Below are positions 1 through 55,638 of a stretch of DNA of 55,638 nucleotides, piece after piece. Source of the stretch: a virus (taxonomy: Duplodnaviria > Caudoviricetes); IMG/VR virus record IMGVR_UViG_3300028802_000018, positions 1-55,638 of that record; one strand, written 5' to 3'. A model generated the notes under the pieces. It was given only the letters and a program-made list of their open reading frames with translations, was not told the origin of the DNA and made no database searches. The position numbers were made by a program, and so were the translations under genes. The first letter of the stretch is position 1. Each line of letters begins with the position of its first letter.

Positions 1-1183
1 CAAAGTCAGCCGATGCCACACTCGCTGGAGAGAATAGGCTCCCCAGTAGGCCACCTGTAGCCCCACCACCAAGCGCTGTATTCGCCGCGCCTCCAAGCGT
101 ACCCAATCCATTGAAAAGCTGGTTGTTCAACGTGTTCTGTGCGGTAAACCGATTTGCCGCCGCTTGATTAGCAACCTGCCCAGCCCCGACGACATTGGCC
201 GGCGAAACCGCTGTTGGCGAACCCCCAAATGTCGGCAATGCCCCCGCCCACTCAAACCCCGACAATGGGTTGAGCGTCGTTAAATCCTGTGCCGCGCTAC
301 CGGTTATTCCGGTGCCCGTCCCAGCCAACGAGGCAAGCGCCGTAAGCGGGTCTTGCCACAATTGCTGCTCGGCCGCATTGCGGAAATTGCCAGCCGTGCC
401 GATCTCACTCGCGCCCTGCTGGCGAGCCGACAAATCCTCGGCGAAAAGCCGTGCCTGCTGCTCATTTCCCGCCGCTACAGCAGCGTCCTGTGCCTGCTTG
501 TAGGCTAGCGTCTCCTGCCGTCCTAGATCGCCCTGCGCCCTGCTATAAGCGTCTGAATCGATCCCGATGCCCTGGTCGGCAAGCTGTTGGCGCAAATCGC
601 TGCGCTTCTGCGCGAATTGCGGATCAAGAAACCCCGCCGATGTATCGTAAGCGGCATTTTGCGCTTGCTCGATCGATGGCCCGAAACCCGTTTGACTTGA
701 AGGCAGCGTACCTAGACCACTAAAATCCAGCCGGTTTTGTAGATCAGCCCGAGGTAATAACGCGGATGGGAGGATATTATTATATGCCGCATCAGTAATC
801 GCTGCGCCACCTAACGCAGGCCCCGCCGCGATATTTGCAACGTCATACCCCAGATCAGGTAAACGAGCCGCAAGCTCCGTCTGTTGCTGATAGACCGGTT
901 GCGTCGAAGGGTCTAATTCTTGATTGAGGCTCCATCGTCCATCTGGACCCTGCTCAAAGAATGACTTAGCGAGCGGAGATGTCGTGCGGACGTTGTTAAG
1001 CTCGGATTGCTTCTGTGCCGTCGCGATATTAGCCTGCGCCTGTGTAGAGGCTAATTGAAACGGATCAACCGCAGCCGGCGTTTGGGCACCCCCCTTACCA
1101 CCGCTTTTGAACCTGCGGCGAATGGGGGACGGCGAGAAATCCGCTCCCGCGTACCGTGTTCTCTTTGGCCCTAAGCCGCCCAT
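1..1183 (-). CDS. DNA ejection/pilot (internal virion) protein, runs off the window start
   Basis: Not in ORF track; ATG at 1183 gives MGGLGPKR...SGGKGGAQTPAAVDPFQLASTQAQANIATAQKQSELNN, and the same frame near position 1 reads Gly-rich GLGTLGGAANTALGGG; middle not fully translated; follows GNAT gene as in P22-like tail operons. Confidence 0.65.
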   Translation of the reverse strand, partial: MGGLGPKRTRYAGADFSPSPIRRRFKSGGKGGAQTPAAVDPFQLASTQAQANIATAQKQSELNNVRTTSPLAKSFFEQGPDGRWSLNQELDPSTQPVYQQQTELAARLPDLGYDVANIAAGPALGGAAITDAAYNNILPSALLPRADLQNRLDFSGLGTLPSSQTGFGPSIEQAQNAAYDTSAGFLDPQFAQKRSDLRQQLADQGIGIDSDAYSRAQGDLGRQETLAYKQAQDAAVAAGNEQQARLFAEDLSARQQGASEIGTAGNFRNAAEQQLWQDPLTALASLAGTGTGITGSAAQDLTTLNPLSGFEWAGALPTFGGSPTAVSPANVVGAGQVANQAAANRFTAQNTLNNQLFNGLGTLGGAANTALGGGATGGLLGSLFSPASVASADF

Positions 1184-1602
1184 TGTTCCTGCCAACTCCT
1201 CGCCAGCCACCGGCAGTCTTCCCGGACCATGCCGTATAGCGCGGCATCTCCGGTCATAAACCCGTGGCGCAATAGGCCTTCTTCACGAAAGCCGAGGTGG
1301 CAGAGGAACGCCCTGACGGGCTGGTTCGTGGCCTCGGTAATGGCCGTCAAACGACGGCACCTCAATTGATCGAACACATAGCCGAATATCACGGCCAGTG
1401 TAGCACGATTGCACCACCGAGGGGAAGTGCTCGCAATCGTCGCTTCGATCCCCGGAGGACGGTAATTGTTGAACACCACCCCGGCGATCAATTCATCCCC
1501 GGACAGGATGCCAATCGTCACGCACTTGCCGAAATCGTCTACACCCACCCGCTGGCCTACCCACCGGGCGATCGCCTCATCATCCCCGATCAGGAGCCTC
1601 AT
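1171..1602 (-). CDS. GNAT-family acetyltransferase-like protein
   Basis: RimJ/L-like motifs CRRLTA..N...RAFLCHLGFREEGLLR; typical slot between tail stabilisation and ejection genes. Confidence 0.8.
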   Translation of the reverse strand: MRLLIGDDEAIARWVGQRVGVDDFGKCVTIGILSGDELIAGVVFNNYRPPGIEATIASTSPRWCNRATLAVIFGYVFDQLRCRRLTAITEATNQPVRAFLCHLGFREEGLLRHGFMTGDAALYGMVREDCRWLARSWQEQWAA

Positions 1603-3197
1603 AGTGACCTTCCAGGCTCAAATATAACGTCCGTGCGCAGCCACGTCAGGCGCGATATCTCCTGCGCCGACAATGTTATTCCGACCTCCGTCCCCGTCCC
1701 CTCCGCAATCAGCCAATCGACATCGACCGTTATCTCAGATGACCAAGGCGAACCCCACGGCGAACCCCACGGCGTTGTGAACTCGGTATGGCTCACCACA
1801 TCGATCTCCGCTGCCGGCAGCCTGAAATCGTAAGCCAACTTGATACGATATTGGCCTCCTATGCTACCACCAAACTGGACAACAGGTCTGATTGCTGTGA
1901 GCCGCTTGCGCATCAACGTCGTCAGGGTTTGCCACGCCTGCTCGCCATTTACCGCAATAGATTGCGTCGTCGTCGTCGTCCAGGGGATGTCCCAAGACGA
2001 TCCCCATGACGGCCCCTCCTGCGTGATGTCCGATCCGCCGATGTCAGCCCGATACACCGTGCCTAGACTAGCCCCGAAATACAGCAATCCGTTGAAGCTT
2101 CCCCAACAATAGGCATTTTGATCGCGAAATCGTGCCCATGCCTTCGTTGACGTATTATAGACATGCTGATCAAACGTCGTAGCGCTTGTCGGAATGTTGA
2201 ATATCAGGCGGGTTCCGAGGGCATAGTAGAATGCCTGCCAACCCGTCAGACCCGACCCCACGATCCACGCCGCCGTCTGTGCTCCACTGATCTTAGACCG
2301 TGGTGGGGCCTCACCGAGCTTTAGCGCCGTAAGTATCTGCGAAATTTGCAAATGGTCAGTCTGAGTTGAAATGTAGATATCGCCGCCATAGCGCAAAACC
2401 GCTCTGAGCGCAATTGCAGGAGGCGTCGTGTACCGCCCAACAAGAGCCCAATTGGTGGGGTTACTCGGATCGGTTCCCTGATAGATCATTACCTCGCCGG
2501 TGTCGAAGAAGAAACATTTATAGTCGGATATGCCGGTTCCGCCGTCATACGTCAATAATTGGACAGCGAGCAATTTGCCGCCAGCCTCAGTGACCGTAGC
2601 AAGAGGAAACTTAGACAGCGTCCCAGTAATAGCGTTAACTGCCCCGAACCAGAAATTACTGTCCTGCCCTGTCCAGAAATATAGCCGGTTGTTGAAAACG
2701 CCTACACCATTCAATGTGCTCGGGGTCAACCCTGCTCCCGTGAACCCCGCATCAGCAAAACTTGAGCCATCGAATACCTGCGGTTCATTAGCTCCGTTAA
2801 CCCAAAATTGCTTATCGTTGAACACGATCGTCTGCCATGCATCAGGCCCAAACCCGCTTGCAACCGGAATGCTAATCTGGCCTGGGGAAGACACATCATA
2901 TATCGCACCCCCGCTGGCAGCCATAAGCTTGCGAGCCGCCCCGGTATAAAACTCGGCCAGCGTGCGAACAGGTTGCGTACCCATCCCTGTCGCGTGGGTG
3001 ATAGACCCACCACGAGAGACCACCCCGCCATAATCCGGGAATAGATTATCGAGTAGTACCGCGTCCTGCGGGTCCATCGCCTCGAATGGGTCGCGAGTGT
3101 TCCATCCCTTGATGGGGCTGATAACGGGGACAGGTTCAGGCGTGACGATCCGTTGCGGTCGCCGCTGTGCAGCCAGCATTTGCGCCCGCGATGGCAT
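1599..3197 (-). CDS. Tail stabilisation/nozzle protein (P22 gp10-like)
   Basis: 532 aa beta-rich; PIKGWNTRDP..AMDPQDAVLLDNLFP start; Trp repeats PWGSPWGSPW near C-terminus; position after adaptor. Confidence 0.75.
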   Translation of the reverse strand: MPSRAQMLAAQRRPQRIVTPEPVPVISPIKGWNTRDPFEAMDPQDAVLLDNLFPDYGGVVSRGGSITHATGMGTQPVRTLAEFYTGAARKLMAASGGAIYDVSSPGQISIPVASGFGPDAWQTIVFNDKQFWVNGANEPQVFDGSSFADAGFTGAGLTPSTLNGVGVFNNRLYFWTGQDSNFWFGAVNAITGTLSKFPLATVTEAGGKLLAVQLLTYDGGTGISDYKCFFFDTGEVMIYQGTDPSNPTNWALVGRYTTPPAIALRAVLRYGGDIYISTQTDHLQISQILTALKLGEAPPRSKISGAQTAAWIVGSGLTGWQAFYYALGTRLIFNIPTSATTFDQHVYNTSTKAWARFRDQNAYCWGSFNGLLYFGASLGTVYRADIGGSDITQEGPSWGSSWDIPWTTTTTQSIAVNGEQAWQTLTTLMRKRLTAIRPVVQFGGSIGGQYRIKLAYDFRLPAAEIDVVSHTEFTTPWGSPWGSPWSSEITVDVDWLIAEGTGTEVGITLSAQEISRLTWLRTDVIFEPGRSL

Positions 3198-3200
3198 ATT

Positions 3201-3545
3201 TTATCCTCCAGCCCCCGCAAGAAGCTTGGCAATTGACTGCCAAGGGATATTCGGAAGCGAATCGAGAGCCGATGGTGGCGGACCAGCAGAAAGGGGAGGC
3301 AACTGACCCATCCCTGTCATCCCTGCCATACCGCCTAACTGCCCCATGCTGGATGGCATTTGCGATGACTGCCCCGCCATTCCTGGCGGTAGCTGCCCCG
3401 GCACCATCGGCTGTTGTTCCATACCGCCGCCTTGCGGCAAATTCTGCGCCGACAGCATCCCCTCAATTAGTGGGGCGAGATTAGTGCCCTGCCCATAAGG
3501 GTCTTTTCCGGCACCAGCAAGGATCGATGCGAGCGTGTTTGGCAT
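3201..3545 (-). CDS. Low-complexity Gly/Met/Pro/Gln-rich hypothetical protein
   Basis: ATG at 3545 after GGAG; fills gap in virion operon. Confidence 0.55.
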   Translation of the reverse strand: MPNTLASILAGAGKDPYGQGTNLAPLIEGMLSAQNLPQGGGMEQQPMVPGQLPPGMAGQSSQMPSSMGQLGGMAGMTGMGQLPPLSAGPPPSALDSLPNIPWQSIAKLLAGAGG

Positions 3546-3590
3546 CAAAAACTCCATCCATTCATTACCAACCACCTACCCATAACTAAA

Positions 3591-5816
3591 TTACGGCGAC
3601 TCAGAGTGCGACAAGTACACATTTGTTATAGTTACTGTGCCAGAAGTAACAACCTTTGCCGCCAACGCATACCACCACTCTTGCGTTGACGTAAATCCAG
3701 AATTTTTACAGTCTACCGCAAATGGTACTCTTATTGTAGCTGCCGCAGGGTTTTTTACTGATGGGAACCCGCCGCATTGAAATCGCGTTGACCCCGCTGA
3801 CGTTGCTATATCCCCATTTACCGGCGCAGTACCAATGCCAAAAAATCCTGTCAGCAACGCTGCCGACCCTGCCGTATCATTCTCCACACCACCAGTTACT
3901 GTTAGTGTCATATTACCACTGCGCCGAGGCGTAAATGTCTTAACTGCTATTATACGATAATCTACCGTATCTGTTATCGCCGCTGGATTGCTACTATCTA
4001 ATTTCCCAAATGCTGCTGGTGTACAAAAATTGCTGTTGCGATTAGCGTTGGTAGAAATTCCATTGGTTGTACAATACAGCGTTGAACCGGCCTCGACTGT
4101 CGCGGTTGCAAAAAATGCCTGCGTGTCCCAGGTGTCTATCGTGTTGCCAAAAGCCGGCGAGCCGCCCCCCACCGACAACACATTGCCTTCTGTCAACATG
4201 CTGTAAAAATTATTTCCGTGTGCCCTCATCGGCGAGGACGCCGCAACAAGACCCCCTAACCGAAGGCCCCACCCATTGCCGCCGTTATTGAAAAGCTGGG
4301 TCATATAGAAGTTGTTGATATACCCTTCGTTGAGGTCGATGCCGATCCCGTCTTGGTGGACAACAAACGTATTATAGAAATTATTGCCATTGGCATCATG
4401 CGCGCCGCTCGACAGTACGGCCTTGGGGAAATGCAACCCTACTGCATTCCGAGAAGCAGCATGGCTTAGCGAAACGGTTGTCTTGAAGTCATTGAAGAAG
4501 GTGTCCCATGAGCCAGGAGCAGACGAACTTTCTTCAAAGGAAAAACCAAAATCCTTGACCGTGTGGACCTGCATGTTAATCGTGCTCTGAGCAACCCCGC
4601 GAAACCGGCCGCCATAACTGGCTGCGCCGAGACCTAGCAGGTTGAATGGCCCCACCCGTGTCCCGTTAACCGGCACCACAGTGGCGTTCATGTCCACCAT
4701 CGTGCCGCCCACGGCACCCAGCCACATCAACGCACCCGGCGGCACACCTGCTCCTCCCGCTGTGCCGTTTCCTTCAAGCACCTGACCACTGGCGAGAACA
4801 ATCGACGCCGCGATACCGCAGATACCCTTCGGTAGACTCGCCTTGTTGCCCGTCGCAATCGCCGCGTTGATTGCCGTGGAGTTATCCGTGCCATACCCCC
4901 ACATCAGGCCGGTTCCCGACGCAGAAGCCGCAGAAGCAAGAACAGCGCTCGTTGGCGTCGTAACGCTCTGAATGGTCGTTACCAGATTGTCGCGTAACCA
5001 AGTTACGGTCAGCGTCGCGTCGCCCACCGTAACGGGATTAGCGGGGACAACCGAATACGATCCAAGACTCCCAGCCATGCCCGCAACCGCCGTAATCACC
5101 CCACCGGAGACGCTGCGAACGACAACCGAGCCGGCCGTGCCCGTACCGCCCGTGATAGGAATTTCCTCCCCCACCGTGTGTCCAGCGCCACCACCCACGA
5201 TTGTTGCAGTTCCAAAATACTGTGTGGACCCGACAGCGTTTACCGAGATCAATTTCCCAACATCGGCCGCCACGAAGGCGGCAGTAGCCGACGTAAAACC
5301 AGCGCTTCCACTTGTCATAGCCCCGTTTTCGCCCGACTTACCATCGCAAACCGCAGGCGTGTATAGCAGATTGTTGCGTGCCTCCGGCAGCGTAGCGTTA
5401 TTAGCAGTCGCTGACATCAGCGTTGCAGTAGTGCTCGGAAACGTAAACGTCGCAGGAAGGTCCGGAAAATTCAGGAACGTCGGCCCAGCCCCCGTAGTGG
5501 ACAGCGCCCCACCTGTAACGAGATTTCCGCCAAGCCTTATCGTTTTCCCCGTGTTATCAACCCCCGTCCCACCTTGCACTCCCGGCCAAATAACAGTAGC
5601 ATTGCTGCCGTTTGGGCGCATAAAGAAACTCTGTGGAGATAATTTCTTCGTTGACCCGCCCTGAACAATCGGCATTACATCTGAGGCACCAAGTGTAGTT
5701 GATGCCGGAGGTCGGGCATTAAGCCACACATCAAACTCCGTTACCGGAGTTTGCGCTATTGCTGCTGCACCAACTACTGTGCAAAAAAGAACAGCACCCC
5801 AAATTCCAAAACGCAT
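3591..5816 (-). CDS. Beta-helix tailspike/fibre-like protein with Sec signal peptide (741 aa)
   Basis: MRFGIWGAVLFCTVVGAAAIA-QTP signal; PASTTLGASDVMPIVQGGSTKKL N-domain; AVCDG...TDNSTAINAAI pectate-lyase-3-like cap; Asn-rich beta-helix repeats. Confidence 0.75.
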   Translation of the reverse strand: MRFGIWGAVLFCTVVGAAAIAQTPVTEFDVWLNARPPASTTLGASDVMPIVQGGSTKKLSPQSFFMRPNGSNATVIWPGVQGGTGVDNTGKTIRLGGNLVTGGALSTTGAGPTFLNFPDLPATFTFPSTTATLMSATANNATLPEARNNLLYTPAVCDGKSGENGAMTSGSAGFTSATAAFVAADVGKLISVNAVGSTQYFGTATIVGGGAGHTVGEEIPITGGTGTAGSVVVRSVSGGVITAVAGMAGSLGSYSVVPANPVTVGDATLTVTWLRDNLVTTIQSVTTPTSAVLASAASASGTGLMWGYGTDNSTAINAAIATGNKASLPKGICGIAASIVLASGQVLEGNGTAGGAGVPPGALMWLGAVGGTMVDMNATVVPVNGTRVGPFNLLGLGAASYGGRFRGVAQSTINMQVHTVKDFGFSFEESSSAPGSWDTFFNDFKTTVSLSHAASRNAVGLHFPKAVLSSGAHDANGNNFYNTFVVHQDGIGIDLNEGYINNFYMTQLFNNGGNGWGLRLGGLVAASSPMRAHGNNFYSMLTEGNVLSVGGGSPAFGNTIDTWDTQAFFATATVEAGSTLYCTTNGISTNANRNSNFCTPAAFGKLDSSNPAAITDTVDYRIIAVKTFTPRRSGNMTLTVTGGVENDTAGSAALLTGFFGIGTAPVNGDIATSAGSTRFQCGGFPSVKNPAAATIRVPFAVDCKNSGFTSTQEWWYALAAKVVTSGTVTITNVYLSHSESP

Positions 5817-5830
5817 TTTACTCGCTTTCT

Positions 5831-8005
5831 TTACAATCCGACCCACGCCGAACCGTTATAGAATACCGGGCATATCAGGGCACCACCAGCAGTCGGCGCA
5901 ACACCCTTAGCCGGGCATGCCGCAGTTTGATCCGTCACATGTGCTATAGCGCCTGCCACAGCACCCAATATCACCGTGGCCGGCAACGAGCCAATTGCAT
6001 ACGCCCCCGTGATAAGTGGACTGGCAATTTTTAGAGGAGCCGTGCTGTCGCTATGCAAGGCATAGCTAGTCGAGCTAGCAACCGCATTCCCAGAAATATA
6101 AACGCCTCGATTTGTCGTCCCCGCGCTGCTGCCCTGACCAACAACAACCTGGAATCCATTGTTTATCACCGTGCCCCCCGCACCAGCCGCAGCGGACGCT
6201 CCCCCCATACCAAAGCCCGTATTAGTCACTGTTCCGGTGGTGATGCCATGACCATTGGTCAGGGTGCCCGCCTGAAACCCGGTGTATGCCGGAACGGTCA
6301 CGGCAGACGAATTAGTCATCGCGGAAGTAAAACTCTGGATAGCGTCCAACGTGCCAGTAAAATTCGCTGACACGATTGGCTGCGATAGCAGCCCACGCAT
6401 CACTGTAACCGGCACCGCAGTGGTTCCTAAAGTTGGGTGCGCCGAAATTTCGTTAATTACCGACAGGCTAGCCCCTCCAGGAATATATGTAGTTTGACTA
6501 ATCCTGCCTTGTTGAGTTGCTGTCTCTGGAGATATTACCGTCGAAGTCCTATCGGCAACCACTCTTGTTGTCAAACTTTCCAGCAAGATCGGCAACGGAA
6601 ATCTGTTGTTCCGCAGTACGTTCTCGACTGGCGCGCTGTTAAGCTCGTAATAACTATAAAGCTGACTAGCGCCGCCCAAATCAACGTTATTCGCGAACGT
6701 GTTGTAACTTGGATTTATTCCAACACCCAAACTACTTTCTATTACAAACGCACCCTTGTTATTGTCTACTTGCGGAGTTCCTAGCGCCACATTCTCACTT
6801 TGGTTGTCAGCTATAAGGTTGTAGCTACCAAACACAAACGCGCAAACGCCGCCAAGATTATAACACTGGTTATTAACGAATTGGCTATACTCACCGTTTA
6901 GCTCGATGCCGCCAGCCGGGGTGCCGTTAACGTCGATGCTAAGGCCGCTGTCGTGCAATATGTTTCCGGCAATCAGGTGATACTTGCTGGTATCCTGTAT
7001 CTGGAAAATACCCGTGCCAAATTGCCAACCGGATATGTTGTTGTTAATAACATGAGTATATTTGCCGTTAACAACCATCTTTGAATTGACAAACGTGTTG
7101 CTCTTGATACGCACGTTCTCGAAATCGTTTGGCGGCGTTATGCCAGCCATTGTCAGCCCACTACTGACCAAAAGCGGACTCATTGAGGTTTGCTGGATGT
7201 AACTGTTCTGAACCGTCCAATTCTTCATAATGCAACCACCAGCAGCCTGAGCGACGACACCAATCGAATGGTCCCCGATGTTAATAAGTCCAACGTTGTC
7301 AATTACAAAATCAGACGCGCATCTATAGCGCAGCAAGAAGCTAAAATCTGTCGCAACACCAGTTGAAGACTGAATACCTAATGCGAAATCAATAGAAAGA
7401 TCACGCCAACCGCCACCATTCTTGCTGACAACATTAAATACCCCTACCGACGCTTCACCAACCGGCAACGTGCATGCTGACAGTTTCAACGTCGTCGTAG
7501 CGCGCCCACTGCCGTAGATCGTCGGCGCACTAGCGAACGTGTATGGACCGCAACCAAACACAAATATGCCCGGCCCAAACATAACATTCGGGGAATTGGT
7601 TAGTGCCGCAATTGCCGTGATGCATACCGTATTGTCTGTTGCCCCATCGCCCACGCAACCAAATTGCTCGGCCGAAACATACGACGATACGCCCAGAGCA
7701 GTCCGCCCCTGAGCCGATGTTAGCGCAGTCGGAACGGCTGAAGTTCCCGAAACATTACCCATAACCCGATTAGTTGAAATCGGCGTGGCATTGCTCCCAT
7801 CAGGTCGCATAAAGAAACTCTGCGGATAGAGTTTACGAGTCTCCCCACCCTGCACCACCGGCATTATATCCGTAGAACCAAGTGTCGTTGATGCCGGGGT
7901 ACGAGAATTGAGCCACACATTAAACTCCGTTACCGGAGTTTGCGCTATTGCCGTCACGCCAACAGTGCAAAAAAGAACAGCACCCCAAATTCCGAAGCGA
8001 CGCAT
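5831..8005 (-). CDS. Beta-helix tailspike/fibre-like protein with Sec signal peptide (724 aa)
   Basis: MRRFGIWGAVLFCTVGVTAIA-QTP; first ~75 aa paralogous to 3591..5816; FGCVGDGATDNT motif; beta-helix repeats. Confidence 0.78.
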   Translation of the reverse strand: MRRFGIWGAVLFCTVGVTAIAQTPVTEFNVWLNSRTPASTTLGSTDIMPVVQGGETRKLYPQSFFMRPDGSNATPISTNRVMGNVSGTSAVPTALTSAQGRTALGVSSYVSAEQFGCVGDGATDNTVCITAIAALTNSPNVMFGPGIFVFGCGPYTFASAPTIYGSGRATTTLKLSACTLPVGEASVGVFNVVSKNGGGWRDLSIDFALGIQSSTGVATDFSFLLRYRCASDFVIDNVGLINIGDHSIGVVAQAAGGCIMKNWTVQNSYIQQTSMSPLLVSSGLTMAGITPPNDFENVRIKSNTFVNSKMVVNGKYTHVINNNISGWQFGTGIFQIQDTSKYHLIAGNILHDSGLSIDVNGTPAGGIELNGEYSQFVNNQCYNLGGVCAFVFGSYNLIADNQSENVALGTPQVDNNKGAFVIESSLGVGINPSYNTFANNVDLGGASQLYSYYELNSAPVENVLRNNRFPLPILLESLTTRVVADRTSTVISPETATQQGRISQTTYIPGGASLSVINEISAHPTLGTTAVPVTVMRGLLSQPIVSANFTGTLDAIQSFTSAMTNSSAVTVPAYTGFQAGTLTNGHGITTGTVTNTGFGMGGASAAAGAGGTVINNGFQVVVGQGSSAGTTNRGVYISGNAVASSTSYALHSDSTAPLKIASPLITGAYAIGSLPATVILGAVAGAIAHVTDQTAACPAKGVAPTAGGALICPVFYNGSAWVGL

Positions 8006-8006
8006 T

Positions 8007-9176
8007 TTATGCACCTGGGAAATTTCCTTCCTGAATGTTGGCGGGCGAAACAAGATAGCCACGAGGATATGTCGCCAACCACAGAGTAGCCGTGCCACCA
8101 TCTCGCGCTACAGCACGATCAACATCCCGGTCATAGTCATCTTTCTCTTCTGCATAGGCCATGCCCAGACGACCAAGCGTGCGCCAAAGCACTCCAAGCT
8201 CGATCAAATCCTCACTCAGAAGCGAAACATCGGTATCCGCGTGCCAATCATCCTGGGTTAACCATGCCCAATAGATCATGAACAATGCGCCAGACCCGTT
8301 ACCGCTGCTACCGCCAGCTTCATCTCCTAGAACTCCACCTTCCTCATCCCCCAGCACACCACCCTCTTCATCACCTAACACACCACCGAATCCTGTACCA
8401 CCACCACCCGCAGTTACTGCCGATACCGGATTTGCCGGGACAACAGAATAAACCCCTCCACTCCCCACAATTTCAGCCGCTAGGATACCTCCAGAAGCAT
8501 CAACAACCGTCACCTTGAGTTGCAGTTGCTCGGTAAATGAGCCACCCAAAACAGTGAGAAACTCCCCAACCGAATATCCGGAACCAGCACTCGATCCAAT
8601 ATCCCCAAATTTTGCCCTTTTGAGGGTTTGCGACCTGACCCAGTTCTTCGACACATACTCGAAAACAAAGGTCGAGGTTATGTCCGCAACAATGCTAGGG
8701 TCGATCTGAAATTTTACCTCGTCCCCAACATAATCCCCTGACGTGATGGACGACTGATAAGGAGTCTGGCTACCGAGCAAACTCTGATCCAGAATGAAAG
8801 GGTCGGGAGCGCCGGGAACACGCAAACGCCAACGCCGTTCGATAGAAGCTCGGCCGATAATGCTCGACTTGTACATCTGCCATTGCTGGGGCGACAGCGC
8901 CCCACGCATTTGCCAATATCGCGTGCGATCCCATAACGTGTCATTGATCATCGACCGGAAGTCAGCCGGCAACGTATAAACCGATGTCCCATCGGCCGTG
9001 AAAACATGCTCCTGCACCAGCGCGACCCAATTGGCTCGCTCCGCTATCTCTCTCCCGGTACGCCTAGCCTGTTCCAATAATCGCCGAGCCGATGGCTGGT
9101 TGTTACCGACGATCATCGACGGGCGATCAATACCAATGTTGTCGGCGACATGCTGGCATATTTCTAACAGGGACAC
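8007..9176 (-). CDS. Head-tail adaptor / tail tubular A-like protein with inserted domain
   Basis: GTG start SLLEICQ; YTLPADFRSMINDTLWDRT; FEYVSKNWV; C-terminal LIELGVLWR...GMAY; insert with VLGDEEGG repeats. Confidence 0.75.
   Translation of the reverse strand: MSLLEICQHVADNIGIDRPSMIVGNNQPSARRLLEQARRTGREIAERANWVALVQEHVFTADGTSVYTLPADFRSMINDTLWDRTRYWQMRGALSPQQWQMYKSSIIGRASIERRWRLRVPGAPDPFILDQSLLGSQTPYQSSITSGDYVGDEVKFQIDPSIVADITSTFVFEYVSKNWVRSQTLKRAKFGDIGSSAGSGYSVGEFLTVLGGSFTEQLQLKVTVVDASGGILAAEIVGSGGVYSVVPANPVSAVTAGGGGTGFGGVLGDEEGGVLGDEEGGVLGDEAGGSSGNGSGALFMIYWAWLTQDDWHADTDVSLLSEDLIELGVLWRTLGRLGMAYAEEKDDYDRDVDRAVARDGGTATLWLATYPRGYLVSPANIQEGNFPGA
8321..8387 (-). repeat. Three tandem 24-bp coding repeats (GGVLGDE[E/A])
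   Basis: GGVLGDEEGGVLGDEEGGVLGDEAGG in translation, with synonymous divergence at DNA level. Confidence 0.9.
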
Positions 9177-9180
9177 CGCT

Positions 9181-9438
9181 TTAGTCCTTCTTAGATGCGC
9201 CCGATGATCGTCCACCCGCAACAGATGCCGCTCCCCTCACCGTTGCTTCCGGTTCGGCTGCCTTCGCGGCCTCCTTGAACAGAGTGTATTCTGCTATATA
9301 GAGGGCGCGATCCTCGTCGGTCGCCTCGCGAACGCTCAGAGTGCCATCCGGGTGGGTCAACTCAACCAATTCGCGATCAACCTCTGTCCCATCATCGCGA
9401 ACAATCACCTCGGTGAAAAACCGTGCAGGGAGAGCCAT
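9181..9438 (-). CDS. Hypothetical protein, short paralogue of the N-terminus of 9462..10211
   Basis: Shared RF..E...E.VE...P...V...TDE.R.....EY.LF pattern; AGGAG RBS. Confidence 0.65.
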   Translation of the reverse strand: MALPARFFTEVIVRDDGTEVDRELVELTHPDGTLSVREATDEDRALYIAEYTLFKEAAKAAEPEATVRGAASVAGGRSSGASKKD

Positions 9439-9461
9439 TGAAATTTCTCCTGATGATAGGG

Positions 9462-10211
9462 CTACGCAGCCTCTTCCTTCCGTGGCCGTCCTGGGCCTCG
9501 ACGCTGCGCCGTTTGCTCGTTCGAGAAACCCGACAGAGACGAACGCGGGTCTTCACGCGGCTCCATGCCAGCCTGCTGCATCGCAAGTGCCATCGGATCA
9601 GATAAGCCCGGAATAGCCGTAGCGATCGGATGAGGAGTATTGCGCGCACTCATGTTCTCAGCATGAAGCTGCTTGACCAGCACACTCAGTTCATCAACCT
9701 GACGCTGCAACCCAACCTGATCGGCTCGAAGCGCGTCATTCTCAGCGCTCAACTTCTCTGTCAGCGCCAAAGCCGCCGCATCGTCGAGATATGCCCGTGC
9801 CTTGTTTCGCAATCCCTGAAGCCCTTGCACACGCTGACACGCAACATCAGACAGCGCCGCGACCTCCTCGATCGTTTGAATCTCGATCCCCTGCAACTCC
9901 CTGACCTGGGCGCGATTGAGGATCGGCCATTCCGCAATCGGGGTGCCCTCGACGGTCTGCTCCATGCCGCGCCGGAATAGTTCATATTCCCGGCCCCAGC
10001 GATTCCGGTGCTCGTCGGTGACGTTATGCACCGGCATCGTGTACGGATTGCCGGGAAGGAATATCTCGACACGCTCGACCTGTCGGAAGATCGGCCGCCC
10101 CTCTCGCGCCGACGCGAGTTCGTCCTGCACCGGCTCCATGTAAAACCGTGGCCTGACGGCACCGGGCTGCGCCTCTGACCCTGGTAACGACCGGGTGAAT
10201 TGACCCTGCAT
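9462..10211 (-). CDS. Conserved phage head-region protein with coiled coil
   Basis: GRPIF..VE.V.I..PG and GTP.AEWP motifs; AGGAG RBS; C-terminal RRGPGRPRK. Confidence 0.7.
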   Translation of the reverse strand: MQGQFTRSLPGSEAQPGAVRPRFYMEPVQDELASAREGRPIFRQVERVEIFLPGNPYTMPVHNVTDEHRNRWGREYELFRRGMEQTVEGTPIAEWPILNRAQVRELQGIEIQTIEEVAALSDVACQRVQGLQGLRNKARAYLDDAAALALTEKLSAENDALRADQVGLQRQVDELSVLVKQLHAENMSARNTPHPIATAIPGLSDPMALAMQQAGMEPREDPRSSLSGFSNEQTAQRRGPGRPRKEEAA

Positions 10212-10237
10212 TCATTTTCTCCTAAACTCTATCTGCT

Positions 10238-10307
10238 GTAGGGATCACCGCGCCGCCTCTCGGATGGCGGTAACGATGGACCCACCTCCATCTGCGCTGG
10301 TCCCTAC
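10238..10307 (-). ncRNA. Candidate structured intergenic RNA (three-way junction)
   Basis: GUAGGGA/UCCCUAC closing stem, GAUGGA/UCCAUC and CCGCC/GGCGG hairpins fill the intergenic gap. Confidence 0.4.
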
Positions 10308-10313
10308 GGCGCT

Positions 10314-10676
10314 TTAAGCAGTCCCAACCGCGATCCAGCCCGTACCGGCTGCCGTCAGCCGCAACGCCTTAAGAGTTGCCACGGAAACTCCAGTCGAGCC
10401 GGCAATACCGTTGATCGTCTGCGACCCGTTGCCATACACCTTCAGCGTATTCGCGCCGCCGTTGTAAATTAGTTGATCCGGGGCACCCGCCGACGAGCGC
10501 AGCACAACGCCCGTACTCGCTGCCGCCGTCGAGATGATCGTGAACGAACTCACAATTGCCGTTGCCGTGGCTTGGTTGGTCCCGGCCCCTGCAATCGTGC
10601 TGACCGGGTCCATCCCAACTTGCCCCGCCACTCCTGCGGGAAGGCCAGCCGCCATCATTTCAGACTTGAGTGCCAT
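10314..10676 (-). CDS. Small virion structural/decoration protein
   Basis: Ala/Gly/Thr-rich beta protein, IYNGGANTLKVYG..SQTING; GAGG RBS. Confidence 0.65.
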   Translation of the reverse strand: MALKSEMMAAGLPAGVAGQVGMDPVSTIAGAGTNQATATAIVSSFTIISTAAASTGVVLRSSAGAPDQLIYNGGANTLKVYGNGSQTINGIAGSTGVSVATLKALRLTAAGTGWIAVGTA

Positions 10677-10694
10677 CGCTTCCTTACTCCCTCA

Positions 10695-11456
10695 TTAGCC
10701 GGTTCGATACCATGTATTGTTGCTCGATTGATACACCATCGCGAATCCAGAACCCGCCGCAAACGCGGTTGGCGCACCTACGATTGTCGCAGCACCCGTG
10801 CCGGCACTAACTGTAAGTGCCGTAACAATCTGAGAACTACCAGCGCTCATTACCTGACTATTGACAGGTGATGGTGGTAATACAAGCGTTAGCGCGGCGA
10901 TAGTTCCTGCCGGAGCAATCGCCTGATAGCGCTGATCTGCCGTCATCGTAACCGTCGCCCCCGTAACAGGCGTTGCCACCGCTTTATTCTGTAAAAGGGA
11001 ACCAACAATAGAGACAGCACCGTTCGCCGCGATCGTCAGCCTAGGGAGATCATTGGTAATAAGTTCTAATATACCATCGTTTGGTGTTCCGAAAGCAACT
11101 CCAGGGTCTGAAGAATATATCCCGCCAGATAATGTGCCTCCAGGAGAATTTAAAGTAAATGCCGAAAGCGTGCTTGTTCTAATAATTGTGCCTATGGTTT
11201 TGAACGTATCTGTCCCTGTCTTCTGCTCAAAATACCAACCCTGATTGCTGACATCGTCGTTGTTGACGAGGTTCCAGAAATTAACCTCGCCGTACCCGTG
11301 GTAGTTGTTGGTAATCGCGAAACCAGCAGGAGATTCCGACGCAGGAATAACCCCCTCGCTATTATAGGTCAATACGATCGGCCCGCTGTCGTCCCCTAGT
11401 AAATTTGAGGACAACGCAGAAAGGCCAGACGCCATAAGTTCCGATGCTACCGCCAT
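10695..11456 (-). CDS. Fibre-like virion protein without signal peptide
   Basis: N-terminus MAVASELMASGL parallels MALKSEMMAAGL of next gene; C-terminal PAGTIAALTLVLPPSP...NNTWYR fibre-type domain. Confidence 0.65.
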   Translation of the reverse strand: MAVASELMASGLSALSSNLLGDDSGPIVLTYNSEGVIPASESPAGFAITNNYHGYGEVNFWNLVNNDDVSNQGWYFEQKTGTDTFKTIGTIIRTSTLSAFTLNSPGGTLSGGIYSSDPGVAFGTPNDGILELITNDLPRLTIAANGAVSIVGSLLQNKAVATPVTGATVTMTADQRYQAIAPAGTIAALTLVLPPSPVNSQVMSAGSSQIVTALTVSAGTGAATIVGAPTAFAAGSGFAMVYQSSNNTWYRTG

Positions 11457-11457
11457 C

Positions 11458-12885
11458 CTAGGCTGCCTTCCACATCGGGCCAAAATTCTGTTTGGCGATC
11501 TCCGGCAACAGACCGGAACCGTGAACCGTGATCATCGCACCCTGGTCAGCCAGCAATTTCGCAAACGCAGGAAACGCCTCCGCTTGGGCAAACATCGCGG
11601 GCGCACAAGTGAACATCTTGCGACCCACCCATACCTCGCGGCGATCAGCGTCCGCTCCAGCCTCATCCTGTGGAGCAACATGCCCCTCACCCTCGCGATC
11701 AGAACTGTCATAGCCGTACAGATGCATCGACCGATAGCCGAGGCAAAAGCATAGCGCCATCGCTGTAAGTCCAACCGTAACCCCGCCGCCGATCAAGACG
11801 GACGTCCCCTCGAAATGCTTCTCGATGCCGTCCTGGACATGATGAAACAACGTCACGTTCTCATCTTTGAGAATGTCGAAGATCACCGGGTCGCATTGGG
11901 AGGCAACCAAGAACTGCTTTGCCGCGATCGGCCGTACAAACCGCCGATTTTCCGGCCTGGAATCAAGCAACACCTGATAATCCGGGGCAAGCCCATACTG
12001 AGCCAACCAGTGAGCCGCTCCGTTCATCGCGAAGATGGTTTGCTCGTCACGGTAACGCCGCCTGATATCGCCCAACATGTCCATTGCCGATGGGCCACTC
12101 CCGACCAGCACGGCATGCTGATGATGCGCCGGAATCTCTTCGACCCATGACACCGCCTTACGCCGGCTATTGATCACCACGTTGGCAAAAATCTTATCCT
12201 TCGGTGTATTGGATACGATATTCCACTCGACTCGCTCACCGATCCCGAGCCATTTGGCGCAATAGTCCTTCATCCATGCCTTGCGCGGACCCCGGAAATG
12301 CAGGATCACTCCGCGCGTACAGTCGTCATCCGGGTATTCTGGCGCGAGATTGTATGGATCAACCGGTAGAAACCGGATCGTCACCCCATCTCCAGCCACG
12401 ATGCACGGCTCGATTGTCGGATGCACAACCGCAGCAATGGCCTTCTGGTCGTCCCCCCACTCTTCCCCCATCCCCGCAAGCGCCCTGGCCCAGATATGAC
12501 GCACATCAGCGCCGCCCCGAATATAGATTGCCCCAGTGTTGAGAATACAGTCGGAGAACGGCCCGGTGGTGAACGCGATATCAAACTCGTGCTTGAACAC
12601 CTCAGCAGGATCACGCGCCAGCACGCAATCAGCCCCGACGAAAACCGTGTCCTCTTTTGCAAGGTATTGCGAATTGAGGTAGACAAGCTGCCCCTGAATC
12701 GTCGCCTTCATCAGATTGTGCGGCAACGTCAGCAGGAATCCATCAGTTATAGAGGCGTCATCAGTGATCACGATGTGCCGATACCCGAACCGCTCGCACG
12801 ATGCCCGCAGGATGTCCAGAAATGGCGTGTAATCCTGAAAAAACGGATGATCTGGACGCGGGGCTAAGAAGGAGACGATGTTCAC
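11458..12885 (-). CDS. Two-domain glycosyltransferase: GT-A nucleotide-diphospho-sugar transferase plus Maf/DUF115-like domain
   Basis: GADC, LNTGAIY, DDQ, ILHFRGPRK in N-half; VLVGSGPS, FAMNG, PDYQVLLD, LGYRSMHLYGYDS in C-half. Confidence 0.75.
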   Translation of the reverse strand: MNIVSFLAPRPDHPFFQDYTPFLDILRASCERFGYRHIVITDDASITDGFLLTLPHNLMKATIQGQLVYLNSQYLAKEDTVFVGADCVLARDPAEVFKHEFDIAFTTGPFSDCILNTGAIYIRGGADVRHIWARALAGMGEEWGDDQKAIAAVVHPTIEPCIVAGDGVTIRFLPVDPYNLAPEYPDDDCTRGVILHFRGPRKAWMKDYCAKWLGIGERVEWNIVSNTPKDKIFANVVINSRRKAVSWVEEIPAHHQHAVLVGSGPSAMDMLGDIRRRYRDEQTIFAMNGAAHWLAQYGLAPDYQVLLDSRPENRRFVRPIAAKQFLVASQCDPVIFDILKDENVTLFHHVQDGIEKHFEGTSVLIGGGVTVGLTAMALCFCLGYRSMHLYGYDSSDREGEGHVAPQDEAGADADRREVWVGRKMFTCAPAMFAQAEAFPAFAKLLADQGAMITVHGSGLLPEIAKQNFGPMWKAA

Positions 12886-13526
12886 GAGGCCACCCGCAGC
12901 CGCCGCATAGCAGCCGGTCCCATCATCACATACCCCGCCGGCACGTCATCAACAATCACCGCTCCCGCCGCGATCAGCGCATCATCGCCAATCCTCACCC
13001 CCGCAACGATGTTTGCCCCCGATCCGACCATGACCCGCTCGCCAAACACCGGCCCCGAGGCTCCGGGATAATGATAATCCACGAGATCAACTCGCCGATC
13101 ATTGGACGTGACAACCCCAATGCCGAAAAAGCACCCCCGACCAACGATCGATCCCCCGACCAAGTTGGTCTGATCCTGGAACCGCACGTCATCGGCAATC
13201 CCGCAATCGTACCCGATCGCCACATAGCGCCCGATTACGCACCGATCGCCAATATCGCACCCTTCGCGCACGCTGGCAAAATCCCCGATCAGACAGTTCT
13301 TTCCGATCCTCGATCCGCCATATACGACCGCATGCGGGCCGATAATCGTCCCAGCCCCGATATGTAGTTTCTCTATCCTTTGCGGCTGCCGAGCGAGCGC
13401 CGAACTTTCATCCGGTACCCGCCCGACAACCGCGAAAGGATGCACGATAACGCCCTGCCCGAGCGTAACCCACGGAGCCACAATAGCCCACGGAGCCACG
13501 CCAGAGCGGTCTCTGGTCGAAGGCAC
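12882..13526 (-). CDS. Hexapeptide-repeat (left-handed beta-helix) sugar acetyltransferase
   Basis: Repeated IG.G..IG; GVVTSND; GSGANIVAGVRIGDDALIAAGAVIVDDVP; GTG at 13526 just after upstream stop. Confidence 0.85.
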   Translation of the reverse strand: MPSTRDRSGVAPWAIVAPWVTLGQGVIVHPFAVVGRVPDESSALARQPQRIEKLHIGAGTIIGPHAVVYGGSRIGKNCLIGDFASVREGCDIGDRCVIGRYVAIGYDCGIADDVRFQDQTNLVGGSIVGRGCFFGIGVVTSNDRRVDLVDYHYPGASGPVFGERVMVGSGANIVAGVRIGDDALIAAGAVIVDDVPAGYVMMGPAAMRRLRVAS

Positions 13527-13527
13527 T

Positions 13528-13851
13528 TTAGCCCCCCACCATCGACGCCCGCTCTGCAAGACGGGACCGCAGTAGATACCCCTCCAGCGCCCAAATCTGC
13601 CGACGCGCATCCTCTCGGGCAATCTTCTTACCCAAGTCAGCGTCAAAATTATCGGGCGATGCCGGAGCGCTCTTGCCGACGACATTGAATCCGTTCTGTA
13701 GCGTCAGCGCACACACGGTCAGCACCGTTCCAGGAAACTGATAAAATTGCTCTGCCAGGATCGCGGAATCAATTTTATCCGGACTGAGGCGGGGCGCATT
13801 CAGGTTCTTAGCCTGAATTTCAGCCTCAACCGCTTGCTCATTGTCTGCCAT
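13528..13851 (-). CDS. N4 Gp49 / Sf6 gene 66 family protein
   Basis: APRL...ID, LTVC.L.L.NGF.V.G.SA..S..NFD..LG.KIA...A...IW.LEGYLL. Confidence 0.85.
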   Translation of the reverse strand: MADNEQAVEAEIQAKNLNAPRLSPDKIDSAILAEQFYQFPGTVLTVCALTLQNGFNVVGKSAPASPDNFDADLGKKIAREDARRQIWALEGYLLRSRLAERASMVGG

Positions 13852-13908
13852 GTCGTTCTTCCTATACGGGAGATGCCGGGAACCGCCCGGCGCGGATTAT
13901 ATCCAATT

Positions 13909-14409
13909 CTACGCCGTAGCTCCCTGGAGATAAGGCCGCTGGATCAGCACCGTGATCGTGCTCGTCGCTGAGGCCACGCTCGCCGCGTTGATACTGCGCG
14001 CATTCCGTAGCTGCTTGCCAGACGCTGCCGTTGACATCATTCGGCCGATCGTCGCACTCTGATACACCGGCACGTTCGGAGCGACGTTGATCGCCGATTT
14101 CTTGATGATCGCCGCGCCGTTGATCTGATACCAGCCCCATTGGTTTGCTACGTTCGCGGACATCGCCACCGCGACCGGCTGGTTCAGGTTCGCCGTGTTC
14201 GGGGTAAGCGTCGTTGAGTGAACCACCGGGTTGTAAACGACACACAACCCGACAACCGTGTTAGCGGCACCCTTGAGGTAAATGAACTCACCGCCCCCAT
14301 ACGTCTCGTCGTATGCCCCGATAACCGAACCTTCGGGATGGTTTTGAACCGTGCTCGTTGCCGCGATTGGCTGAATGCCAAGGCGATCAGTCGTGGGTAC
14401 CCATGCCAT
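13909..14409 (-). CDS. Capsid decoration/cement-like protein
   Basis: YGGGEFIYLKG, PVAVAMSA....WGWYQI.G; downstream of capsid gene; AAGGAG RBS. Confidence 0.65.
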   Translation of the reverse strand: MAWVPTTDRLGIQPIAATSTVQNHPEGSVIGAYDETYGGGEFIYLKGAANTVVGLCVVYNPVVHSTTLTPNTANLNQPVAVAMSANVANQWGWYQINGAAIIKKSAINVAPNVPVYQSATIGRMMSTAASGKQLRNARSINAASVASATSTITVLIQRPYLQGATA

Positions 14410-14413
14410 CGTT

Positions 14414-15190
14414 TTACTCCTTTCGAAGGCGGCGCTTCCGCGCCCCGGTTGTCAGCGTCCTTTCAAGAGACCAGCCGAGTTTGTTTCCAAGGCGCGACCG
14501 CAATGTATCGATGTGGATACCCGTCTCGTCAGCCCACTCCTTGAGCGTCATCGTCTTTTCACGAAACGTATATTGTTCCGCCTCAGTGACAGGCTCCGTT
14601 AGCGCTCGCTCGATATCCCAACCACACACATCAAGACGCTGCCGAAGTGTGTACCACTTAAGACCGGCATATTTGGCCCATTGCGCGAACGTCCGGGACT
14701 GCCCATTGATCACGATGATACGATTACGCCGGTTGTTGTTCGCCTGCTCCACGGTTGTGGCCCACCGACAATTCTCCGGCTCGTAATTCCCATCATTGTT
14801 TTCGCGCTCTAGGCTATACCCCGTTGGCCGATTACCCATATCTGCAAAAAACGCCTCGAAATTATGCCAAGCGGGGCAAACGGAAATGCCGCGCGCCCCG
14901 TAATTGGCATAACTCTGCGCGTTGGGATTTTCACATCGCTGAAGCATGGCCTGCCACACATGATAAACGTGGGTATGCGACATGCCGTGCTGCATGATGC
15001 GCTCGGCGTTCAGGCAACCGCAAGACTTGACCTTTCCTCTGGCCAAATCCTGCCCATACGCGACGGTGCCGCGACCGCAGTCGCAACGACAGAACCACCG
15101 CGCATTCGTGTCGGTCTTGCTCTTTGCGGGCAAGCGCTCGATCACCACCAAGCGATCGTAACGCTGCCCCAGTCGGTCGATTAACCTCAT
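14414..15190 (-). CDS. Free-standing HNH-type homing endonuclease
   Basis: WFCRCDCG, SCGC, W..M..RC.NPN...YGARGISVC..W, SLER.NNDGNYEPENCRWAT..EQANN; two C-terminal T..EWA...G....L..RL...W..ER.LT repeats. Confidence 0.85.
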   Translation of the reverse strand: MRLIDRLGQRYDRLVVIERLPAKSKTDTNARWFCRCDCGRGTVAYGQDLARGKVKSCGCLNAERIMQHGMSHTHVYHVWQAMLQRCENPNAQSYANYGARGISVCPAWHNFEAFFADMGNRPTGYSLERENNDGNYEPENCRWATTVEQANNNRRNRIIVINGQSRTFAQWAKYAGLKWYTLRQRLDVCGWDIERALTEPVTEAEQYTFREKTMTLKEWADETGIHIDTLRSRLGNKLGWSLERTLTTGARKRRLRKE

Positions 15191-15256
15191 GGCTCATGTT
15201 CCCAGTTCCTTGCAAGGACACTGAGTATACGCCACTACTGATTACGACCGCAAGCA

Positions 15257-16291
15257 TTACGCGCCCAAAACGCCTTGCAGGAAGGAATTTGAGACTGTCA
15301 TGTTTCCCGCCCAGGCCACGAGCTTGACCATCGCATCCTGGTTGACGCTAAATCTATCCGGATCAAGGGGCGTCATATTCCGGTCCCGATGCGGGCGCAG
15401 GAAAATGAAATCGGTGTTCAGGAAGTACATATGCGATGCGGGCGCGCCAGACCCCGAGGTCCATGTGATACCGGCACCGTCGATCACCGTGCCTTGGCCC
15501 GCCGCAACCCCCTGGAAGCCGCCGTCATAGACCACATCGGCGTCCATGAATTTGAGACTGGCGAACCCTGCTTGTGCGTTACTGTCGCCGCTGATGCGCT
15601 GGATCGCCTGAAGGCTCTCCCAATAGTACCGGAAGTAGATGTTGTCGGCGATGATCAAGTCAGGCTTGTCAGGGCCACGAGCCTGAGCGAGCCATGTACG
15701 ATTCATCATCGTTTGCATGGTCGCCGCGCCTGGAGCCAAACCTGCGGTAGCGAACGATTGGTTGTTAGGACGCCAAAACGGCCACGTCTGCCTTGAGATG
15801 CCGCCAACCGTGCCCGAGGTGCCCACGTCCGCGACGAGAAGCTGCAAGCCGCCGATCTGCTTGCCGCCGTCCGCCGTGCCGTCCGAGTAGCAGTCACTCG
15901 ATAGGTTGTTGGTGAACGTGCGTTCTGCGTTACCGATCCTGGCGTCGAGGAGATCAATCATCTTCTCGCGACCGGAGTTCTGTAACATCTCAAGGCCGGA
16001 GATCGTTACGGCAACGGCAGCCTGCGCGATCGAGAACTGCGCCGCAGTGAACACGTCCGAGGGGGAGATATTCAACACGTCATACCCGGAATAACGCTTG
16101 TAGGTGCCATTCTCCGAGTATTCTAGCTCCTGCACGATCGCCTGACCGCCATCGAAGCTCTTGACCTTCCCCTTCGCGCTGAGGCGGCGCAAGAGCGCAT
16201 TGTTCTTGGTCACATTGTCGGCGAGAACCTTTGATCGATTGAAAAGGGTGGTAGTCGTAATCTCACCCCAACTGGTATTTGGGCTTGCCAT
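15257..16291 (-). CDS. Major capsid protein
   Basis: TTTL.NRS..LADNVTKNNALL.RL; ISGLEMLQNSG.E..IDLL; YSDGT..GGKQI.GL; follows scaffold. Confidence 0.9.
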   Translation of the reverse strand: MASPNTSWGEITTTTLFNRSKVLADNVTKNNALLRRLSAKGKVKSFDGGQAIVQELEYSENGTYKRYSGYDVLNISPSDVFTAAQFSIAQAAVAVTISGLEMLQNSGREKMIDLLDARIGNAERTFTNNLSSDCYSDGTADGGKQIGGLQLLVADVGTSGTVGGISRQTWPFWRPNNQSFATAGLAPGAATMQTMMNRTWLAQARGPDKPDLIIADNIYFRYYWESLQAIQRISGDSNAQAGFASLKFMDADVVYDGGFQGVAAGQGTVIDGAGITWTSGSGAPASHMYFLNTDFIFLRPHRDRNMTPLDPDRFSVNQDAMVKLVAWAGNMTVSNSFLQGVLGA

Positions 16292-16370
16292 TCCCTATGC
16301 TCCATCTGGCGGCCCTCGGGCCGCGCGGGGAAAACGGGCGCTTCACAGCGGCCGGGTGAACGGAAACGGA

Positions 16371-17561
16371 TCAAGCAGCGTCTATCTCCGCTGCCGCATC
16401 CGCAATTTCATCTCGCAGGGATCGTGGCGCACGCCTCTCTGCCTGAGAGCCACCGGAACCTGGGGAACCGACGACACTGGAAGAGGCCCTTGCCGATGCC
16501 TCTGCCTTCGCTTTCCGTTCGGCTGCCGCTTTCCGCTGTGCCTCGGCCGAGTTGGCTGCGAGGACTTTGGCGCGGGTCTCCCGGTTCGCGTACACGGCCC
16601 GATCATAGAGATCAGAGACCGAAGGCACTTTACCCTGGGATATGTCTATCCGGGCAAGCATCATCATATCAGATTCTAGCTCAGAGAAAAAGGGATGTTT
16701 TAATGCCCCCGTTTCGCTCTTCTCGTTAGCGAACGCATCGATCTGCGCTTGAGACGCTCCCTCATTGCGACGAGCCTCAGCGGCATCCCTTGCATCCTGC
16801 CGAGCGCGGAGATTATGAATCTCCTGCAATACCTCGGGAGGAACATACGCGCCGTTTTGGGCCGCTCCGTTCCCCGCTGTAGCTTGCGGAGTCTCCCCCC
16901 GGAGAATGGACGCCACAACACCAGGATCAACGTTGTACGCCTGGATCATCCGTGCGACGTGCTGCGCGCCCTTGATATTCGTCTGCCCCTGCGCAGCGAG
17001 TTGCTGCCCCTGCATCAAATCCTGTTCGATTGATGCCCATGCTCGAATCACATCCGAAGGCGTCTGTCCACGCTGCCGCAACCCCTCCGCATGAGGAGCG
17101 AATATCTCCATCGCACCCTGATACTGACGCCTGATTTCGGCGGCCTCGCGCAGCTTCGGCGTAAACCCCGCTTCGATGGCCTTGTACCGCTCGACAACTT
17201 TGGCTTGATGCTCCTTGGGAAGCCCGGCGATCAATTCCTTATCCGCCTGCGACCAGTGCTGCGGCACCTCGGCGGAAGGCGCTACAGCCGCCGCCGATGC
17301 ATCGTCAACCACCGGTTGGTCAACAGCCGCATCCACGCCCTCTACGGACGCTTCTACCGTGTCCGCAGCATCCCTCTGGATAAACTTTCCATCAGGGCCA
17401 CGAGCGCGACCCTCCTCGCGCGGTTCTGCCCCGGCGCTATCAGCCTCTACCGGCTTCTCGCGAGCCGGCGTCGGCTCCGGTGCTGCCGCCTCCGCATCCG
17501 ACACCGCTTGCGACAAGACATCCCGCAGGTTCTGGGGTTCAGCTTCGTTTTCAGGTGGCAT
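16371..17561 (-). CDS. Capsid scaffolding protein
   Basis: Acidic/Ala-rich; RARGPDGKF, PQHWS, HPFF..LE..M, LYDRAV.AN, C-terminal SLRDEI; precedes capsid gene. Confidence 0.75.
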   Translation of the reverse strand: MPPENEAEPQNLRDVLSQAVSDAEAAAPEPTPAREKPVEADSAGAEPREEGRARGPDGKFIQRDAADTVEASVEGVDAAVDQPVVDDASAAAVAPSAEVPQHWSQADKELIAGLPKEHQAKVVERYKAIEAGFTPKLREAAEIRRQYQGAMEIFAPHAEGLRQRGQTPSDVIRAWASIEQDLMQGQQLAAQGQTNIKGAQHVARMIQAYNVDPGVVASILRGETPQATAGNGAAQNGAYVPPEVLQEIHNLRARQDARDAAEARRNEGASQAQIDAFANEKSETGALKHPFFSELESDMMMLARIDISQGKVPSVSDLYDRAVYANRETRAKVLAANSAEAQRKAAAERKAKAEASARASSSVVGSPGSGGSQAERRAPRSLRDEIADAAAEIDAA

Positions 17562-17745
17562 CAGTGCGCTCCCCACGCTTCCACATCTCAACTTTCCCAA
17601 GCGCTATTGCTCGCGAATTATTGAAATAGTCATTCCTAAATTTAGCGAGCCATTTGATCATATCAATCAACTCGTCGCGTGAGCACTCGGAAATCGGCTT
17701 TCCTAGCCAGAAAAAATCCGTCAATATGTTTTTCTCAAATGACAT
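17551..17745 (-). CDS. Small hypothetical protein
   Basis: 64 aa ORF overlapping both neighbours. Confidence 0.5.
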   Translation of the reverse strand: MSFEKNILTDFFWLGKPISECSRDELIDMIKWLAKFRNDYFNNSRAIALGKVEMWKRGERTDAT

Positions 17746-18058
17746 TGGAACGCTCAAGCGCCGCCCGAGCCTCCGCATGGGTTTCAGGCGAAGCTTCCAT
17801 CGCCGCCGCCACATGCTCCCTAATCGGCGGCAACGGCTCCCTCACCGCTCGCGGCATCTCGTTCCCAACCTCGACCACGCCATGCTGCCGAAGATGATCC
17901 CGATGCTGCGACCGGCTGGTGATCGGCTCACGCGTGATCACCGAGCGATACGGGGATATGTCGCTCATGATATATGGACCGGCGCGAGGCGGTAAAGGCG
18001 CGTCAAGGTTAAGCTCAACCAGTTCGTCGTTGCGGATAACGTAACGGTGGCGGCTCAT
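17735..18058 (-). CDS. Conserved small protein between portal and scaffold
   Basis: SDISPYRS...ITSRSQHRDHLRQHGVVEVGNE motif; ATGA coupling. Confidence 0.7.
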   Translation of the reverse strand: MSRHRYVIRNDELVELNLDAPLPPRAGPYIMSDISPYRSVITREPITSRSQHRDHLRQHGVVEVGNEMPRAVREPLPPIREHVAAAMEASPETHAEARAALERSNVI

Positions 18059-18246
18059 TTCTCTTCCAATTTCGGCGGAGGCGGAGCCACGCGAAGGTGC
18101 GCGTTCATCATGTCGTCCATCAGCCGCACATGTATGATGCCCCCCACAAGGATAGCAACCATGAAAATGGGTCCGCAGACCACCGCGAACCACCAAATAG
18201 GATCAACGACAGCCTGCGCTATAAAGATCAGAGGATCATCGCTCAT
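18055..18246 (-). CDS. Small membrane protein
   Basis: One TM segment; ATGA-coupled on both sides. Confidence 0.55.
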   Translation of the reverse strand: MSDDPLIFIAQAVVDPIWWFAVVCGPIFMVAILVGGIIHVRLMDDMMNAHLRVAPPPPKLEEK

Positions 18247-18434
18247 CGTGACGCCTCTTCTATCAAGTCATCTAGTGGGGGCAGGCGTTCCGAAGGCAAC
18301 CCACAGAACTCCGCATTGGCGAGAATAACTCTTGCCGCATCCGACAAAGAACTTTCCCGCCGCCTAGAGTAAGAAACTGTGGCATTGGTCAAGATCGCCA
18401 TCACAGACACGTCAGATACACCTTCCCAAGCCAT
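18243..18434 (-). CDS. Small hypothetical protein
   Basis: Abuts portal C-fragment stop; coupled to next gene. Confidence 0.45.
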   Translation of the reverse strand: MAWEGVSDVSVMAILTNATVSYSRRRESSLSDAARVILANAEFCGLPSERLPPLDDLIEEASR

Positions 18435-19244
18435 TTAATCCACCCCATCCGCGCCCTGCTGAGACATCTGAACCAGCTTCGCTTGATCCAACGCCTGCCG
18501 CCCCTCGATCTCACGAGAGCGCAACGCCAATTCAGCCCGTTGCAATTCCGCATCGGTCTGTGCCTTCTCCTGATCCGCCCGGAGCTTGGCCTGCGCCGCC
18601 ATCATTTTCATCGCATCCGACGCAGCATCCGCCTGGACCTTCATCTGCGTCTGCGCCATATCACTCTTGATCTGAGCGTGCCCGAGTTGGGTCTCCATGT
18701 GCGTCTCAGCCAGGGATTTTCCCTTGTGCTCCTGCTGCGGAGCCTGTGGGGGCATCTGCTGCATCTTCTCCAGCGCCGATTCCAGCGCATCCTCAAGCTG
18801 CCTTGATGCCGGGAACGCATGGAAGGCAAACTTGATCATCTCAGCCGCCAGCGGGGCCAGAGCCGGTGCAGCCATCATCTGCGGCACCATAACCTGCATG
18901 AACGGCACGATCGCTAGCAAGAACTCCGTCCGCGCTGCCTTCTCCGCTTCCTCATCCGCCGCAACCGTACTGTCGGCCTCAATGTCTATCTGGTACGACT
19001 TGCAGACATCATCCTTGAGCAGCGCACATGCAGCCGCGAATTTCTCCTGCCGCTGCTGGGCCTCCTGGTCATAAGCCTCTTTCATCTTCAGCCATTGCTG
19101 AAACTCCGGGTTGAGCATCATCTGAGGCTGTTGCGGCGGCATCATGCCAAACCCGCCCGGCATCATTGGCATCCCCGGCGGCGGGCCACCGGGCATCGGT
19201 GGAGCCGGTGCGCCGGGGAACGGCGTAACGTTTGAGCCGATCAT
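18435..19244 (-). CDS. Portal protein, C-terminal fragment
   Basis: LLKDD...YQIDIEADSTVAADEEAEKAARTEFL..., F.ASRQLED and Gln-rich coiled coil, the usual C-terminal part of this portal type; Pro/Met-rich start. Confidence 0.78.
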   Translation of the reverse strand: MIGSNVTPFPGAPAPPMPGGPPPGMPMMPGGFGMMPPQQPQMMLNPEFQQWLKMKEAYDQEAQQRQEKFAAACALLKDDVCKSYQIDIEADSTVAADEEAEKAARTEFLLAIVPFMQVMVPQMMAAPALAPLAAEMIKFAFHAFPASRQLEDALESALEKMQQMPPQAPQQEHKGKSLAETHMETQLGHAQIKSDMAQTQMKVQADAASDAMKMMAAQAKLRADQEKAQTDAELQRAELALRSREIEGRQALDQAKLVQMSQQGADGVD

Positions 19245-19408
19245 TTCAGCGTCTCCAGAGCCACAATCACCCGCCGCAAGAACGCCGCATAGCTATTGAT
19301 CTCAACCACCGTCATCGGCTTCGTTAACCGCGCGGCAATCACCCCGTTCGCTTTGGCGATACAATGCGCCAACTCGCTCATCGCAGCGGCTTCCTCGTCG
19401 GCTATCAT
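19241..19408 (-). CDS. 55-aa hypothetical protein inside the split portal locus
   Basis: Hand-translated MIADEEAAAMSELAHCIAKANG...ALETLK; ATGA overlaps at both ends. Confidence 0.6.
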   Translation of the reverse strand: MIADEEAAAMSELAHCIAKANGVIAARLTKPMTVVEINSYAAFLRRVIVALETLK

Positions 19409-20622
19409 GGCGTCATACCTTCATCTGAACCCATCGTAGCGGCCCCCGACGTAATCAGCCCCGCCAACCCGTATTTGCGAATGATGTCGATCAGCTTGTC
19501 GTCGAACATGACGTAGTTGCTGGTGCCCGGTGCCGCCGTTTCCGCAATGCGAGGCAAATCGACACCCGACTTGATCAACCGCAAAGCATCGTCGGCCGTC
19601 CCCGATCCTATATTCATCAACCGAATTAACGCAGTCGCGCGGTCTCCCCTCGCATCCTGTAGCGCATTAGCGGCAATATGCGATGGATTGCTCATATCAA
19701 GCGGCGCGTCGTTGATTGACCTTATCGGCGCAATGTTCCGACTCCCCTGGTCGAGGTAGCGGATGCCGGGAATGCCGGCTTCACGGAGGCGTGCGGACAC
19801 AGCCGCATCGGTCATTTCTAACGGATCGCCGCCCCTATTGAACAAATCAGCAGCAGTGTAACGATTTCGCCCGGCCCGCTGAATAAAATCACCCAAATGC
19901 ATACCACTATCGCCGATATAAGAAGCTGCTCCCCCAGCATTCTCCAACCCTTTGGACACACTCTCGCTTTGCAATGCCAACGGCTTGTCCCAATCGAGCA
20001 GGCGCGCCGGGTCCGCGTTGATGTCTACTTCGTACATGCGGCCGGGGTCTTGAACAATCTTCACCTTTGCCGGGTCCATTTGCCTTACTAGACGCTCTGT
20101 CTCATCCAGATAATTCTGATCAGCCATACGTCCGGGGCGAAGCGCATGTTTGATGTAGTCAAGAACGCTTCCAACGCTTCCCCTTTGATCCAACAAATTA
20201 GCGGCATTTTGCTCAGCGCCGCTCAACTCCCTGCCGTCATAGGTCCATTTGGTAGCACTTGGAGCCAACGCATCCCGATACCCTCGCGCCACCCCCTCAT
20301 TCTCAGCAAAGTACAACCCATGCCCGTAAGCCTGCGCCCCCTCGCCCGTGCCGATCTTCGACATATCGAACTTGTCGAAATCGTGCGGGCTGCCGTGGAA
20401 CGCCCTGATAGCACCCCTACCAACATTGCGGATCGCCCCGCCCCCGAACCCCTGCCCAATGTCCATCGGGCTTTGCTCATACCACGGCTTCATACCCATT
20501 GCGTTAGACAACCCACCCTCTGGCCCTGTCAGCCACGCCAGAACCTTCGCAAGCCCACTAGCCGGATCAGTCGTTGTTACCTGATCGTCCTGCGTCAGCA
20601 AACCTGCCAGCGTGTCAGGCAT
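19405..20622 (-). CDS. ADP-ribosyltransferase-like (ART-PolyVal-type) protein
   Basis: AFHGSPHDFDKF..SKIGTGEGAQAYGHGLYFAE, MYEVDI, LLDWDKPL, GIPGIRYLDQGSR, NYVMFDD. Confidence 0.65.
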   Translation of the reverse strand: MPDTLAGLLTQDDQVTTTDPASGLAKVLAWLTGPEGGLSNAMGMKPWYEQSPMDIGQGFGGGAIRNVGRGAIRAFHGSPHDFDKFDMSKIGTGEGAQAYGHGLYFAENEGVARGYRDALAPSATKWTYDGRELSGAEQNAANLLDQRGSVGSVLDYIKHALRPGRMADQNYLDETERLVRQMDPAKVKIVQDPGRMYEVDINADPARLLDWDKPLALQSESVSKGLENAGGAASYIGDSGMHLGDFIQRAGRNRYTAADLFNRGGDPLEMTDAAVSARLREAGIPGIRYLDQGSRNIAPIRSINDAPLDMSNPSHIAANALQDARGDRATALIRLMNIGSGTADDALRLIKSGVDLPRIAETAAPGTSNYVMFDDKLIDIIRKYGLAGLITSGAATMGSDEGMTP

Positions 20623-20827
20623 CGATCATCTCTTGCGTCATGTCATAATAAATCTTCCACTCAACAGGACCAATAGCTCCGCGCTTACTATCTCCATCGA
20701 ATGCCGCACTCAGCTTCTCATCGTGACCATCAAGCAAATACCACCCAGTTGACGGGTAGTATTTGGCAATAGGTATGCGCTCGTTTGTTCTGTCGTTGAC
20801 CAGCCACATCACATTATTCGACATCAC
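20615..20827 (-). CDS. 70-aa hypothetical protein inside the split portal locus
   Basis: Start overlaps portal N-fragment stop; IAKYYPSTGWY. Confidence 0.6.
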   Translation of the reverse strand: MMSNNVMWLVNDRTNERIPIAKYYPSTGWYLLDGHDEKLSAAFDGDSKRGAIGPVEWKIYYDMTQEMIDA

Positions 20828-22509
20828 GCAATCCTCGGCACAGGCGGGACCGGGGGCGGTATCGACGGGACGCCCCCGGCCCCTCCTGGCGCAGCCTGGA
20901 CAGGCTGGGGACCAAGACCCGGCTGCATCGGCGGACCACCGTTGTGCCCCATTAGAGGCATCCCTGGCGGTCCTTGTGGTGGTGGTGGTAGCCCAGGAGG
21001 CCCAGGCGGCTGCATCTGCGGCGGCGGCGCAGGCACCATCATCGGCGGCATGGGCGGCATCTGTGGCATCGGCTCCGGTAACCCCGACATTCTCGCCAGT
21101 GTCTCAGGCGAGAAATGCCGCGCAATCACCGCCCCCCGCAACCGCATCAAGTCCCTAGCGAACTTCGCTACCTTCTTCTGTTGCCGCGTAATCCTACGGG
21201 TGGCGAACTGCGACTTCAGCTTCTGCGCCCCAAGCGTCTCGTTCGGATCAGTCTCCCCCCGGAGAATATCAGCCATCCCCGTAATCTCGTACAGCGTCCG
21301 CTTCACCCGCTCCCGTGCGTCGTAAAGCTGGATCAACACCTTGGCGATCTGCTCCATCGGCAACCACATGATCGCCTTCTCAAGCCCGCCCTTATCAGCG
21401 TAAATCGCCGCCTGATCAATCGGGATCAGCACGTTCTCCTTGCCGCTGTCATCGACAAGCTGCTGGATGTCCGCCTTGAAGCTAGCATCATACAAACCCT
21501 TAACCCCGAGTGCCGACGTTAGCTTATCAATGCGCCCCGTCAGAACGTCAAGCTCAATCGCCTGATCCTGATACTCTGAATAATCCGCAACAGGCACCAT
21601 TGTTTCGTTCGTGGTCGTCGCGGTCAGCGGTTGAGGAGATGGAAAGAACCCCGGTACACCCAAAGGATCGGGCTTCTGATCGCAAGGCCCATCGGTATAC
21701 GACGGTGCGACCCAAATCACTCGCTTCTTGTCTTTATCCCATATCTCCCAGATTTGCGCTTTTTTAAAAGCATCCGCCTGCGGCCCCTTCTCCCCGTCGT
21801 CATCCAACCCCTTCGGCGTATAGTCGAGTACGATCGCATTACCTACCTTCTTGCCAAACCGTTTCACCAACTCCGCACGGGTCTGGTACGAGCGAAATGC
21901 CACCCACCACACATCATATCGTGATCTGGCAGGGCTAGTCCTGTAATCCTCCCAGAACACATATCGCACTGGTGCCCGTTCATCCTCGACCGGGCAGAAC
22001 GTCGGCATCTTACCGTCTTCATCCGGCACCCCTTCAGGGTCGTCCTCCGGCTCTCCGTATTCCGCTTCGTAATAGACCCGCGCCACCCCCCGACCAGGGA
22101 GCAGCACATCCTCGACAGCGCACTGCATGACCTGATCAAACTCATCGAGGTCATCCTCATAGGACAACGCCCGCTCTAGTATCTCCGCACCCATCAATGC
22201 CACCGGATCGGCGCTCTTGTGCCGGCGTTGCACATCGGGCTTCGGAGTGCGGCCATAGAGGATAGGCTTCAGCGTCTCGACGTTCGACCACAGGATATTG
22301 AACTTCACCGAATTTCGCGTCGCCGTCATGTTGTCCCGACGCTCGTCCCGGTACCGCTTGACGATCAGCCGGCCAGTCTTAATCCATTTACGGTCCTCGC
22401 GCTCGGCCAGCTTAAGCTGCTGCAACCAGAAGCGCGCGACATCGCCAGGATCATCCCCTGCATCCTCGCGGGTCTCCAGAGGGTCGGTGTAATTACCGTA
22501 ATCGGCCAT
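20824..22509 (-). CDS. Portal protein, N-terminal fragment
   Basis: FNILWSNVETLKP.LY.R.PKPDV.RR, LLPGRG..RV, WEIWDK, FFP.PQPL, PVADY..YQDQA.ELD, YEITG.ADI.RG; ends in Pro-rich tract. Confidence 0.88.
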   Translation of the reverse strand: MADYGNYTDPLETREDAGDDPGDVARFWLQQLKLAEREDRKWIKTGRLIVKRYRDERRDNMTATRNSVKFNILWSNVETLKPILYGRTPKPDVQRRHKSADPVALMGAEILERALSYEDDLDEFDQVMQCAVEDVLLPGRGVARVYYEAEYGEPEDDPEGVPDEDGKMPTFCPVEDERAPVRYVFWEDYRTSPARSRYDVWWVAFRSYQTRAELVKRFGKKVGNAIVLDYTPKGLDDDGEKGPQADAFKKAQIWEIWDKDKKRVIWVAPSYTDGPCDQKPDPLGVPGFFPSPQPLTATTTNETMVPVADYSEYQDQAIELDVLTGRIDKLTSALGVKGLYDASFKADIQQLVDDSGKENVLIPIDQAAIYADKGGLEKAIMWLPMEQIAKVLIQLYDARERVKRTLYEITGMADILRGETDPNETLGAQKLKSQFATRRITRQQKKVAKFARDLMRLRGAVIARHFSPETLARMSGLPEPMPQMPPMPPMMVPAPPPQMQPPGPPGLPPPPQGPPGMPLMGHNGGPPMQPGLGPQPVQAAPGGAGGVPSIPPPVPPVPRIA

Positions 22510-22667
22510 TACAACACCACCGTAATCAGATCAGCCATCGGTCACCCAAAAGTCTAAACCCAATCCGGGCTGCGTAGGCCAGAACAAATATGCCCCGAGC
22601 GCGAACACAAGCAAGGTAGCAAAACATGCCCATGATATGTGTGTGCGAGAGATCGGCCCATATCCCA

Positions 22668-24155
22668 TCATACCCTCTGCGTCCGCCCATTCCCCGAATT
22701 ACGCTTAATCGCCCAATTATCCAGTTCCGAATAGGTCATATCGGTAAGACCACGGACAGGCAATTGCGGCTTCATCTCATCGCCCCCGACCAGCATCGCC
22801 AGCATCCGCCCGATCAGGCTCAGAGCGTCAACCTGATCGTCATTCTTACCCGCCGGGAAGCGCAATAACTCTGACACCAAATCAGCCGTCCACGATGCAT
22901 TGCGTGGGAAATAAACCTTACCCATCGACATGCGAGCCTGAAACGACCGCGCCCGCGTCGGTTTATCGGTTGCCGATATGAACGGCCGACGATACCCGTA
23001 AACCTTACGCTCCAGTTGCCTTTTGAGGATAAACGGCCCGAGACTTTTCAATATCTGCCCCTGTTCCTCGGCCCATTGTATGGTCTTCCAACGGGCCATC
23101 ATGTCTAGGAAAGCCTCGATCCAATCTTCCGAATCCGTCTGTTCTCGCCACCAATCGAGAATAAAGATATTGTCGTCGGGATCAACCCCAACAACGCCAT
23201 GCACCGTGTAGTCCCCACCCTCAGCCGTTACCGCGTAATCACTCGCCCCATAAGTCCGTAACGTGCGAATATCAGGCACATCATCGTACCAGCGAAGCCA
23301 CTCTTGGCGAAAATAATATCCCGTGTCGGGGACCGGCTCCTGTTGATACAGCGCCGACCAGTTACGCACGTCGCGCTTGGCCTCGGCGAACATCGCAGGC
23401 GTAAACCATTCAGGCCATAGCGGCTCGCCAGGAAAGCGACCAAGCGGATCATCAATGCCCGCCTCAGCCGGGAGAGACAAGATATCCCATTGCTCCCCAC
23501 CCGTCGCCTGCTCTGCCAGCAACCGACCCGCAAGGTCATCCTCATGCCATCGTGTCAGAATCAGCACTATACGCCCCCCAGGCTTGAGCCTGGGCCAGAA
23601 GTCCGCCTTGTACCAATCCCATACCCGTTGTCTGATAGCAGCGCTATCAGCCTCCGCACGGCCCTTTACAGGGTCATCGATGATGCCAAGGTCCGCGCGG
23701 CGTCCCGTAACAGAGGCGTCAACGCCGACAGCATAGTACTCCCCACCCCTGGCTGTCTCCCACCGGCCGGCTGCGGCGTTGTCCCCCGATAACCCGAAAC
23801 CAAACACCCGCCTGAACTCGCTCGACCCGACTAGATTGCGGACGCGCCGACCAAACCGCTCGGCAAGCTCCCCCGCATGGCTCGCCCCGATGATGCTCTT
23901 CTTGGGATTACGCCCCAGGAACCATGGCGGGAACAGGATTGAGGCATAGGTGCTCTTGGCCGAGCCGGGAGGCATCATGATCATCAGCCGCGTGATATCA
24001 CCGCGCTCAACCGCCTCCAACCTCGACAGCAACAGTCGATGATGCCGCGCCGGGATAGTATCCGGCGACAACACGTCAATGCAGCTTGCTAGGCTTCTCC
24101 GAGCCTGCATCCGCAACAGCAATTCCGTTGCTGCCTCGACGGGCGATGGTGGCAA
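22668..24155 (-). CDS. terL: Terminase large subunit
   Basis: Walker A MPPGSAKS, Walker B IIDDP, TRWH, RNase-H-like DYA...D..V and FP.G.NDDQVD. Confidence 0.95.
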   Translation of the reverse strand: MPPSPVEAATELLLRMQARRSLASCIDVLSPDTIPARHHRLLLSRLEAVERGDITRLMIMMPPGSAKSTYASILFPPWFLGRNPKKSIIGASHAGELAERFGRRVRNLVGSSEFRRVFGFGLSGDNAAAGRWETARGGEYYAVGVDASVTGRRADLGIIDDPVKGRAEADSAAIRQRVWDWYKADFWPRLKPGGRIVLILTRWHEDDLAGRLLAEQATGGEQWDILSLPAEAGIDDPLGRFPGEPLWPEWFTPAMFAEAKRDVRNWSALYQQEPVPDTGYYFRQEWLRWYDDVPDIRTLRTYGASDYAVTAEGGDYTVHGVVGVDPDDNIFILDWWREQTDSEDWIEAFLDMMARWKTIQWAEEQGQILKSLGPFILKRQLERKVYGYRRPFISATDKPTRARSFQARMSMGKVYFPRNASWTADLVSELLRFPAGKNDDQVDALSLIGRMLAMLVGGDEMKPQLPVRGLTDMTYSELDNWAIKRNSGNGRTQRV

Positions 24156-24603
24156 GCTCTTCCTCCGTCATCTCCGTGGCGAACTCGCCAGGGCGGCCAC
24201 TCTCCCGGCGCTCAATAAACATGCCAATCTCCTTGCCAAGAAGTTCTAGGGCGCGATTGGCAACGCTGCCCTCATAACGATACTCGCCGACAGGATTGCC
24301 ATCACTATCGAATACAGGCTGAGATTGCAACGCTCTCTCGGCATTCTCGCGCAGCTTGGTCATGACCCACGCCTTATCCACGGCGGCTTTTTCGATAGCG
24401 CGCTCTGTAGCCTTGGCGCTAGCATGCTCTCTTGCGGCAAGAATTTCCCCCACCCGTTGAGCTATGCTGGCGTTGTGTTGAAGTCGCCACGCCGAGCTTC
24501 GGTCAGGGCTATATCCGGCAAGACGATGCGCCTCAATAGCTGTCGTACCCTTCGCAAGCTCCTGAGCGAAGCGCTCATGACGGGGATTTCCGAGGACGGG
24601 CAT
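24076..24603 (-). CDS. terS: Terminase small subunit
   Basis: L.NPRHERFAQ..A.G....A...AGY HTH; ANRALELLGKEIGMF; directly upstream of TerL. Confidence 0.85.
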   Translation of the reverse strand: MPVLGNPRHERFAQELAKGTTAIEAHRLAGYSPDRSSAWRLQHNASIAQRVGEILAAREHASAKATERAIEKAAVDKAWVMTKLRENAERALQSQPVFDSDGNPVGEYRYEGSVANRALELLGKEIGMFIERRESGRPGEFATEMTEEELATIARRGSNGIAVADAGSEKPSKLH

Positions 24604-24797
24604 CAGTGTCCGCGCCCCCATACACTGGCTCGAACGCTAGCAGCAGCGTGAGCCGGCACGTCATACACCCCGAACGGCGTTATCTCACCGTGCTTGCCAC
24701 AAGCTGGGCAGATCACACCGCCACACTCGTCGCATGGGAGTGGAAGTTGATCAACCTGAAGATGGGTGTAACAGGCAAGGCAGATGCTGTCCGTCAT
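24603..24797 (-). CDS. Small Cys-rich zinc-finger-like protein
   Basis: Three CxxC pairs; coupled to neighbours. Confidence 0.55.
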   Translation of the reverse strand: MTDSICLACYTHLQVDQLPLPCDECGGVICPACGKHGEITPFGVYDVPAHAAASVRASVWGRGH

Positions 24798-26587
24798 CTC
24801 CCTCCCCCGCACTGATAGTAAATCTGGCTGCTGTGCATCGTAGCGCTGCCGGTTATCGTCCATGCTGGCGGCGTTCCTGCTGGCGTGGCATATAACGTAA
24901 ACGGATTGGTTGGCGTGAACACACATGAATTAGCTTCTGTCTGGAACGGCATGGTAAGGAGACATGTCGTTGTCGGATTGGTGCTGCCCACAGAAATAAC
25001 GCCAGCTATTGGCCCACCAGACAGTGAAGCCCCTGAGCCGCATGAGCTTACGACAGGCAGAGGCGGTTTGTGGAGCACATTCCCTACATATGAAATCTCA
25101 CCAGCCCCGCTCGTGACAATATCCACAGTCCCCGTCATATCCGCAGAGATATTACCAATAAATTGTTGCTCACCAGTTCCTAGGGCTACAGTCGCGAGAT
25201 CATACAAATATGCAACGCGATTACCAGATAGAACGAACCCATCCATACCAGATGCGATGCGCAAGCCGTGATGCTTCGTACTAGCCGGCACGCCACTGAA
25301 TAGATTATTACGAAGCTCAACGTGTGTTCCTGAAACTGACGCTGTAGCATTTACGAGATAGAAATCTGTGCCATCATTATTACTTCCGAAAGCAACACTG
25401 CTATTACTAATGTATACGGATGCACCTGCCGTCTCGATAAGCGAACCTGCCGCAGTGTTGTAAAGGGAATCACGCAACCTGAGCGCCCCAAGCGTCCCCA
25501 GCTTGAACGCCGTAGCCTTGCCCCCTGTGCCGCTGCCAGTGAAGGCATCCGCTTTACCCGCCGTGCAGGAGTTGCACCGCATTGTGAAATTGTTAAGCGT
25601 GCCGCCGGCCGTCGTATCGATGTGCGTTACCACACCATCAATCGCCATATCGATATTACCGAAATCTATCCTTGCCGTATTATCAAGCTTGAATCCCCAT
25701 CCCCACGCAAAGGCTGTTCCGTTGATGATCGATATAACCGCTCCAGGTCCGGTGATCGGAGCAATGATATGAAACATACTATTGAGTCCGCTCGCCAAAT
25801 CGACAGCGGTTTTAACAGCAAATGTCGAGCCGGCAGCATCAAGCCAAGCGCCATGCCCGAAACCGACATTAGAAAATAGCATATACGAACCAACAGATGC
25901 TACAGTAAACAAATCATGTACCGCATACAGAACAGAGTTGTTTATGAAAAAAAGCCCAATGCCACCAGACGAAGCGCTCTGCTTGTACCCGTCGTATGCG
26001 TTAATAATGCGAATGTTATCCCAGTACATGTTGAAAACACCAACTGGGGTATCGGTAAACAACGGTGGGTATACCGTAACGCCATCAATCTGATTAGGCC
26101 AATAAAAATTAATACCCTTCAGTGTTATCCCTCCATCGCCTAAAATAAATGGTATAGTTGATGTACTTGTTAGTAAGAAGGTCGTCCCTTTTAGCGCTCC
26201 CCCTCCGGGGGCAACTCCGGCCCCCTCCATTGAGCAACTATTCATGTTAAGGCTAGCTACGCCGGTCAATAGAATTGACCCAGGCGGGAGGATCAGCCTT
26301 CCCTTAACCGCAGCGCACGCCGTGAGCGCTGCCTGCATCGCAGCATCGTCGGATGTCGTCCCGTTCGCGACAACGCCATATGCCGACGCATAAATCTGCG
26401 CCCCGGAGCCTTCGGCGGGGGTGGGAACCATAGCCGCAGCGATCGCTGCATTGAGTTGCGACGTGGGGATCGGGCACCCGCCCGTGAACGGATAGGTATT
26501 GACCTGCGGGCAATGCGCCTGCGCCGCAGCTAGGCTCGGAGAAAAGGCCACGCCAAGCCAGACAGCCGCAGCGGCGATAAATTTCAT
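24794..26587 (-). CDS. Pectate-lyase-3-like beta-helix protein with Sec signal peptide (597 aa)
   Basis: MKFIAAAAVWLGVAFSPSLAAA-Q; YGVVANGTTSDDAAMQAAL...LILPPG; GGGAG RBS before ATG 26587. Confidence 0.78.
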   Translation of the reverse strand: MKFIAAAAVWLGVAFSPSLAAAQAHCPQVNTYPFTGGCPIPTSQLNAAIAAAMVPTPAEGSGAQIYASAYGVVANGTTSDDAAMQAALTACAAVKGRLILPPGSILLTGVASLNMNSCSMEGAGVAPGGGALKGTTFLLTSTSTIPFILGDGGITLKGINFYWPNQIDGVTVYPPLFTDTPVGVFNMYWDNIRIINAYDGYKQSASSGGIGLFFINNSVLYAVHDLFTVASVGSYMLFSNVGFGHGAWLDAAGSTFAVKTAVDLASGLNSMFHIIAPITGPGAVISIINGTAFAWGWGFKLDNTARIDFGNIDMAIDGVVTHIDTTAGGTLNNFTMRCNSCTAGKADAFTGSGTGGKATAFKLGTLGALRLRDSLYNTAAGSLIETAGASVYISNSSVAFGSNNDGTDFYLVNATASVSGTHVELRNNLFSGVPASTKHHGLRIASGMDGFVLSGNRVAYLYDLATVALGTGEQQFIGNISADMTGTVDIVTSGAGEISYVGNVLHKPPLPVVSSCGSGASLSGGPIAGVISVGSTNPTTTCLLTMPFQTEANSCVFTPTNPFTLYATPAGTPPAWTITGSATMHSSQIYYQCGGGR

Positions 26588-26614
26588 ATGCCCCGTACTC
26601 CCGACGCTCTTGGG

Positions 26615-26644
26615 CATATGGCACAGGTTGTATGGGGTTGTCAA
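26615..26644 (-). promoter_or_regulatory. Putative sigma70 promoter for the packaging/virion operon
   Basis: TTGACA at 26644-26639, GCCATATG at -10 distance; -10 overlapped by a CATATGCCC inverted repeat arm. Confidence 0.5.
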
Positions 26645-26711
26645 GGCTCACGCTAGGGGTGGCGTACCAACCCTGACCCACATTTTTCTGTCATCACAGC
26701 AACATTTCCTC

Positions 26712-26740
26712 TTGTCATGGCAGCACAGAAGCCCCATCTT
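26712..26740 (+). promoter_or_regulatory. Putative sigma70 promoter for the small-gene operon
   Basis: TTGTCA-N17-CATCTT; TGTCAT-NN-CAGCA direct repeat at 26689 and 26713. Confidence 0.5.
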
Positions 26741-26814
26741 AGCATTGTTGGACAGCGACACGGCAGCCCGGTGGAAGCCCCGGACCAAGGGCCGAGAGAT
26801 ACGGCGAGAGACAA

Positions 26815-26859
26815 GGGTCACGCCGTACAGTCGGCGTCTGATGAGCAGGAGCGAAACCC
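26815..26859 (+). ncRNA. Hammerhead ribozyme, type III
   Basis: GGGUC^ACGCCG-UACAGU-CGGCGU-CUGAUGA-GC-AGGA-GC-GAA-ACCC: all core nucleotides, 6-bp stem I, 2-bp stem II, 4-bp stem III; cleavage after C26819. Confidence 0.85.
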
Positions 26860-26860
26860 G

Positions 26861-27058
26861 ATGACCAAGACCTACGACGTACTGTACCAGAACCGGGGCG
26901 ACGAGCACATCAGCCGCGTCGCCCTGGTTACCAAGTCCCTCCCCAAGGCACGAGCATACTGCCGGGAACTCAAGGGACCGCTCACTACCGCCATCCATTA
27001 CGCAATCACCTGCGATGACGGCTCTACCATCATCGACACCAGCCGCGACGGCATCTAA
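26861..27058 (+). CDS. Small hypothetical protein (65 aa)
   Basis: AGGAG RBS inside the ribozyme; MTKTYDVLYQ. Confidence 0.7.
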   Translation: MTKTYDVLYQNRGDEHISRVALVTKSLPKARAYCRELKGPLTTAIHYAITCDDGSTIIDTSRDGI

Positions 27059-27070
27059 GGAGCACAGCAA

Positions 27071-27241
27071 ATGTCAATGCGCACCGGGGGAACTTACAAC
27101 GGAAAACACTTCGCCGAAACACATACTGAACGCGGCGGACGGCGGTTCTTTATCGACGGCAAACCGACCAAGAAGGCGATATGGCAAGCCGAGCGTGAAG
27201 CAGCAAGACGCGAAGACATCAAACAGGAGCACAGCAGATGA
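27071..27241 (+). CDS. Small hypothetical protein (56 aa)
   Basis: Hand-translated MSMRTGGTYNGKHF...RFFIDGKP; AAGGAG RBS. Confidence 0.65.
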   Translation: MSMRTGGTYNGKHFAETHTERGGRRFFIDGKPTKKAIWQAEREAARREDIKQEHSR

Positions 27242-27482
27242 CCACCCGGTACGAAACCATCCTCAAGGCCGAACAGGCAATCGACCCCCGCAAGTTCGAT
27301 TTCGGCCAGAAGATCAACGCCATCCTCGCCGCAGCCGAGGACAACGCCACGGACAGCAAGGGCCGCGTCGAGAGCATCATCTGCCTCCTGTCCTTCCCGT
27401 CACCTGATCGCACCCCGGAAGTTATCGCTTGGTTCTCCAAGCTCGGCGTCAAAGCCTAACAGGAGCACAGCAGATGACCACC
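27222..27482 (+). repeat. Start-associated 25-bp exact repeat AACAGGAGCACAGCAGATGACCACC
   Basis: Copies at 27222-27246 and 27458-27482; variants before 27071, 27738, 27933, 28197. Confidence 0.85.
27238..27459 (+). CDS. Small hypothetical protein (73 aa)
   Basis: AGGAG RBS; ATGA coupling. Confidence 0.7.
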   Translation: MTTRYETILKAEQAIDPRKFDFGQKINAILAAAEDNATDSKGRVESIICLLSFPSPDRTPEVIAWFSKLGVKA

Positions 27483-27704
27483 ATCGCACGCAACCGGATC
27501 GAAAAAGTCCTTCCCCGCATCATCAGTGGCACGCGATACACCCTCGAAAATTACTTCAACGGCGAAGCAATCAGCGCCGAACAAGTCTGCGGCTTCGTTC
27601 GCATGTGGACAGACCGGCAAACCGGCAAGATGACCCTGAACGGCACGAAGGGTTGCTATCACCTGCACTCAAACCATTGGGTTGATTTTGAGGTAGCAGC
27701 CTAG
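27474..27704 (+). CDS. Small hypothetical protein (76 aa)
   Basis: AGGAG RBS; LHSNHWVDF. Confidence 0.7.
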   Translation: MTTIARNRIEKVLPRIISGTRYTLENYFNGEAISAEQVCGFVRMWTDRQTGKMTLNGTKGCYHLHSNHWVDFEVAA

Positions 27705-27737
27705 CGCCGCCCCTCTATCGGAACAGGAGAAAATCAG

Positions 27738-27911
27738 ATGCTTACCATCCTCTCCCAAACCATCACTACCTACCCGACCAAAGCCGCCGCCGACGCGCTC
27801 GCTGCCAACCTTCTCGCCGACGACCCCGATACTGACTATCAGGTTGTCGCCAACAATGCCGGCTTCTACGTCGCGATCTTTGAAGACGGCAAACAGGTTT
27901 TTACCCTCTAA
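27738..27911 (+). CDS. Small hypothetical protein (57 aa)
   Basis: Hand-translated MLTILSQTITTYPTKAAADALA...; AGGAG RBS. Confidence 0.65.
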   Translation: MLTILSQTITTYPTKAAADALAANLLADDPDTDYQVVANNAGFYVAIFEDGKQVFTL

Positions 27912-27932
27912 CATCAAACAGGAGAAGATCAG

Positions 27933-28184
27933 ATGACCCAGCAATTCAAAGTAGGCCAAACCTACGCAACCCGCTCAATCGGCGATCACGATTGCATCCA
28001 TTCCTTCACAATCCTGGCACGCACGGCCAAGACGATCACCACGAAAGTCAGCGGCAAGACCGTTCGCCGGGGCCTCAGCGTTTGGAATGACACCGAGCAG
28101 TTCCGACCCTTCGGCACCTATTCGATGTGCGCCGTCATCAGCGCCACCGATCGCGCTATCTCCCTCGCCCGTAACGCTAGCTAG
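27933..28184 (+). CDS. Small beta-rich hypothetical protein
   Basis: FKVGQTY.TRSIGDHDC...RTAKT; AGGAG RBS. Confidence 0.7.
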   Translation: MTQQFKVGQTYATRSIGDHDCIHSFTILARTAKTITTKVSGKTVRRGLSVWNDTEQFRPFGTYSMCAVISATDRAISLARNAS

Positions 28185-28196
28185 GAGAAACAACAA

Positions 28197-28358
28197 ATGA
28201 CCACATACCAAATCGTTACCGACACAGCCCGCACCTTCGGACTTCGCAACAAGACCACCGGCCAGATCGATCACGGCCACTTCGCCACCCGCGCCATGAT
28301 TAGGAGCTTTTTCAGGTTGCATTTTGGATGGAACCAAGCCTTCCTATTGGAGGGCTAA
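28197..28358 (+). CDS. Small hypothetical protein (53 aa)
   Basis: Hand-translated MTTYQIVTDTARTFGLRNK...; AGGAG RBS. Confidence 0.6.
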   Translation: MTTYQIVTDTARTFGLRNKTTGQIDHGHFATRAMIRSFFRLHFGWNQAFLLEG

Positions 28359-28541
28359 ATGACACCGGAACAATACGGTAAAGGCGACTGGACCCCCGAG
28401 GAAATCGGGGCCGCAAAAGCCTTATGGGAGCACAACAACCCCCATCGCCCCGTCTCCAAACTCCACCCAAGCATAGCTGACGCATGGATGATATACCTAC
28501 ACGACGCGCGCATCGCTCGCAACTTCGCATTTGCCAAATGA
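28359..28541 (+). CDS. Small hypothetical protein (60 aa)
   Basis: GGAGG RBS; coupled to HTH gene. Confidence 0.55.
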   Translation: MTPEQYGKGDWTPEEIGAAKALWEHNNPHRPVSKLHPSIADAWMIYLHDARIARNFAFAK

Positions 28542-28753
28542 CCCCCCTCCAACTACGCGAATGGCGCGCCTCGCACAATTGGTCCCGTCGCGAGGCCGCC
28601 GAGGCCCTTGGCGTGTCCCCTAGCAGGCTGTTTGACTACGAGGCGGGTCGTCAGAGAGGCAGCGGGCATTCCGCGCCGATCCCCCGATACATCGCCCTCG
28701 CCTGCATTGCGCTGAGACATGCACCGCATATGCGGGATTATGAAGGGGAGTGA
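28538..28753 (+). CDS. XRE-family HTH regulator
   Basis: MTPLQLREWR....SRREAAEALGVS...YEAG...IPRYIALAC. Confidence 0.85.
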   Translation: MTPLQLREWRASHNWSRREAAEALGVSPSRLFDYEAGRQRGSGHSAPIPRYIALACIALRHAPHMRDYEGE

Positions 28754-28932
28754 TCACGATCCTCTCCCGTATTGGTCACGTCCACAGCATTACCACACAT
28801 GCCCTCGCAACACGATTGCTGACCCGTTCCATTGCATGAGGAACATGGCAGGTAGTAGGCAACGGTTGCCTCCCTGCCGGCAAGACGCAACACCGCGAAC
28901 TTGCCGTGGCCCCTACAGTCCTCACACCTCAT
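28738..28932 (-). CDS. DnaJ-type zinc-finger-like small protein
   Basis: CEDCRGHG and CSSCNGTG. Confidence 0.6.
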   Translation of the reverse strand: MRCEDCRGHGKFAVLRLAGREATVAYYLPCSSCNGTGQQSCCEGMCGNAVDVTNTGEDRDHSPS

Positions 28933-29363
28933 GGCTCGCTCCCAGGCTTTGTGGGTTCGCCGGACTTAGTCGCTAGTGTGTCTGTACCGTCACCCCGGAC
29001 CACACCCGCCGCCGCATTACTGCTTTGGCGCTCGGTCAAGCGAACCGGCGAACCCACATCAACAATACGATCAAGTATCCTATACGCGCAACAGACCCAA
29101 TCCATTCGCCGCGCTCGGTTGTTATCCCAATGCGGCTCGGGAAGTTCGTCATCAGCCGTTGCCCTCGCAATTTGTTTGGCTTCCGCGAAAGCCGCTGCTC
29201 TGGCCTCCCGGGCGTGCTCGTCGCCGTAGGCCTGAATGGCACGGGCAACGTTCTCGGCTCTCTCCCACATATCGCGGTACAGGTTGATATGTGGCGGCGG
29301 CGTCTGGCCTAACGCGGCCCAGGCTCGATTCATCACATCGGCGTTAATCTGATCCATCACCAA
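28929..29363 (-). CDS. Hypothetical protein, paralogue of 29801..30082
   Basis: Shared GQTPPPHINLYRDMWERAENVARAIQ. Confidence 0.6.
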   Translation of the reverse strand: MVMDQINADVMNRAWAALGQTPPPHINLYRDMWERAENVARAIQAYGDEHAREARAAAFAEAKQIARATADDELPEPHWDNNRARRMDWVCCAYRILDRIVDVGSPVRLTERQSSNAAAGVVRGDGTDTLATKSGEPTKPGSEP

Positions 29364-29800
29364 TCCTCCGATACGTCCCGCTTCGCCACACGAAGCTTCC
29401 TGGGCGGCGGCACCCTCCCATGATACGGCTTCTCGCCAACATCCTTCCCCAGCGGAATGCCGTTAAAAGCCGCAGCGCTGCCCGCTGGCGCATTTTCCGC
29501 TCCTTGAGCCTGTAGGGTAGCCGCCTCCCCCTCTACCTGCACCACAGCCTCAGCGTTGGGGACTTCTGCCCCACTCCGCTCTACAGAAAATTCCATTGTC
29601 GCCCCCAATGCGTTTGGCACCCCGCCATCAAAGGTGGCGACGCACGCCATCGGCTTGTTGTTTCCTTCGCATGCAGCTATGGCGAACTCAATCTCGGCCA
29701 GCCGAGCATCCAGCCCCCATCCCGCGCTACATCGCCCTCGCCTGCGTGACGCTGCGGGGACAGCCGGAGATGCGAGATTATGAGGGAGAGTAATCACGGT

Positions 29801-30082
29801 TTATCGTACACGCCTTGTCTGCGATAGTGTGTCAAATAACTCACACAACCATTCATATGCCGCTGGATGATACAAGCTAGCGATCATTTGCTTTGCCTCC
29901 TCTATCGCCTCTGCTCTGGCCTCCTGAGCGCGCTCATCGCCATACTGCTGGATAGCGCGGGCGACGTTCTCCGCACGCTCCCACATATCGCGGTACAGGT
30001 TGATATGCGGCGGCGGTGTTTGGCCTATCGCGGCCCAGGCTCGTTCCATCATGTCGGCGTCACCGATAATCTGATCCATCAC
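29801..30082 (-). CDS. Hypothetical protein, paralogue of 28929..29363
   Basis: Same N-terminal ~60 aa, different C-terminus; GGAGG RBS. Confidence 0.6.
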   Translation of the reverse strand: MMDQIIGDADMMERAWAAIGQTPPPHINLYRDMWERAENVARAIQQYGDERAQEARAEAIEEAKQMIASLYHPAAYEWLCELFDTLSQTRRVR

Positions 30083-30283
30083 TCAGCCCTCCGTTTGCCA
30101 ACAACGGAATGCCGTTAAAAGCCGCATCCGTACCCGCTGGCGCATTTTCCGCTCCGACAGCCTGTGGGGTAGCCGCCTCCCCCTCAACCCGCATCACAGC
30201 CTCAAATTTGGGGACTTCTGCCCCATCCTGGATTACCGCGATGGCGCGCGACGCTTCGCCATAATGTCTGTCATCGATCCCTC

Positions 30284-30574
30284 TTACAAATCCGCAGAGC
30301 ATCCGGTCATCGACCGCTCCAGCAATGGCCGGTCTACGTGCAACGTGAATCCACCATCCCTCGGCACGATCTCGTGTGGACGGAAATCCGGCACGGTTCC
30401 GGCATTAGCCCGCGCAGCAAGGCGCAGCCGCTCCCGATCACACGCAAGCCGGTGGGCTTGCCTGAACTTGCAAAACTTGTTGCAATGTCGCCGCAATCCC
30501 CACGGCTGCGCACGCTCCCCCTCCCCCCGCACCAATACATCATTGCAATACCGGCAGCGCCTGTCGTCCGTCAT
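30284..30574 (-). CDS. Cys-motif hypothetical protein
   Basis: CRYC...CNKFC; ATGA coupling. Confidence 0.55.
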   Translation of the reverse strand: MTDDRRCRYCNDVLVRGEGERAQPWGLRRHCNKFCKFRQAHRLACDRERLRLAARANAGTVPDFRPHEIVPRDGGFTLHVDRPLLERSMTGCSADL

Positions 30575-30858
30575 CTCCCTGCCTCGACAACCAACCGTAT
30601 CTTTCGCTTCATCGCCGGCAGTCGCTCGGCCCACCGAGCACGAAGCTCATAGGGGTCAGACCATTTCTGCATTTCGACATCCTCCTGCCTGTCATCGCGA
30701 CGATCATCCAAACCGGCAGACGCAAGAATCTCGCGGATTGTTTGATAGTTCGGAGAACGCTGCAACCGAAACTCCCGCTTTAGCATCATCGATATCATAG
30801 CCCTTGAGAAACCCTTGCGCCCAAGCTCCACCACCCGCATCGCTTCATCCTTGTTCAT
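30571..30858 (-). CDS. Putative HTH-like DNA-binding protein
   Basis: VVELGRKGFSRAMIS..L.....PNYQTIREIL; GAGG RBS. Confidence 0.5.
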   Translation of the reverse strand: MNKDEAMRVVELGRKGFSRAMISMMLKREFRLQRSPNYQTIREILASAGLDDRRDDRQEDVEMQKWSDPYELRARWAERLPAMKRKIRLVVEAGR

Positions 30859-31372
30859 CGTAATCGTCCTCTGCTGGTTGTTTCGACCGAGCACTTTCAA
30901 CAAGCGCCCCAGGGAATGTACTTTTAGCCAACGCAATTTCTGGAAACTTTTCGATTAATCTAGCGATCTCCTCACCCGTCCATACATCGACATACCTACC
31001 GGCATACCAAACCGAGAACGCTTCCGCTCGTGTACGACATAACGCAACAACCCGACCGTCCGATAGTCCTATCTCCCAAACGTCAGGATGACATACAGCA
31101 GCACCGGCTTGTGTAGCAGCAACGTCGAGAGCTTCCCATGCACGCCGCATAGCACCACCCGACTGCCGCACCCGCTCGACATCGCTGGCTGTTATAGCCT
31201 CGTTGAACCTGCGTAGTTGTTTGCGAAATTTCTCCCGCAACGCATCAGACACCAGCAACTCCAATCTACCAACACCCCACTTCGTTTCATACAGCCGCGC
31301 TGCCTCATCCACGCCGGCAACCACCGACGAAATCGCATCGTGCTCTCCACGGGAGACCTGACGGTCGGTCAC
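30845..31372 (-). CDS. Conserved phage protein downstream of primase-helicase
   Basis: KWGVGRL..LVS..LREKF..Q...N.AI; KSTFPGA.V; GTG after GAGGAG. Confidence 0.7.
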   Translation of the reverse strand: MTDRQVSRGEHDAISSVVAGVDEAARLYETKWGVGRLELLVSDALREKFRKQLRRFNEAITASDVERVRQSGGAMRRAWEALDVAATQAGAAVCHPDVWEIGLSDGRVVALCRTRAEAFSVWYAGRYVDVWTGEEIARLIEKFPEIALAKSTFPGALVESARSKQPAEDDYDEQG

Positions 31373-31392
31373 GGATTCCTCTCCTCTGATCC

Positions 31393-31700
31393 TGTTACAA
31401 TCGGACTGCACTCAGGCTCCGTTACGGTTGGTGACCCCCCTAAAGGGGGGCACACCTCCTGCGTAACGGAGAGAGCAGTATGTGCCCGACCGTAACGAGC
31501 GTAACGTAACGGGCTGTTTTAGGTCTCTCACAGCAGCCATACCCTTTCCATGTTCATACCGATTACCCCCTTATCGGCCAATGAGTTAAGCACCCGAAAC
31601 ATGCGCTGCCTCTCAGCGTTACTAAGGGCCGTAACGCCCTCCGTAACGGAGAGCTTTCCGCGCTTGATTAGCCAGTCTCTCAAAAAGACCCGCGTTACGG
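31393..31700. other. Candidate replication origin/primase signal
   Basis: CCCCCC-TAAA-GGGGGG palindrome at 31435-31450 among about nine CGTAAC/GTTAC motifs in both orientations at the 3' end of the primase-helicase gene. Confidence 0.5.
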
Positions 31701-33654
31701 TGCGTAATACGGGCATTCCGCGCTCAGGACTCAACGTCTCCGTGCCGTCTCCACGGTTGACGATCTCCCGGATTTCCCCCAGGAAGCTGCGATCTGTGTC
31801 GGTCAATCGGGCAGCTTTTGCCTCACGTTCCGGCACGGCCATATCTATGACAATGCAGCTTGTAACCTCCTTGCCGCGCTTGTTCATGCCCAGCGATAAT
31901 TGCTTCAACTCAAATGCAAACTCCCCATCTATCTCAAGTTCGCGTTGCTTTTTAACAAACGCTACGCTACAGGTAGCCTCCTCTGGCCGAGTAATCTCGA
32001 TCTCTGTATCTGTAGCCGCTCTGAGCGACGAGTGCCCCCTTGCGCCACGCGCTTGGTCTTTACCAGAATGATGAATGAATGAAACATGCGCACCTGTTTG
32101 TTCCCTGATCCTATCCGCTGATTTAACAATCTTCCCCATATCCTCCGGGGCATTCTCATTGCCCCCTGCCATAGCTCTGGCAAGAGTGTCGATAACCACC
32201 AGCTTGATAGGGATTCCTATTTTTTCTGCGGCTTCCTTGATAAGCATGATAAGAGGCTCCGTATCAGCGTTTGCATCAAGCATGTTTATCGAGCACGGCA
32301 CAATTGCAAAGGCAACTGCCTCGTCGCTTGCTACATCGTAATGCTGCCGTAGGGCAGCTATACGGTTCCTGATACCGAAACCACCCTCAAGGGCGACATA
32401 GATAACACCGCCCTTTTCAACGTCGCGCTTCCGCCAGCGGCGACCTGAAGCCACATGAAATGCGAGGTCTGTCATAAAAAACGTCTTGCCGCAATTTGAC
32501 TCGCCATAGATGACCGACATACCTGCGTCACACAGCAAGCCTTCGACAAAGTCCGACGCATCGAGGGATGGCTTCACGTCTATGAACCATTCAATAGGAA
32601 GGGATTGCGAAACGGCGGGACCGAAATCTTCATCGGTCGGATTGGGGATTTCCCATTTCTGTCGTCCGGTCCGGATCATCTCCGGCACTTGACTCCACGA
32701 ATTACTGTTCGGAATGCCTTTTAGAAGTCCCTCAAATAGCTGTAATATGACGCAATCTGGTTGCTGCTTTCTGATCAGATACCCGATGAAAGCGAGCGTA
32801 TTGTTATGACGCTCGTTATCAGCCTTGATGGCATCGATCCATTTTTGCGGATCGGTACGCACGCGGCGGCCCGTGGTAAAATCTGGCCGCCCCGGCGGGT
32901 CATCGAACACCTCACCTGTGTCGGGATCAAACCCGTTGGTGTGCCCATTGCTATAGGCGTGCCCATTGGGTGCGACTTGGGGATAGGCCCTCATCAGGGC
33001 TTCCAGGGGGACGGGAGCGCGCTCCTCCTCATCTTCATAGAGGGTGCGCAGTGTTACCGGCTCGGTGATATATCCTCGTGCAACCTTCTTGGGGGAGGGA
33101 TAATTGACGGTTCCAGCGAGGCGCATGAGCCGAGGTGAATCGATGACGTGATCAGCCCTAAAATACTCTGCCAGGGCGAGTTGCAGTTGCGACCACAGGG
33201 GCAGATTCCGGATAGGCTCCTCAAGCTCCCAGTACGGTTGTGGGCGGGGATTGGGGATGCGTCCGCTGGTTACCGCCCAGCCGTAGGGGATGGGAGCCGC
33301 ACGAAGCCGTGCGGCCGTCTCCGGGCTGTCTCCGTCTACAAATAGATTAAATGCAATCTCAATGTCGTCGGCCGAAGCGCGCCCGAAAGGCGGCGACCCC
33401 GGCTTGCGGGGATTGACCCCGACGTAGACATTGCGGCCGATGGCATTATATCGAACGGCAAGGTCCGTCGCTGCATCAAGGGCGGCATGATCTAGCGCGA
33501 ATGTTTCGGCGGAGTTTACTGCGCCATGGGTGTCAGCCCAGGCGATTTCGCAGCGACCCAGCGGGTATTCCAACCGTGGGCGGCGGAATAGCCGCTCTAG
33601 GTGGGCACGGATAACCACCGTATCCGGTTTTAGGGCGTCTGGATTATCTGACAT
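31528..33654 (-). CDS. Primase-helicase: RepB-like primase plus AAA_25 RecA-like helicase
   Basis: NVYVGVNPR, FVDGD, RLMRLAGTVN; GESNCGKT, VVIDT, IHHSGKD..RGARGHSSL.AA.D. Confidence 0.88.
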   Translation of the reverse strand: MSDNPDALKPDTVVIRAHLERLFRRPRLEYPLGRCEIAWADTHGAVNSAETFALDHAALDAATDLAVRYNAIGRNVYVGVNPRKPGSPPFGRASADDIEIAFNLFVDGDSPETAARLRAAPIPYGWAVTSGRIPNPRPQPYWELEEPIRNLPLWSQLQLALAEYFRADHVIDSPRLMRLAGTVNYPSPKKVARGYITEPVTLRTLYEDEEERAPVPLEALMRAYPQVAPNGHAYSNGHTNGFDPDTGEVFDDPPGRPDFTTGRRVRTDPQKWIDAIKADNERHNNTLAFIGYLIRKQQPDCVILQLFEGLLKGIPNSNSWSQVPEMIRTGRQKWEIPNPTDEDFGPAVSQSLPIEWFIDVKPSLDASDFVEGLLCDAGMSVIYGESNCGKTFFMTDLAFHVASGRRWRKRDVEKGGVIYVALEGGFGIRNRIAALRQHYDVASDEAVAFAIVPCSINMLDANADTEPLIMLIKEAAEKIGIPIKLVVIDTLARAMAGGNENAPEDMGKIVKSADRIREQTGAHVSFIHHSGKDQARGARGHSSLRAATDTEIEITRPEEATCSVAFVKKQRELEIDGEFAFELKQLSLGMNKRGKEVTSCIVIDMAVPEREAKAARLTDTDRSFLGEIREIVNRGDGTETLSPERGMPVLRTVTRVFLRDWLIKRGKLSVTEGVTALSNAERQRMFRVLNSLADKGVIGMNMERVWLL

Positions 33655-33686
33655 TGATCAGCCCTAGCAGCCGCTAGCACGGGTAG

Positions 33687-33776
33687 TCGAGCGCGGGCCA
33701 ACAGCTTTTGCCGGGGCTGCTGGTCGGCGTGGGCTTGGCACCTGTAACCGTCGCCACAGGTGTGGCCCGCGCTCGA
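33687..33776 (-). promoter_or_regulatory. Structured leader upstream of primase-helicase
   Basis: 14-bp perfect inverted repeat TCGAGCGCGGGCCA/TGGCCCGCGCTCGA enclosing a 7-bp CACCTGT/ACAGGTG hairpin. Confidence 0.5.
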
Positions 33777-33797
33777 TTTCAGTATATCAGATCAGGA

Positions 33798-34406
33798 TCA
33801 AAACTCCTCTGCACTTTCTGTCTCTGTCGGCGGTGCTGCGGCTGTCGGCTTGGCGTTGTTGACCGGCGGCGGAACCTCAGATGCCGCAGGAACAGCGGCT
33901 ACGGCAGCCGGCATGGCCTGGGGACGAGGCACCCACTTGGAGATCTTCAGCACCGGCTGATAGTTCGTGCCCTGCCGCGATTTGACAGGCACAACCTTCT
34001 CACAGACGATCACCGGCACGAGGCCCTGCTTTGCCTGCGGTGCGGTTTCGTACTGCTCCTCGTACACCTCCTTGATTGCGATGATGGCGGCGTTGCTGGA
34101 CGAGGAGAACTCCCGCAGCCCGCCGATTTCCTTCGGGCTGAAGACGTTGACGGCGAAACCACGCCGATGCATTGGCGTCGGCTGCGGGGCCGTCGAGCCG
34201 TTGTCCCAGACCGAATTTGGCGCCTGCCCTTCGACAAACAGAATCCACCCCGTCTTGATGTTGGCGAGGTCGAAGATGGCCGTCAGATTGACAACTTCAT
34301 TCTCGCCACCGTCCTCGGTCTTGCTGTACCAGCGGCCGGCCTTTGCGTTGAATTTCAGGTAGGGGACGAAATCCCCGCCGGTACGCGGTTCTACATTGAG
34401 TGCCAT
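33798..34406 (-). CDS. Single-stranded DNA-binding-like protein
   Basis: YLKFNAKAGRW, TNYQP...I..WVPRP, Pro/Ala linker and acidic EEF tail; between nuclease and primase. Confidence 0.6.
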   Translation of the reverse strand: MALNVEPRTGGDFVPYLKFNAKAGRWYSKTEDGGENEVVNLTAIFDLANIKTGWILFVEGQAPNSVWDNGSTAPQPTPMHRRGFAVNVFSPKEIGGLREFSSSSNAAIIAIKEVYEEQYETAPQAKQGLVPVIVCEKVVPVKSRQGTNYQPVLKISKWVPRPQAMPAAVAAVPAASEVPPPVNNAKPTAAAPPTETESAEEF

Positions 34407-34444
34407 TGCTCGTTACCTTTCCAGTTGACCGTTGTGCTTTACCG

Positions 34445-35350
34445 TTATGCCGCTGTAGCGCGCGGCCCGCTCACCGACCAGATTTGGCTCTGGCGGTAAT
34501 CCTCTGTCTCTTTAATCAGGCGTTGGCCCTGATCACAAAATTGTAGAGCAGGGCAATAGTCAGCGCAACGCTTTTGTTCAGCCGGTCGCTCCCTGATTTC
34601 GTGTCCTGCGCCTGCCAATGAACACGCTGCATTCGCCTCGGCCTCTGTATCGAACAGCTTGGTAGCGCGGACGTTCTTCCCTTTGTACAAGGCATAGACC
34701 GCTGGCCGCTCCCACCGTTCGTCGGCAGAGCATTCCGGCAAGGTATGTTGCGCTTTGCCGTGGGCCATGAGGCGTTCCCTGATGTACGCTTCGGTAACTT
34801 GACGAGGCCACATTGTTACCGGGATTACGAGTGCAGGCGTTTGTGGGTAGTCGGCGGTGTGCTTTGACTTAGCTTTCTGCCAATCGCGAAGAATGGCGAC
34901 AACTTCAAGGTTGGTAACGGTGTACCCGTGCTCGCGCAGCATCAGCGCATAGATATTTTCCTGCGCTTCCCATTCCGGCTTGGACCCGTCCTTGATGGCA
35001 TAGGTGGAAGTCATCTTGTAATCTTGCAGGCGTCCATCGCTTTCTAGTAGATAGCGATCAAACGCGCCTGAGATACGCCACCCGTGCCGCTCTATGAACA
35101 GGCGTTCCTCGCACCATGCCTGATCGTCGGCGCGCTCAAGGATGCCGTGTGCGATCTGACCCATCAGTGCCCAGATGCGCTCGCTGACATCTTCTGTAAG
35201 CTCGTCGGCATGGGCAATTTCGAGGGCACGCTTGCGAGCCGGGCCGATCATCCCTGTGACGGAGATATGCGCGTCGCCCCTGCTGTACCTGTCATTCTGC
35301 ACCGCTTTGGCGATGGATGACGGGAGGTTGAGACGGTTTGTTATTTTCAT
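34445..35350 (-). CDS. PD-(D/E)XK Cas4-like exonuclease
   Basis: ISGAFD...DYKMTS, Q.N.Y, C-terminal C...RC..YC....FC. Confidence 0.75.
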   Translation of the reverse strand: MKITNRLNLPSSIAKAVQNDRYSRGDAHISVTGMIGPARKRALEIAHADELTEDVSERIWALMGQIAHGILERADDQAWCEERLFIERHGWRISGAFDRYLLESDGRLQDYKMTSTYAIKDGSKPEWEAQENIYALMLREHGYTVTNLEVVAILRDWQKAKSKHTADYPQTPALVIPVTMWPRQVTEAYIRERLMAHGKAQHTLPECSADERWERPAVYALYKGKNVRATKLFDTEAEANAACSLAGAGHEIRERPAEQKRCADYCPALQFCDQGQRLIKETEDYRQSQIWSVSGPRATAA

Positions 35351-35724
35351 AGACCTAGTTCCCGTTTGCATACTTGGAAGATGTCATCCGGCTCACCCGG
35401 CAGCGGATCATCGAACTCGCACAAGTCGGCATTCTGGCGAACACGAATAATGCGCGAGCCGATCATTTCTAGAGCGGTGTACCGGACATCTGTTGGCGCT
35501 GCGCGCAGCCATTCATGAGTTTGGCGAGTAACGTAATCCACCATATCGCCGGAATCATCGATCCCGAAATGCCGGAGCGTTACTGATAACTGCCGCAGGC
35601 GACTGCCATACTGAGGGTCATCGAACATGGTTTTATACAGAAGCTTCTTTGCCGCGCGATAGTGGCGCGCCAGCCGCTCCCGCTCGGCGAGGGCTTTGTC
35701 GGTGGCGGTTTGTGGTTGTTTCAT
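35347..35724 (-). CDS. Hypothetical protein
   Basis: ATGA-coupled; FDDPLPGEPD. Confidence 0.6.
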   Translation of the reverse strand: MKQPQTATDKALAERERLARHYRAAKKLLYKTMFDDPQYGSRLRQLSVTLRHFGIDDSGDMVDYVTRQTHEWLRAAPTDVRYTALEMIGSRIIRVRQNADLCEFDDPLPGEPDDIFQVCKRELGL

Positions 35725-35903
35725 GATCCAGATTTCCAAATAGGCCAGCCCAGCCTTGCTAGAGCCACTAGCTCCAGTAACTTTGTGCTTGTGATAGTGT
35801 GGGCGTCAACAACCCAATCGTGTCCCTTCTCAGCGTTATCAATTTTTAGTTTCAGTGTACGTCGCGCCTCATCATGAAGCCGATCTAATTCATCAAGGTG
35901 CAT
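35721..35903 (-). CDS. Small hypothetical protein
   Basis: Overlaps both neighbours in operon. Confidence 0.5.
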   Translation of the reverse strand: MHLDELDRLHDEARRTLKLKIDNAEKGHDWVVDAHTITSTKLLELVALARLGWPIWKSGS

Positions 35904-36393
35904 CAGACAATTCCTTTGTAATACCCTTGCGAATCAATTCCGTTGATAGCGATTCCGAGCGCAGGGGTACGCCATAATACCGCAGCGTAATGAGCACCAC
36001 ATCGAGCGTCTCGGCAACGACGACCCATGCGCCCGCTCGTCTAAGACGTGCGTGCATGTCGCGTTGTCGTTGCTCGTGAATAGTGTATGTGCCGGTTCGT
36101 TGGGTGCGCTCGGTCCACCCTCTAGGCTTCAACTCAATAAAGCCTACCTTGCTGCAGTCGATAAACATCCAATCCGGCAGCCCCGCAACGACACCCATGC
36201 GCGCAGCCATGATGCGCTGCATGTCGCCATGGCGTTCGCCACGCAAATGTATAGCGATCGCATTGCCGCCGAGGCCGATCTTGCGGAAATAAGCCGCAAT
36301 GGTCAGGTGCTCAGCGGTCTCCGAGACGACCGGAGCCTTCCGAGCCTTGCGCGCAGGGCGTGCGGGTGATACATATACGGGGTTGTCGGCCAT
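35893..36393 (-). CDS. VRR-NUC-family nuclease / resolvase
   Basis: SE..EH, MGVVAGLPD, FIELK, Q......L...G. Confidence 0.75.
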   Translation of the reverse strand: MADNPVYVSPARPARKARKAPVVSETAEHLTIAAYFRKIGLGGNAIAIHLRGERHGDMQRIMAARMGVVAGLPDWMFIDCSKVGFIELKPRGWTERTQRTGTYTIHEQRQRDMHARLRRAGAWVVVAETLDVVLITLRYYGVPLRSESLSTELIRKGITKELSDAP

Positions 36394-36611
36394 CGATGCC
36401 TCCACGCATCAGTGTGGCTTGGGAGCGTCGGTGTGGCAGCCGACGCTCCTTTCATTTTAGGAGACTACGCCTCGGTACGGTGTCGCGCAAGGGTCATTTT
36501 AGGCGCGGTAAGAAGAACGCTGGCACCGGCTCGCCCGCGCGTACACGATCACCAATCACTTTGATAGCGAGTGCCCAACACCCTATGGCGTCAGCCTCCC
36601 AATCATAATCA

Positions 36612-37595
36612 TCAATTGGCGGCGAACAGGTCTGTTCTGCCGCGCTCTCGTTCGGCGGTGCGGAGGTTGGCGACGGCTTGCCGATAATAGGATGATTTGA
36701 GTTCTGCTCCAACGAAACGCCTCCCTAATTCGATCGACACATATCCAGCCGTGCCAATGCCGGTAAACGGCGATAGCACAATGTCACCTGGATTGGTCCA
36801 TATCTGCATACACCGACGCACCACCGTCAACTGCAACGGCGAGATGTGCCGCTCATCGTGTTCCTCGCGTGCCATCCGAAACGATAGCGTGTCAGATTGG
36901 TTGATATCGCTCCACACTGGATCGGCGACACGTTGCCAGACCATAATAGACTTGTGTTCTTTGAATGTCCGGTTGCCGCTAGGTTCCCATGTTCGACGCG
37001 CCTCAGTGGTTAACTCCGCATCGGTCATGTCGTCGCCATAGTAGGTTTCCAGCACGCCGGCCACCGGCTCGTCATTTTCCCCTGGCTTCCGCATAGTTAT
37101 GACGAAATCAGCAATCCCCATGCGGCTGATCGCCGAATCCTTCACAACCTGCTTGTGCAGCAGACCGAGCGCTTTTGTCCTTTGCATTGCTACAACCGGG
37201 TCTTTTCTGATTGTCACTCGCGAGTGATAGCGGAACCCGACATCCTGCGATAACCGTATGATATCCCCTGGAAAATCCCGCATTCCTATAAACCCGTCGC
37301 GGGTTATGCTTGTCGGGATTTCCATGCAATGCACGCTCATCAATCGTCCCGGTTTAAGTGCACGGAACACCCCGTCGAGCACGAACCCGAAATGCTCCCA
37401 GAATACCTTGTCGTCGCTGTTGTTTGACACGTCGCGCGGGTTGTCGCTGAACGTGTATAAGCTGGCGAAAGGGGGAGAGAAGATCGAGAAATGTACGCTA
37501 TTCTCCGGAAGCCCTTTCATCATTTCGATACAGTCTGAGTTGTAAAGTGCCCACCCCGAGCCCTGCTCTTGGGAGATAACTTTAACGTCAGTCAT
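36612..37595 (-). CDS. DNA methyltransferase, N4/N6 beta class
   Basis: Motif IV SPPF, HISPLQL, motif I LSPFTGIGT, GAELK.SY. Confidence 0.9.
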   Translation of the reverse strand: MTDVKVISQEQGSGWALYNSDCIEMMKGLPENSVHFSIFSPPFASLYTFSDNPRDVSNNSDDKVFWEHFGFVLDGVFRALKPGRLMSVHCMEIPTSITRDGFIGMRDFPGDIIRLSQDVGFRYHSRVTIRKDPVVAMQRTKALGLLHKQVVKDSAISRMGIADFVITMRKPGENDEPVAGVLETYYGDDMTDAELTTEARRTWEPSGNRTFKEHKSIMVWQRVADPVWSDINQSDTLSFRMAREEHDERHISPLQLTVVRRCMQIWTNPGDIVLSPFTGIGTAGYVSIELGRRFVGAELKSSYYRQAVANLRTAERERGRTDLFAAN

Positions 37596-37598
37596 TTT

Positions 37599-38195
37599 CT
37601 ATATCCAATCCAAGTTACATTTTCCAACGTGCGAACGATCCCACACGAACCATGCGAAAGCGAGCATCCCGCCCTTCGTTCCTTCATCCTGCACTATGGG
37701 TCCGAATAGTGTTTCGCGGCGCGCGGGAGGCCCGCTGGCAATGGCAAGTCTCCTGCGAAAAACAAACACGCGGCTCGGTGGTGACTTATCAAACAGCATG
37801 CCCCGCTCTATTCCCTCAAGGAATCTCAATTGCATCAGCATCGCTACTTTGATAGGACAAAGAGAGAGTGCGTGCCGAACAAATTCAAGTGCGATACCAA
37901 ACGGCGGATTGGTTACTATGTTTGGCGCCAGCAATCGCGATGAGAGTAAGAAATCGTCGCCGCCACCCAATCCACGATCGACTAAGTCGGATGCTATTAC
38001 TTCATGGCCGGCAGCGGAAAGGACGCGACAGATTGCCCCATCACCGCATGCTGGCTCCCAAATAGGACCGCTGAATTTCTCAACCCTTAACAACGATTCC
38101 GTCCCAATCTGCGGGGTAGGATAGAAGTCATCGGCTTGGCGATCGCCATGAGGAGCATCGCCGTTGAAACGCCGGCCGACCGTTAGATCAACCAT
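37599..38195 (-). CDS. Small amino-DNA methyltransferase
   Basis: DFYPTP, IWEPACGDG, IVTNPPF, FAWFVW. Confidence 0.8.
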   Translation of the reverse strand: MVDLTVGRRFNGDAPHGDRQADDFYPTPQIGTESLLRVEKFSGPIWEPACGDGAICRVLSAAGHEVIASDLVDRGLGGGDDFLLSSRLLAPNIVTNPPFGIALEFVRHALSLCPIKVAMLMQLRFLEGIERGMLFDKSPPSRVFVFRRRLAIASGPPARRETLFGPIVQDEGTKGGMLAFAWFVWDRSHVGKCNLDWI

Positions 38196-39592
38196 TCGGG
38201 AACTACCATAGGAACCTGAGGGCTATACGCCGCGCTTGCGTTTCTCCCTCCGATAACCTGTTCACGCATCAAGTCTCGCATATGCCCGCTCATTGCGTCG
38301 AGCATTTTGTCGAATGCTTCTTCCTTACGCCGCAGGTTGGCGACGACCGCACCCTCAAGTTCGGATGCGATGAAATAGACATCGACCGAGCGCGACTGCC
38401 CGAAGCGCCAGCATCGCCGAATTGCCTGATAGACCTGCTCGAAGCTGTCGGTCAGCCCAACCATAATCATGCGGGCGCAATGTTGGTAATTCATTCCGTG
38501 GCCGCAGATCTGAGCCTTGCTGACGAGATGCAGCGGCCGGCCATCCTTGAATCCGAGAAGTCGCGTGATCTTCTGCTCGGTCGGATCACGGCCGGCAACC
38601 TGTAGCGCCGTTGGCAACAGCCGCTCGATCGCATCCGCCTCGCTATTTAGGTTACAGAGCACCAGCCACGGCTCGTTAGGCTCCTGCAGTATGATCTCGG
38701 CGGCGGCTAGCACCCGAGCCTCGGCCGTGTCCTTGCGCACGCCTATACGCTCGCCCAGCGTTGATGCAGGCATCGGGAACAGCATCCCGCCAGTCGGCTT
38801 ATACTCGGCCGCAACCGTGACCTGTTCCAGTCGGAGCGGCGGTAGATCATATCCCGGCTCGTCGAACCCGAGATCGGCAGGATGCCGCACCATTACCGAC
38901 CATGATGCGAGCCATCGCCAGAAATCTTTGGCCGCATGACGCTTCAACCGCCAGCCATCGTTGCCCTGGCTGTGATCGTTCGCCCGGATAGACCCATCGT
39001 GGACAAAAAACATCGACAGCATTTCCTTGGCGGTCATCACCCCGAGGAACTCGGCATGTTGTCCTAGCTCGGTATAGTCGTTCGGTGCTGGAGTTGCGGT
39101 ACAGCAGAGTTTCCAGGGTGTATTGATACACGCCTCGGTCAACATGGTCCGGGTTGCGCCATCCTGGCTCTTGATGATTCCACTCTCGTCGAGCACGATA
39201 CCGGCGAACTCGCCGATGGCGAATTTCTCGAACCGCTCGTAATTGGTGACAACGATATTTGACCGGATCGCCGATTTGTCCGCTGCATAGGCTACGCTCC
39301 CGATACCGAACTTCACAGCCTCTGCGACGGTCTGCTCGGCAACGGCAAGCGGTGTAAGCACGAGAACGGGTGCGTCTTCCTCGGCAACAACAGCTTGTGC
39401 CCACGATAATTGTTGAACGGTTTTACCTAGGCCGGTGCCCTCGAACATCGCCGCGCGACCTCGACGCAAAGCCCATGACGTGATTGCTGCCTGGAATGGC
39501 TTGAGCGCGACAGGTAGCGGTGGAACCTCGCGCACCCCGCTCGGCGGTGCGGCCGGCGACTTCGAAGCGAGGAAATCGGCATAATCGCTCAT
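38183..39592 (-). CDS. SF2/SNF2-like helicase
   Basis: GTGLGKT, TNYE, LDES, TATPAPND, GMNYQ, QAIRRCWRFGQ. Confidence 0.9.
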   Translation of the reverse strand: MSDYADFLASKSPAAPPSGVREVPPLPVALKPFQAAITSWALRRGRAAMFEGTGLGKTVQQLSWAQAVVAEEDAPVLVLTPLAVAEQTVAEAVKFGIGSVAYAADKSAIRSNIVVTNYERFEKFAIGEFAGIVLDESGIIKSQDGATRTMLTEACINTPWKLCCTATPAPNDYTELGQHAEFLGVMTAKEMLSMFFVHDGSIRANDHSQGNDGWRLKRHAAKDFWRWLASWSVMVRHPADLGFDEPGYDLPPLRLEQVTVAAEYKPTGGMLFPMPASTLGERIGVRKDTAEARVLAAAEIILQEPNEPWLVLCNLNSEADAIERLLPTALQVAGRDPTEQKITRLLGFKDGRPLHLVSKAQICGHGMNYQHCARMIMVGLTDSFEQVYQAIRRCWRFGQSRSVDVYFIASELEGAVVANLRRKEEAFDKMLDAMSGHMRDLMREQVIGGRNASAAYSPQVPMVVPEWLI

Positions 39593-39798
39593 GCGCTGCG
39601 CCTCCGCTCGCGTATCGCCATTGTTCGGTAATGGGCTTTAGTTTTTTCGTCGCAATTGAAAACAGATTGCTCCGGGTTGAACCAAGCCCATAGATCGGCG
39701 GCCTCCCGTTCCAGCGTCGGATCGCAAGCGGCACAAAGTGGCGGGGCGAAGCGTACAAGCGGGAAGCCACCACAGGAACAGCACACGGGTTCGGGCAT
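39589..39798 (-). CDS. Small Cys-motif protein
   Basis: CCSC...CAAC; AGGAG RBS; coupled to helicase. Confidence 0.5.
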   Translation of the reverse strand: MPEPVCCSCGGFPLVRFAPPLCAACDPTLEREAADLWAWFNPEQSVFNCDEKTKAHYRTMAIRERRRSA

Positions 39799-39876
39799 TT
39801 AGTCGCTCCTCTCTCCCTCCGCGACGAGACGCGGTATCGCCTCCATCATGTCGGCGTGATCGATCCGAACTGTCAC
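39799..39876 (-). pseudogene. 25-codon remnant resembling a DNA methyltransferase N-terminus
   Basis: VTVRIDHADMMEAIPRLVAEG then stop, where beta-class MTases continue into D...TDPPY; GTGA-coupled. Confidence 0.45.
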
Positions 39877-40271
39877 GCGCCGCGCCTCCGCTCGAATGGC
39901 CGCTCGGCGTTGTCCGTCATCCTGGCCGGCACGATGCCAGCCGGACGCGGTGCCGCTAGAATATCGTCTAGCTTGGCGTGGAGCGCGTCGAGGCGCGTGT
40001 AGATCGTCTCCCACGGCCCCCGTAGCGCCTCCTGCTTGAGCCGCCCCATCTGCTGTACGCTAGGGACAAAGCCCACGCCGCGCACCAACCCGAGCCGCAC
40101 CCGCTTACCTACCGCCGCGTTTTTGCTGATCCCCATGCGTCTGCCGATCTCGGAACAGGTTAACCCCTCTTCGACGTACAGTCGCTTAAATTCAGCGACC
40201 TTATCTGCGGGCCATGTTGCTTCCGAGAGGGCTTGGTTTTTATTCATGGTGGGGTCAATTCGCTTTGTCAT
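39873..40271 (-). CDS. GcrA-like HTH protein (N-terminal domain only)
   Basis: W....V...K.L...GLTCSEIG.RMGISKNA.VGK..RLGL. Confidence 0.75.
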   Translation of the reverse strand: MTKRIDPTMNKNQALSEATWPADKVAEFKRLYVEEGLTCSEIGRRMGISKNAAVGKRVRLGLVRGVGFVPSVQQMGRLKQEALRGPWETIYTRLDALHAKLDDILAAPRPAGIVPARMTDNAERPFERRRGA

Positions 40272-40549
40272 TCGGCAGCGGCCCGTAAAGCAGCCTCGCC
40301 GAGCGGGGTGTCGAGGAGCATGCCCAAAGCACGCTTGTACGACGCTAGTAGGGTCTCTTGCTCATCAACATCATCTTTGTCCATCCGCCTGAGTTTGATG
40401 ATCTGGCGCATGATCTTGGTGTCGAACCCAGCGCCCTTTGCCTCGATGTAGACATCTTTAATATCAGTCGCGACATCGCGCTTGTTTTCCTCAAGGCGTT
40501 CGATCCGCTCAATCAGAGAGCGCAGTACATCACCGGATAGATTAGTCAT
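40268..40549 (-). CDS. gapR: GapR/DUF2312 DNA-binding protein
   Basis: LRSLIERIERLEE.K.....DIKDVY.EAKGAGFDTKIMRQIIKLR.MD.....EQE.LL..Y..ALGM. Confidence 0.9.
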   Translation of the reverse strand: MTNLSGDVLRSLIERIERLEENKRDVATDIKDVYIEAKGAGFDTKIMRQIIKLRRMDKDDVDEQETLLASYKRALGMLLDTPLGEAALRAAAE

Positions 40550-40653
40550 GCTTTTCTCCTAGGTTGAAAGAAGTGGCCGTGCCGCCACAGGGGATGAAGA
40601 CGGCACGGCCACCTGTCGCTCAAAGCCCGCGTCACCTTCGAGCCGAGCAGACC

Positions 40654-40917
40654 TCAACACGAATACCCCCGAATACACAATGAAGCTGGTGGAAAACAAC
40701 CGCTCGGAGCGGGGAGGCACCATGCCTCTGTGATCTCAAGATCGCGGAACAACCCAAACTTGAAGACCGCCTTAATTGCCTCCTGGCACGTCTCAAACGA
40801 TTTCGCGCAAATAGGCTCCGGTGCTGGCGGAACCGTGACGAGTTCATAATCACTCGAACCGGCAGCGGCGACGAGGGCCACGAACGATGCAGCGAACAGG
40901 GGTGCTGGGAGGATCAT
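40654..40917 (-). CDS. Small Cys-rich protein with probable signal peptide
   Basis: Hydrophobic Ala-rich N-terminus; six Cys in mature part. Confidence 0.55.
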   Translation of the reverse strand: MILPAPLFAASFVALVAAAGSSDYELVTVPPAPEPICAKSFETCQEAIKAVFKFGLFRDLEITEAWCLPAPSGCFPPASLCIRGYSC

Positions 40918-41087
40918 GTGAAGCCTGCTTTTTTCAATGCAGCCACGATCGCCGGGTCCGCTAAAAGTTTCTCAACTGCATCATGCTCGTCTAGCAATTC
41001 GGTTAACAGCGCAGGATCAAAGTTCGGCCCTTCTGTACCATCCGCTGCCGCGATGCTGCGGAGCATGAGGTATTCGTCGTTGGTCAC
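40914..41087 (-). CDS. Small hypothetical protein (57 aa)
   Basis: Hand-translated; GGAGG RBS, GTGA/ATGA couplings. Confidence 0.55.
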   Translation of the reverse strand: MTNDEYLMLRSIAAADGTEGPNFDPALLTELLDEHDAVEKLLADPAIVAALKKAGFT

Positions 41088-41383
41088 TTCCGATCCTCCG
41101 GGTACGGGTCGCTGCGTGGCGCAAACTCCAAGGCTTTTAGCGATGCGACGTCTTGATGCTTTATGGATATCGCATTCGGAGCGTTCAGCGATCGCGCTGC
41201 TTGCTCCAGATATATCTCAGAGCCAAGATGCACCAGCACCCGTCCGATCCGTATCGCCGTCGCTGCGTCCATGAGGCTGATGCGCGTCAGCACGGGCTTG
41301 CCGTACTCCACGTCGTAATCCTCGATGGCGACGTTCTCGCCGTCGCGGCGAACGGATATGCCAGGAGGGGGTTTGGTGCTCAT
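41084..41383 (-). CDS. Hypothetical protein (99 aa)
   Basis: ATGA-coupled. Confidence 0.55.
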   Translation of the reverse strand: MSTKPPPGISVRRDGENVAIEDYDVEYGKPVLTRISLMDAATAIRIGRVLVHLGSEIYLEQAARSLNAPNAISIKHQDVASLKALEFAPRSDPYPEDRK

Positions 41384-41487
41384 TTCAGGACATATCCTAG
41401 ATAGAAAGCTAACGCCAAAGGCGCACCCAACGAAACAATCGCCATTGTTAACCCCAGCACGACATCGAGCCACAATATGTCGGTCAT
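41380..41487 (-). CDS. 35-aa membrane peptide
   Basis: MTDILWLDVVLGLTMAIVSLGAPLALAFYLGYVLK; GAGG RBS, coupled both sides. Confidence 0.5.
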   Translation of the reverse strand: MTDILWLDVVLGLTMAIVSLGAPLALAFYLGYVLK

Positions 41488-41741
41488 GCTGCATCCTCTG
41501 CACGTTCTGGGGGGCGATGCCCAATCCGAGATATCGCATCCAGGTGCTCTCGGATCATCGCTCCTGCGACAGCGTACCGTATAGGCTCGGGCAGCATTTC
41601 CAAATATTTCTCCCCGAGCGACCGGCGACCGTGCTCGATATCGCAGACGTAAGCCTGCGTTACGCCTAGGATTTCGCCAAGCCGTCTCTGCGAGAGGCCG
41701 GCAGCAATGCGAGAGGATCGGAGCGTGTCTGTCACATTCAT
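41484..41741 (-). CDS. Cro/XRE-like HTH regulator, leaderless
   Basis: LRSSRIAAGLSQRRLGEILGVTQAYVCDIEHGRR; ATG 7 nt after -10 box. Confidence 0.85.
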   Translation of the reverse strand: MNVTDTLRSSRIAAGLSQRRLGEILGVTQAYVCDIEHGRRSLGEKYLEMLPEPIRYAVAGAMIREHLDAISRIGHRPPERAEDAA

Positions 41742-41748
41742 GGTGCGC

Positions 41749-41821
41749 AGCATACCCGGAGAAAATTCTCGCTGTCAACCGAAAAAAGCTGTTGACGGGT
41801 TATCGCCAATGCGCGTACTCT
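41749..41821. promoter_or_regulatory. Back-to-back divergent sigma70 promoters
   Basis: Minus: TTGACA(41778-41773)-N18-TATGCT; plus: TTGACG(41792-41797)-N18-TACTCT. Confidence 0.7.
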
Positions 41822-41830
41822 CTGGTCATT

Positions 41831-42225
41831 GCACAGGGAGAGACCCGATGACCAATCGCCCCGGCGAGTTCTTCGTCGAGAACAGTTACACGGACAGCCG
41901 CCTGATTGACCACGATCTGGTGAAGCAAAAGGGCCTGCGTGCGTATCGCAATTCACCCGGAACTGTTCGTCTGCAACTTCGTACCGCAACAGATAAGCAG
42001 GGTCGAATTTCGGGGATCAATCTGACTTTCACGCAGGCTCGCGAACTAAGCGAATTTTTGATTGATGCCATACCCGGCTCCACAACCGCCAAAGAGCGGC
42101 TCGCTCACATAATGCTGGAAAATAGCATCGCGACGGGGCACGGAGATACTATCGACGACCTTCTCGGTGAGCTTGCCGCGCACTTAAAAGCTAACCGTAT
42201 ATAACGCACAGGGAGAGACCCGATG
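41831..42225 (+). repeat. Start-associated 20-bp exact repeat GCACAGGGAGAGACCCGATG
   Basis: Copies at 41831-41850 and 42206-42225; GAGACCCGATG also at 42368 and 42524. Confidence 0.85.
41848..42204 (+). CDS. Hypothetical early protein (118 aa)
   Basis: GGGAG RBS right after promoter. Confidence 0.65.
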   Translation: MTNRPGEFFVENSYTDSRLIDHDLVKQKGLRAYRNSPGTVRLQLRTATDKQGRISGINLTFTQARELSEFLIDAIPGSTTAKERLAHIMLENSIATGHGDTIDDLLGELAAHLKANRI

Positions 42226-42618
42226 CTTTTGCAAAAACTTAAACCCCTCGCCGTCGCGGCGAACCGCCACTTCCTGAACCTCCTCCTTGGCCCCGTGGGC
42301 AAGCCGGATGTACACGATGGCTTCGGTCCTCCGAGGGTAGAGCGGGACCCCAAGCCTACTAAAGGAAGAGACCCGATGACCCTAGAGGAAAAACACGCCC
42401 TCTACGACAAACTGATCGCTGACCGCGCTCGCCGTGACCTCGCCGATTATGGTTCCACGGTTAGCAACATCGCTCGGTCGATCAGGAACGCCGGCATCCG
42501 TATCCGTACCGTCCACGAGTTCGGAGACCCGATGCCCGCCGACGTGTTGCCCGACCTGCGGCAAGCGCAGGCTGATCTCGCGGCGCTGATCACCGCTTTA
42601 GAAGAAGGTGCGCCATGA
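42223..42618 (+). CDS. Hypothetical protein with second in-frame start at 42376
   Basis: Two RBS+ATG motifs in one frame. Confidence 0.6.
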   Translation: MLLQKLKPLAVAANRHFLNLLLGPVGKPDVHDGFGPPRVERDPKPTKGRDPMTLEEKHALYDKLIADRARRDLADYGSTVSNIARSIRNAGIRIRTVHEFGDPMPADVLPDLRQAQADLAALITALEEGAP

Positions 42619-42845
42619 CCGAAACACCACTCTTGGACCCTTACCGCGTGCTACCGCACCGCGACGTGCTGGACTGCACCATGTACTCCTGCGCCACGGG
42701 TGCGCCGCTAGGTGCCCAGAGTTTCGAGCATGTGCCATGCGGCATGGACCTGAAGCCGGCCCATATCGAAGACAACTGGTGCCCGTATTGCGCCGCTACC
42801 ATTAACAAGGCGGCTAAACGTCGCGCGAACGCAGAGTGGAAATGA
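42615..42845 (+). CDS. Small Cys-motif protein
   Basis: HVPCG...WCPYC; coupled. Confidence 0.55.
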   Translation: MTETPLLDPYRVLPHRDVLDCTMYSCATGAPLGAQSFEHVPCGMDLKPAHIEDNWCPYCAATINKAAKRRANAEWK

Positions 42846-42848
42846 GTC

Positions 42849-43055
42849 ATGAACCCAGACAACATCGCCCCCTTCCATCCCAGCCAGCGTGTCGTCAGCA
42901 CCCGTCACCCTTTATGGCCGCCCCTCACAGTGACGCGATGCTGGAGTATTGCCCCAGGTGTTTGGCGCATCGAATGGACAGACAAACCCTGCCCTGACGC
43001 TGCGGCTGTTACCGGCAGCGCGGCGGCTTCGGGTTATGTGCGGGCGAACAGATGA
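42849..43055 (+). CDS. Small hypothetical protein
   Basis: Operon continuity. Confidence 0.5.
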   Translation: MNPDNIAPFHPSQRVVSTRHPLWPPLTVTRCWSIAPGVWRIEWTDKPCPDAAAVTGSAAASGYVRANR

Positions 43056-43246
43056 CCGTCGCACCAGACACGCATTGCGCCCACGGCAAGCCGTTCTATG
43101 GCGACAGCCGCGCTACACAATGCATCGAATGCGACATAGTTTGGCACCGGGCCATGCTGGAAGCAGCCAATGAGCGAGCATCGCATCACCGCCACATGCT
43201 CGGAATTGCCGAGAAACTGCGCGATCTCATGTTTGGATCGGATTAA
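43052..43246 (+). CDS. Small Cys/His-motif protein
   Basis: HCAHG...CIEC; ATGA coupling. Confidence 0.55.
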   Translation: MTVAPDTHCAHGKPFYGDSRATQCIECDIVWHRAMLEAANERASHHRHMLGIAEKLRDLMFGSD

Positions 43247-43250
43247 CCCA

Positions 43251-43544
43251 ATGTCAGGATACTGGAACGCCCACTCCGACCGCGATTGGCAAGACGAGTG
43301 CATGATGTACGAGGAATCCAAACCTATCGAGGAAGAGATGGATCGATATCCAGACGAGACGACGCGCCGCTTCGATCAGCAGTTCGCCGAAAGCCCGGCC
43401 GAACATATTAACCAGAGGAACAAGCGAAAGCTGGATGCTTTGATTCTCGACGTAGAACAAGCGATAGCGTCTCTCGACGGTAGATGGGCAAACCTTGCCC
43501 GGGTTCAGTTAGGAGAGGCCCTAGAAAGGGCGAGGAAGCCATGA
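43251..43544 (+). CDS. Acidic hypothetical protein
   Basis: Operon continuity; coupled to next gene. Confidence 0.5.
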   Translation: MSGYWNAHSDRDWQDECMMYEESKPIEEEMDRYPDETTRRFDQQFAESPAEHINQRNKRKLDALILDVEQAIASLDGRWANLARVQLGEALERARKP

Positions 43545-43786
43545 CCCTACGATACCCCCTCCCGCTGAATTGGGATGCGGAACTAGACCGTCTCGACGCC
43601 CTCAACAACGACGAAATGGGCGATCGCCTTGACGAGATCGATCGCATGGCTACCCTGGCCGGTGTCTCTACAGCATACGTCGAGCCAACCCAGCCCGAAC
43701 CTCGTTGGCACAGCATCCTCGCGATGATCCTGTGGCCCGGCACGGCGCTGTGCATGGTTTGGATTCTTTATGGGGTGTTTGGATGA
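43541..43786 (+). CDS. Small protein with C-terminal TM segment
   Basis: GAGG RBS; hydrophobic C-terminus. Confidence 0.55.
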   Translation: MTLRYPLPLNWDAELDRLDALNNDEMGDRLDEIDRMATLAGVSTAYVEPTQPEPRWHSILAMILWPGTALCMVWILYGVFG

Positions 43787-43906
43787 CACACCTCACCTAA
43801 TCCCCGGCCGCGCAGCAACCAGAAAGGATCGTTACGAATGGGCTTGGCGGCCCTGTCGCGGCCGGGGTATCAGAGATCGCGCTATGAGAAAGCGATCGCG
43901 AAAGCA

Positions 43907-43936
43907 AACAGGCGGGGAACCCTCTCCCCGCCTGTT
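43907..43936. terminator. Probable bidirectional intrinsic terminator
   Basis: 12-bp stem AACAGGCGGGGA/TCCCCGCCTGTT between convergent operons, A/T-rich flanks. Confidence 0.7.
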
Positions 43937-43985
43937 CTTATACCGGCTATCGTGCCGGTTGTATGACCAGAGATGCAGCAGCCTA

Positions 43986-44231
43986 TCACAACCGGCTGAG
44001 GATTCCTACCAACCATTGCAGGCTCGATGGGTCCAGCGCAAGCCGAGCGATCCCGGTAGCGGTATGACAGGCCGACAGCCACGGCGTAAGCTGCGGGAAC
44101 ATCGGCAGCACAGCGGTTGCTTGAGCGCATACAGCGGCAATTTGCTCGGTGTACTGGGTGCTGGTGGCGACCTGCTGCGGGGTGCATGCAGCGAGCGACA
44201 GTGCGGTGAGCGGAGCGATGAGGCGGTTCAT
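43986..44231 (-). CDS. Lipoprotein (possible o-spanin or exclusion protein)
   Basis: MNRLIAPLTALS-LAAC lipobox; end of lysis operon. Confidence 0.7.
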   Translation of the reverse strand: MNRLIAPLTALSLAACTPQQVATSTQYTEQIAAVCAQATAVLPMFPQLTPWLSACHTATGIARLALDPSSLQWLVGILSRL

Positions 44232-44575
44232 GTCGGATCTCCCTGCGCTCTCTTGATTTCCTCATGCACGACACGGAACATCGTCTCGTAGTGGCCGTGC
44301 TTCCCCTCGGCCATAAACTCGTCATAACGAGCCTGGACGCGCTTGTTGATCTCGGTCTTTCGGTCAAACTCAGAGATGTCGTTCACGTCGGCCTCTGTCC
44401 ATTCTGGTTTGGCATCATCAGCCGCGACGTAGTGGCGAGCCTCTGACCGCAGCCCGTCGATGACCGCGAGCATGGCGACGAGATAGCGATACTCGCCCAC
44501 TTCCGGCTCGCAGCGATCCCAGCAATCTTCGACGTAGGCGCGGGCCTCGGTCTCGATCTCCGTGATGTCGCTCAT
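44228..44575 (-). CDS. Hypothetical protein
   Basis: ATGA couplings; GKHGHYETMF. Confidence 0.55.
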   Translation of the reverse strand: MSDITEIETEARAYVEDCWDRCEPEVGEYRYLVAMLAVIDGLRSEARHYVAADDAKPEWTEADVNDISEFDRKTEINKRVQARYDEFMAEGKHGHYETMFRVVHEEIKRAQGDPT

Positions 44576-44673
44576 GCCAACACCCACCAAATCAATAATC
44601 CGATCACGACCAGCGCCGCCGCTGCGGCAATGTTCTCCGGTCTCATGGCGTCGGCTCCGGCGTGTCGCGGTAT

Positions 44674-45027
44674 TCACCGAGGGATTGTAACAACAACCCT
44701 AGCCGGTATCATCCGGATACCCGTAACGTAAACAACCACCCCGACAGCCCCAGGGTAGTAGCTGCTGCCCATCTGGGCCATCTCTCCGCCGGATATACTG
44801 ATTCCTTCTCTCAATGCAGCACTCGTAAGTCCGTAGGCAAAATCATCGACCCACGGGCCGAGCGCATGAACGCTTAGATCATCCACGGCGGTCAAAGGCG
44901 TCACTCCTTTGGCTCTCAACTTACGACACGCCCTGTACACTGCCGATGACCCCAGCTTGCGGACCTGCCTCCGGTTTAGTCGATCGATATGCTTGACGTG
45001 GCTCGACCCGATTGCAGTCTCGATCAT
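44674..45027 (-). CDS. Stand-alone PurM/AIR-synthase N-terminal-domain-like protein
   Basis: GVTPLTAVD.L...GLTSAALREGISISGGEMAQMGSSY aligns by eye with PurM GAEPLFFLDY...GIAEGC...GCSLVGGETAEMPG.Y. Confidence 0.6.
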   Translation of the reverse strand: MIETAIGSSHVKHIDRLNRRQVRKLGSSAVYRACRKLRAKGVTPLTAVDDLSVHALGPWVDDFAYGLTSAALREGISISGGEMAQMGSSYYPGAVGVVVYVTGIRMIPARVVVTIPR

Positions 45028-45242
45028 CGGCGCAACGGGAGCACGCACCCAAGCAGGGTAAACACGATGTAGATCACCGCAATCGCCACGATCGCCCAGA
45101 GGATCACATTGACGACCTGGACGATCACAGTCCCCCCAAACGGGGCCGGAAGAAAAGCCAGCAGAATGCGAACGATCGCCACCACGGCAATAATAATGAC
45201 GAGGCCGACCAGCAGGCTCTCGATCCCGGCAAAGCATCCCAT
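45024..45242 (-). CDS. Two-TM membrane protein (holin-like)
   Basis: AGGAGG RBS; two hydrophobic helices, basic C-terminus. Confidence 0.65.
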   Translation of the reverse strand: MGCFAGIESLLVGLVIIIAVVAIVRILLAFLPAPFGGTVIVQVVNVILWAIVAIAVIYIVFTLLGCVLPLRR

Positions 45243-45252
45243 GTCAGTCCTC

Positions 45253-45666
45253 CTATGCCGCCGAGGCGGGCGCTGGCGGCGTTCCAGCGGGCACCGTGGG
45301 TGCCTTCGCAATCTCGGCCACCGGGATCGCCGTCGCGATGTTTGGCTTCCCTACAGCCGTCTCCGTGACCGTAACCGGCACCGGGTGGCCGGCTTCCATC
45401 GTCATCTGCGCCGACGCCCGAGCCGCAGCAACTTCAGCCCGGCGCTTTTCCGCGATGGCAGCGATCTTCTGATACGCGGACCACCCCAACATCCCCACCG
45501 CAACCGCCGCCGTTGCAGCCATCGTAACCTGATCGCCCGTGACGGTGAGTGCCCACGTAAATCCAAAGCTGCTCGCGAGACCGAGGACACCACGAACCAA
45601 GCCCATGACGATCGGCAGGTATGGCGAGGATGCAGCGCTCGTGAGATAGTTGCCGCTGTCACTCAT
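45253..45666 (-). CDS. Putative holin
   Basis: GLVRGVL...G and VGMLGWSAYQK TM segments; follows endolysin and LysM genes. Confidence 0.6.
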   Translation of the reverse strand: MSDSGNYLTSAASSPYLPIVMGLVRGVLGLASSFGFTWALTVTGDQVTMAATAAVAVGMLGWSAYQKIAAIAEKRRAEVAAARASAQMTMEAGHPVPVTVTETAVGKPNIATAIPVAEIAKAPTVPAGTPPAPASAA

Positions 45667-45891
45667 TCAGTCCATCCACTCGCGCGGGATTTTCAACACC
45701 TGCCCCGGATGGATCGTATATTTCTCGTCCATGCCAGGGTTGAGATCGGCAATCTTCTGATAGTCGCGGGCATGCCCAAAACGCTCAGCGATCTCCGAGA
45801 GCGTATCACCCTTGACGACCGTAACCGTGTAGCAGTCATCGTGCCGGGTGACGTTGGAGAACCAATCGTAAATGCTACCGATGATGCTCAT
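45667..45891 (-). CDS. Stand-alone LysM protein
   Basis: VTVVKGDTLSEIAERFG...YQKIADLNP.....IHPGQVLKIP. Confidence 0.9.
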   Translation of the reverse strand: MSIIGSIYDWFSNVTRHDDCYTVTVVKGDTLSEIAERFGHARDYQKIADLNPGMDEKYTIHPGQVLKIPREWMD

Positions 45892-46556
45892 TGTGATGCC
45901 TCTTCTCTGGCTTGTTGACGCGACAGAGCGTTCATCGCTGCCGCCGACCCATTTCCATAGATGCCATCAATCGCCCCCGCGTACAGACCATCCTCAGCGA
46001 GCACTTGTTGAATTGCTTTGATGCGCTCAACTACCGAGCGGATACCGTCTGATGGCGCAGGCCCCTCACCGCCATACGCTCCGTCAAGCGCGCGTTCGGC
46101 ATAGCGCATCCGTCCTGAAAAGCCTGGAAGATGTGTTGATGTTGTCCCCCCAGGACGCTCATAGGTTAACCCCGCCGAAAACACAGCATCATCAAGCGTT
46201 GCTGTCTTTTTTAGTGCGGTGATCGTGGACTTGTGTGACCCGCTCAACTCGTGAATTAGGAAACTGTAGTTTCCTTCATCCGAGGAGAATGCAAAACCGT
46301 TCTCGACGCACCATGCCTCGAATGCGCGTCGGCGTGGTCCCGTCCATTGCGCCCAGCCATAGCCGCCACGGCTACCCTCAACCGCAGGCGCAATCTCCTG
46401 CAAAGTTTTAAAGCCGGCGCTCTCGTAGCCCAGATTGCCAACGATTCCTGCCGCCTGTTCAGGCGTTAGATCAAAATATACCTCAAGACGCCTGACCAGC
46501 CATCCGCTGCGCTTCTTGTATGAGGCATCAGTGCCGGGCATATCAAAACCATTCAT
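45888..46556 (-). CDS. Endolysin: phage tail-lysozyme-like domain plus PG-binding domain
   Basis: QAAGIVGNL.YES, GYGWAQWTGPRR, YERPG; IQQVL...G.Y.GAIDGIYG. Confidence 0.85.
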   Translation of the reverse strand: MNGFDMPGTDASYKKRSGWLVRRLEVYFDLTPEQAAGIVGNLGYESAGFKTLQEIAPAVEGSRGGYGWAQWTGPRRRAFEAWCVENGFAFSSDEGNYSFLIHELSGSHKSTITALKKTATLDDAVFSAGLTYERPGGTTSTHLPGFSGRMRYAERALDGAYGGEGPAPSDGIRSVVERIKAIQQVLAEDGLYAGAIDGIYGNGSAAAMNALSRQQAREEASQ

Positions 46557-46750
46557 TTTGACACTTCGTCCTTCCGATTCTCAACCTCATCGCATCGCCG
46601 CTGCCAGTATTCTGCCTCACCGTTCCGTAGCGCAATCCCCACCAACATCCGCAAAGCTGCGGAACGTGTCATCGGATACCGCTCTCGCCACTCATCTACA
46701 CGAGCGAGTTGCTCGGATGCAAAGCGGATCGAGATCGGCGATGGTGTCAT
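46553..46750 (-). CDS. Ribbon-helix-helix (CopG-like) regulator, leaderless
   Basis: ISIRF..EQLARVDEWR....TRSAALRMLV; ATG 7 nt after -10 box. Confidence 0.8.
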   Translation of the reverse strand: MTPSPISIRFASEQLARVDEWRERYPMTRSAALRMLVGIALRNGEAEYWQRRCDEVENRKDEVSK

Positions 46751-46757
46751 ACGGATA

Positions 46758-46786
46758 AGTGTAATACACGGCCGCGCCGCCGTCAA
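46758..46786 (-). promoter_or_regulatory. Sigma70 promoter with palindromic operator
   Basis: TTGACG-N17-TACACT; GTGTA-T-TACAC inverted repeat over the -10. Confidence 0.72.
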
Positions 46787-47217
46787 TCCTGCCGGCTACG
46801 CCTCCCAGGCGGTCCCTGGAGAAGCTGGCTCTGTAGACCAGACAAAGCACGGCTCAGTGCTTCGATCCGCTCCGCAGAGGTTGCTACCTGTACCTGAAGC
46901 GATTTCACTCGCTCGTCTACCAGCATCATCTGCCGCATGCTCAGGTCGAGACGGTCGATGTGCTGGTTGGCGATAATATTGTCTTTTTCCAGGTTCTCAA
47001 TCCGCAACGCTATCTCATGAACCCTGACCCCGCCCACCGTATCCAGGCGGGTGACGTGGGCATCCAGCGCGTTCGCCCGCTGGATAATGTGCATCGTGGT
47101 CTGGTCGAGATGAGCGGCCCACCAGATAGTAAAGCCAAGCTGCGTGCTGACCGCGATAATGACCGCAACGGCAGCGCTAGTGCGCCAGCTATTTACGTTG
47201 CCGTTCCCGTCACTCAC
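46783..47217 (-). CDS. N-terminal TM plus coiled-coil protein
   Basis: TM ending IWWAA, long heptad region. Confidence 0.6.
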   Translation of the reverse strand: MSDGNGNVNSWRTSAAVAVIIAVSTQLGFTIWWAAHLDQTTMHIIQRANALDAHVTRLDTVGGVRVHEIALRIENLEKDNIIANQHIDRLDLSMRQMMLVDERVKSLQVQVATSAERIEALSRALSGLQSQLLQGPPGRRSRQD

Positions 47218-47226
47218 CGCAAACGG

Positions 47227-47487
47227 TCAAGACTGATCGCCTCCTTCACCATCAGCGTGGACCAACTGATTCTGTCGCTCAATCTCCCGTTCCTTGAGAC
47301 GTAGGTAGATCGCGTCAATATCCTCGCTCGCATAGACCCGCCGTGCTGGCTCCGGTCGCAGTGCATCAGGCCCGCTCCATCGTGGCACGCACGGCTGCGG
47401 CTTGATCGCATGATTCGCAAACAGCGTCCCGCAATGGATGCATCGCGGATTACCGGGAGACATTTCATGTTCAGGAATGCTCATCAT
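47227..47487 (-). CDS. Small Cys-motif protein
   Basis: RCIHCG; GGAGG RBS, coupled. Confidence 0.5.
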   Translation of the reverse strand: MMSIPEHEMSPGNPRCIHCGTLFANHAIKPQPCVPRWSGPDALRPEPARRVYASEDIDAIYLRLKEREIERQNQLVHADGEGGDQS

Positions 47488-47801
47488 CCGCCTCCCAACT
47501 TCAGTATCGGACTGAGCAGTACACCTAGAATCGAGACCACGATAGCCCCGATTGCCCACGCCAACCGTTCCAAGCGTGCGCCACGCTGCTCACATGCTCT
47601 CAGGTGCATGATCACCCGCTCTTCCGTTCGTGCGGCCCAATCCTCTAATTTCCGCACCCTGGCTTCCAATCCGTTCACGGCACTCTCCCCAATGTACTGG
47701 TGTGGGTGGAGATCGTGCGTGAAGGGATACACACCAGAACGGTGCGCCAACCGGAAAACTCCCGGATTTTTAACGGAATAATCCTCCGAAACGTTGCTCA
47801 T
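47484..47801 (-). CDS. Coiled-coil plus C-terminal TM protein
   Basis: H...C.QR..RLERLAW followed by TM. Confidence 0.6.
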   Translation of the reverse strand: MSNVSEDYSVKNPGVFRLAHRSGVYPFTHDLHPHQYIGESAVNGLEARVRKLEDWAARTEERVIMHLRACEQRGARLERLAWAIGAIVVSILGVLLSPILKLGGG

Positions 47802-48100
47802 GTCGTTTTTGCGTCCGTCTCGGCCCGCTGTTCAGCCCTGCCCTGAAGATTGCTGGCTATCGCTGTTGCGGTCACGAGAGCGTCTTTCATCGAGTTTGAA
47901 GCGAGTTCGACCTTGCGAACGTCCTCGGCTACGATGTCGAGCTTTTGCGAGGTTACAAGCGAATGCGCGGCGGCCAGAGTGATCGCGCGCTTGTTCATCA
48001 CGTTCTGATAGATACCCCAGAAAACGCCGATAGCGAGGCCAAGCTGCCCGATTGTGTTCAGCCAGGATTGAAACTCGCTCATGTCGGTCTCATCATGCAC
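47798..48100 (-). CDS. Single-TM protein
   Basis: N-terminal TM; ASNSMKDALV. Confidence 0.55.
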   Translation of the reverse strand: MHDETDMSEFQSWLNTIGQLGLAIGVFWGIYQNVMNKRAITLAAAHSLVTSQKLDIVAEDVRKVELASNSMKDALVTATAIASNLQGRAEQRAETDAKTT

Positions 48101-48273
48101 CGCTCGACCATGAACTTGATCAGATCACGCTGCCCTTCCCCAGAAGACGCGAGCAAATACAGCGTAAACGCCATAAACAGCATCAGCGATAACAGCGCAG
48201 GGGACACCTTGAGCGCGTCAACAACCTGCTTGCCTATCCCCTCAACCTTGGAAATCGTTGGCGGATCGGACAT
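48079..48273 (-). CDS. Single-TM protein
   Basis: VVDALKVSPALLSL.. TM. Confidence 0.55.
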   Translation of the reverse strand: MSDPPTISKVEGIGKQVVDALKVSPALLSLMLFMAFTLYLLASSGEGQRDLIKFMVERCMMRPT

Positions 48274-48277
48274 TACT

Positions 48278-51040
48278 CTACCATGACGTGTTCATCGCCC
48301 ATTTCGGATAATTGTTGAAATCAACCGGTGGGGAAAGCGCGTTAAATCGAGTCTGACAATCAGACAACAGGCTCGACATGCCAGTAACCCCCGCAGCGGT
48401 CATGCATTGAAACACGCCAAGCCTAACCTCCTGATAATTTGAAACCATCCCGGTAGAGGTGAATGATACCGGAACTAGTCCGATATTCTCAACCCCAAGG
48501 CCCGCGCTAGTGGTAGATATATTTATTGCCGATCCCCCTGGAGTTGCTGACAGATTAAAGGTATTTCCAGACCTGTTAACTGCATAATAAGGCGTATTTG
48601 ACGACAGCCCCCCTGGTGGAGTTACCGGCTGTGCATGGTTATCATACGCCGGGAATATCCATTTATCACCATTCGCCGGAGTATAGCCCTGTCCTGGCTC
48701 AATCGCAGTAAACACGCCGGGAGTGCCGCTCGCCCAGCTAATCGCCACGCCACTGGGTAATCCAACCATTCCCGCGCCTAGCGACGCGAAGTGCGCGTCA
48801 TCTGAAATCGTGTCCGGGTCTGTGTACGGCGTCCCGCCATCTACATAAACCAAGTCGTAGTAGGTATATATCTGACCATAACTAAACGTCGTTGCAACAT
48901 AGTTCCACCAAGTCTGCATACCCTGTAGCATCGTGAGCGCATTTGCGTCTTCACATAATGTATAAGCAAGGGTGTAGGTATGCGCGGTATAGTCCAGCAT
49001 CCAAGGTGCGTGTTGCGTATTATTTGGTGCCCATAGCTTATTTGTCGAGACATAGCTATTGCCACCGGCAATCCATAGATTAGGCCAATTAACACTAGCT
49101 GTTCGACAATCTGATAGCATGTCCGGAATACCGGTTCCGTATGGGTCGGTATCCGGCCATAAACCATCGGCAAAAACCAGATCGCGTAATGCCCATGCTA
49201 GGTTTCTGATTGTATAAGCAAATTCAGTTACGACACCATAGGCTGTCGATGGAGATGTTGGGTTACGCGCGCCGGGGCCATACTGAAGCAGGCCGCCCAT
49301 AGCTGCTTCTAATATCAAGTCCAGATAAACCGGTTCACCGAACACCTCGTAAGCGTAAGCAGCCGTGGATGGCATGTGATCTGTAGTTGTTCCGTCAAAC
49401 CCCGCGCAAACATTTGTATTGGGGGGCAGCGTAAACCCAGCCCCTGTCGTGCCAGCGCTGGGGTTCCATGTCAGTGTGTCGTAGCCTGTGGTCGGCATGT
49501 TTGCATAAGTAGCATTGTAAAGCTGCGCTGGTCCATGCGTGCTTAGGTCATAAAGACCCGTCCCAAAATGCGCACGAGATAGACCAATCATTCTCGCATA
49601 AAGCTCATCAACCACAGCTTGATTGCTAAAATGCCGTCTCTGCCAATCTGTTATCAACCCAATATCGCCACGATTGCCCGCCCCCGCAGTGTGTAGTGTT
49701 AGCGGCCCGACGCTCAATGTATCCCACGAATAAGTATACGACCCAACTGACGTTAAGCATGAATCAATAGTTATACTTAGATCAAACGGCAGAAAGCATC
49801 TCGTTGATCTACGATAAACTGGATCGAAACGGACTTGCACTAGTCCAGGAGCCGATACGCTACCTTGCGCTTGAACCCAATTAGATTTACCTTCCGCAGT
49901 CGCGCCAAACTGCGATCCAAAATGCAACACATTCCTAACCGGAGTAAGGGTGTGTGTCCCTGATCCGCCATTTGTCGCTGTTGCGGGCGCTTCTGTACTC
50001 GCTGCGGAAGTTAATGAAAGAGAATTGGTATTATCGCTATTGGCGTGAACAAAATAAAGTTGCGTCAAGCTCCAACCAGCCGGCAAAGTGCCCGTTGTCG
50101 TCAACACACACGGAACTGAATTGTATGCGGCTTCATGTTGACCAGCGCCATGATACCAATCAGGTGTTGTATTGCAGGTGAAGCTCGCTCCACTCGTCCA
50201 CGTTACGTCGCGTGCGGTATACCCAAATGGAGGGGTGATTGTCGCGGTCCCGCTGCCCCCAGGCCCTACGGAGTCGATTGTGAATGCACTTAACGCTCGC
50301 CAACCCTTGGCCGGGGTGTCTTGATTATAGTACGGTTGCCAAACCCTCGGCAGATACCAGAACCCGGCAAGGTTTCCGCTGGTATCGTTAACCGCGACGA
50401 CGTAATGCAGGCATTCAAGCTGCCCGTGAGGAGTTCCCGCAGCGTTGACCTTCGTCCAGTGTCGCTCGCTCAAACCTCCCCCGCCATCCGCATATGTGAC
50501 TTTCTGAAAATTATTGGCGTCGTTCTCAAGCTCCGCTGTCCACGCCCCCGTCAGGCCAAAATTTGAGCCTGCCCCTGTCATCTTCGTGACAAAATTTGCC
50601 GCGTATATCTCTGTTCTTGATCGCCCAGAAGCCGCAGGAGCGGAACCCCCACTTAGAACATTGACGGTGATTCCGCCGGTCGTTATCGCTTTTGGTGAGC
50701 ACGCCGGAATGACCGAACAATGCTTCATCGCCCCACTAGCCCACGAGCGAACCTGCGAGAACGTGCAGGGCCAAACGGAATCATCGCTGTCGAACTGAAG
50801 CTCTGGGTACTCTCCGCTTGGAATATCACCGTCAGCGAATTGTAGCCCAAACGGCGGAACTGGAGCGCCAGCCCCTACCGTCGAGCCTGATGTGCTAACT
50901 AGCGTCAGGGTCGTAATCAGACCGCTCGGCGGCGGTGCTCCTGATGGTGCTCCACCACGGCCAAAAAGCCGAGCCATAGATGAGACCGGAACCATAGCAA
51001 CCCCGGCAGCAGCCCCGGCTAGGACGCTACGTCGGTTCAC
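48278..51040 (-). CDS. Large protein with Tat-type signal peptide, putative glycan-active/adhesin (920 aa)
   Basis: GTG after GGAG; MNRRSVLAGAAAGVAMVPVSSMA; RGDIG, H.PS..Y...GE..YLD, R..AW.LR, APWM.DY motifs; two LP.GL...T.Y(Y/F) inserts. Confidence 0.65.
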   Translation of the reverse strand: MNRRSVLAGAAAGVAMVPVSSMARLFGRGGAPSGAPPPSGLITTLTLVSTSGSTVGAGAPVPPFGLQFADGDIPSGEYPELQFDSDDSVWPCTFSQVRSWASGAMKHCSVIPACSPKAITTGGITVNVLSGGSAPAASGRSRTEIYAANFVTKMTGAGSNFGLTGAWTAELENDANNFQKVTYADGGGGLSERHWTKVNAAGTPHGQLECLHYVVAVNDTSGNLAGFWYLPRVWQPYYNQDTPAKGWRALSAFTIDSVGPGGSGTATITPPFGYTARDVTWTSGASFTCNTTPDWYHGAGQHEAAYNSVPCVLTTTGTLPAGWSLTQLYFVHANSDNTNSLSLTSAASTEAPATATNGGSGTHTLTPVRNVLHFGSQFGATAEGKSNWVQAQGSVSAPGLVQVRFDPVYRRSTRCFLPFDLSITIDSCLTSVGSYTYSWDTLSVGPLTLHTAGAGNRGDIGLITDWQRRHFSNQAVVDELYARMIGLSRAHFGTGLYDLSTHGPAQLYNATYANMPTTGYDTLTWNPSAGTTGAGFTLPPNTNVCAGFDGTTTDHMPSTAAYAYEVFGEPVYLDLILEAAMGGLLQYGPGARNPTSPSTAYGVVTEFAYTIRNLAWALRDLVFADGLWPDTDPYGTGIPDMLSDCRTASVNWPNLWIAGGNSYVSTNKLWAPNNTQHAPWMLDYTAHTYTLAYTLCEDANALTMLQGMQTWWNYVATTFSYGQIYTYYDLVYVDGGTPYTDPDTISDDAHFASLGAGMVGLPSGVAISWASGTPGVFTAIEPGQGYTPANGDKWIFPAYDNHAQPVTPPGGLSSNTPYYAVNRSGNTFNLSATPGGSAINISTTSAGLGVENIGLVPVSFTSTGMVSNYQEVRLGVFQCMTAAGVTGMSSLLSDCQTRFNALSPPVDFNNYPKWAMNTSW

Positions 51041-52014
51041 TGTATTCTCCAGAAGTCGCGCCCTGAAGGTGGTGCAGCACCCGCAAGCTCCCATGCTCCA
51101 ATTGTTGGTGTCGAGCCGGATCGCGATGAACCAACAATATCTGTCACAGGAGTTCCCGAAGCCGTCCCATTGTTCGCCAACTTGGCGGACCCTGATTTAA
51201 CCCGGAAATCCTCTGTCGTGGCCGTCGTGTTTTCCCATTCTGTTGCCTTAACAACACTTACCTGTCCGCTCGTGTCGTAGTTAGTTCCACCAAAACTACC
51301 TTTGTCCGTTGCGTTATTTGCGCACGTCCCAGCCGTACCGGCGTAGTCCGTCGCATACCCAGCAACAACAACATTTTTTAATAATGGCGCGCCGTACCCT
51401 ATCCCAAAACCAGTTACACTTGTTCCGGCCCCTAAACAAACAACTGTAATATCTTGAACAACGTTACTACCGTTTGCACTTCTAAAACCATTGGTATTAT
51501 TTATGTTATAAATAAGAGAGTTTGTAGCCGTAGTTGTACCAGTTATTTGCACTCCATAACTGGTGGTTTCACTAGACCCGGCATGACAAATAACACACTT
51601 GTCTATAGTTCTTCCGGCAAAAGAATTGTCTATGTATTCAACAACTGTACCATAATCACTATCTTTCTTTAGCTGCAATCTAGTTAACTGAAAATTAGCA
51701 CAAGTGATAGCAAGTACATCAGTGCTGCCGGATGTCATTCTGATCGCTGCCCCATTTGAGGCGTTATACCTCAAGGCATTGGTCAGCTTGTTTGCATTGT
51801 CCACGAAGCTGTTGGTTGACCCGGCCGTCAGCAAGACGTTAAACACGCCAGCCGTTACCCCGCTCAGTGTCTGCGTTGCGGTAATGGTGATCTCGGCATT
51901 CTGGCAGTTACCCTCTTGGTGATCCAGTAGAGTCGCTGCAAACGACGCGAACCACAGCGCCGGAGTCGCGTAATCTGCCCCTCCGTTTGGCCCGATGATC
52001 TTGCTAACTGTCAT
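51037..52014 (-). CDS. Beta-helix-like protein without signal peptide
   Basis: Asn/Thr/Gly-rich; C-terminal DIVG..R....TIGAWE. Confidence 0.6.
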   Translation of the reverse strand: MTVSKIIGPNGGADYATPALWFASFAATLLDHQEGNCQNAEITITATQTLSGVTAGVFNVLLTAGSTNSFVDNANKLTNALRYNASNGAAIRMTSGSTDVLAITCANFQLTRLQLKKDSDYGTVVEYIDNSFAGRTIDKCVICHAGSSETTSYGVQITGTTTATNSLIYNINNTNGFRSANGSNVVQDITVVCLGAGTSVTGFGIGYGAPLLKNVVVAGYATDYAGTAGTCANNATDKGSFGGTNYDTSGQVSVVKATEWENTTATTEDFRVKSGSAKLANNGTASGTPVTDIVGSSRSGSTPTIGAWELAGAAPPSGRDFWRIQ

Positions 52015-52490
52015 GGCCGGATTATCCTAGGGTCGCGTAACGCCAGCTTAATGCTGACAAGCTCCCGTAATGCATCCGGGGTCACAGACAGGGTATCGTC
52101 AACGGCAAGGCGTCGTCCCATTCGACGCTCAACCGCTCGCTCCAGAGCATCCAAGTCAAGGGTATGCCGCCGGAACCAGCCAAGCCATCCCTCTGGCGCG
52201 TTATCGACCGCGATCAGCCAAGACATCGCCCGAACCGGATCATCAACCTGGATATCGACATCGACAATCCGCCACTCAGGATGACCTAGAACCTCTCGCC
52301 CCGGATGCCGCTCGCTATCGATCACGTCCACCACATCGCCACGCTGCGGGCGCGCCAGGAGGCCCTTATGCCGATCTGATGCCCAGACACACAGACGTGG
52401 TTTAGGCACCTCAGCAGCCCGCACACGCGGGAGAAACGGGATCGCGCATAGCGCCGCGAGCCAGCTAAATATCGCTCGGCGTGACGCCAT
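52011..52490 (-). CDS. Hypothetical protein with Tat-like signal
   Basis: MASRRAIFSWLAALCAIPFLPRVRA-A; RGDVV.V...P.WRIV. Confidence 0.6.
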   Translation of the reverse strand: MASRRAIFSWLAALCAIPFLPRVRAAEVPKPRLCVWASDRHKGLLARPQRGDVVDVIDSERHPGREVLGHPEWRIVDVDIQVDDPVRAMSWLIAVDNAPEGWLGWFRRHTLDLDALERAVERRMGRRLAVDDTLSVTPDALRELVSIKLALRDPRIIRP

Positions 52491-52890
52491 GATCCCTCGC
52501 TAGATATTCGAGCACCAGAGGCGGCAGGTTCGCCGGGTCGCACGGCTCGCGGTACGGCTGCCGAGATGTTTCTTTCGGATCGGCCAAAAAATCACCGTGT
52601 CCGTCATAGCGTGAGAACAGGCATTCGCAATCGGTGATTCCATGGTAGAGCGCCACGATCAGGTGCTCCGTATGCGCAGCGATCAGCCGGCGATCGTTCG
52701 CGGCGATCGGAATCACCTCATCCTCGCCATCCTTCCCCATCCGGTAAACCGCTATCGGGCGATCAGCCGAGACCATGTGATCGTGCTCGTGAGAGTGAAG
52801 GATCGTATGGCTACCCCGCCCGACCAACCGAAACGGATAGCAATGAAACGGTCCAACCGACCACGTACCCTTAAAAAGACGCTCGCCCAT
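52465..52890 (-). CDS. Cupin-like protein
   Basis: HSHEHDH...I.A.TEH...AL metal-binding pattern. Confidence 0.6.
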   Translation of the reverse strand: MGERLFKGTWSVGPFHCYPFRLVGRGSHTILHSHEHDHMVSADRPIAVYRMGKDGEDEVIPIAANDRRLIAAHTEHLIVALYHGITDCECLFSRYDGHGDFLADPKETSRQPYREPCDPANLPPLVLEYLARDHGVTPSDI

Positions 52891-54345
52891 CTAATTAGCC
52901 GTCCATGTCCCTGTGAAACTTACAGTAGAATAGTGCGTTGAGTCCCGCCCAAGAAGGCAAATCGCGTTGCCGACTACGGCAGTTGCGACCAGCGTCCCCG
53001 TCCCGGCCGTCCCATAAGCCGTGCGCGCCGTATTCTCATACATTGCCGATGACCCCAAAGCTGCTAGGGTTATCGCCGTGGATACGTTGTTGTCGTTGAG
53101 GATACAGAACTGATACCCGGCTACAGGAACCGGTGGCGTCACGGTACATGTGCCCGTGCAGTAGAAATTCTGCCGAGGCCCCGCTAGCGAGACAGAAGTC
53201 CCCGCCGATGTCGGTGGAACAGGAGGCGCTGCCCACGTCATGTTATCGAGCAGTACCGTCGTTCCCGTCTGCGTTGCCGGCGTCGGCAAACCAAATGCAG
53301 CTTTCCAGTTTGTCCCGTCTGAGAACCAACTGGTTGCCTGATTTGCCCCTAATGTGATAGCTGCCAACCCGTTCACGGTCGATGTCGCTGGATCGAGGAT
53401 GTTTCCAACCCCTGCTGTCTGATAGTCAAAAGCAAACCCTGAAGCAAACGATCCGGTCGCCTGCGGAACGATATCGGTCTGCGTGACCGTGTTCGTCCGG
53501 TTGACCATCTTCCCCGCATCTGTTGATAGCACCGTATAGGCGCTATTTCCGCTTTGCGTGTTGAGCGCCGCCGTCGTCCCCACCGTGAATGTTCCGGTTC
53601 CAGGCGAAGGAGTGATAACCACATTCGGAGTTCCCGCCGTCACGCTGACCGAGCCACCCGACCCACAAGCTGAACCGTTTGCAATATGGTTCCCGTTCGC
53701 ATCAATCTTGACGCAATCTCCCGAAGTCTGCGTCCCGGTCGTCGTCACATATGCGGTCGTATTCCCCGAGCGTGTGCCTACCGAGGGAGCCACACCAGCG
53801 CCACCACCGATCACCGGAAGGTTTGCTGTGAGCGCCCCGGACGATGCTAACGTGCCGCTTGCGGTATAGGCCAGTACCCCGCCGCTGGTCCCCGCCGTCA
53901 AGCCGGTGCCGCCGTTGGCGACAGGCAACGTCCCCGTTACGCCGGTTGTGAGCGGCAGTCCAGTAGCGGAAGTCAAAGTGCCACTGCTAGGAGTTCCCAA
54001 GGCACCACCGTTCACCAAAACAGACCCAGCACTACCAACATTGACCCCCAAAGCCGTAGCTACGCTGGTCCCTAAACCGCTCACATCGTTTGCGATTCGC
54101 ACTGTACAAGTGTTATTTGCGCAGACAATAGTCTTATTGGTGAGCGCCTTTGCGGTGGCCGATAGGTACGTATCGAGCGCGTTCGGCGTCGTTTTGACGG
54201 CCGGGTTAGCGGTCTGGAAGACCGGGATAGATTCAGTTCCGACTATAGCTCCAGCCGCCCCCAAACTATCTATGGTTCCATCAGCGCGAGCTATTCCAGC
54301 CGCCAGAAGAAGGCAGGAGACAAGCGCAATTCGCGTCTTTAGCAT
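52891..54345 (-). CDS. Fibre protein with Sec signal peptide (484 aa)
   Basis: MLKTRIALVSCLLLAAGIARA-DG; IDSLGAAGAIVGTESIPVFQ N-domain; GTLPVANGGTG fibre repeat; SDGTNW. Confidence 0.78.
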   Translation of the reverse strand: MLKTRIALVSCLLLAAGIARADGTIDSLGAAGAIVGTESIPVFQTANPAVKTTPNALDTYLSATAKALTNKTIVCANNTCTVRIANDVSGLGTSVATALGVNVGSAGSVLVNGGALGTPSSGTLTSATGLPLTTGVTGTLPVANGGTGLTAGTSGGVLAYTASGTLASSGALTANLPVIGGGAGVAPSVGTRSGNTTAYVTTTGTQTSGDCVKIDANGNHIANGSACGSGGSVSVTAGTPNVVITPSPGTGTFTVGTTAALNTQSGNSAYTVLSTDAGKMVNRTNTVTQTDIVPQATGSFASGFAFDYQTAGVGNILDPATSTVNGLAAITLGANQATSWFSDGTNWKAAFGLPTPATQTGTTVLLDNMTWAAPPVPPTSAGTSVSLAGPRQNFYCTGTCTVTPPVPVAGYQFCILNDNNVSTAITLAALGSSAMYENTARTAYGTAGTGTLVATAVVGNAICLLGRDSTHYSTVSFTGTWTAN

Positions 54346-54355
54346 TGCTCTGCCC

Positions 54356-54559
54356 TCATTGAATCTTGAACTTCGACCCGACATCAATCAACAAAACCGA
54401 CCCCGTGTCTATCAATAAGAATACCGGAACTGCTGGCGCACCGACCCTACCTTGCGTTTCCTGTGGTATACCAATACCAATTCCAATGCCAGCATTCGTA
54501 TCGGATGATAAACCTATCACAACCACGGAAACCGCCAGTATGAAGATGATCTTTCTCAT
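54356..54559 (-). CDS. Small secreted adaptor peptide
   Basis: Signal ending DTNA, then GIGIGIGIP, C-terminal LLIDTGSVLLIDVG. Confidence 0.7.
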   Translation of the reverse strand: MRKIIFILAVSVVVIGLSSDTNAGIGIGIGIPQETQGRVGAPAVPVFLLIDTGSVLLIDVGSKFKIQ

Positions 54560-54563
54560 ATCA

Positions 54564-54887
54564 TCAATCTAGATCATAGAGAGCAATGATTGACGTGCAA
54601 TTAGTATTAGTAACCATCACCCTCTTAACCCGAAATGGTATAATTGCGCCAGATTGAACATTGGTAAAGGTTACAGCCGACGTATCGTTTGCTAGAATGA
54701 CCGCTATGTTGCAGGCCGTAGCATCACCGATATAAATCCCCACAGTGACACCACCGGGGAGATTTACCGTATTGCTTGTCGCAGCGATCACCGCTTTCCA
54801 AGCCTGATTTGTTGGGCTAGTAGGAGGAGGACCGGCCTCGGCTGCAAAACCAAGAATGATGAATAGAACGAAGATCAGTGATTTCAT
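54564..54887 (-). CDS. Head-spike base protein (RcGTA Rcc01079-like) with Sec signal peptide
   Basis: AGGAG RBS; MKSLIFVLFIILGFAAEA-G; GIYIG....NIAV.......VTF.NV..G.I.PFRVKRV..T.T....IIALY. Confidence 0.75.
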   Translation of the reverse strand: MKSLIFVLFIILGFAAEAGPPPTSPTNQAWKAVIAATSNTVNLPGGVTVGIYIGDATACNIAVILANDTSAVTFTNVQSGAIIPFRVKRVMVTNTNCTSIIALYDLD

Positions 54888-54898
54888 TTCATCAACTC

Positions 54899-55315
54899 CT
54901 ACGGGGACCGAGCCACTATGAACCAATTCGTACCATTAAAGGCAAATGTGGCCGACCCGTAATCCGACGTTATCACATGAGTGCTTGCGCCGTCTATCGT
55001 ACCAGACGACGGGCTTACGGTGATATTATTGGTTCCGGCAGAACCGCTCGCATCTGAAACGCGGACGATATTTGCCCCCTGCGGTGCAACCGGGAGAAAG
55101 ATAGCCGATGCGGCACCGATAAATATAAACGCTGTCCCGATCCCAGCCGGAATGACCCCGTTTGCCGTAATGTTGACGTATTGCATCGATGCGGCAAAGC
55201 CGGCTACAATGTCGTTGGTGTCGGCATCAAACCGCGACGCTGTTATCGGGACGCCCGCCGTGGCGTCGTTGACCCAACTGTAAAGCCGCGAAAACACATT
55301 TCCAGTCCACGCCAC
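54899..55315 (-). CDS. Short tail-fibre anchor protein, no signal peptide
   Basis: MAW.G.VF.R.YSW..D...G..I.ASRFD.D..DI..G attachment-type domain; NNITV.P..GTIDG....I..DYGS.TF..NGTNW. Confidence 0.7.
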   Translation of the reverse strand: MAWTGNVFSRLYSWVNDATAGVPITASRFDADTNDIVAGFAASMQYVNITANGVIPAGIGTAFIFIGAASAIFLPVAPQGANIVRVSDASGSAGTNNITVSPSSGTIDGASTHVITSDYGSATFAFNGTNWFIVARSP

Positions 55316-55439
55316 CTGTCATATTCCTTCCATCGGATGGGCGCGCCTCATCACGGCGGACCCATCATTAACGATAATCTACCCTTGCAGACGATCCAGC
55401 GCTACCGACATAGATGGGTGAACCGTTGGGGACAATACC

Positions 55440-55638
55440 ATGATCTGGGCTGACAAGCTGGCGCTGGTTTCGCTAGTAACGATTTGCGCTGTCTTGGCGC
55501 TCGGCCTCGTAATGACAGGGACTCTCCACGAATTCCGCCCAAACGGTGCGGTAAAATTTCTGACTTTTGTGATTGGAATCCCCTGGATCGCGCTTCGGAT
55601 AATCCACACGATCTGTGGCGGTCCTTTCTGGAAAAGGA
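55440..55638 (+). CDS. Two-TM membrane protein, truncated at window end
   Basis: Hand-translated MIWADKLALVSLVTICAVLALGLV...FLTFVIGIPWIALRII; GGGGA RBS. Confidence 0.55.
   Translation, partial: MIWADKLALVSLVTICAVLALGLVMTGTLHEFRPNGAVKFLTFVIGIPWIALRIIHTICGGPFWKR

What the first reader, a model, noticed from the sequence alone, without database searches (positions are those of the whole stretch)
3591..54887. Virion appendage proteins built for export: fibres and spikes with signal peptides
Seen: Sec-type N-termini (basic residue, hydrophobic core, AxA-like site) on 3591..5816, 5831..8005, 24794..26587, 52891..54345, 54356..54559 and 54564..54887, and twin-Arg N-termini on 48278..51040 and 52011..52490. 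The mature parts mostly look like tailspikes, fibres and a head-spike base, and lie in virion operons. Capsid, portal, adaptor, nozzle and the 138-aa fibre stub have no signal. Known: tailed phages normally assemble fully in the cytoplasm. Inference: appendages are exported, folded in the periplasm, and dock on virions only once the inner membrane is breached or after lysis. Alternative: they are secreted lysogenic-conversion or surface proteins derived from fibres.
Basis: partly seen in the sequence, partly recalled or inferred. Interest (0 to 1): 0.92.

Follow-up and report, generated by a model that had tools for sequence, protein, structure and literature searches.

The report
Phage spike and fibre proteins with export signals
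A short-tailed phage puts ordinary bacterial secretion signals and paired cysteines on eight late proteins, among them a tailspike-type enzyme and a relative of a known capsid-spike base, so these parts very probably fold outside the cytoplasm where the rest of the particle is built.

Summary
Observation confirmed. By one fixed rule, 8 of 70 curated ORFs have a basic start, a hydrophobic core and a small-x-small site. These are the eight named ORFs. The nearest cultured relative has 0 of 73.

The signals are translated and behave as export signals:
- A/B homology begins exactly at the ATG, with in-frame codon indels.
- All 11 members of the F family carry a divergent signal plus two invariant Cys.
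- In the A family, 21 of 21 signal-flagged members keep a Cys pair that the 3 clearly signal-less members lack.
- G homologues use either Sec-type or twin-Arg-type leaders.

Mature parts:
- A has a tailspike depolymerase fold.
- C is a GH28-like beta-helix.
- F is homologous to solved, signal-less capsid spike-base proteins, including RcGTA Rcc01079.
- E carries a Gly-hydrophobic repeat exactly at its cleavage site, conserved in two other phages.
- G is PL26-lyase-like, not a spike.
- B and H are unassigned.

Export is well supported. Docking onto particles at lysis is only inferred, although Cellulophaga phage phi18:3 has three leader-bearing proteins annotated as structural by MS/MS. This scan has noted the same phenomenon in many other phages.

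The parts
3591..5816 (-). A, 741 aa. Sec-type signal (MRFGIWGAVLFCTVVGAAAIA|QTP), then an N-domain of about 110 aa (residues 22-76 shared with B), then a tailspike-type beta-helix body with a C-terminal beta domain. 6 Cys in the mature part.
   Evidence: HMMER relatives cover residues ~130-741. AF2 model has pLDDT 71, with residues 1-150 unmodelled. Foldseek top hits are phage tailspike depolymerases (K2-2 TSP, CBA120 TSP4, Depo32) at E 3e-7 to 4e-6, prob 1.0, but TM only 0.17-0.28. WceF 6tgf also matches, E 7.5e-5. Cys157/Cys333 co-occur with the signal across relatives.
5831..8005 (-). B, 724 aa. Sec-type signal (MRRFGIWGAVLFCTVGVTAIA|QTP), an N-domain 80% identical to that of A, and an unrelated body. 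10 Cys in the mature part.
   Evidence: The body has no hit in Pfam, PHROGs, NCBIfam, PDB sequences or the word-index search. Its fold was not modelled.
24794..26587 (-). C, 597 aa. Sec-type signal (MKFIAAAAVWLGVAFSPSLAAA|QA), a Cys-x11-Cys N-module, and a right-handed beta-helix GH28-related body. 10 Cys. Lies upstream of the small terminase gene, outside the tail blocks.
   Evidence: Atlas: features 0.93 to beta-helix/GH28-related clusters; its own Atlas model TM 0.58 by query and 0.78-0.84 by target to Pect-lyase_RHGA_epim clusters. Weak hits: PF12708 E 0.027, PHROG tail spike E 0.0012. The N-module recurs in P0034, a relative of A.
52891..54345 (-). D, 484 aa. Sec-type signal (MLKTRIALVSCLLLAAGIARA|DGT) and a fibre-like body. 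8 Cys.
   Evidence: Atlas features 0.93; 26 of 30 hits are unnamed viral clusters and 3 of 30 are tail-fibre C-domain clusters. Signal-bearing relatives stand next to F-like and E-like genes in L022 and L024, and in L004. A signal-less partial relative is in the Bradyrhizobium phage.
54356..54559 (-). E, 67 aa. Signal (MRKIIFILAVSVVVIGLSSDTNA|), then GIGIGIGIP at the predicted mature end, then three LL(I/V)xxG-type repeats.
   Evidence: Counterparts L022:6294-6509 and L024:6237-6458 have a signal, then QGFGFGMG(L/F), then the same repeats. In RcGTA, residues 2-10 (IALGLGLGL) of the head fibre bind the base pentamer (PMC7296036, passages).
54564..54887 (-). F, 107 aa. Signal (MKSLIFVLFIILGFAAEA|GPP) and an ~89-aa body homologous to capsid head-spike base proteins. 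2 invariant Cys.
   Evidence: PHROG 12296 'tail fiber protein' E 3.2e-7. 10 of 10 database relatives carry a signal and both Cys. The family profile hits 8cjz_h 'Spike Base Protein' at E 2.4e-6 and RcGTA Rcc01079 (6tb9) at E 0.0026.
48278..51040 (-). G, 920 aa. Twin-Arg-type leader (MNRRSVLAGAAAGVAMVPVSSMA|RLFGRGG) and a multidomain PL26 (PcRGLX)-like body. 13 Cys. Last gene before the lysis genes.
   Evidence: 29 relatives at E <= 0.001 besides itself, 2 of them with PF19501. AF2 pLDDT 82.9, pTM 0.87, residues 1-34 disordered. Foldseek best hit is the PL26 exo-rhamnogalacturonan lyase 5xqo, prob 0.96, E 2.3e-3, TM 0.3. Pfam TAT_signal E 0.047, below the cut-off.
52011..52490 (-). H, 159 aa. 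Twin-Arg-type leader (MASRRAIFSWLAALCAIPFLPRVRA|AEV). Mature part of unknown kind, 1 Cys.
   Evidence: No family hit. No relative in the fetched loci.
54899..55315 (-). Signal-less 138-aa stub resembling the particle-proximal N-terminal part of tail fibres and tailspikes. Candidate docking point.
   Evidence: PHROG hits to N-proximal parts of tail fibre/spike families, E 1.3e-8 to 4e-3. PDB 'Tailspike protein' chains 7rfv/7rej/7rfo, residues 106-173, E 0.002-0.005. No signal.
51037..52014 (-). Signal-less 325-aa protein between H and G. Unusually Cys-rich for a signal-less protein (6 Cys).
   Evidence: Weak NCBIfam choice-of-anchor Q hit, E 0.0013, below the cut-off.
8007..9221 (-). Signal-less adaptor/tail protein directly upstream of B.
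   Evidence: phrog_6013 tail protein E 3.2e-40. In L001, L002 and the Bradyrhizobium phage its counterpart is followed directly by the nozzle-like gene.
1599..3197 (-). Signal-less nozzle-like protein downstream of A and 3201-3575.
   Evidence: phrog_5107 E 5.2e-66. Relatives in L001 and L002.
45888..46556 (-). Endolysin without signal or membrane anchor. Implies a holin-dependent lysis step.
   Evidence: PF18013 Phage_lysozyme2 E 1.6e-22. N-terminus.

Best explanation
All eight N-termini are working export signals: six Sec-type (A-F) and two twin-Arg-type (G, H).

Step 1. Export and folding (comparative evidence, odds about 85%). Late in infection the proteins cross the inner membrane. Signal peptidase trims them at the small-x-small sites. 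The Sec-type ones fold oxidatively in the periplasm with disulfide bonds.

Step 2. Two groups after export (inferred).
- Docking-type parts. F forms a base like the RcGTA head-spike base. Cleavage exposes the Gly-Ile repeat of E, which would sit in that base. The three LL(I/V)xxG repeats of E may hold the fibre D. A and B share one N-domain behind the signal, as tailspikes that share a docking site do.
- Enzyme-type parts. G (PL26-lyase-like), C (GH28-like beta-helix) and perhaps H may act as free periplasmic or released polysaccharide-cutting proteins.

Step 3. Meeting the particle (inferred, odds about 35-40% for at least F-E-D or A/B). Heads and tails are built in the cytoplasm. The docking-type parts can meet them only when the holin opens the inner membrane for the signal-less endolysin, or after lysis.

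The likely gain from export is disulfide-stabilised, environment-proof appendages. A second possible gain is early removal of the infected cell's own surface polysaccharide.
For: Signals are real and translated:
- 8 of 70 ORFs against 0 of 73 in the nearest cultured relative.
- A/B homology starts at the ATG, with in-frame indels.

The signal feature is conserved while its sequence is not:
- F family: 11 of 11.
- A family: 21 of 25 flagged, plus P0039, which lacks only the basic residue.
- G family: my reading gives about 16 of 23 full-length relatives with a leader, either Sec-type or RR-type. The script flagged 17 of 29.
- Neighbours of G-like and F-like genes in L003, L004, L007, L009, L022 and L024 carry signals too.

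Oxidative folding:
- Two invariant Cys in F. They are absent from the signal-less relatives 8cjz_h, 6tb9 and the L023 ORF.
- The A-C157/C333 pair is present in 21 of 21 flagged members and absent in the 3 clearly signal-less ones.
- Cys is 1.38% of the mature signal set against 0.42% of signal-less late proteins, p 2e-6.
- A, B, C, D and F have even Cys counts (6, 10, 10, 8, 2). The Tat-type G and H have odd counts (13, 1).

Appendage nature:
- A fold.
- F matches solved spike bases.
- The E motif sits exactly at the cleavage site in 3 of 3 phages, matching the RcGTA fibre peptide (PMC7296036).
- D.
- The stub resembles fibre N-termini.

Particle association elsewhere: phi18:3 gp085-087 have leader-like N-termini and are annotated structural or tail proteins 'based on experimental MS/MS proteomics analysis'. 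The nine other MS/MS-annotated proteins that I read have none.

The endolysin has no signal, so a hole-forming holin step is expected.
Against: - No trained signal predictor was run, and no cleavage, localisation or virion data exist for this phage.
- The twin-Arg assignment is sub-threshold in Pfam (E 0.047) and absent in NCBIfam.
- The Fisher tests treat related sequences as independent.
- A, B and 3201-3575 are an insertion between genes that are adjacent in 3 of 3 relatives. That looks like an accessory cassette.
- Most relatives of A go straight from signal to body, with no anchor domain, like secreted enzymes.
- G resembles a secreted fungal lyase, and A also matches the Tat-exported bacterial enzyme WceF (PMC7949094).
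- The N-domain of A/B has no relative outside this phage and was not modelled. Its docking role is a guess.
- No route across the outer membrane is evident.
- Known spike-base proteins work without a signal, so capsid binding by F is unproven.
- Later checks of similar claims elsewhere in this scan priced the virion-docking reading at about 10 in 100.
Confidence: 0.4

Rival explanations
1. The proteins are exported but never join the particle. All eight are free periplasmic or released proteins. The depolymerase-type enzymes (A, B, C, G) cut the infected cell's capsule, EPS or O-antigen from within. This frees progeny, stops re-adsorption to debris, or excludes other phages. The F-E-D set is a fibre module put to a new use on the cell surface.
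For: - Bacterial precedent: WceF is a Tat-exported trimeric tailspike-fold glycanase (PMC7949094, passages), and A matches it (6tgf, E 7.5e-5).
- Relatives of A are mostly signal plus body.
- G is PL26-lyase-like.
- A and B are an insertion relative to 3 of 3 relatives.
- C lies outside the tail blocks.
- Matrishin et al. 2023 read signal-bearing phage genes as host-surface modifiers (PMC10367356, passages).
Against: - F belongs to a family whose only known members are capsid-bound spike bases. It keeps a similar-length N-terminal arm before the jellyroll.
- The E peptide motif at the cleavage site mirrors a known base-fibre joint.
- A and B share an N-domain behind the signal, which a free enzyme does not need.
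- The 138-aa stub has no distal part of its own.
- phi18:3 leader-bearing proteins are annotated as found in particles.
- No integrase is in the record.
Confidence: 0.38
2. The hydrophobic N-termini are not cleaved. They act as membrane anchors that hold the proteins at the inner membrane until lysis, or as hydrophobic docking helices buried in a partner, so the proteins stay on the cytoplasmic side.
For: - AF2 draws residues 3-15 of A as a helix.
- Signal-anchor release is known for some phage endolysins (recalled, no call).
- No predictor or experiment here shows cleavage.
Against: - Classical small-x-small sites follow every core.
- Sec-type and RR-type leaders replace each other within the G family. 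That fits export, not a specific docking helix.
- Conserved Cys pairs track the leader.
- The E motif would be internal and useless unless the leader is removed.
- The leader sequences are not conserved.
Confidence: 0.08
3. Annotation artefact: the true starts lie downstream of the hydrophobic segments, or the pattern is chance.
For: - GTG/TTG alternatives exist downstream in A (5729), E and H.
- A loose scan gives many false positives on uncurated ORFs.
Against: - A/B homology starts at the ATG, with codon-wise indels and synonymous changes.
- 11 of 11 F relatives, and most A and G relatives, called independently in other assemblies, include a leader.
- 0 of 73 in the control.
Confidence: 0.03

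Closest known systems
RcGTA head spike: base Rcc01079 and fibre Rcc01080 (PDB 6tb9, 6tba, 6tsu, 6tui; PMC7296036). Also the 'Spike Base Protein' chain 8cjz_h.
   Same: - The F-family profile matches both base proteins over the whole jellyroll (E 2.4e-6 and 0.0026).
- The mature size of ~89 aa is like their 84-92 aa.
- The next gene (E) offers an alternating Gly-hydrophobic peptide like the fibre's IALGLGLGL, which binds the base pentamer.
   Different: - The known bases have no signal and no Cys pair. F and all 10 relatives have both.
- The repeat peptide is on a separate 44-aa mature protein, not on the fibre itself. It becomes N-terminal only after leader removal.
- Capsid binding and a pentamer state were not tested here.
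- I found no paper for 8cjz.
Phage tailspike depolymerases with a parallel beta-helix (Klebsiella K2-2 TSP 8iq5/8iq9, CBA120 TSP4 5w6h, Depo32 7vz3, LKA1 gp49 4ru4).
   Same: The body of A (residues ~150-741) matches them best: Foldseek prob 1.0, E 3e-7 to 1.5e-5. Two adjacent genes share an N-terminal module and differ in the body.
   Different: - A and B start with a secretion signal.
- TM-scores are low (0.15-0.28).
- Sequence identity is 8-12%.
- The N-domain matches no known particle-binding domain.
Pantoea stewartii WceF (PDB 6tgf; PMC7949094).
   Same: A tailspike-fold protein made with an export signal (Tat, 28 residues) and working on exopolysaccharide outside the cytoplasm. A matches it at E 7.5e-5, prob 0.98.
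   Different: WceF is a chromosomal gene of an EPS cluster, not a phage late gene. It has no fibre-type partners. The leader of A is Sec-type.
Leader-bearing, MS/MS-annotated structural proteins gp085, gp086 and gp087 of Cellulophaga phage phi18:3 (NC_021794.1).
   Same: - Three consecutive large late proteins (547, 785 and 559 aa) of a cultured phage.
- Their N-termini are MKNKITIIMILMSISFGYSQ, MKKTIYILSILLLTISGVSAQ and MKHTFSIVLFFILSIGLNAQ.
- They are annotated 'virion structural protein', 'structural protein' and 'tail protein', 'based on experimental MS/MS proteomics analysis'.
- The nine other MS/MS-annotated proteins that I read have no leader.
   Different: - The host is of Bacteroidota.
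- tblastn of A, D, F and G against the phage collection, which holds this record, gave no match.
- Few Cys (0, 1 and 3).
- I found no paper discussing the leaders.
- I did not see the proteomics data themselves.
Signal-peptide genes of Porphyromonas gingivalis phages (Matrishin et al. 2023, PMC10367356).
   Same: Phage genes with predicted Sec signals, read as use of the host secretion system (passages).
   Different: There the signals are on capsid proteins, spanins and five unknown genes. No fibres, spikes or spike bases are mentioned, and the proposed role is host-surface modification.
PL26 exo-rhamnogalacturonan lyase PcRGLX (PDB 5xqo, 5xqg, 5xq3; Pfam PF19501).
   Same: Best structural match of G (prob 0.96, E 2.3e-3). 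PF19501 is recorded on 2 of 30 listed proteins of the G family. PcRGLX is a secreted enzyme (recalled).
   Different: TM is only about 0.3 and identity 10%. G itself has no Pfam hit apart from the sub-threshold TAT_signal. Catalytic residues were not examined.

Membership tests
Sec-type (signal peptidase I) signal peptide | Basic n-region, uncharged hydrophobic h-region, small residues at -3 and -1 | tested here: met
   A-F all pass one fixed rule. 0 of 73 CDS in the control phage pass.
Sec-type (signal peptidase I) signal peptide | Positive call by a trained predictor (SignalP) | not testable with these tools
Sec-type (signal peptidase I) signal peptide | The signal feature is kept in relatives although its sequence drifts | tested here: met
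   F family 11 of 11. A family 21 of 25 flagged, plus P0039.
Sec-type (signal peptidase I) signal peptide | Cleavage and periplasmic location shown by experiment | not testable with these tools
   Indirect only: conserved Cys pairs and even Cys counts.
Twin-arginine (Tat) signal | (S/T)-R-R-x-F-L-K-like motif before a mildly hydrophobic core | tested here: inconclusive
   G has NRRSVLAG and H has SRRAIFSW. Pfam TAT_signal on G: E 0.047, 14.1 bits against a cut-off of 22.7. No NCBIfam hit at E <= 1. Several G relatives have clearer motifs, such as TRRDFLF and RRRSFFV.
Twin-arginine (Tat) signal | Basic residue in the c-region (Sec avoidance) | tested here: inconclusive
   H has PRVRA before the site. 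G has none before the site and Arg at +1. The feature itself is recalled knowledge.
RcGTA-type head-spike base (Rcc01079) | Sequence homology to the solved base proteins | tested here: met
   F-family profile: 8cjz_h E 2.4e-6; 6tb9 E 0.0026.
RcGTA-type head-spike base (Rcc01079) | Partner with an N-terminal alternating hydrophobic-Gly peptide | tested here: met
   E has GIGIGIGI. L022 and L024 have QGFGFGMG(L/F), all directly after the predicted cleavage site. RcGTA peptide from PMC7296036.
RcGTA-type head-spike base (Rcc01079) | Made without a signal and assembled on capsid pentamers in the cytoplasm | tested here: not met
   F and 10 of 10 relatives carry a signal and a Cys pair. Capsid binding is not testable here.
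RcGTA-type head-spike base (Rcc01079) | Pentamer that binds the fibre peptide | tested here: inconclusive
   One complex job (four copies of F plus E) gave no verdict.
Phage beta-helix tailspike depolymerase | Parallel beta-helix body like solved tailspikes | tested here: met
   A: Foldseek prob 1.0, E 3e-7, low TM. C: Atlas model TM 0.58/0.78-0.84 to Pect-lyase_RHGA_epim clusters. B not tested.
Phage beta-helix tailspike depolymerase | N-terminal domain homologous to a known particle-binding domain | tested here: not met
   No hit for residues 22-130 of A in Pfam, PHROGs or 1.84 billion representatives, other than B.
Phage beta-helix tailspike depolymerase | Presence in the particle | not testable with these tools
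   Needs virion proteomics.
PL26 / PcRGLX-like polysaccharide lyase | Pfam PcRGLX domains or a clear fold match | tested here: inconclusive
   PF19501 on 2 of 30 listed family members. G itself has no hit. Foldseek prob 0.96 but E 2.3e-3 and TM 0.3.

The most novel reading that the evidence does not exclude
A tailed phage, and a recurring set of uncultured phages, builds part of its particle outside the cytoplasm. A capsid spike is exported through Sec: base F, a cleavage-exposed five-fold 'star' peptide on adaptor E, and fibre D. Tailspikes A and B are exported the same way. All are disulfide-bonded in the periplasm and snap onto finished heads and tails only in the moments after the holin opens the inner membrane. 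E would be a symmetry adaptor: four to five Gly-hydrophobic repeats for a pentameric base, and three LL(I/V)xxG repeats for a trimeric fibre.
Probability: 0.3. Interest if true: 0.9.

Novelty: new variant of a known kind. Interest (0 to 1): 0.68.

Why it matters
Textbook assembly of tailed phages is wholly cytoplasmic. If receptor-binding and decoration parts are routinely exported and added at lysis, several things would change:
- How host range is engineered. Fibres may need oxidative folding and leader removal to be active.
- How phage proteins are expressed for therapy and diagnostics.
- How genome annotators treat signal peptides in structural modules.
- How lysis timing is understood, because it would be coupled to particle completion.

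Even the modest reading matters. Phage-encoded depolymerases exported before lysis would be a new way for a phage to strip or remodel its host's surface from within.

This locus gives unusually testable handles:
- An 89-aa exported relative of a structurally solved spike base.
- Signal-less and signal-bearing forms of the same families, for direct comparison.
- Predicted mature N-termini that mass spectrometry can confirm.

Tried and rejected
Searches that found little:
- Close-relative searches of B and G in viral contigs found nothing.
- The word-index search of B found only itself.
- tblastn of A, D, F and G against 50,697 GenBank phage records found no match. A megablast of window 1-25000 found only a 133-nt match to Sulfitobacter phage phiGT1.
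- Pfam, PHROGs and NCBIfam gave nothing usable for A, B, D and H.
- PDB sequence searches of E, D and B gave nothing meaningful.
- The stub is not similar to the N-terminal extension of the signal-less G-like protein of L008.
- PHROG scans of ten proteins from related loci added only a tail-fibre C-domain hit for the L007 565-aa signal protein.

Checks that failed or were dropped:
- A loose signal scan on uncurated ORFs could not separate window from control (11 of 91 against 10 of 74). I dropped it in favour of curated gene lists.
- I first took the record for circularly permuted. It is classed 'linear', about 94% complete, has no end overlap, and identical proteins sit on a 61,135-base contig elsewhere. 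I therefore do not claim that its two ends are contiguous.
- Lipoprotein reading of D (LVSC at residues 8-11): rejected, because only five hydrophobic residues precede the Cys.
- Complex prediction of four copies of mature F with mature E returned no verdict (score 0.11, mark 0.32, controls not run). It counts neither for nor against binding.

Literature:
- Searches found no paper on secretion signals on fibres, spikes or spike bases of tailed phages.
- One search found no paper naming 8cjz.
The supplements of PMC5026251 (its methods ran SignalP 4.1 on RcGTA proteins) may bear on whether Rcc01079 was tested.

Full report
WHAT THE RECORD IS

The window is a whole virus record of 55,638 bases. 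IMG/VR classes it as linear, and it is about 94% complete. Nearly all genes lie on the minus strand.

PHROG scans give these genes:
- small terminase, 24076-24621
- large terminase, 22668-24155
- portal, 20824-22509, with its C-terminal part at 18435-19244
- major capsid protein, 15257-16291
- an adaptor-type tail protein, 8007-9221
- a nozzle-like protein, 1599-3197

A signal-less endolysin lies at 45888-46556. No tyrosine integrase is found.

By capsid protein the nearest cultured relatives are Bradyrhizobium phage ppBjS10J-1 (56.8%), Stenotrophomonas phage BUCT555 and Myxococcus phages Mx8 and Mx9. The phage is therefore an Mx8-like short-tailed phage, probably of a Gram-negative proteobacterium. 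The host is an inference.

The two ends of the record are not shown to be contiguous. Identical proteins sit on a 61,135-base contig in another assembly.

THE OBSERVATION

I used one fixed rule: a basic, non-acidic start; an uncharged hydrophobic run of at least 8 residues beginning by residue 8; and a small-x-small site after it.
- Exactly these 8 of 70 curated ORFs pass.
- None of the 73 annotated CDS of the Bradyrhizobium phage passes (Fisher p 0.0027).
- Seven of the eight lie among the 11 genes of the two appendage blocks.
- Capsid, portal, terminases, adaptor, nozzle and the 138-aa stub have no such start.
- A looser scan on uncurated ORFs was uninformative.

Start codons hold up:
- Shine-Dalgarno-like runs precede C, D, F and H, and the GTG of G, which overlaps the upstream stop.
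- For A and B the 80% identity begins exactly at the ATG. The upstream DNA is unrelated. The leader differs by two whole-codon indels and four synonymous changes.

ARE THEY EXPORT SIGNALS?

No trained predictor was available, so I used comparative tests.

(1) F family.
- All 10 database relatives of F have a hydrophobic leader ending in a small-x-small site, mostly before Gln. The leaders are unalignable in sequence and length.
- The ~85-residue body is about 50% identical and holds two invariant Cys.

(2) A family.
- HMMER found 168 relatives of the body of A.
- Among A and the 24 relatives of at least 500 aa within P0032-P0059, 21 are flagged as signal-bearing. All 21 have Cys at the columns of A-C157 and A-C333.
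- Of the four not flagged, P0039 has a leader without a basic residue and has both Cys.
- The other three (P0033, P0047, P0059) have no leader and lack both Cys (Fisher p 0.0017, relatedness ignored).

(3) G family.
- Relatives are 30-39% identical.
- By my reading, about 16 of 23 full-length ones start with a leader.
- Some leaders are Sec-type, such as MSRVLVLIVLFLGIAVSAHA. Others are twin-Arg-type, such as TTRRDFLFSAATSAVIVPSSVHA. A script flagged 17 of 29.
- A hydrophobic-hydrophobic-Gly-basic-Gly-Gly motif often follows the site.
- Interchange of the two leader types within one family is what export predicts. It is not what a structural helix predicts.

(4) Cysteine content.
- Cys makes up 1.38% of the mature parts of the eight, against 0.42% of 15 signal-less late proteins (p 2e-6).
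- The five Sec-type proteins that contain Cys have even counts (6, 10, 10, 8, 2). The two Tat-type ones have odd counts (13, 1).

The twin-Arg label itself stays provisional: Pfam TAT_signal E 0.047 is below the cut-off, and there is no NCBIfam hit.

WHAT THE MATURE PARTS ARE

A
- The model (pLDDT 71, residues 1-150 unmodelled) best matches phage tailspike depolymerases.
- It also matches the Tat-exported bacterial enzyme WceF.

C
- A GH28-related right-handed beta-helix, by Atlas features and the Atlas model.

D
- Looks like viral fibre clusters by language-model features.

F
- Its family profile matches the solved 'Spike Base Protein' 8cjz_h (E 2.4e-6) and the RcGTA head-spike base Rcc01079 (E 0.0026).
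- Both are 84-92 aa, and the match starts at residue 15-22, so they have no leader. Both lack the Cys pair.
- A signal-less, Cys-less form also occurs in viral locus L023.

E
- A real gene. In two other viral contigs a small ORF overlaps the end of the F-like gene.
- It encodes a leader, then QGFGFGMG(L/F) directly after the predicted site, then three LL(I/V)xxG-type repeats. This matches the GIGIGIGIP and repeats of E.
- In RcGTA, residues 2-10 (IALGLGLGL) of the fibre form a five-pointed star bound to the base pentamer (PMC7296036, passages).
- In the E family this peptide becomes N-terminal only if the leader is removed.

G
- Model pLDDT 82.9 and pTM 0.87. It best matches the PL26 exo-rhamnogalacturonan lyase PcRGLX (prob 0.96, TM 0.3). 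PF19501 is recorded on two relatives.
- It is enzyme-like, not a spike.
- Signal-less G relatives with a 130-160-residue N-terminal extension occur in L005 and L008.

B and H
- Unassigned.

CONTEXT IN OTHER PHAGES

- G-like genes occur on IMG/VR contigs of 41-111 kb.
- Their neighbours, and those of F-like genes, also carry leaders. L007 has five in a row, L004 three large ones, L009 three. L022 and L024 have the whole F-E-D-type run.
- In L001, L002 and the Bradyrhizobium phage the adaptor gene is followed directly by the nozzle gene. A, B and 3201-3575 are therefore an insertion in this phage.

MECHANISM

Export and periplasmic oxidative folding are well supported (about 85%). What follows is inference.

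For docking at lysis:
- F belongs to a family known only as a capsid-bound base, and it keeps an N-terminal arm of similar length.
- E mirrors a known joint.
- A and B share an N-domain behind the leader.
- The T7-fibre-like stub has no distal part.
- The endolysin needs a hole-forming holin, which would let the compartments mix.
- In Cellulophaga phage phi18:3, three consecutive leader-bearing proteins are annotated as structural from MS/MS. The nine other MS/MS-annotated proteins that I read have no leader.

For free enzymes:
- The WceF precedent (PMC7949094).
- The signal-plus-body build of most relatives of A.
- The lyase-like G.
- The insertion status of A and B.
- The lack of any known particle-binding domain.

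I favour a mixed model. F-E-D, and probably A and B, are docking-type. G, C and perhaps H are free enzymes. My confidence in the mixed model is 0.4.

WHAT IS KNOWN, AND NOVELTY

My searches found no paper on secretion signals on fibres, spikes or spike bases of tailed phages.

Nearest in print are the signal-bearing capsid, spanin and unknown genes of Porphyromonas phages (PMC10367356) and the bacterial enzyme WceF.

Within this scan the phenomenon has been noted many times on other DNA. 407 notes in at least 374 genomes hold the search words. The follow-up reports listed concern mainly phages of Bacteroidota and Acidobacteriota. Later checks there priced the docking reading near 10 in 100.

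What this locus adds:
- A relative of a solved capsid spike base with a leader and a disulfide pair.
- A docking-type peptide placed exactly at a cleavage site.
- Twin-Arg-type as well as Sec-type leaders.
- Matched signal-less and signal-bearing forms within two families.

VERDICT

This is a new variant of known kinds of protein. Interest 0.68.

Noticed in passing
window 40654-40917 (-): An 87-aa early-region ORF starts MILPAPLFAASFVALVAAAGSS. It is signal-like but has no basic residue. It could be a small exported or membrane protein, such as an exclusion factor. No Pfam hit.
   Followed up: partly
window 51037-52014 (-): A signal-less 325-aa protein lies between the two twin-Arg-type genes. 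It has 6 Cys (1.8%), far above other signal-less late proteins. It has a sub-threshold choice-of-anchor Q hit. It might travel with a Tat partner.
   Followed up: partly
window 18435-19244 and 20824-22509 (-): The portal family phrog_12082 is matched in two pieces: profile positions 4-477 by the 561-aa ORF and 518-697 by the 269-aa ORF. Three ORFs lie between them.
   Followed up: no
window 11458-13685 (-): Among the head genes are an MptE-like (PF01973, Maf/DUF115-type) protein and a hexapeptide acetyltransferase. This may be a sugar-modification module.
   Followed up: no
window 19405-20622 (-): Weak ART-PolyVal (ADP-ribosyltransferase) hit, E 1.6e-5, below the cut-off, inside the portal region.
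   Followed up: no
L022:6294-6509 and L024:6237-6458: The E-like ORFs start 28 nt inside the 3' end of the F-like gene, in another frame. An ORF caller that keeps the longest frames misses them.
   Followed up: yes
G family, window 48278-51040 residues 24-31 and relatives: A short motif follows the leader in many relatives: hydrophobic-hydrophobic-Gly-(Arg/Lys/His/Gly)-Gly-Gly, as in RLFGRGG, AFFGRGA and GFFGKGG. One signal-less relative (P0010) begins right at it, MLFSG. It may be a docking peptide.
   Followed up: partly
window 24794-26587 residues 24-50 and protein P0034: The N-module CPxxNxYPFTxxCPxP..LN.AIA of C recurs behind the leader of P0034, a relative of the body of A. N-modules are therefore shuffled among signal-bearing proteins.
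   Followed up: no
window 1-1210 and 55379-55638: ORFs run off both ends of the record. Joining the ends keeps a frame open, but there is no end overlap. Identical proteins lie on a 61,135-base contig elsewhere. A few kb may be missing.
   Followed up: partly
window 14414-15190 (-): An HNH endonuclease gene lies next to the capsid gene (phrog_374, E 9.5e-67). Related HNH segments occur twice in the Bradyrhizobium phage.
   Followed up: no

Follow-up and report, generated by a model that had tools for sequence, protein, structure and literature searches.

A soil-type podovirus, represented here by a 55,638-nucleotide stretch of DNA referred to as the window, encodes a three-gene spike that is related to the Rhodobacter gene transfer agent (RcGTA) head spike and consists of a base (B), a 44-residue adaptor peptide (C) and a fibre (D). 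The presence of export signals on B, C and D suggests that appendage maturation takes place outside the cytoplasm in this phage. All three genes are on the minus strand, and inspection of the sequence gave the same motifs and coordinates as a preliminary description of this DNA. The B-C-D block, with tail or ejection genes on one side and the lysis cassette on the other, occupies the tail-fibre slot, and the cultured relative ppBjS10J-1 has its own fibres at the equivalent position. The capsid genes nearest to that of this phage, at 76% identity, were found in genomes of Xanthobacteraceae or Bradyrhizobium-like bacteria. A promoter and terminator scan of positions 47500-55638 returned signals at chance level. 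The features are as follows.

54564..54887, minus strand: gene B (107 aa), leader-bearing member of the Rcc01079 spike-base family (NF048002, profile and Foldseek)
54834..54887, minus strand: B leader, residues 1-18 (MKSLIFVLFIILGFAAEA), predicted Sec signal peptide with cleavage before G19 (inspection)
54356..54559, minus strand: gene C, 67-aa precursor of the 44-aa adaptor peptide (synteny between B and D at 7 distinct loci)
54491..54559, minus strand: C leader, residues 1-23, predicted cleavage after T-N-A (inspection, alignment A9)
54467..54490, minus strand: (Gly-Ile)x4 motif of C, residues 24-31, where the B oligomer may dock
54359..54421, minus strand: C-terminal triple repeat of C (FLLIDTGS / VLLIDVGS / KFKIQ), residues 47-67, where the fibre module may dock
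52891..54345, minus strand: gene D, mosaic fibre, 484 aa with a leader; N-terminus conserved, remainder mosaic
54283..54345, minus strand: D leader, residues 1-21, predicted cleavage A-R-A|D
54166..54282, minus strand: N-terminal docking module of D, residues 22-60 (DGTIDSL..GTESIPVFQTANPAVKTTP), with positions invariant in 16 sequences

B is a member of the Rcc01079 spike-base family. Its start, MKSLIFVLFIILGFAAEA|GPPP, is preceded 8 nt upstream by an AGGAG ribosome-binding site, and residues 31-104 align with positions 16-85 of the 85-position NCBIfam profile NF048002 (RCAP_Rcc01079 spike base) at 41.1 bits (E 1.6e-10; cut-off 28). A profile of 75 sequences with B as the first (A10) gave four PDB matches at E<=1, the strongest being Rcc01079 (E 4.1e-14) and the spike base of Carin-1 (4e-11), and the next match lying at 0.0087; for profile A1, the same two proteins were the sole PDB matches at E<=10. 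The AlphaFold model of B, a beta sandwich with 7 strands in residues 29-103 (mean pLDDT 73), has the small jellyroll/beta-sandwich fold expected of this family of about 85 residues, and Foldseek ranked 6tb9_A1 first with a probability of 1.00 and TM scores of 0.48/0.58, at an E-value of only 1.7e-2. The resemblance of B to Rcc01079, which the preliminary description had put forward, is thus borne out by the family HMM, by profile search and by predicted fold. Among the genome contigs, A1 patterns found no match and an A5 search found two weak Eubacteriales matches.

A base of the Rcc01079 family would be expected to form a pentamer and to sit, by its N-terminal arms, on the five-fold vertices of the capsid. 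Our sole ground for placing the spike of this phage at capsid vertices is analogy with the two solved family members, and we advance that location tentatively. The first of them, the RcGTA head spike (Rcc01079 plus Rcc01080; PDB 6TB9 and related), belongs to the same base family as B and likewise has an alternating small/hydrophobic peptide encoded directly downstream of the base. According to PMC7296036, the Rcc01079 pentamer bears a five-point star made up of residues 2-10 of Rcc01080 (IALGLGLGL), in agreement with the docking peptide named in the preliminary description. The window differs from RcGTA in that every part has an export leader, B has a conserved Cys pair, and the putative docking peptide forms a 44-residue protein of its own, with four hydrophobic positions instead of the five in Rcc01080, rather than the N-terminus of the fibre. 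The Rcc01080 layout, in which docking peptide and receptor-binding body share one polypeptide, was not found here; it is split over C and D, and the alternating N-terminal peptide, which is present and conserved and has four or five hydrophobic positions, belongs to C and follows a leader. PDB sequence searches with D and with C, taken to E 10, did not pick up Rcc01080, on the assumption that the deposited chain was not too short for inclusion in the library.

The second solved member, the spike base of the Cobetia marina phage Carin-1 (PDB 8CJZ chain h, from a podovirus mature-capsid entry), is the best PDB match to B as a single sequence (E 1.6e-4); it is a 92-aa chain in which the alignment starts at residue 22-23, so that a leader is absent. 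Leaderless bases commonly precede fibres with a Rcc01080-like alternating N-terminus. Verrucomicrobia phage P8625 encodes a base homologue (gp23) followed by a fibre starting MIGLGLDLSL (gp24), and in uncultured phages a leaderless base is followed by a fibre starting MKMGIGIGW (L010, L011) or MGWGNGISIGW (L012). Unlike B-C-D, these four systems, whose genes are annotated merely as tail fibre or hypothetical protein, have neither leaders nor a separate adaptor, and the motif is on the long fibre itself. In L009, a leaderless base is followed by a fibre that does not have an alternating N-terminus, and in L003, L108 and L109 no fibre follows the base.

C is a genuine conserved gene. At 7 distinct loci, its product opens with a leader resembling a signal peptide, has small and hydrophobic residues alternating exactly where cleavage is predicted, and ends in a triple repeat; alignment A9 shows leaders that vary in sequence and keep their character. 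In the window, removal of the predicted 23-residue leader would leave residues 24-67, a 44-aa protein with GIGIGIGIP at residues 24-32 and LLIDTGSVLLIDVGSKFKIQ at its C-terminal end; the size of the mature protein and the position of the motif at its predicted cleavage site, both noted earlier, hold, and the alternation is conserved across the seven genes as the residues change (variants GFGFGMGF, GFGFGFGV, GLGISIGISV and IDMGAGAGI; five hydrophobic positions in just 2 of the 7). A six-frame search of 270,116 bases for (G-hydrophobic)x4 returned five occurrences, all at predicted cleavage sites of C genes, whereas 50 residue shuffles averaged 0.08 occurrences and never exceeded 1. The relatives of C came from synteny, since a word-based homologue search found only C itself; the PDB sequence search with C yielded chance thioredoxin matches only. 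Pfam and PHROGs gave no match for genes C, D, E and F, and weak, sub-threshold matches for genes G and H. We also considered whether C and D are fused by frameshifting. The reading frame of C ends after 67 codons, and that of D, a different one, opens 10 nt further on; C and D are likewise split at 6 further loci. We rejected a fusion, since the split is conserved and D is equipped with a ribosome-binding site, a start codon and a leader of its own.

D starts with the leader MLKTRIALVSCLLLAAGIARA, and DGTIDSLGAAGAIVGTESIPVFQ follows, an exact fit to the I..L.AA..I.G.E..PV.Q pattern that had been read at the start of this gene. The conserved module, DGTIDSL..GTE.IPVFQ, begins directly after the leader, and in 16 sequences D22, T24, I25, L28, G36, E38, P41, F43 and ANPAV are invariant. 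In a set of 19 proteins with the D-type module, each from a distinct fibre cluster, all have a leader, and the module starts at residues 19-25 (19/19); a leaderless relative, P0181, has it already at residues 2-3. The module was not found in cultured phages. Mature D would contain 8 Cys in near pairs. In the Atlas, the clusters closest to D consist of fibre-like viral proteins, a lead only, and its AlphaFold monomer is poor (mean pLDDT 45.8).

At each D-type fibre locus that we examined (L014-L021, L004, L002, L022, L024 and L025), the protein encoded directly upstream ends in a triple repeat of the kind seen in C. These upstream proteins carry leaders, range from 54 to 359 aa and have a variable N-terminal part, and the (G-hydrophobic) motif is found in them only at loci that have B. 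A regular expression for the repeat, composed after the repeats had been seen, found no match outside those loci in 273,828 bases. Since every D-type fibre follows a leader-bearing protein that ends in the repeat, the repeat is probably a fibre dock, and its constant pairing with the D module is what a bridge between base and fibre would predict. Leader-bearing proteins upstream of the C-like genes in L015 and L016 were examined as hidden spike bases and gave hhalign probabilities below 1%, and this possibility was set aside.

The same pairing could be read differently: C could be a periplasmic assembly factor for D, its repeats templating trimerisation of the fibre N-terminus before C is released, with D or B attaching in some other way. 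The repeat-bearing protein always adjoins the D-type fibre, whatever lies upstream, and many such loci, L014-L021, have the repeat protein and the fibre and do not have B (two were checked, and no B-like protein was found), as this reading would have it. However, C carries the alternating, RcGTA-type docking motif where B is present, and only there, and the genes of known fibre chaperones usually lie on the downstream side of the fibre gene, so we regard a role of C purely in assembly as improbable. For C as a bridge, the role given to it in the preliminary description, the conserved repeat that always precedes a D-type fibre speaks in favour. Complex prediction counts neither for it nor against it: four copies of mature B with mature C reached ipSAE values of 0.29 and 0.22, where the mark is 0.32, in a run that had no controls and a tetramer that may be the wrong oligomer. 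Taken separately, docking of C on B, argued from RcGTA, and docking of C on D, argued from the repeats, both seem likely to us.

The leaders of B, C and D, called by inspection and hydropathy, have Sec-type features (MK, LIFVLFIILGF and A-E-A in B; MRK, IIFILAVSVVVIGL and T-N-A in C; MLKTR, IALVSCLLLAAGI and A-R-A in D), and the homologues of all three fit a basic n-region, a hydrophobic core of 10-15 residues and small residues at -3/-1. In the close homologues of B, the leader is followed by A-x-A and is accompanied by two invariant Cys (11/11). Among the 150 best cluster representatives of the B family, a list biased towards the class of the query and divided by a crude hydropathy threshold, 88 have a leader, 76 of which have exactly two Cys, and 43 of the 62 leaderless members have no Cys. 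The family as a whole numbers 2821 hits. D-type fibres have an even number of Cys in 19 of 19 cases, and most leaderless relatives have none. Two leaderless relatives, P0156 for B and P0181 for D, begin where the predicted mature ends of B and D begin. The leaders, together with the Cys pair of B and the even Cys counts of D, support real export and disulfide bonding, and we consider it highly probable, as far as can be read from these sequences, that the B-C-D parts are exported.

If the hydrophobic N-termini were instead uncleaved, as membrane anchors or as part of the protein, then B, C and D could be put together inside the cytoplasm like any ordinary head spike or tail fibre. The fibres of cultured relatives such as ppBjS10J-1 are leaderless, and leader calls made by inspection and hydropathy leave room for such an arrangement. 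The variable leaders nevertheless keep their basic start, hydrophobic core and small -3/-1 residues, they correlate with the Cys pair of B and with the even Cys counts of D-type fibres, and B does not have an alternative downstream Met before residue 91. Even Cys counts count against cytoplasmic assembly because they are expected only if the proteins are oxidised outside the cytoplasm. Assembly in the cytoplasm thus strikes us as very improbable.

A more serious alternative concerns the fate of the exported proteins. B, C and D, along with other exported fibre-like and lyase-like proteins, might never join the virion and might act on the envelope or surroundings of the producing cell. They could mask or destroy the receptor polysaccharide, blocking superinfection or keeping progeny from sticking to debris, or could loosen exopolysaccharide before release. 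This phage has at least eight proteins with export leaders, including a 920-aa protein with a Tat-type leader, whose model in the Atlas is similar to polysaccharide lyases of the PcRGLX type (TM 0.63, a lead only), and a 597-aa protein that reads as pectate-lyase-like and is without a family match. B lies far from the capsid gene, and in L002 and L004 it follows membrane-protein genes that, judged by eye from their sequences, resemble O-antigen ligase, so that a cell-surface role would also fit. A bacterial parallel is provided by WceF of Pantoea stewartii, which, according to PMC7949094, is an exported enzyme with a tailspike fold that acts on surface glycans outside the cytoplasm; it differs in being a chromosomal enzyme of an exopolysaccharide cluster that does not belong to a phage and has no base or adaptor.

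Against action on the envelope alone, B retains the N-terminal arm of its family, D retains a docking module that is found at the very N-terminus of leaderless relatives, and the B-C-D block sits in the late-gene fibre slot. In addition, L008 has a leader-bearing base and no C-like gene, and L009 a leaderless base, yet the two bases occupy the same spot beside the capsid gene, with capsid proteins that are 50% identical and the same gene order just downstream. We therefore hold it unlikely, although by no means negligible, that these proteins stay off the virion. Tailed-phage virions are, in the textbook view, completed in the cytoplasm. Because we know of no tailed phage that adds periplasmic proteins to its virions, a final step in which the spike joins the virion would be without precedent. 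The listings and abstracts of the literature on phage fibres and tailspikes with signal peptides describe no exported virion parts, and in the phiCbK paper the term "signal peptide" occurs solely in the title of a reference.

Our preferred reading, for which we judge the chances to be about even, is that B, C and D are parts of one spike of the Rcc01079/Rcc01080 type that has been re-routed via the cell envelope. In this model, each precursor would be exported by Sec and lose its leader to signal peptidase, exposing N-termini that leaderless relatives have from the start, namely the PP..NQ arm of B, the alternating Gly-Ile peptide of C and the DGTID module of D. B, by a C59-C97 bond, and D would fold in the periplasm with disulfide bonds, and B would form a ring, a pentamer by homology. 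The (Gly-Ile)x4 of C may insert into hydrophobic pockets of this ring, much as IALGLGLGL of Rcc01080 sits on Rcc01079, and each of the three C-terminal repeats may hold one N-terminal module of a trimeric D, such that C would bridge a five-fold base and a three-fold fibre using two sets of short linear repeats. Not until holin opens the inner membrane at lysis would the completed spike encounter the capsid, built in the cytoplasm, and it could then bind host surface polysaccharide from the capsid vertices. What the sequences show is that B belongs to its family, that the motifs are conserved and occur together, and how leaders and Cys are distributed; we infer from these the cleavage, the contacts of C with B and with D, the stoichiometry of the spike (5:1:3 expected for B, C and D) and its final location, whether at a capsid vertex after lysis or in the cell envelope.

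New here are the conserved cysteine pair of the leader-bearing bases, the even Cys counts of the leader-bearing D-type fibres, and the pairing of the repeat with D-type fibres and of leaderless bases with alternating fibres. Homologues of a solved head spike thus carry export signals and the cysteine signature of oxidised extracytoplasmic proteins, and the leader-bearing class is not rare, given the 88 of 150 best cluster representatives for the base and the 19 distinct fibre clusters with a D-type module. It is conceivable, though we offer this as speculation, that a whole class of uncultured tailed phages sends spike bases, fibres and depolymerase-like spikes through Sec or Tat, folds them with disulfides in the periplasm and attaches them within seconds of holin opening, with tiny two-array adaptors solving the mismatch between five-fold and three-fold symmetry. 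If true, a Sec/Tat route for appendages would be a form of morphogenesis not described for tailed phages, and the adaptors would represent a new modular docking code, with an alternating Gly-hydrophobic head and a LL.NTGS triple tail matched to the DGTID fibre module. C would then provide a pair of short, portable docking tags for grafting fibres onto bases. If the B-C-D parts end up on virions, the last step of assembly would be coupled to lysis; if they never join virions, these phages would have turned virion parts into secreted tools.

The eight genes at 48278-55315 of the window, A to H in the direction of transcription, include a spike base gene (B), a small putative adaptor gene (C) and a fibre gene (D), and inspection of the sequence found every feature listed in the preliminary description where it had been placed.

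Genes A to H (leader, signal-peptide-like N-terminus judged from sequence)
54899-55315, minus: A, 138 aa, no leader
54564-54887, minus: B, 107 aa, leader
54356-54559, minus: C, 67 aa, leader
52891-54345, minus: D, 484 aa, leader
52465-52890, minus: E, 141 aa, no leader
52011-52490, minus: F, 159 aa, Tat-like leader
51037-52014, minus: G, 325 aa, no leader
48278-51040, minus: H, 920 aa, Tat-like leader

AGGAG lies upstream of B and GAGGG upstream of D, and the B stop is 4 nt from the C start. The G+C content of B and C together (46%; GC3 42-49%) is lower than that of the genome (56%) and of D (58%), suggesting separate acquisition of the base-adaptor pair and of the fibre. Of their neighbours, the leaderless E is His-rich (HSHEHDH) and adjoins genes for exported proteins, and A matches baseplate and tail-fibre PHROGs in their N-terminal or anchor regions (phrog_20556, E 1.3e-8); its place next to B is not conserved in other loci.

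The resemblance of B to Rcc01079, the head spike base of the Rhodobacter gene transfer agent (RcGTA), had been proposed in the preliminary description and is correct, since profile, NF048002 and structure-model matches agree. As a single sequence, B matched PHROG 12296 ('tail fiber protein', E 3.2e-7) and, in the PDB, the 'Spike Base Protein' (chain h) of 8CJZ, the 'Carin1 bacteriophage mature capsid' (E 1.6e-4), with Rcc01079 weak (E 0.51). A profile of 11 close homologues brought these two PDB matches to 2.4e-6 and 0.0026, and with a 75-sequence family profile headed by B, E fell to 4.1e-14 for Rcc01079 and 4e-11 for 8CJZ chain h, against 0.0087 for the chain ranked after them. B scored 41.1 bits against NCBIfam NF048002 ('spike base protein, RCAP_Rcc01079 family'; curated cut-off 28). 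Its AlphaFold model is a small beta sandwich (mean pLDDT 73), for which Foldseek ranked the RcGTA capsid entry 6TB9 first and 8CJZ third, with E-values of only about 1e-2.

A word-based homologue search found no word-sharing homologue of C. Six more distinct loci (L002, L004, L022, L024, L025 and L027; L025 is identical to L026 over the stretch, and L023 is the same contig as L004) nevertheless have a gene of the same build, placed between a leader-bearing B and a fibre gene that also encodes a leader, and C is therefore a real, conserved gene. All seven C proteins start with a leader, have an alternating motif where cleavage is predicted, and carry a proline-rich linker ahead of a triple repeat at the C-terminus.

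Motif at the predicted cleavage site (slash) of C proteins
Window C: A/GIGIGIGIP
L024: AQ/GIGIGIGIDD
L004: AQ/GFGFGMGFDD
L002: AQ/GFGFGMGLDD
L027: AQ/GFGFGFGVHD
L022: A/DGLGISIGISVP
L025: A/(A)IDMGAGAGISE

Across the seven loci the hydrophobic residue varies and the alternation is constant, with four hydrophobic positions in five loci and five in two. Four consecutive glycine-hydrophobic pairs were matched five times in six frames of 270,116 bases, always at the predicted cleavage site of a C protein (shuffle mean 0.08).

On the Rcc01079 pentamer of RcGTA, hydrophobic pockets are described as holding residues 2-10 (IALGLGLGL) of the fibre Rcc01080, arranged as a five-point star (PMC7296036). 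Verrucomicrobia phage P8625 has a leaderless base homologue of 82 aa, gp23, followed by gp24, which starts MIGLGLDLSL, and in three uncultured phages (L010, L011, L012) a leaderless base precedes a protein starting MKMGIGIGW or MGWGNGISIGW. Judged from sequence, the alternating motif thus appears to be a general partner of the Rcc01079 base family, with exceptions: the 1028-aa protein after the L009 base lacks an alternating start, no fibre follows the base in L003, L108 and L109, and in L008 a leader-bearing base directly precedes a pectate-lyase-like protein of 769 aa, itself with a leader, and a C-like gene is absent. In L003, about 3 kb downstream of the leaderless base, which adjoins the capsid gene, the head fibre of this phage may begin with a short ORF (7382-7525) that starts with MTNLPTRGIGLTGGGPLLPSFGLGLGP. 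For RcGTA, Hynes et al. (2016) predicted that rcc01079 holds a -1 frameshift signal and suggested that Rcc01079 and Rcc01080 are made as one fused product (PMC5026251); the two are separate chains in the later structure. Between B, C and D we saw no frameshift signal, nor any need for one.

D carries a conserved N-terminal module found on otherwise mosaic proteins. With D residues 1-110 as query, 57 proteins were found, 19 of which have the module, starting at residues 19-25. A leader precedes it in every one of these, and the cysteine count after the module is even throughout (0, 4, 4, 4, 6, 6, 6, 6, 8, 8, 8, 8, 8, 10, 10, 10, 12, 12 and 14); 17 of the 26 matches with neither module nor leader have no cysteine. 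A D-type module also stands at residues 2-3 of the leaderless protein P0181. Eight viral contigs (L014-L021) carry the module. Where the N-terminal module was matched (L014-L018, L020 and L021), the adjacent upstream gene encodes a protein of 74 to 359 aa that has a leader; in L019 the match lies elsewhere, but a 53-aa protein with a leader is encoded ahead of a second, module-bearing fibre (from 5756). All eight upstream proteins end, at the extreme C-terminus, in a triple repeat like that of C (for example LLVDTGSALLVNTGVKMLVQ, LLINVGSKFLINTGSVLCIQ, ILVNTGSVLLVNTGSAMLVQ and LLIQTGSKLLIQTGSVLLIQ). A regular expression, composed after the repeats had been inspected, matched only these C-termini and window C in 273,828 bases, and misses the L018, L004 and L002 variants. 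Triple repeat and D-type module co-occur at every locus examined. The N-terminal portion of the protein with the repeat is variable, and has the alternating motif only at loci with a B gene upstream. This is the pattern that a two-ended adaptor would predict, and the number of repeats, three, suggests a trimeric fibre with one repeat for each subunit. One small repeat-bearing protein (L014, 3698-3985) has two full triple-repeat sets, six repeats, and so might hold two fibres.

B begins with MKSLIFVLFIILGFAAEA, and all 11 close homologues have a leader of this kind with an A-x-A end, along with two invariant cysteines, C59 and C97. Their profile found 2821 proteins at E<=0.001 among 1.84 billion cluster representatives. 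Among the best 150 of these 2821, a list biased towards B's own class, 88 have a hydrophobic N-terminal window (mean Kyte-Doolittle >=2.0 over 11 residues), taken as a leader, and 62 do not. Exactly two cysteines occur in the last 75 residues of 76 of the 88 (the others have none in six cases, one in three, three in two and four in one), as against 7 of the 62, where 43 have none and 12 have one. Since at least three of the seven two-cysteine bases counted as leaderless fall just below the hydropathy threshold, the true link between leader and cysteine pair is, if anything, tighter than counted. A cysteine pair that travels with the leader is what would be expected of a protein oxidised outside the cytoplasm. 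The leaderless base P0156 has as its N-terminus the PP..G..VLNQ arm that leader-bearing bases show after their predicted cleavage site.

The window, a linear IMG/VR virus record, comprises 55,638 bases (completeness estimate 94%), with essentially all genes on the minus strand.

Other genes of the window
22668-24155: large terminase
20824-22509: portal
15257-16291: major capsid protein
8007-9221, minus: SU10-type head-to-tail adaptor
31528-39592: replication genes
45888-46556: lysozyme (Phage_lysozyme2)
45667-45891: LysM protein
46783-48273: small membrane proteins

Bradyrhizobium phage ppBjS10J-1 and Myxococcus phage Mx8 have capsid proteins with 57% and 46% identity, respectively, to that of the window. 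For the window's capsid gene, alphaproteobacterial metagenome-assembled genomes, Xanthobacteraceae among them, hold the nearest genomic copies (76% identity), so the host is probably a diderm alphaproteobacterium. A 532-aa protein (1599-3197) matches a 526-aa protein of ppBjS10J-1 (E 4e-53), beyond which the genes of the two phages correspond weakly; in ppBjS10J-1 two more internal proteins, two leaderless fibres and the lysis genes follow. Given about 5 kb missing between the window ends, A to H occupy this fibre slot, before the lysis cassette, and are thus probably late genes. The SU10-type adaptor is, at 404 aa, about twice the usual length, with three tandem GGVLGDEE copies inside an inserted Gly-rich region. 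A 475-aa protein of the head/tail module (11458-12885, minus) has an MptE-like domain (PF01973, E 1.6e-14), present in some motility-associated glycosylation factors, and could be a virion-modifying enzyme.

Other proteins of this phage also appear to be exported. The paralogues p751 (3591-5816, minus) and p756 (5831-8008, minus), about 740 aa each, are encoded between the genes of the head-to-tail adaptor and the 532-aa tail protein, where ppBjS10J-1 has nothing. Their first 75 residues, a leader and a module loosely resembling that of D (..ASTTLGASDVMPIVQGG.TKKL), are 80% identical and the remainder is unrelated, so that they look like two exchangeable exported spikes. A 597-aa protein (24794-26587, minus) with a leader and a pectate-lyase-like N-terminal region is encoded between early and terminase genes, apart from the other fibre-like genes. 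The leader of F contains SRRAIF. If the GTG overlapping the G stop is its start (a GTGA overlap, then MNRRSVLAGAAAG), H has a Tat-type leader; its Atlas model resembles PcRGLX-type (exo-rhamnogalacturonan lyase) clusters, some named Tat-signal proteins, at a TM of 0.63, a lead only. A phage-encoded, Tat-exported polysaccharide lyase would be unusual.

These many exported, lyase-like neighbours, and the lack of a known precedent for exported spike parts in a virion, keep alive a role for the spike outside the virion. A place on the capsid vertices is favoured instead by membership of the Rcc01079 family, by the N-terminal arm that B retains, and by the pair L008 and L009, whose capsid proteins are 50% identical and whose bases, 40% identical, are both encoded at the same position, a few genes past the capsid gene, with a leader in L008 and none in L009. 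In the family of G002, a genome with one of the three closest capsid genes (76% identical), the base family occurs in 2 of 301 sampled genomes, both copies leaderless and in prophage head modules. Our best reading of these sequences is that a B ring, a C peptide and a D fibre would make up an exported, disulfide-stabilised three-part spike. Signal peptidase would generate the functional N-termini of all three, and the spike, if it belongs on the capsid vertices, would reach them once holin lets cytoplasm and periplasm mix.
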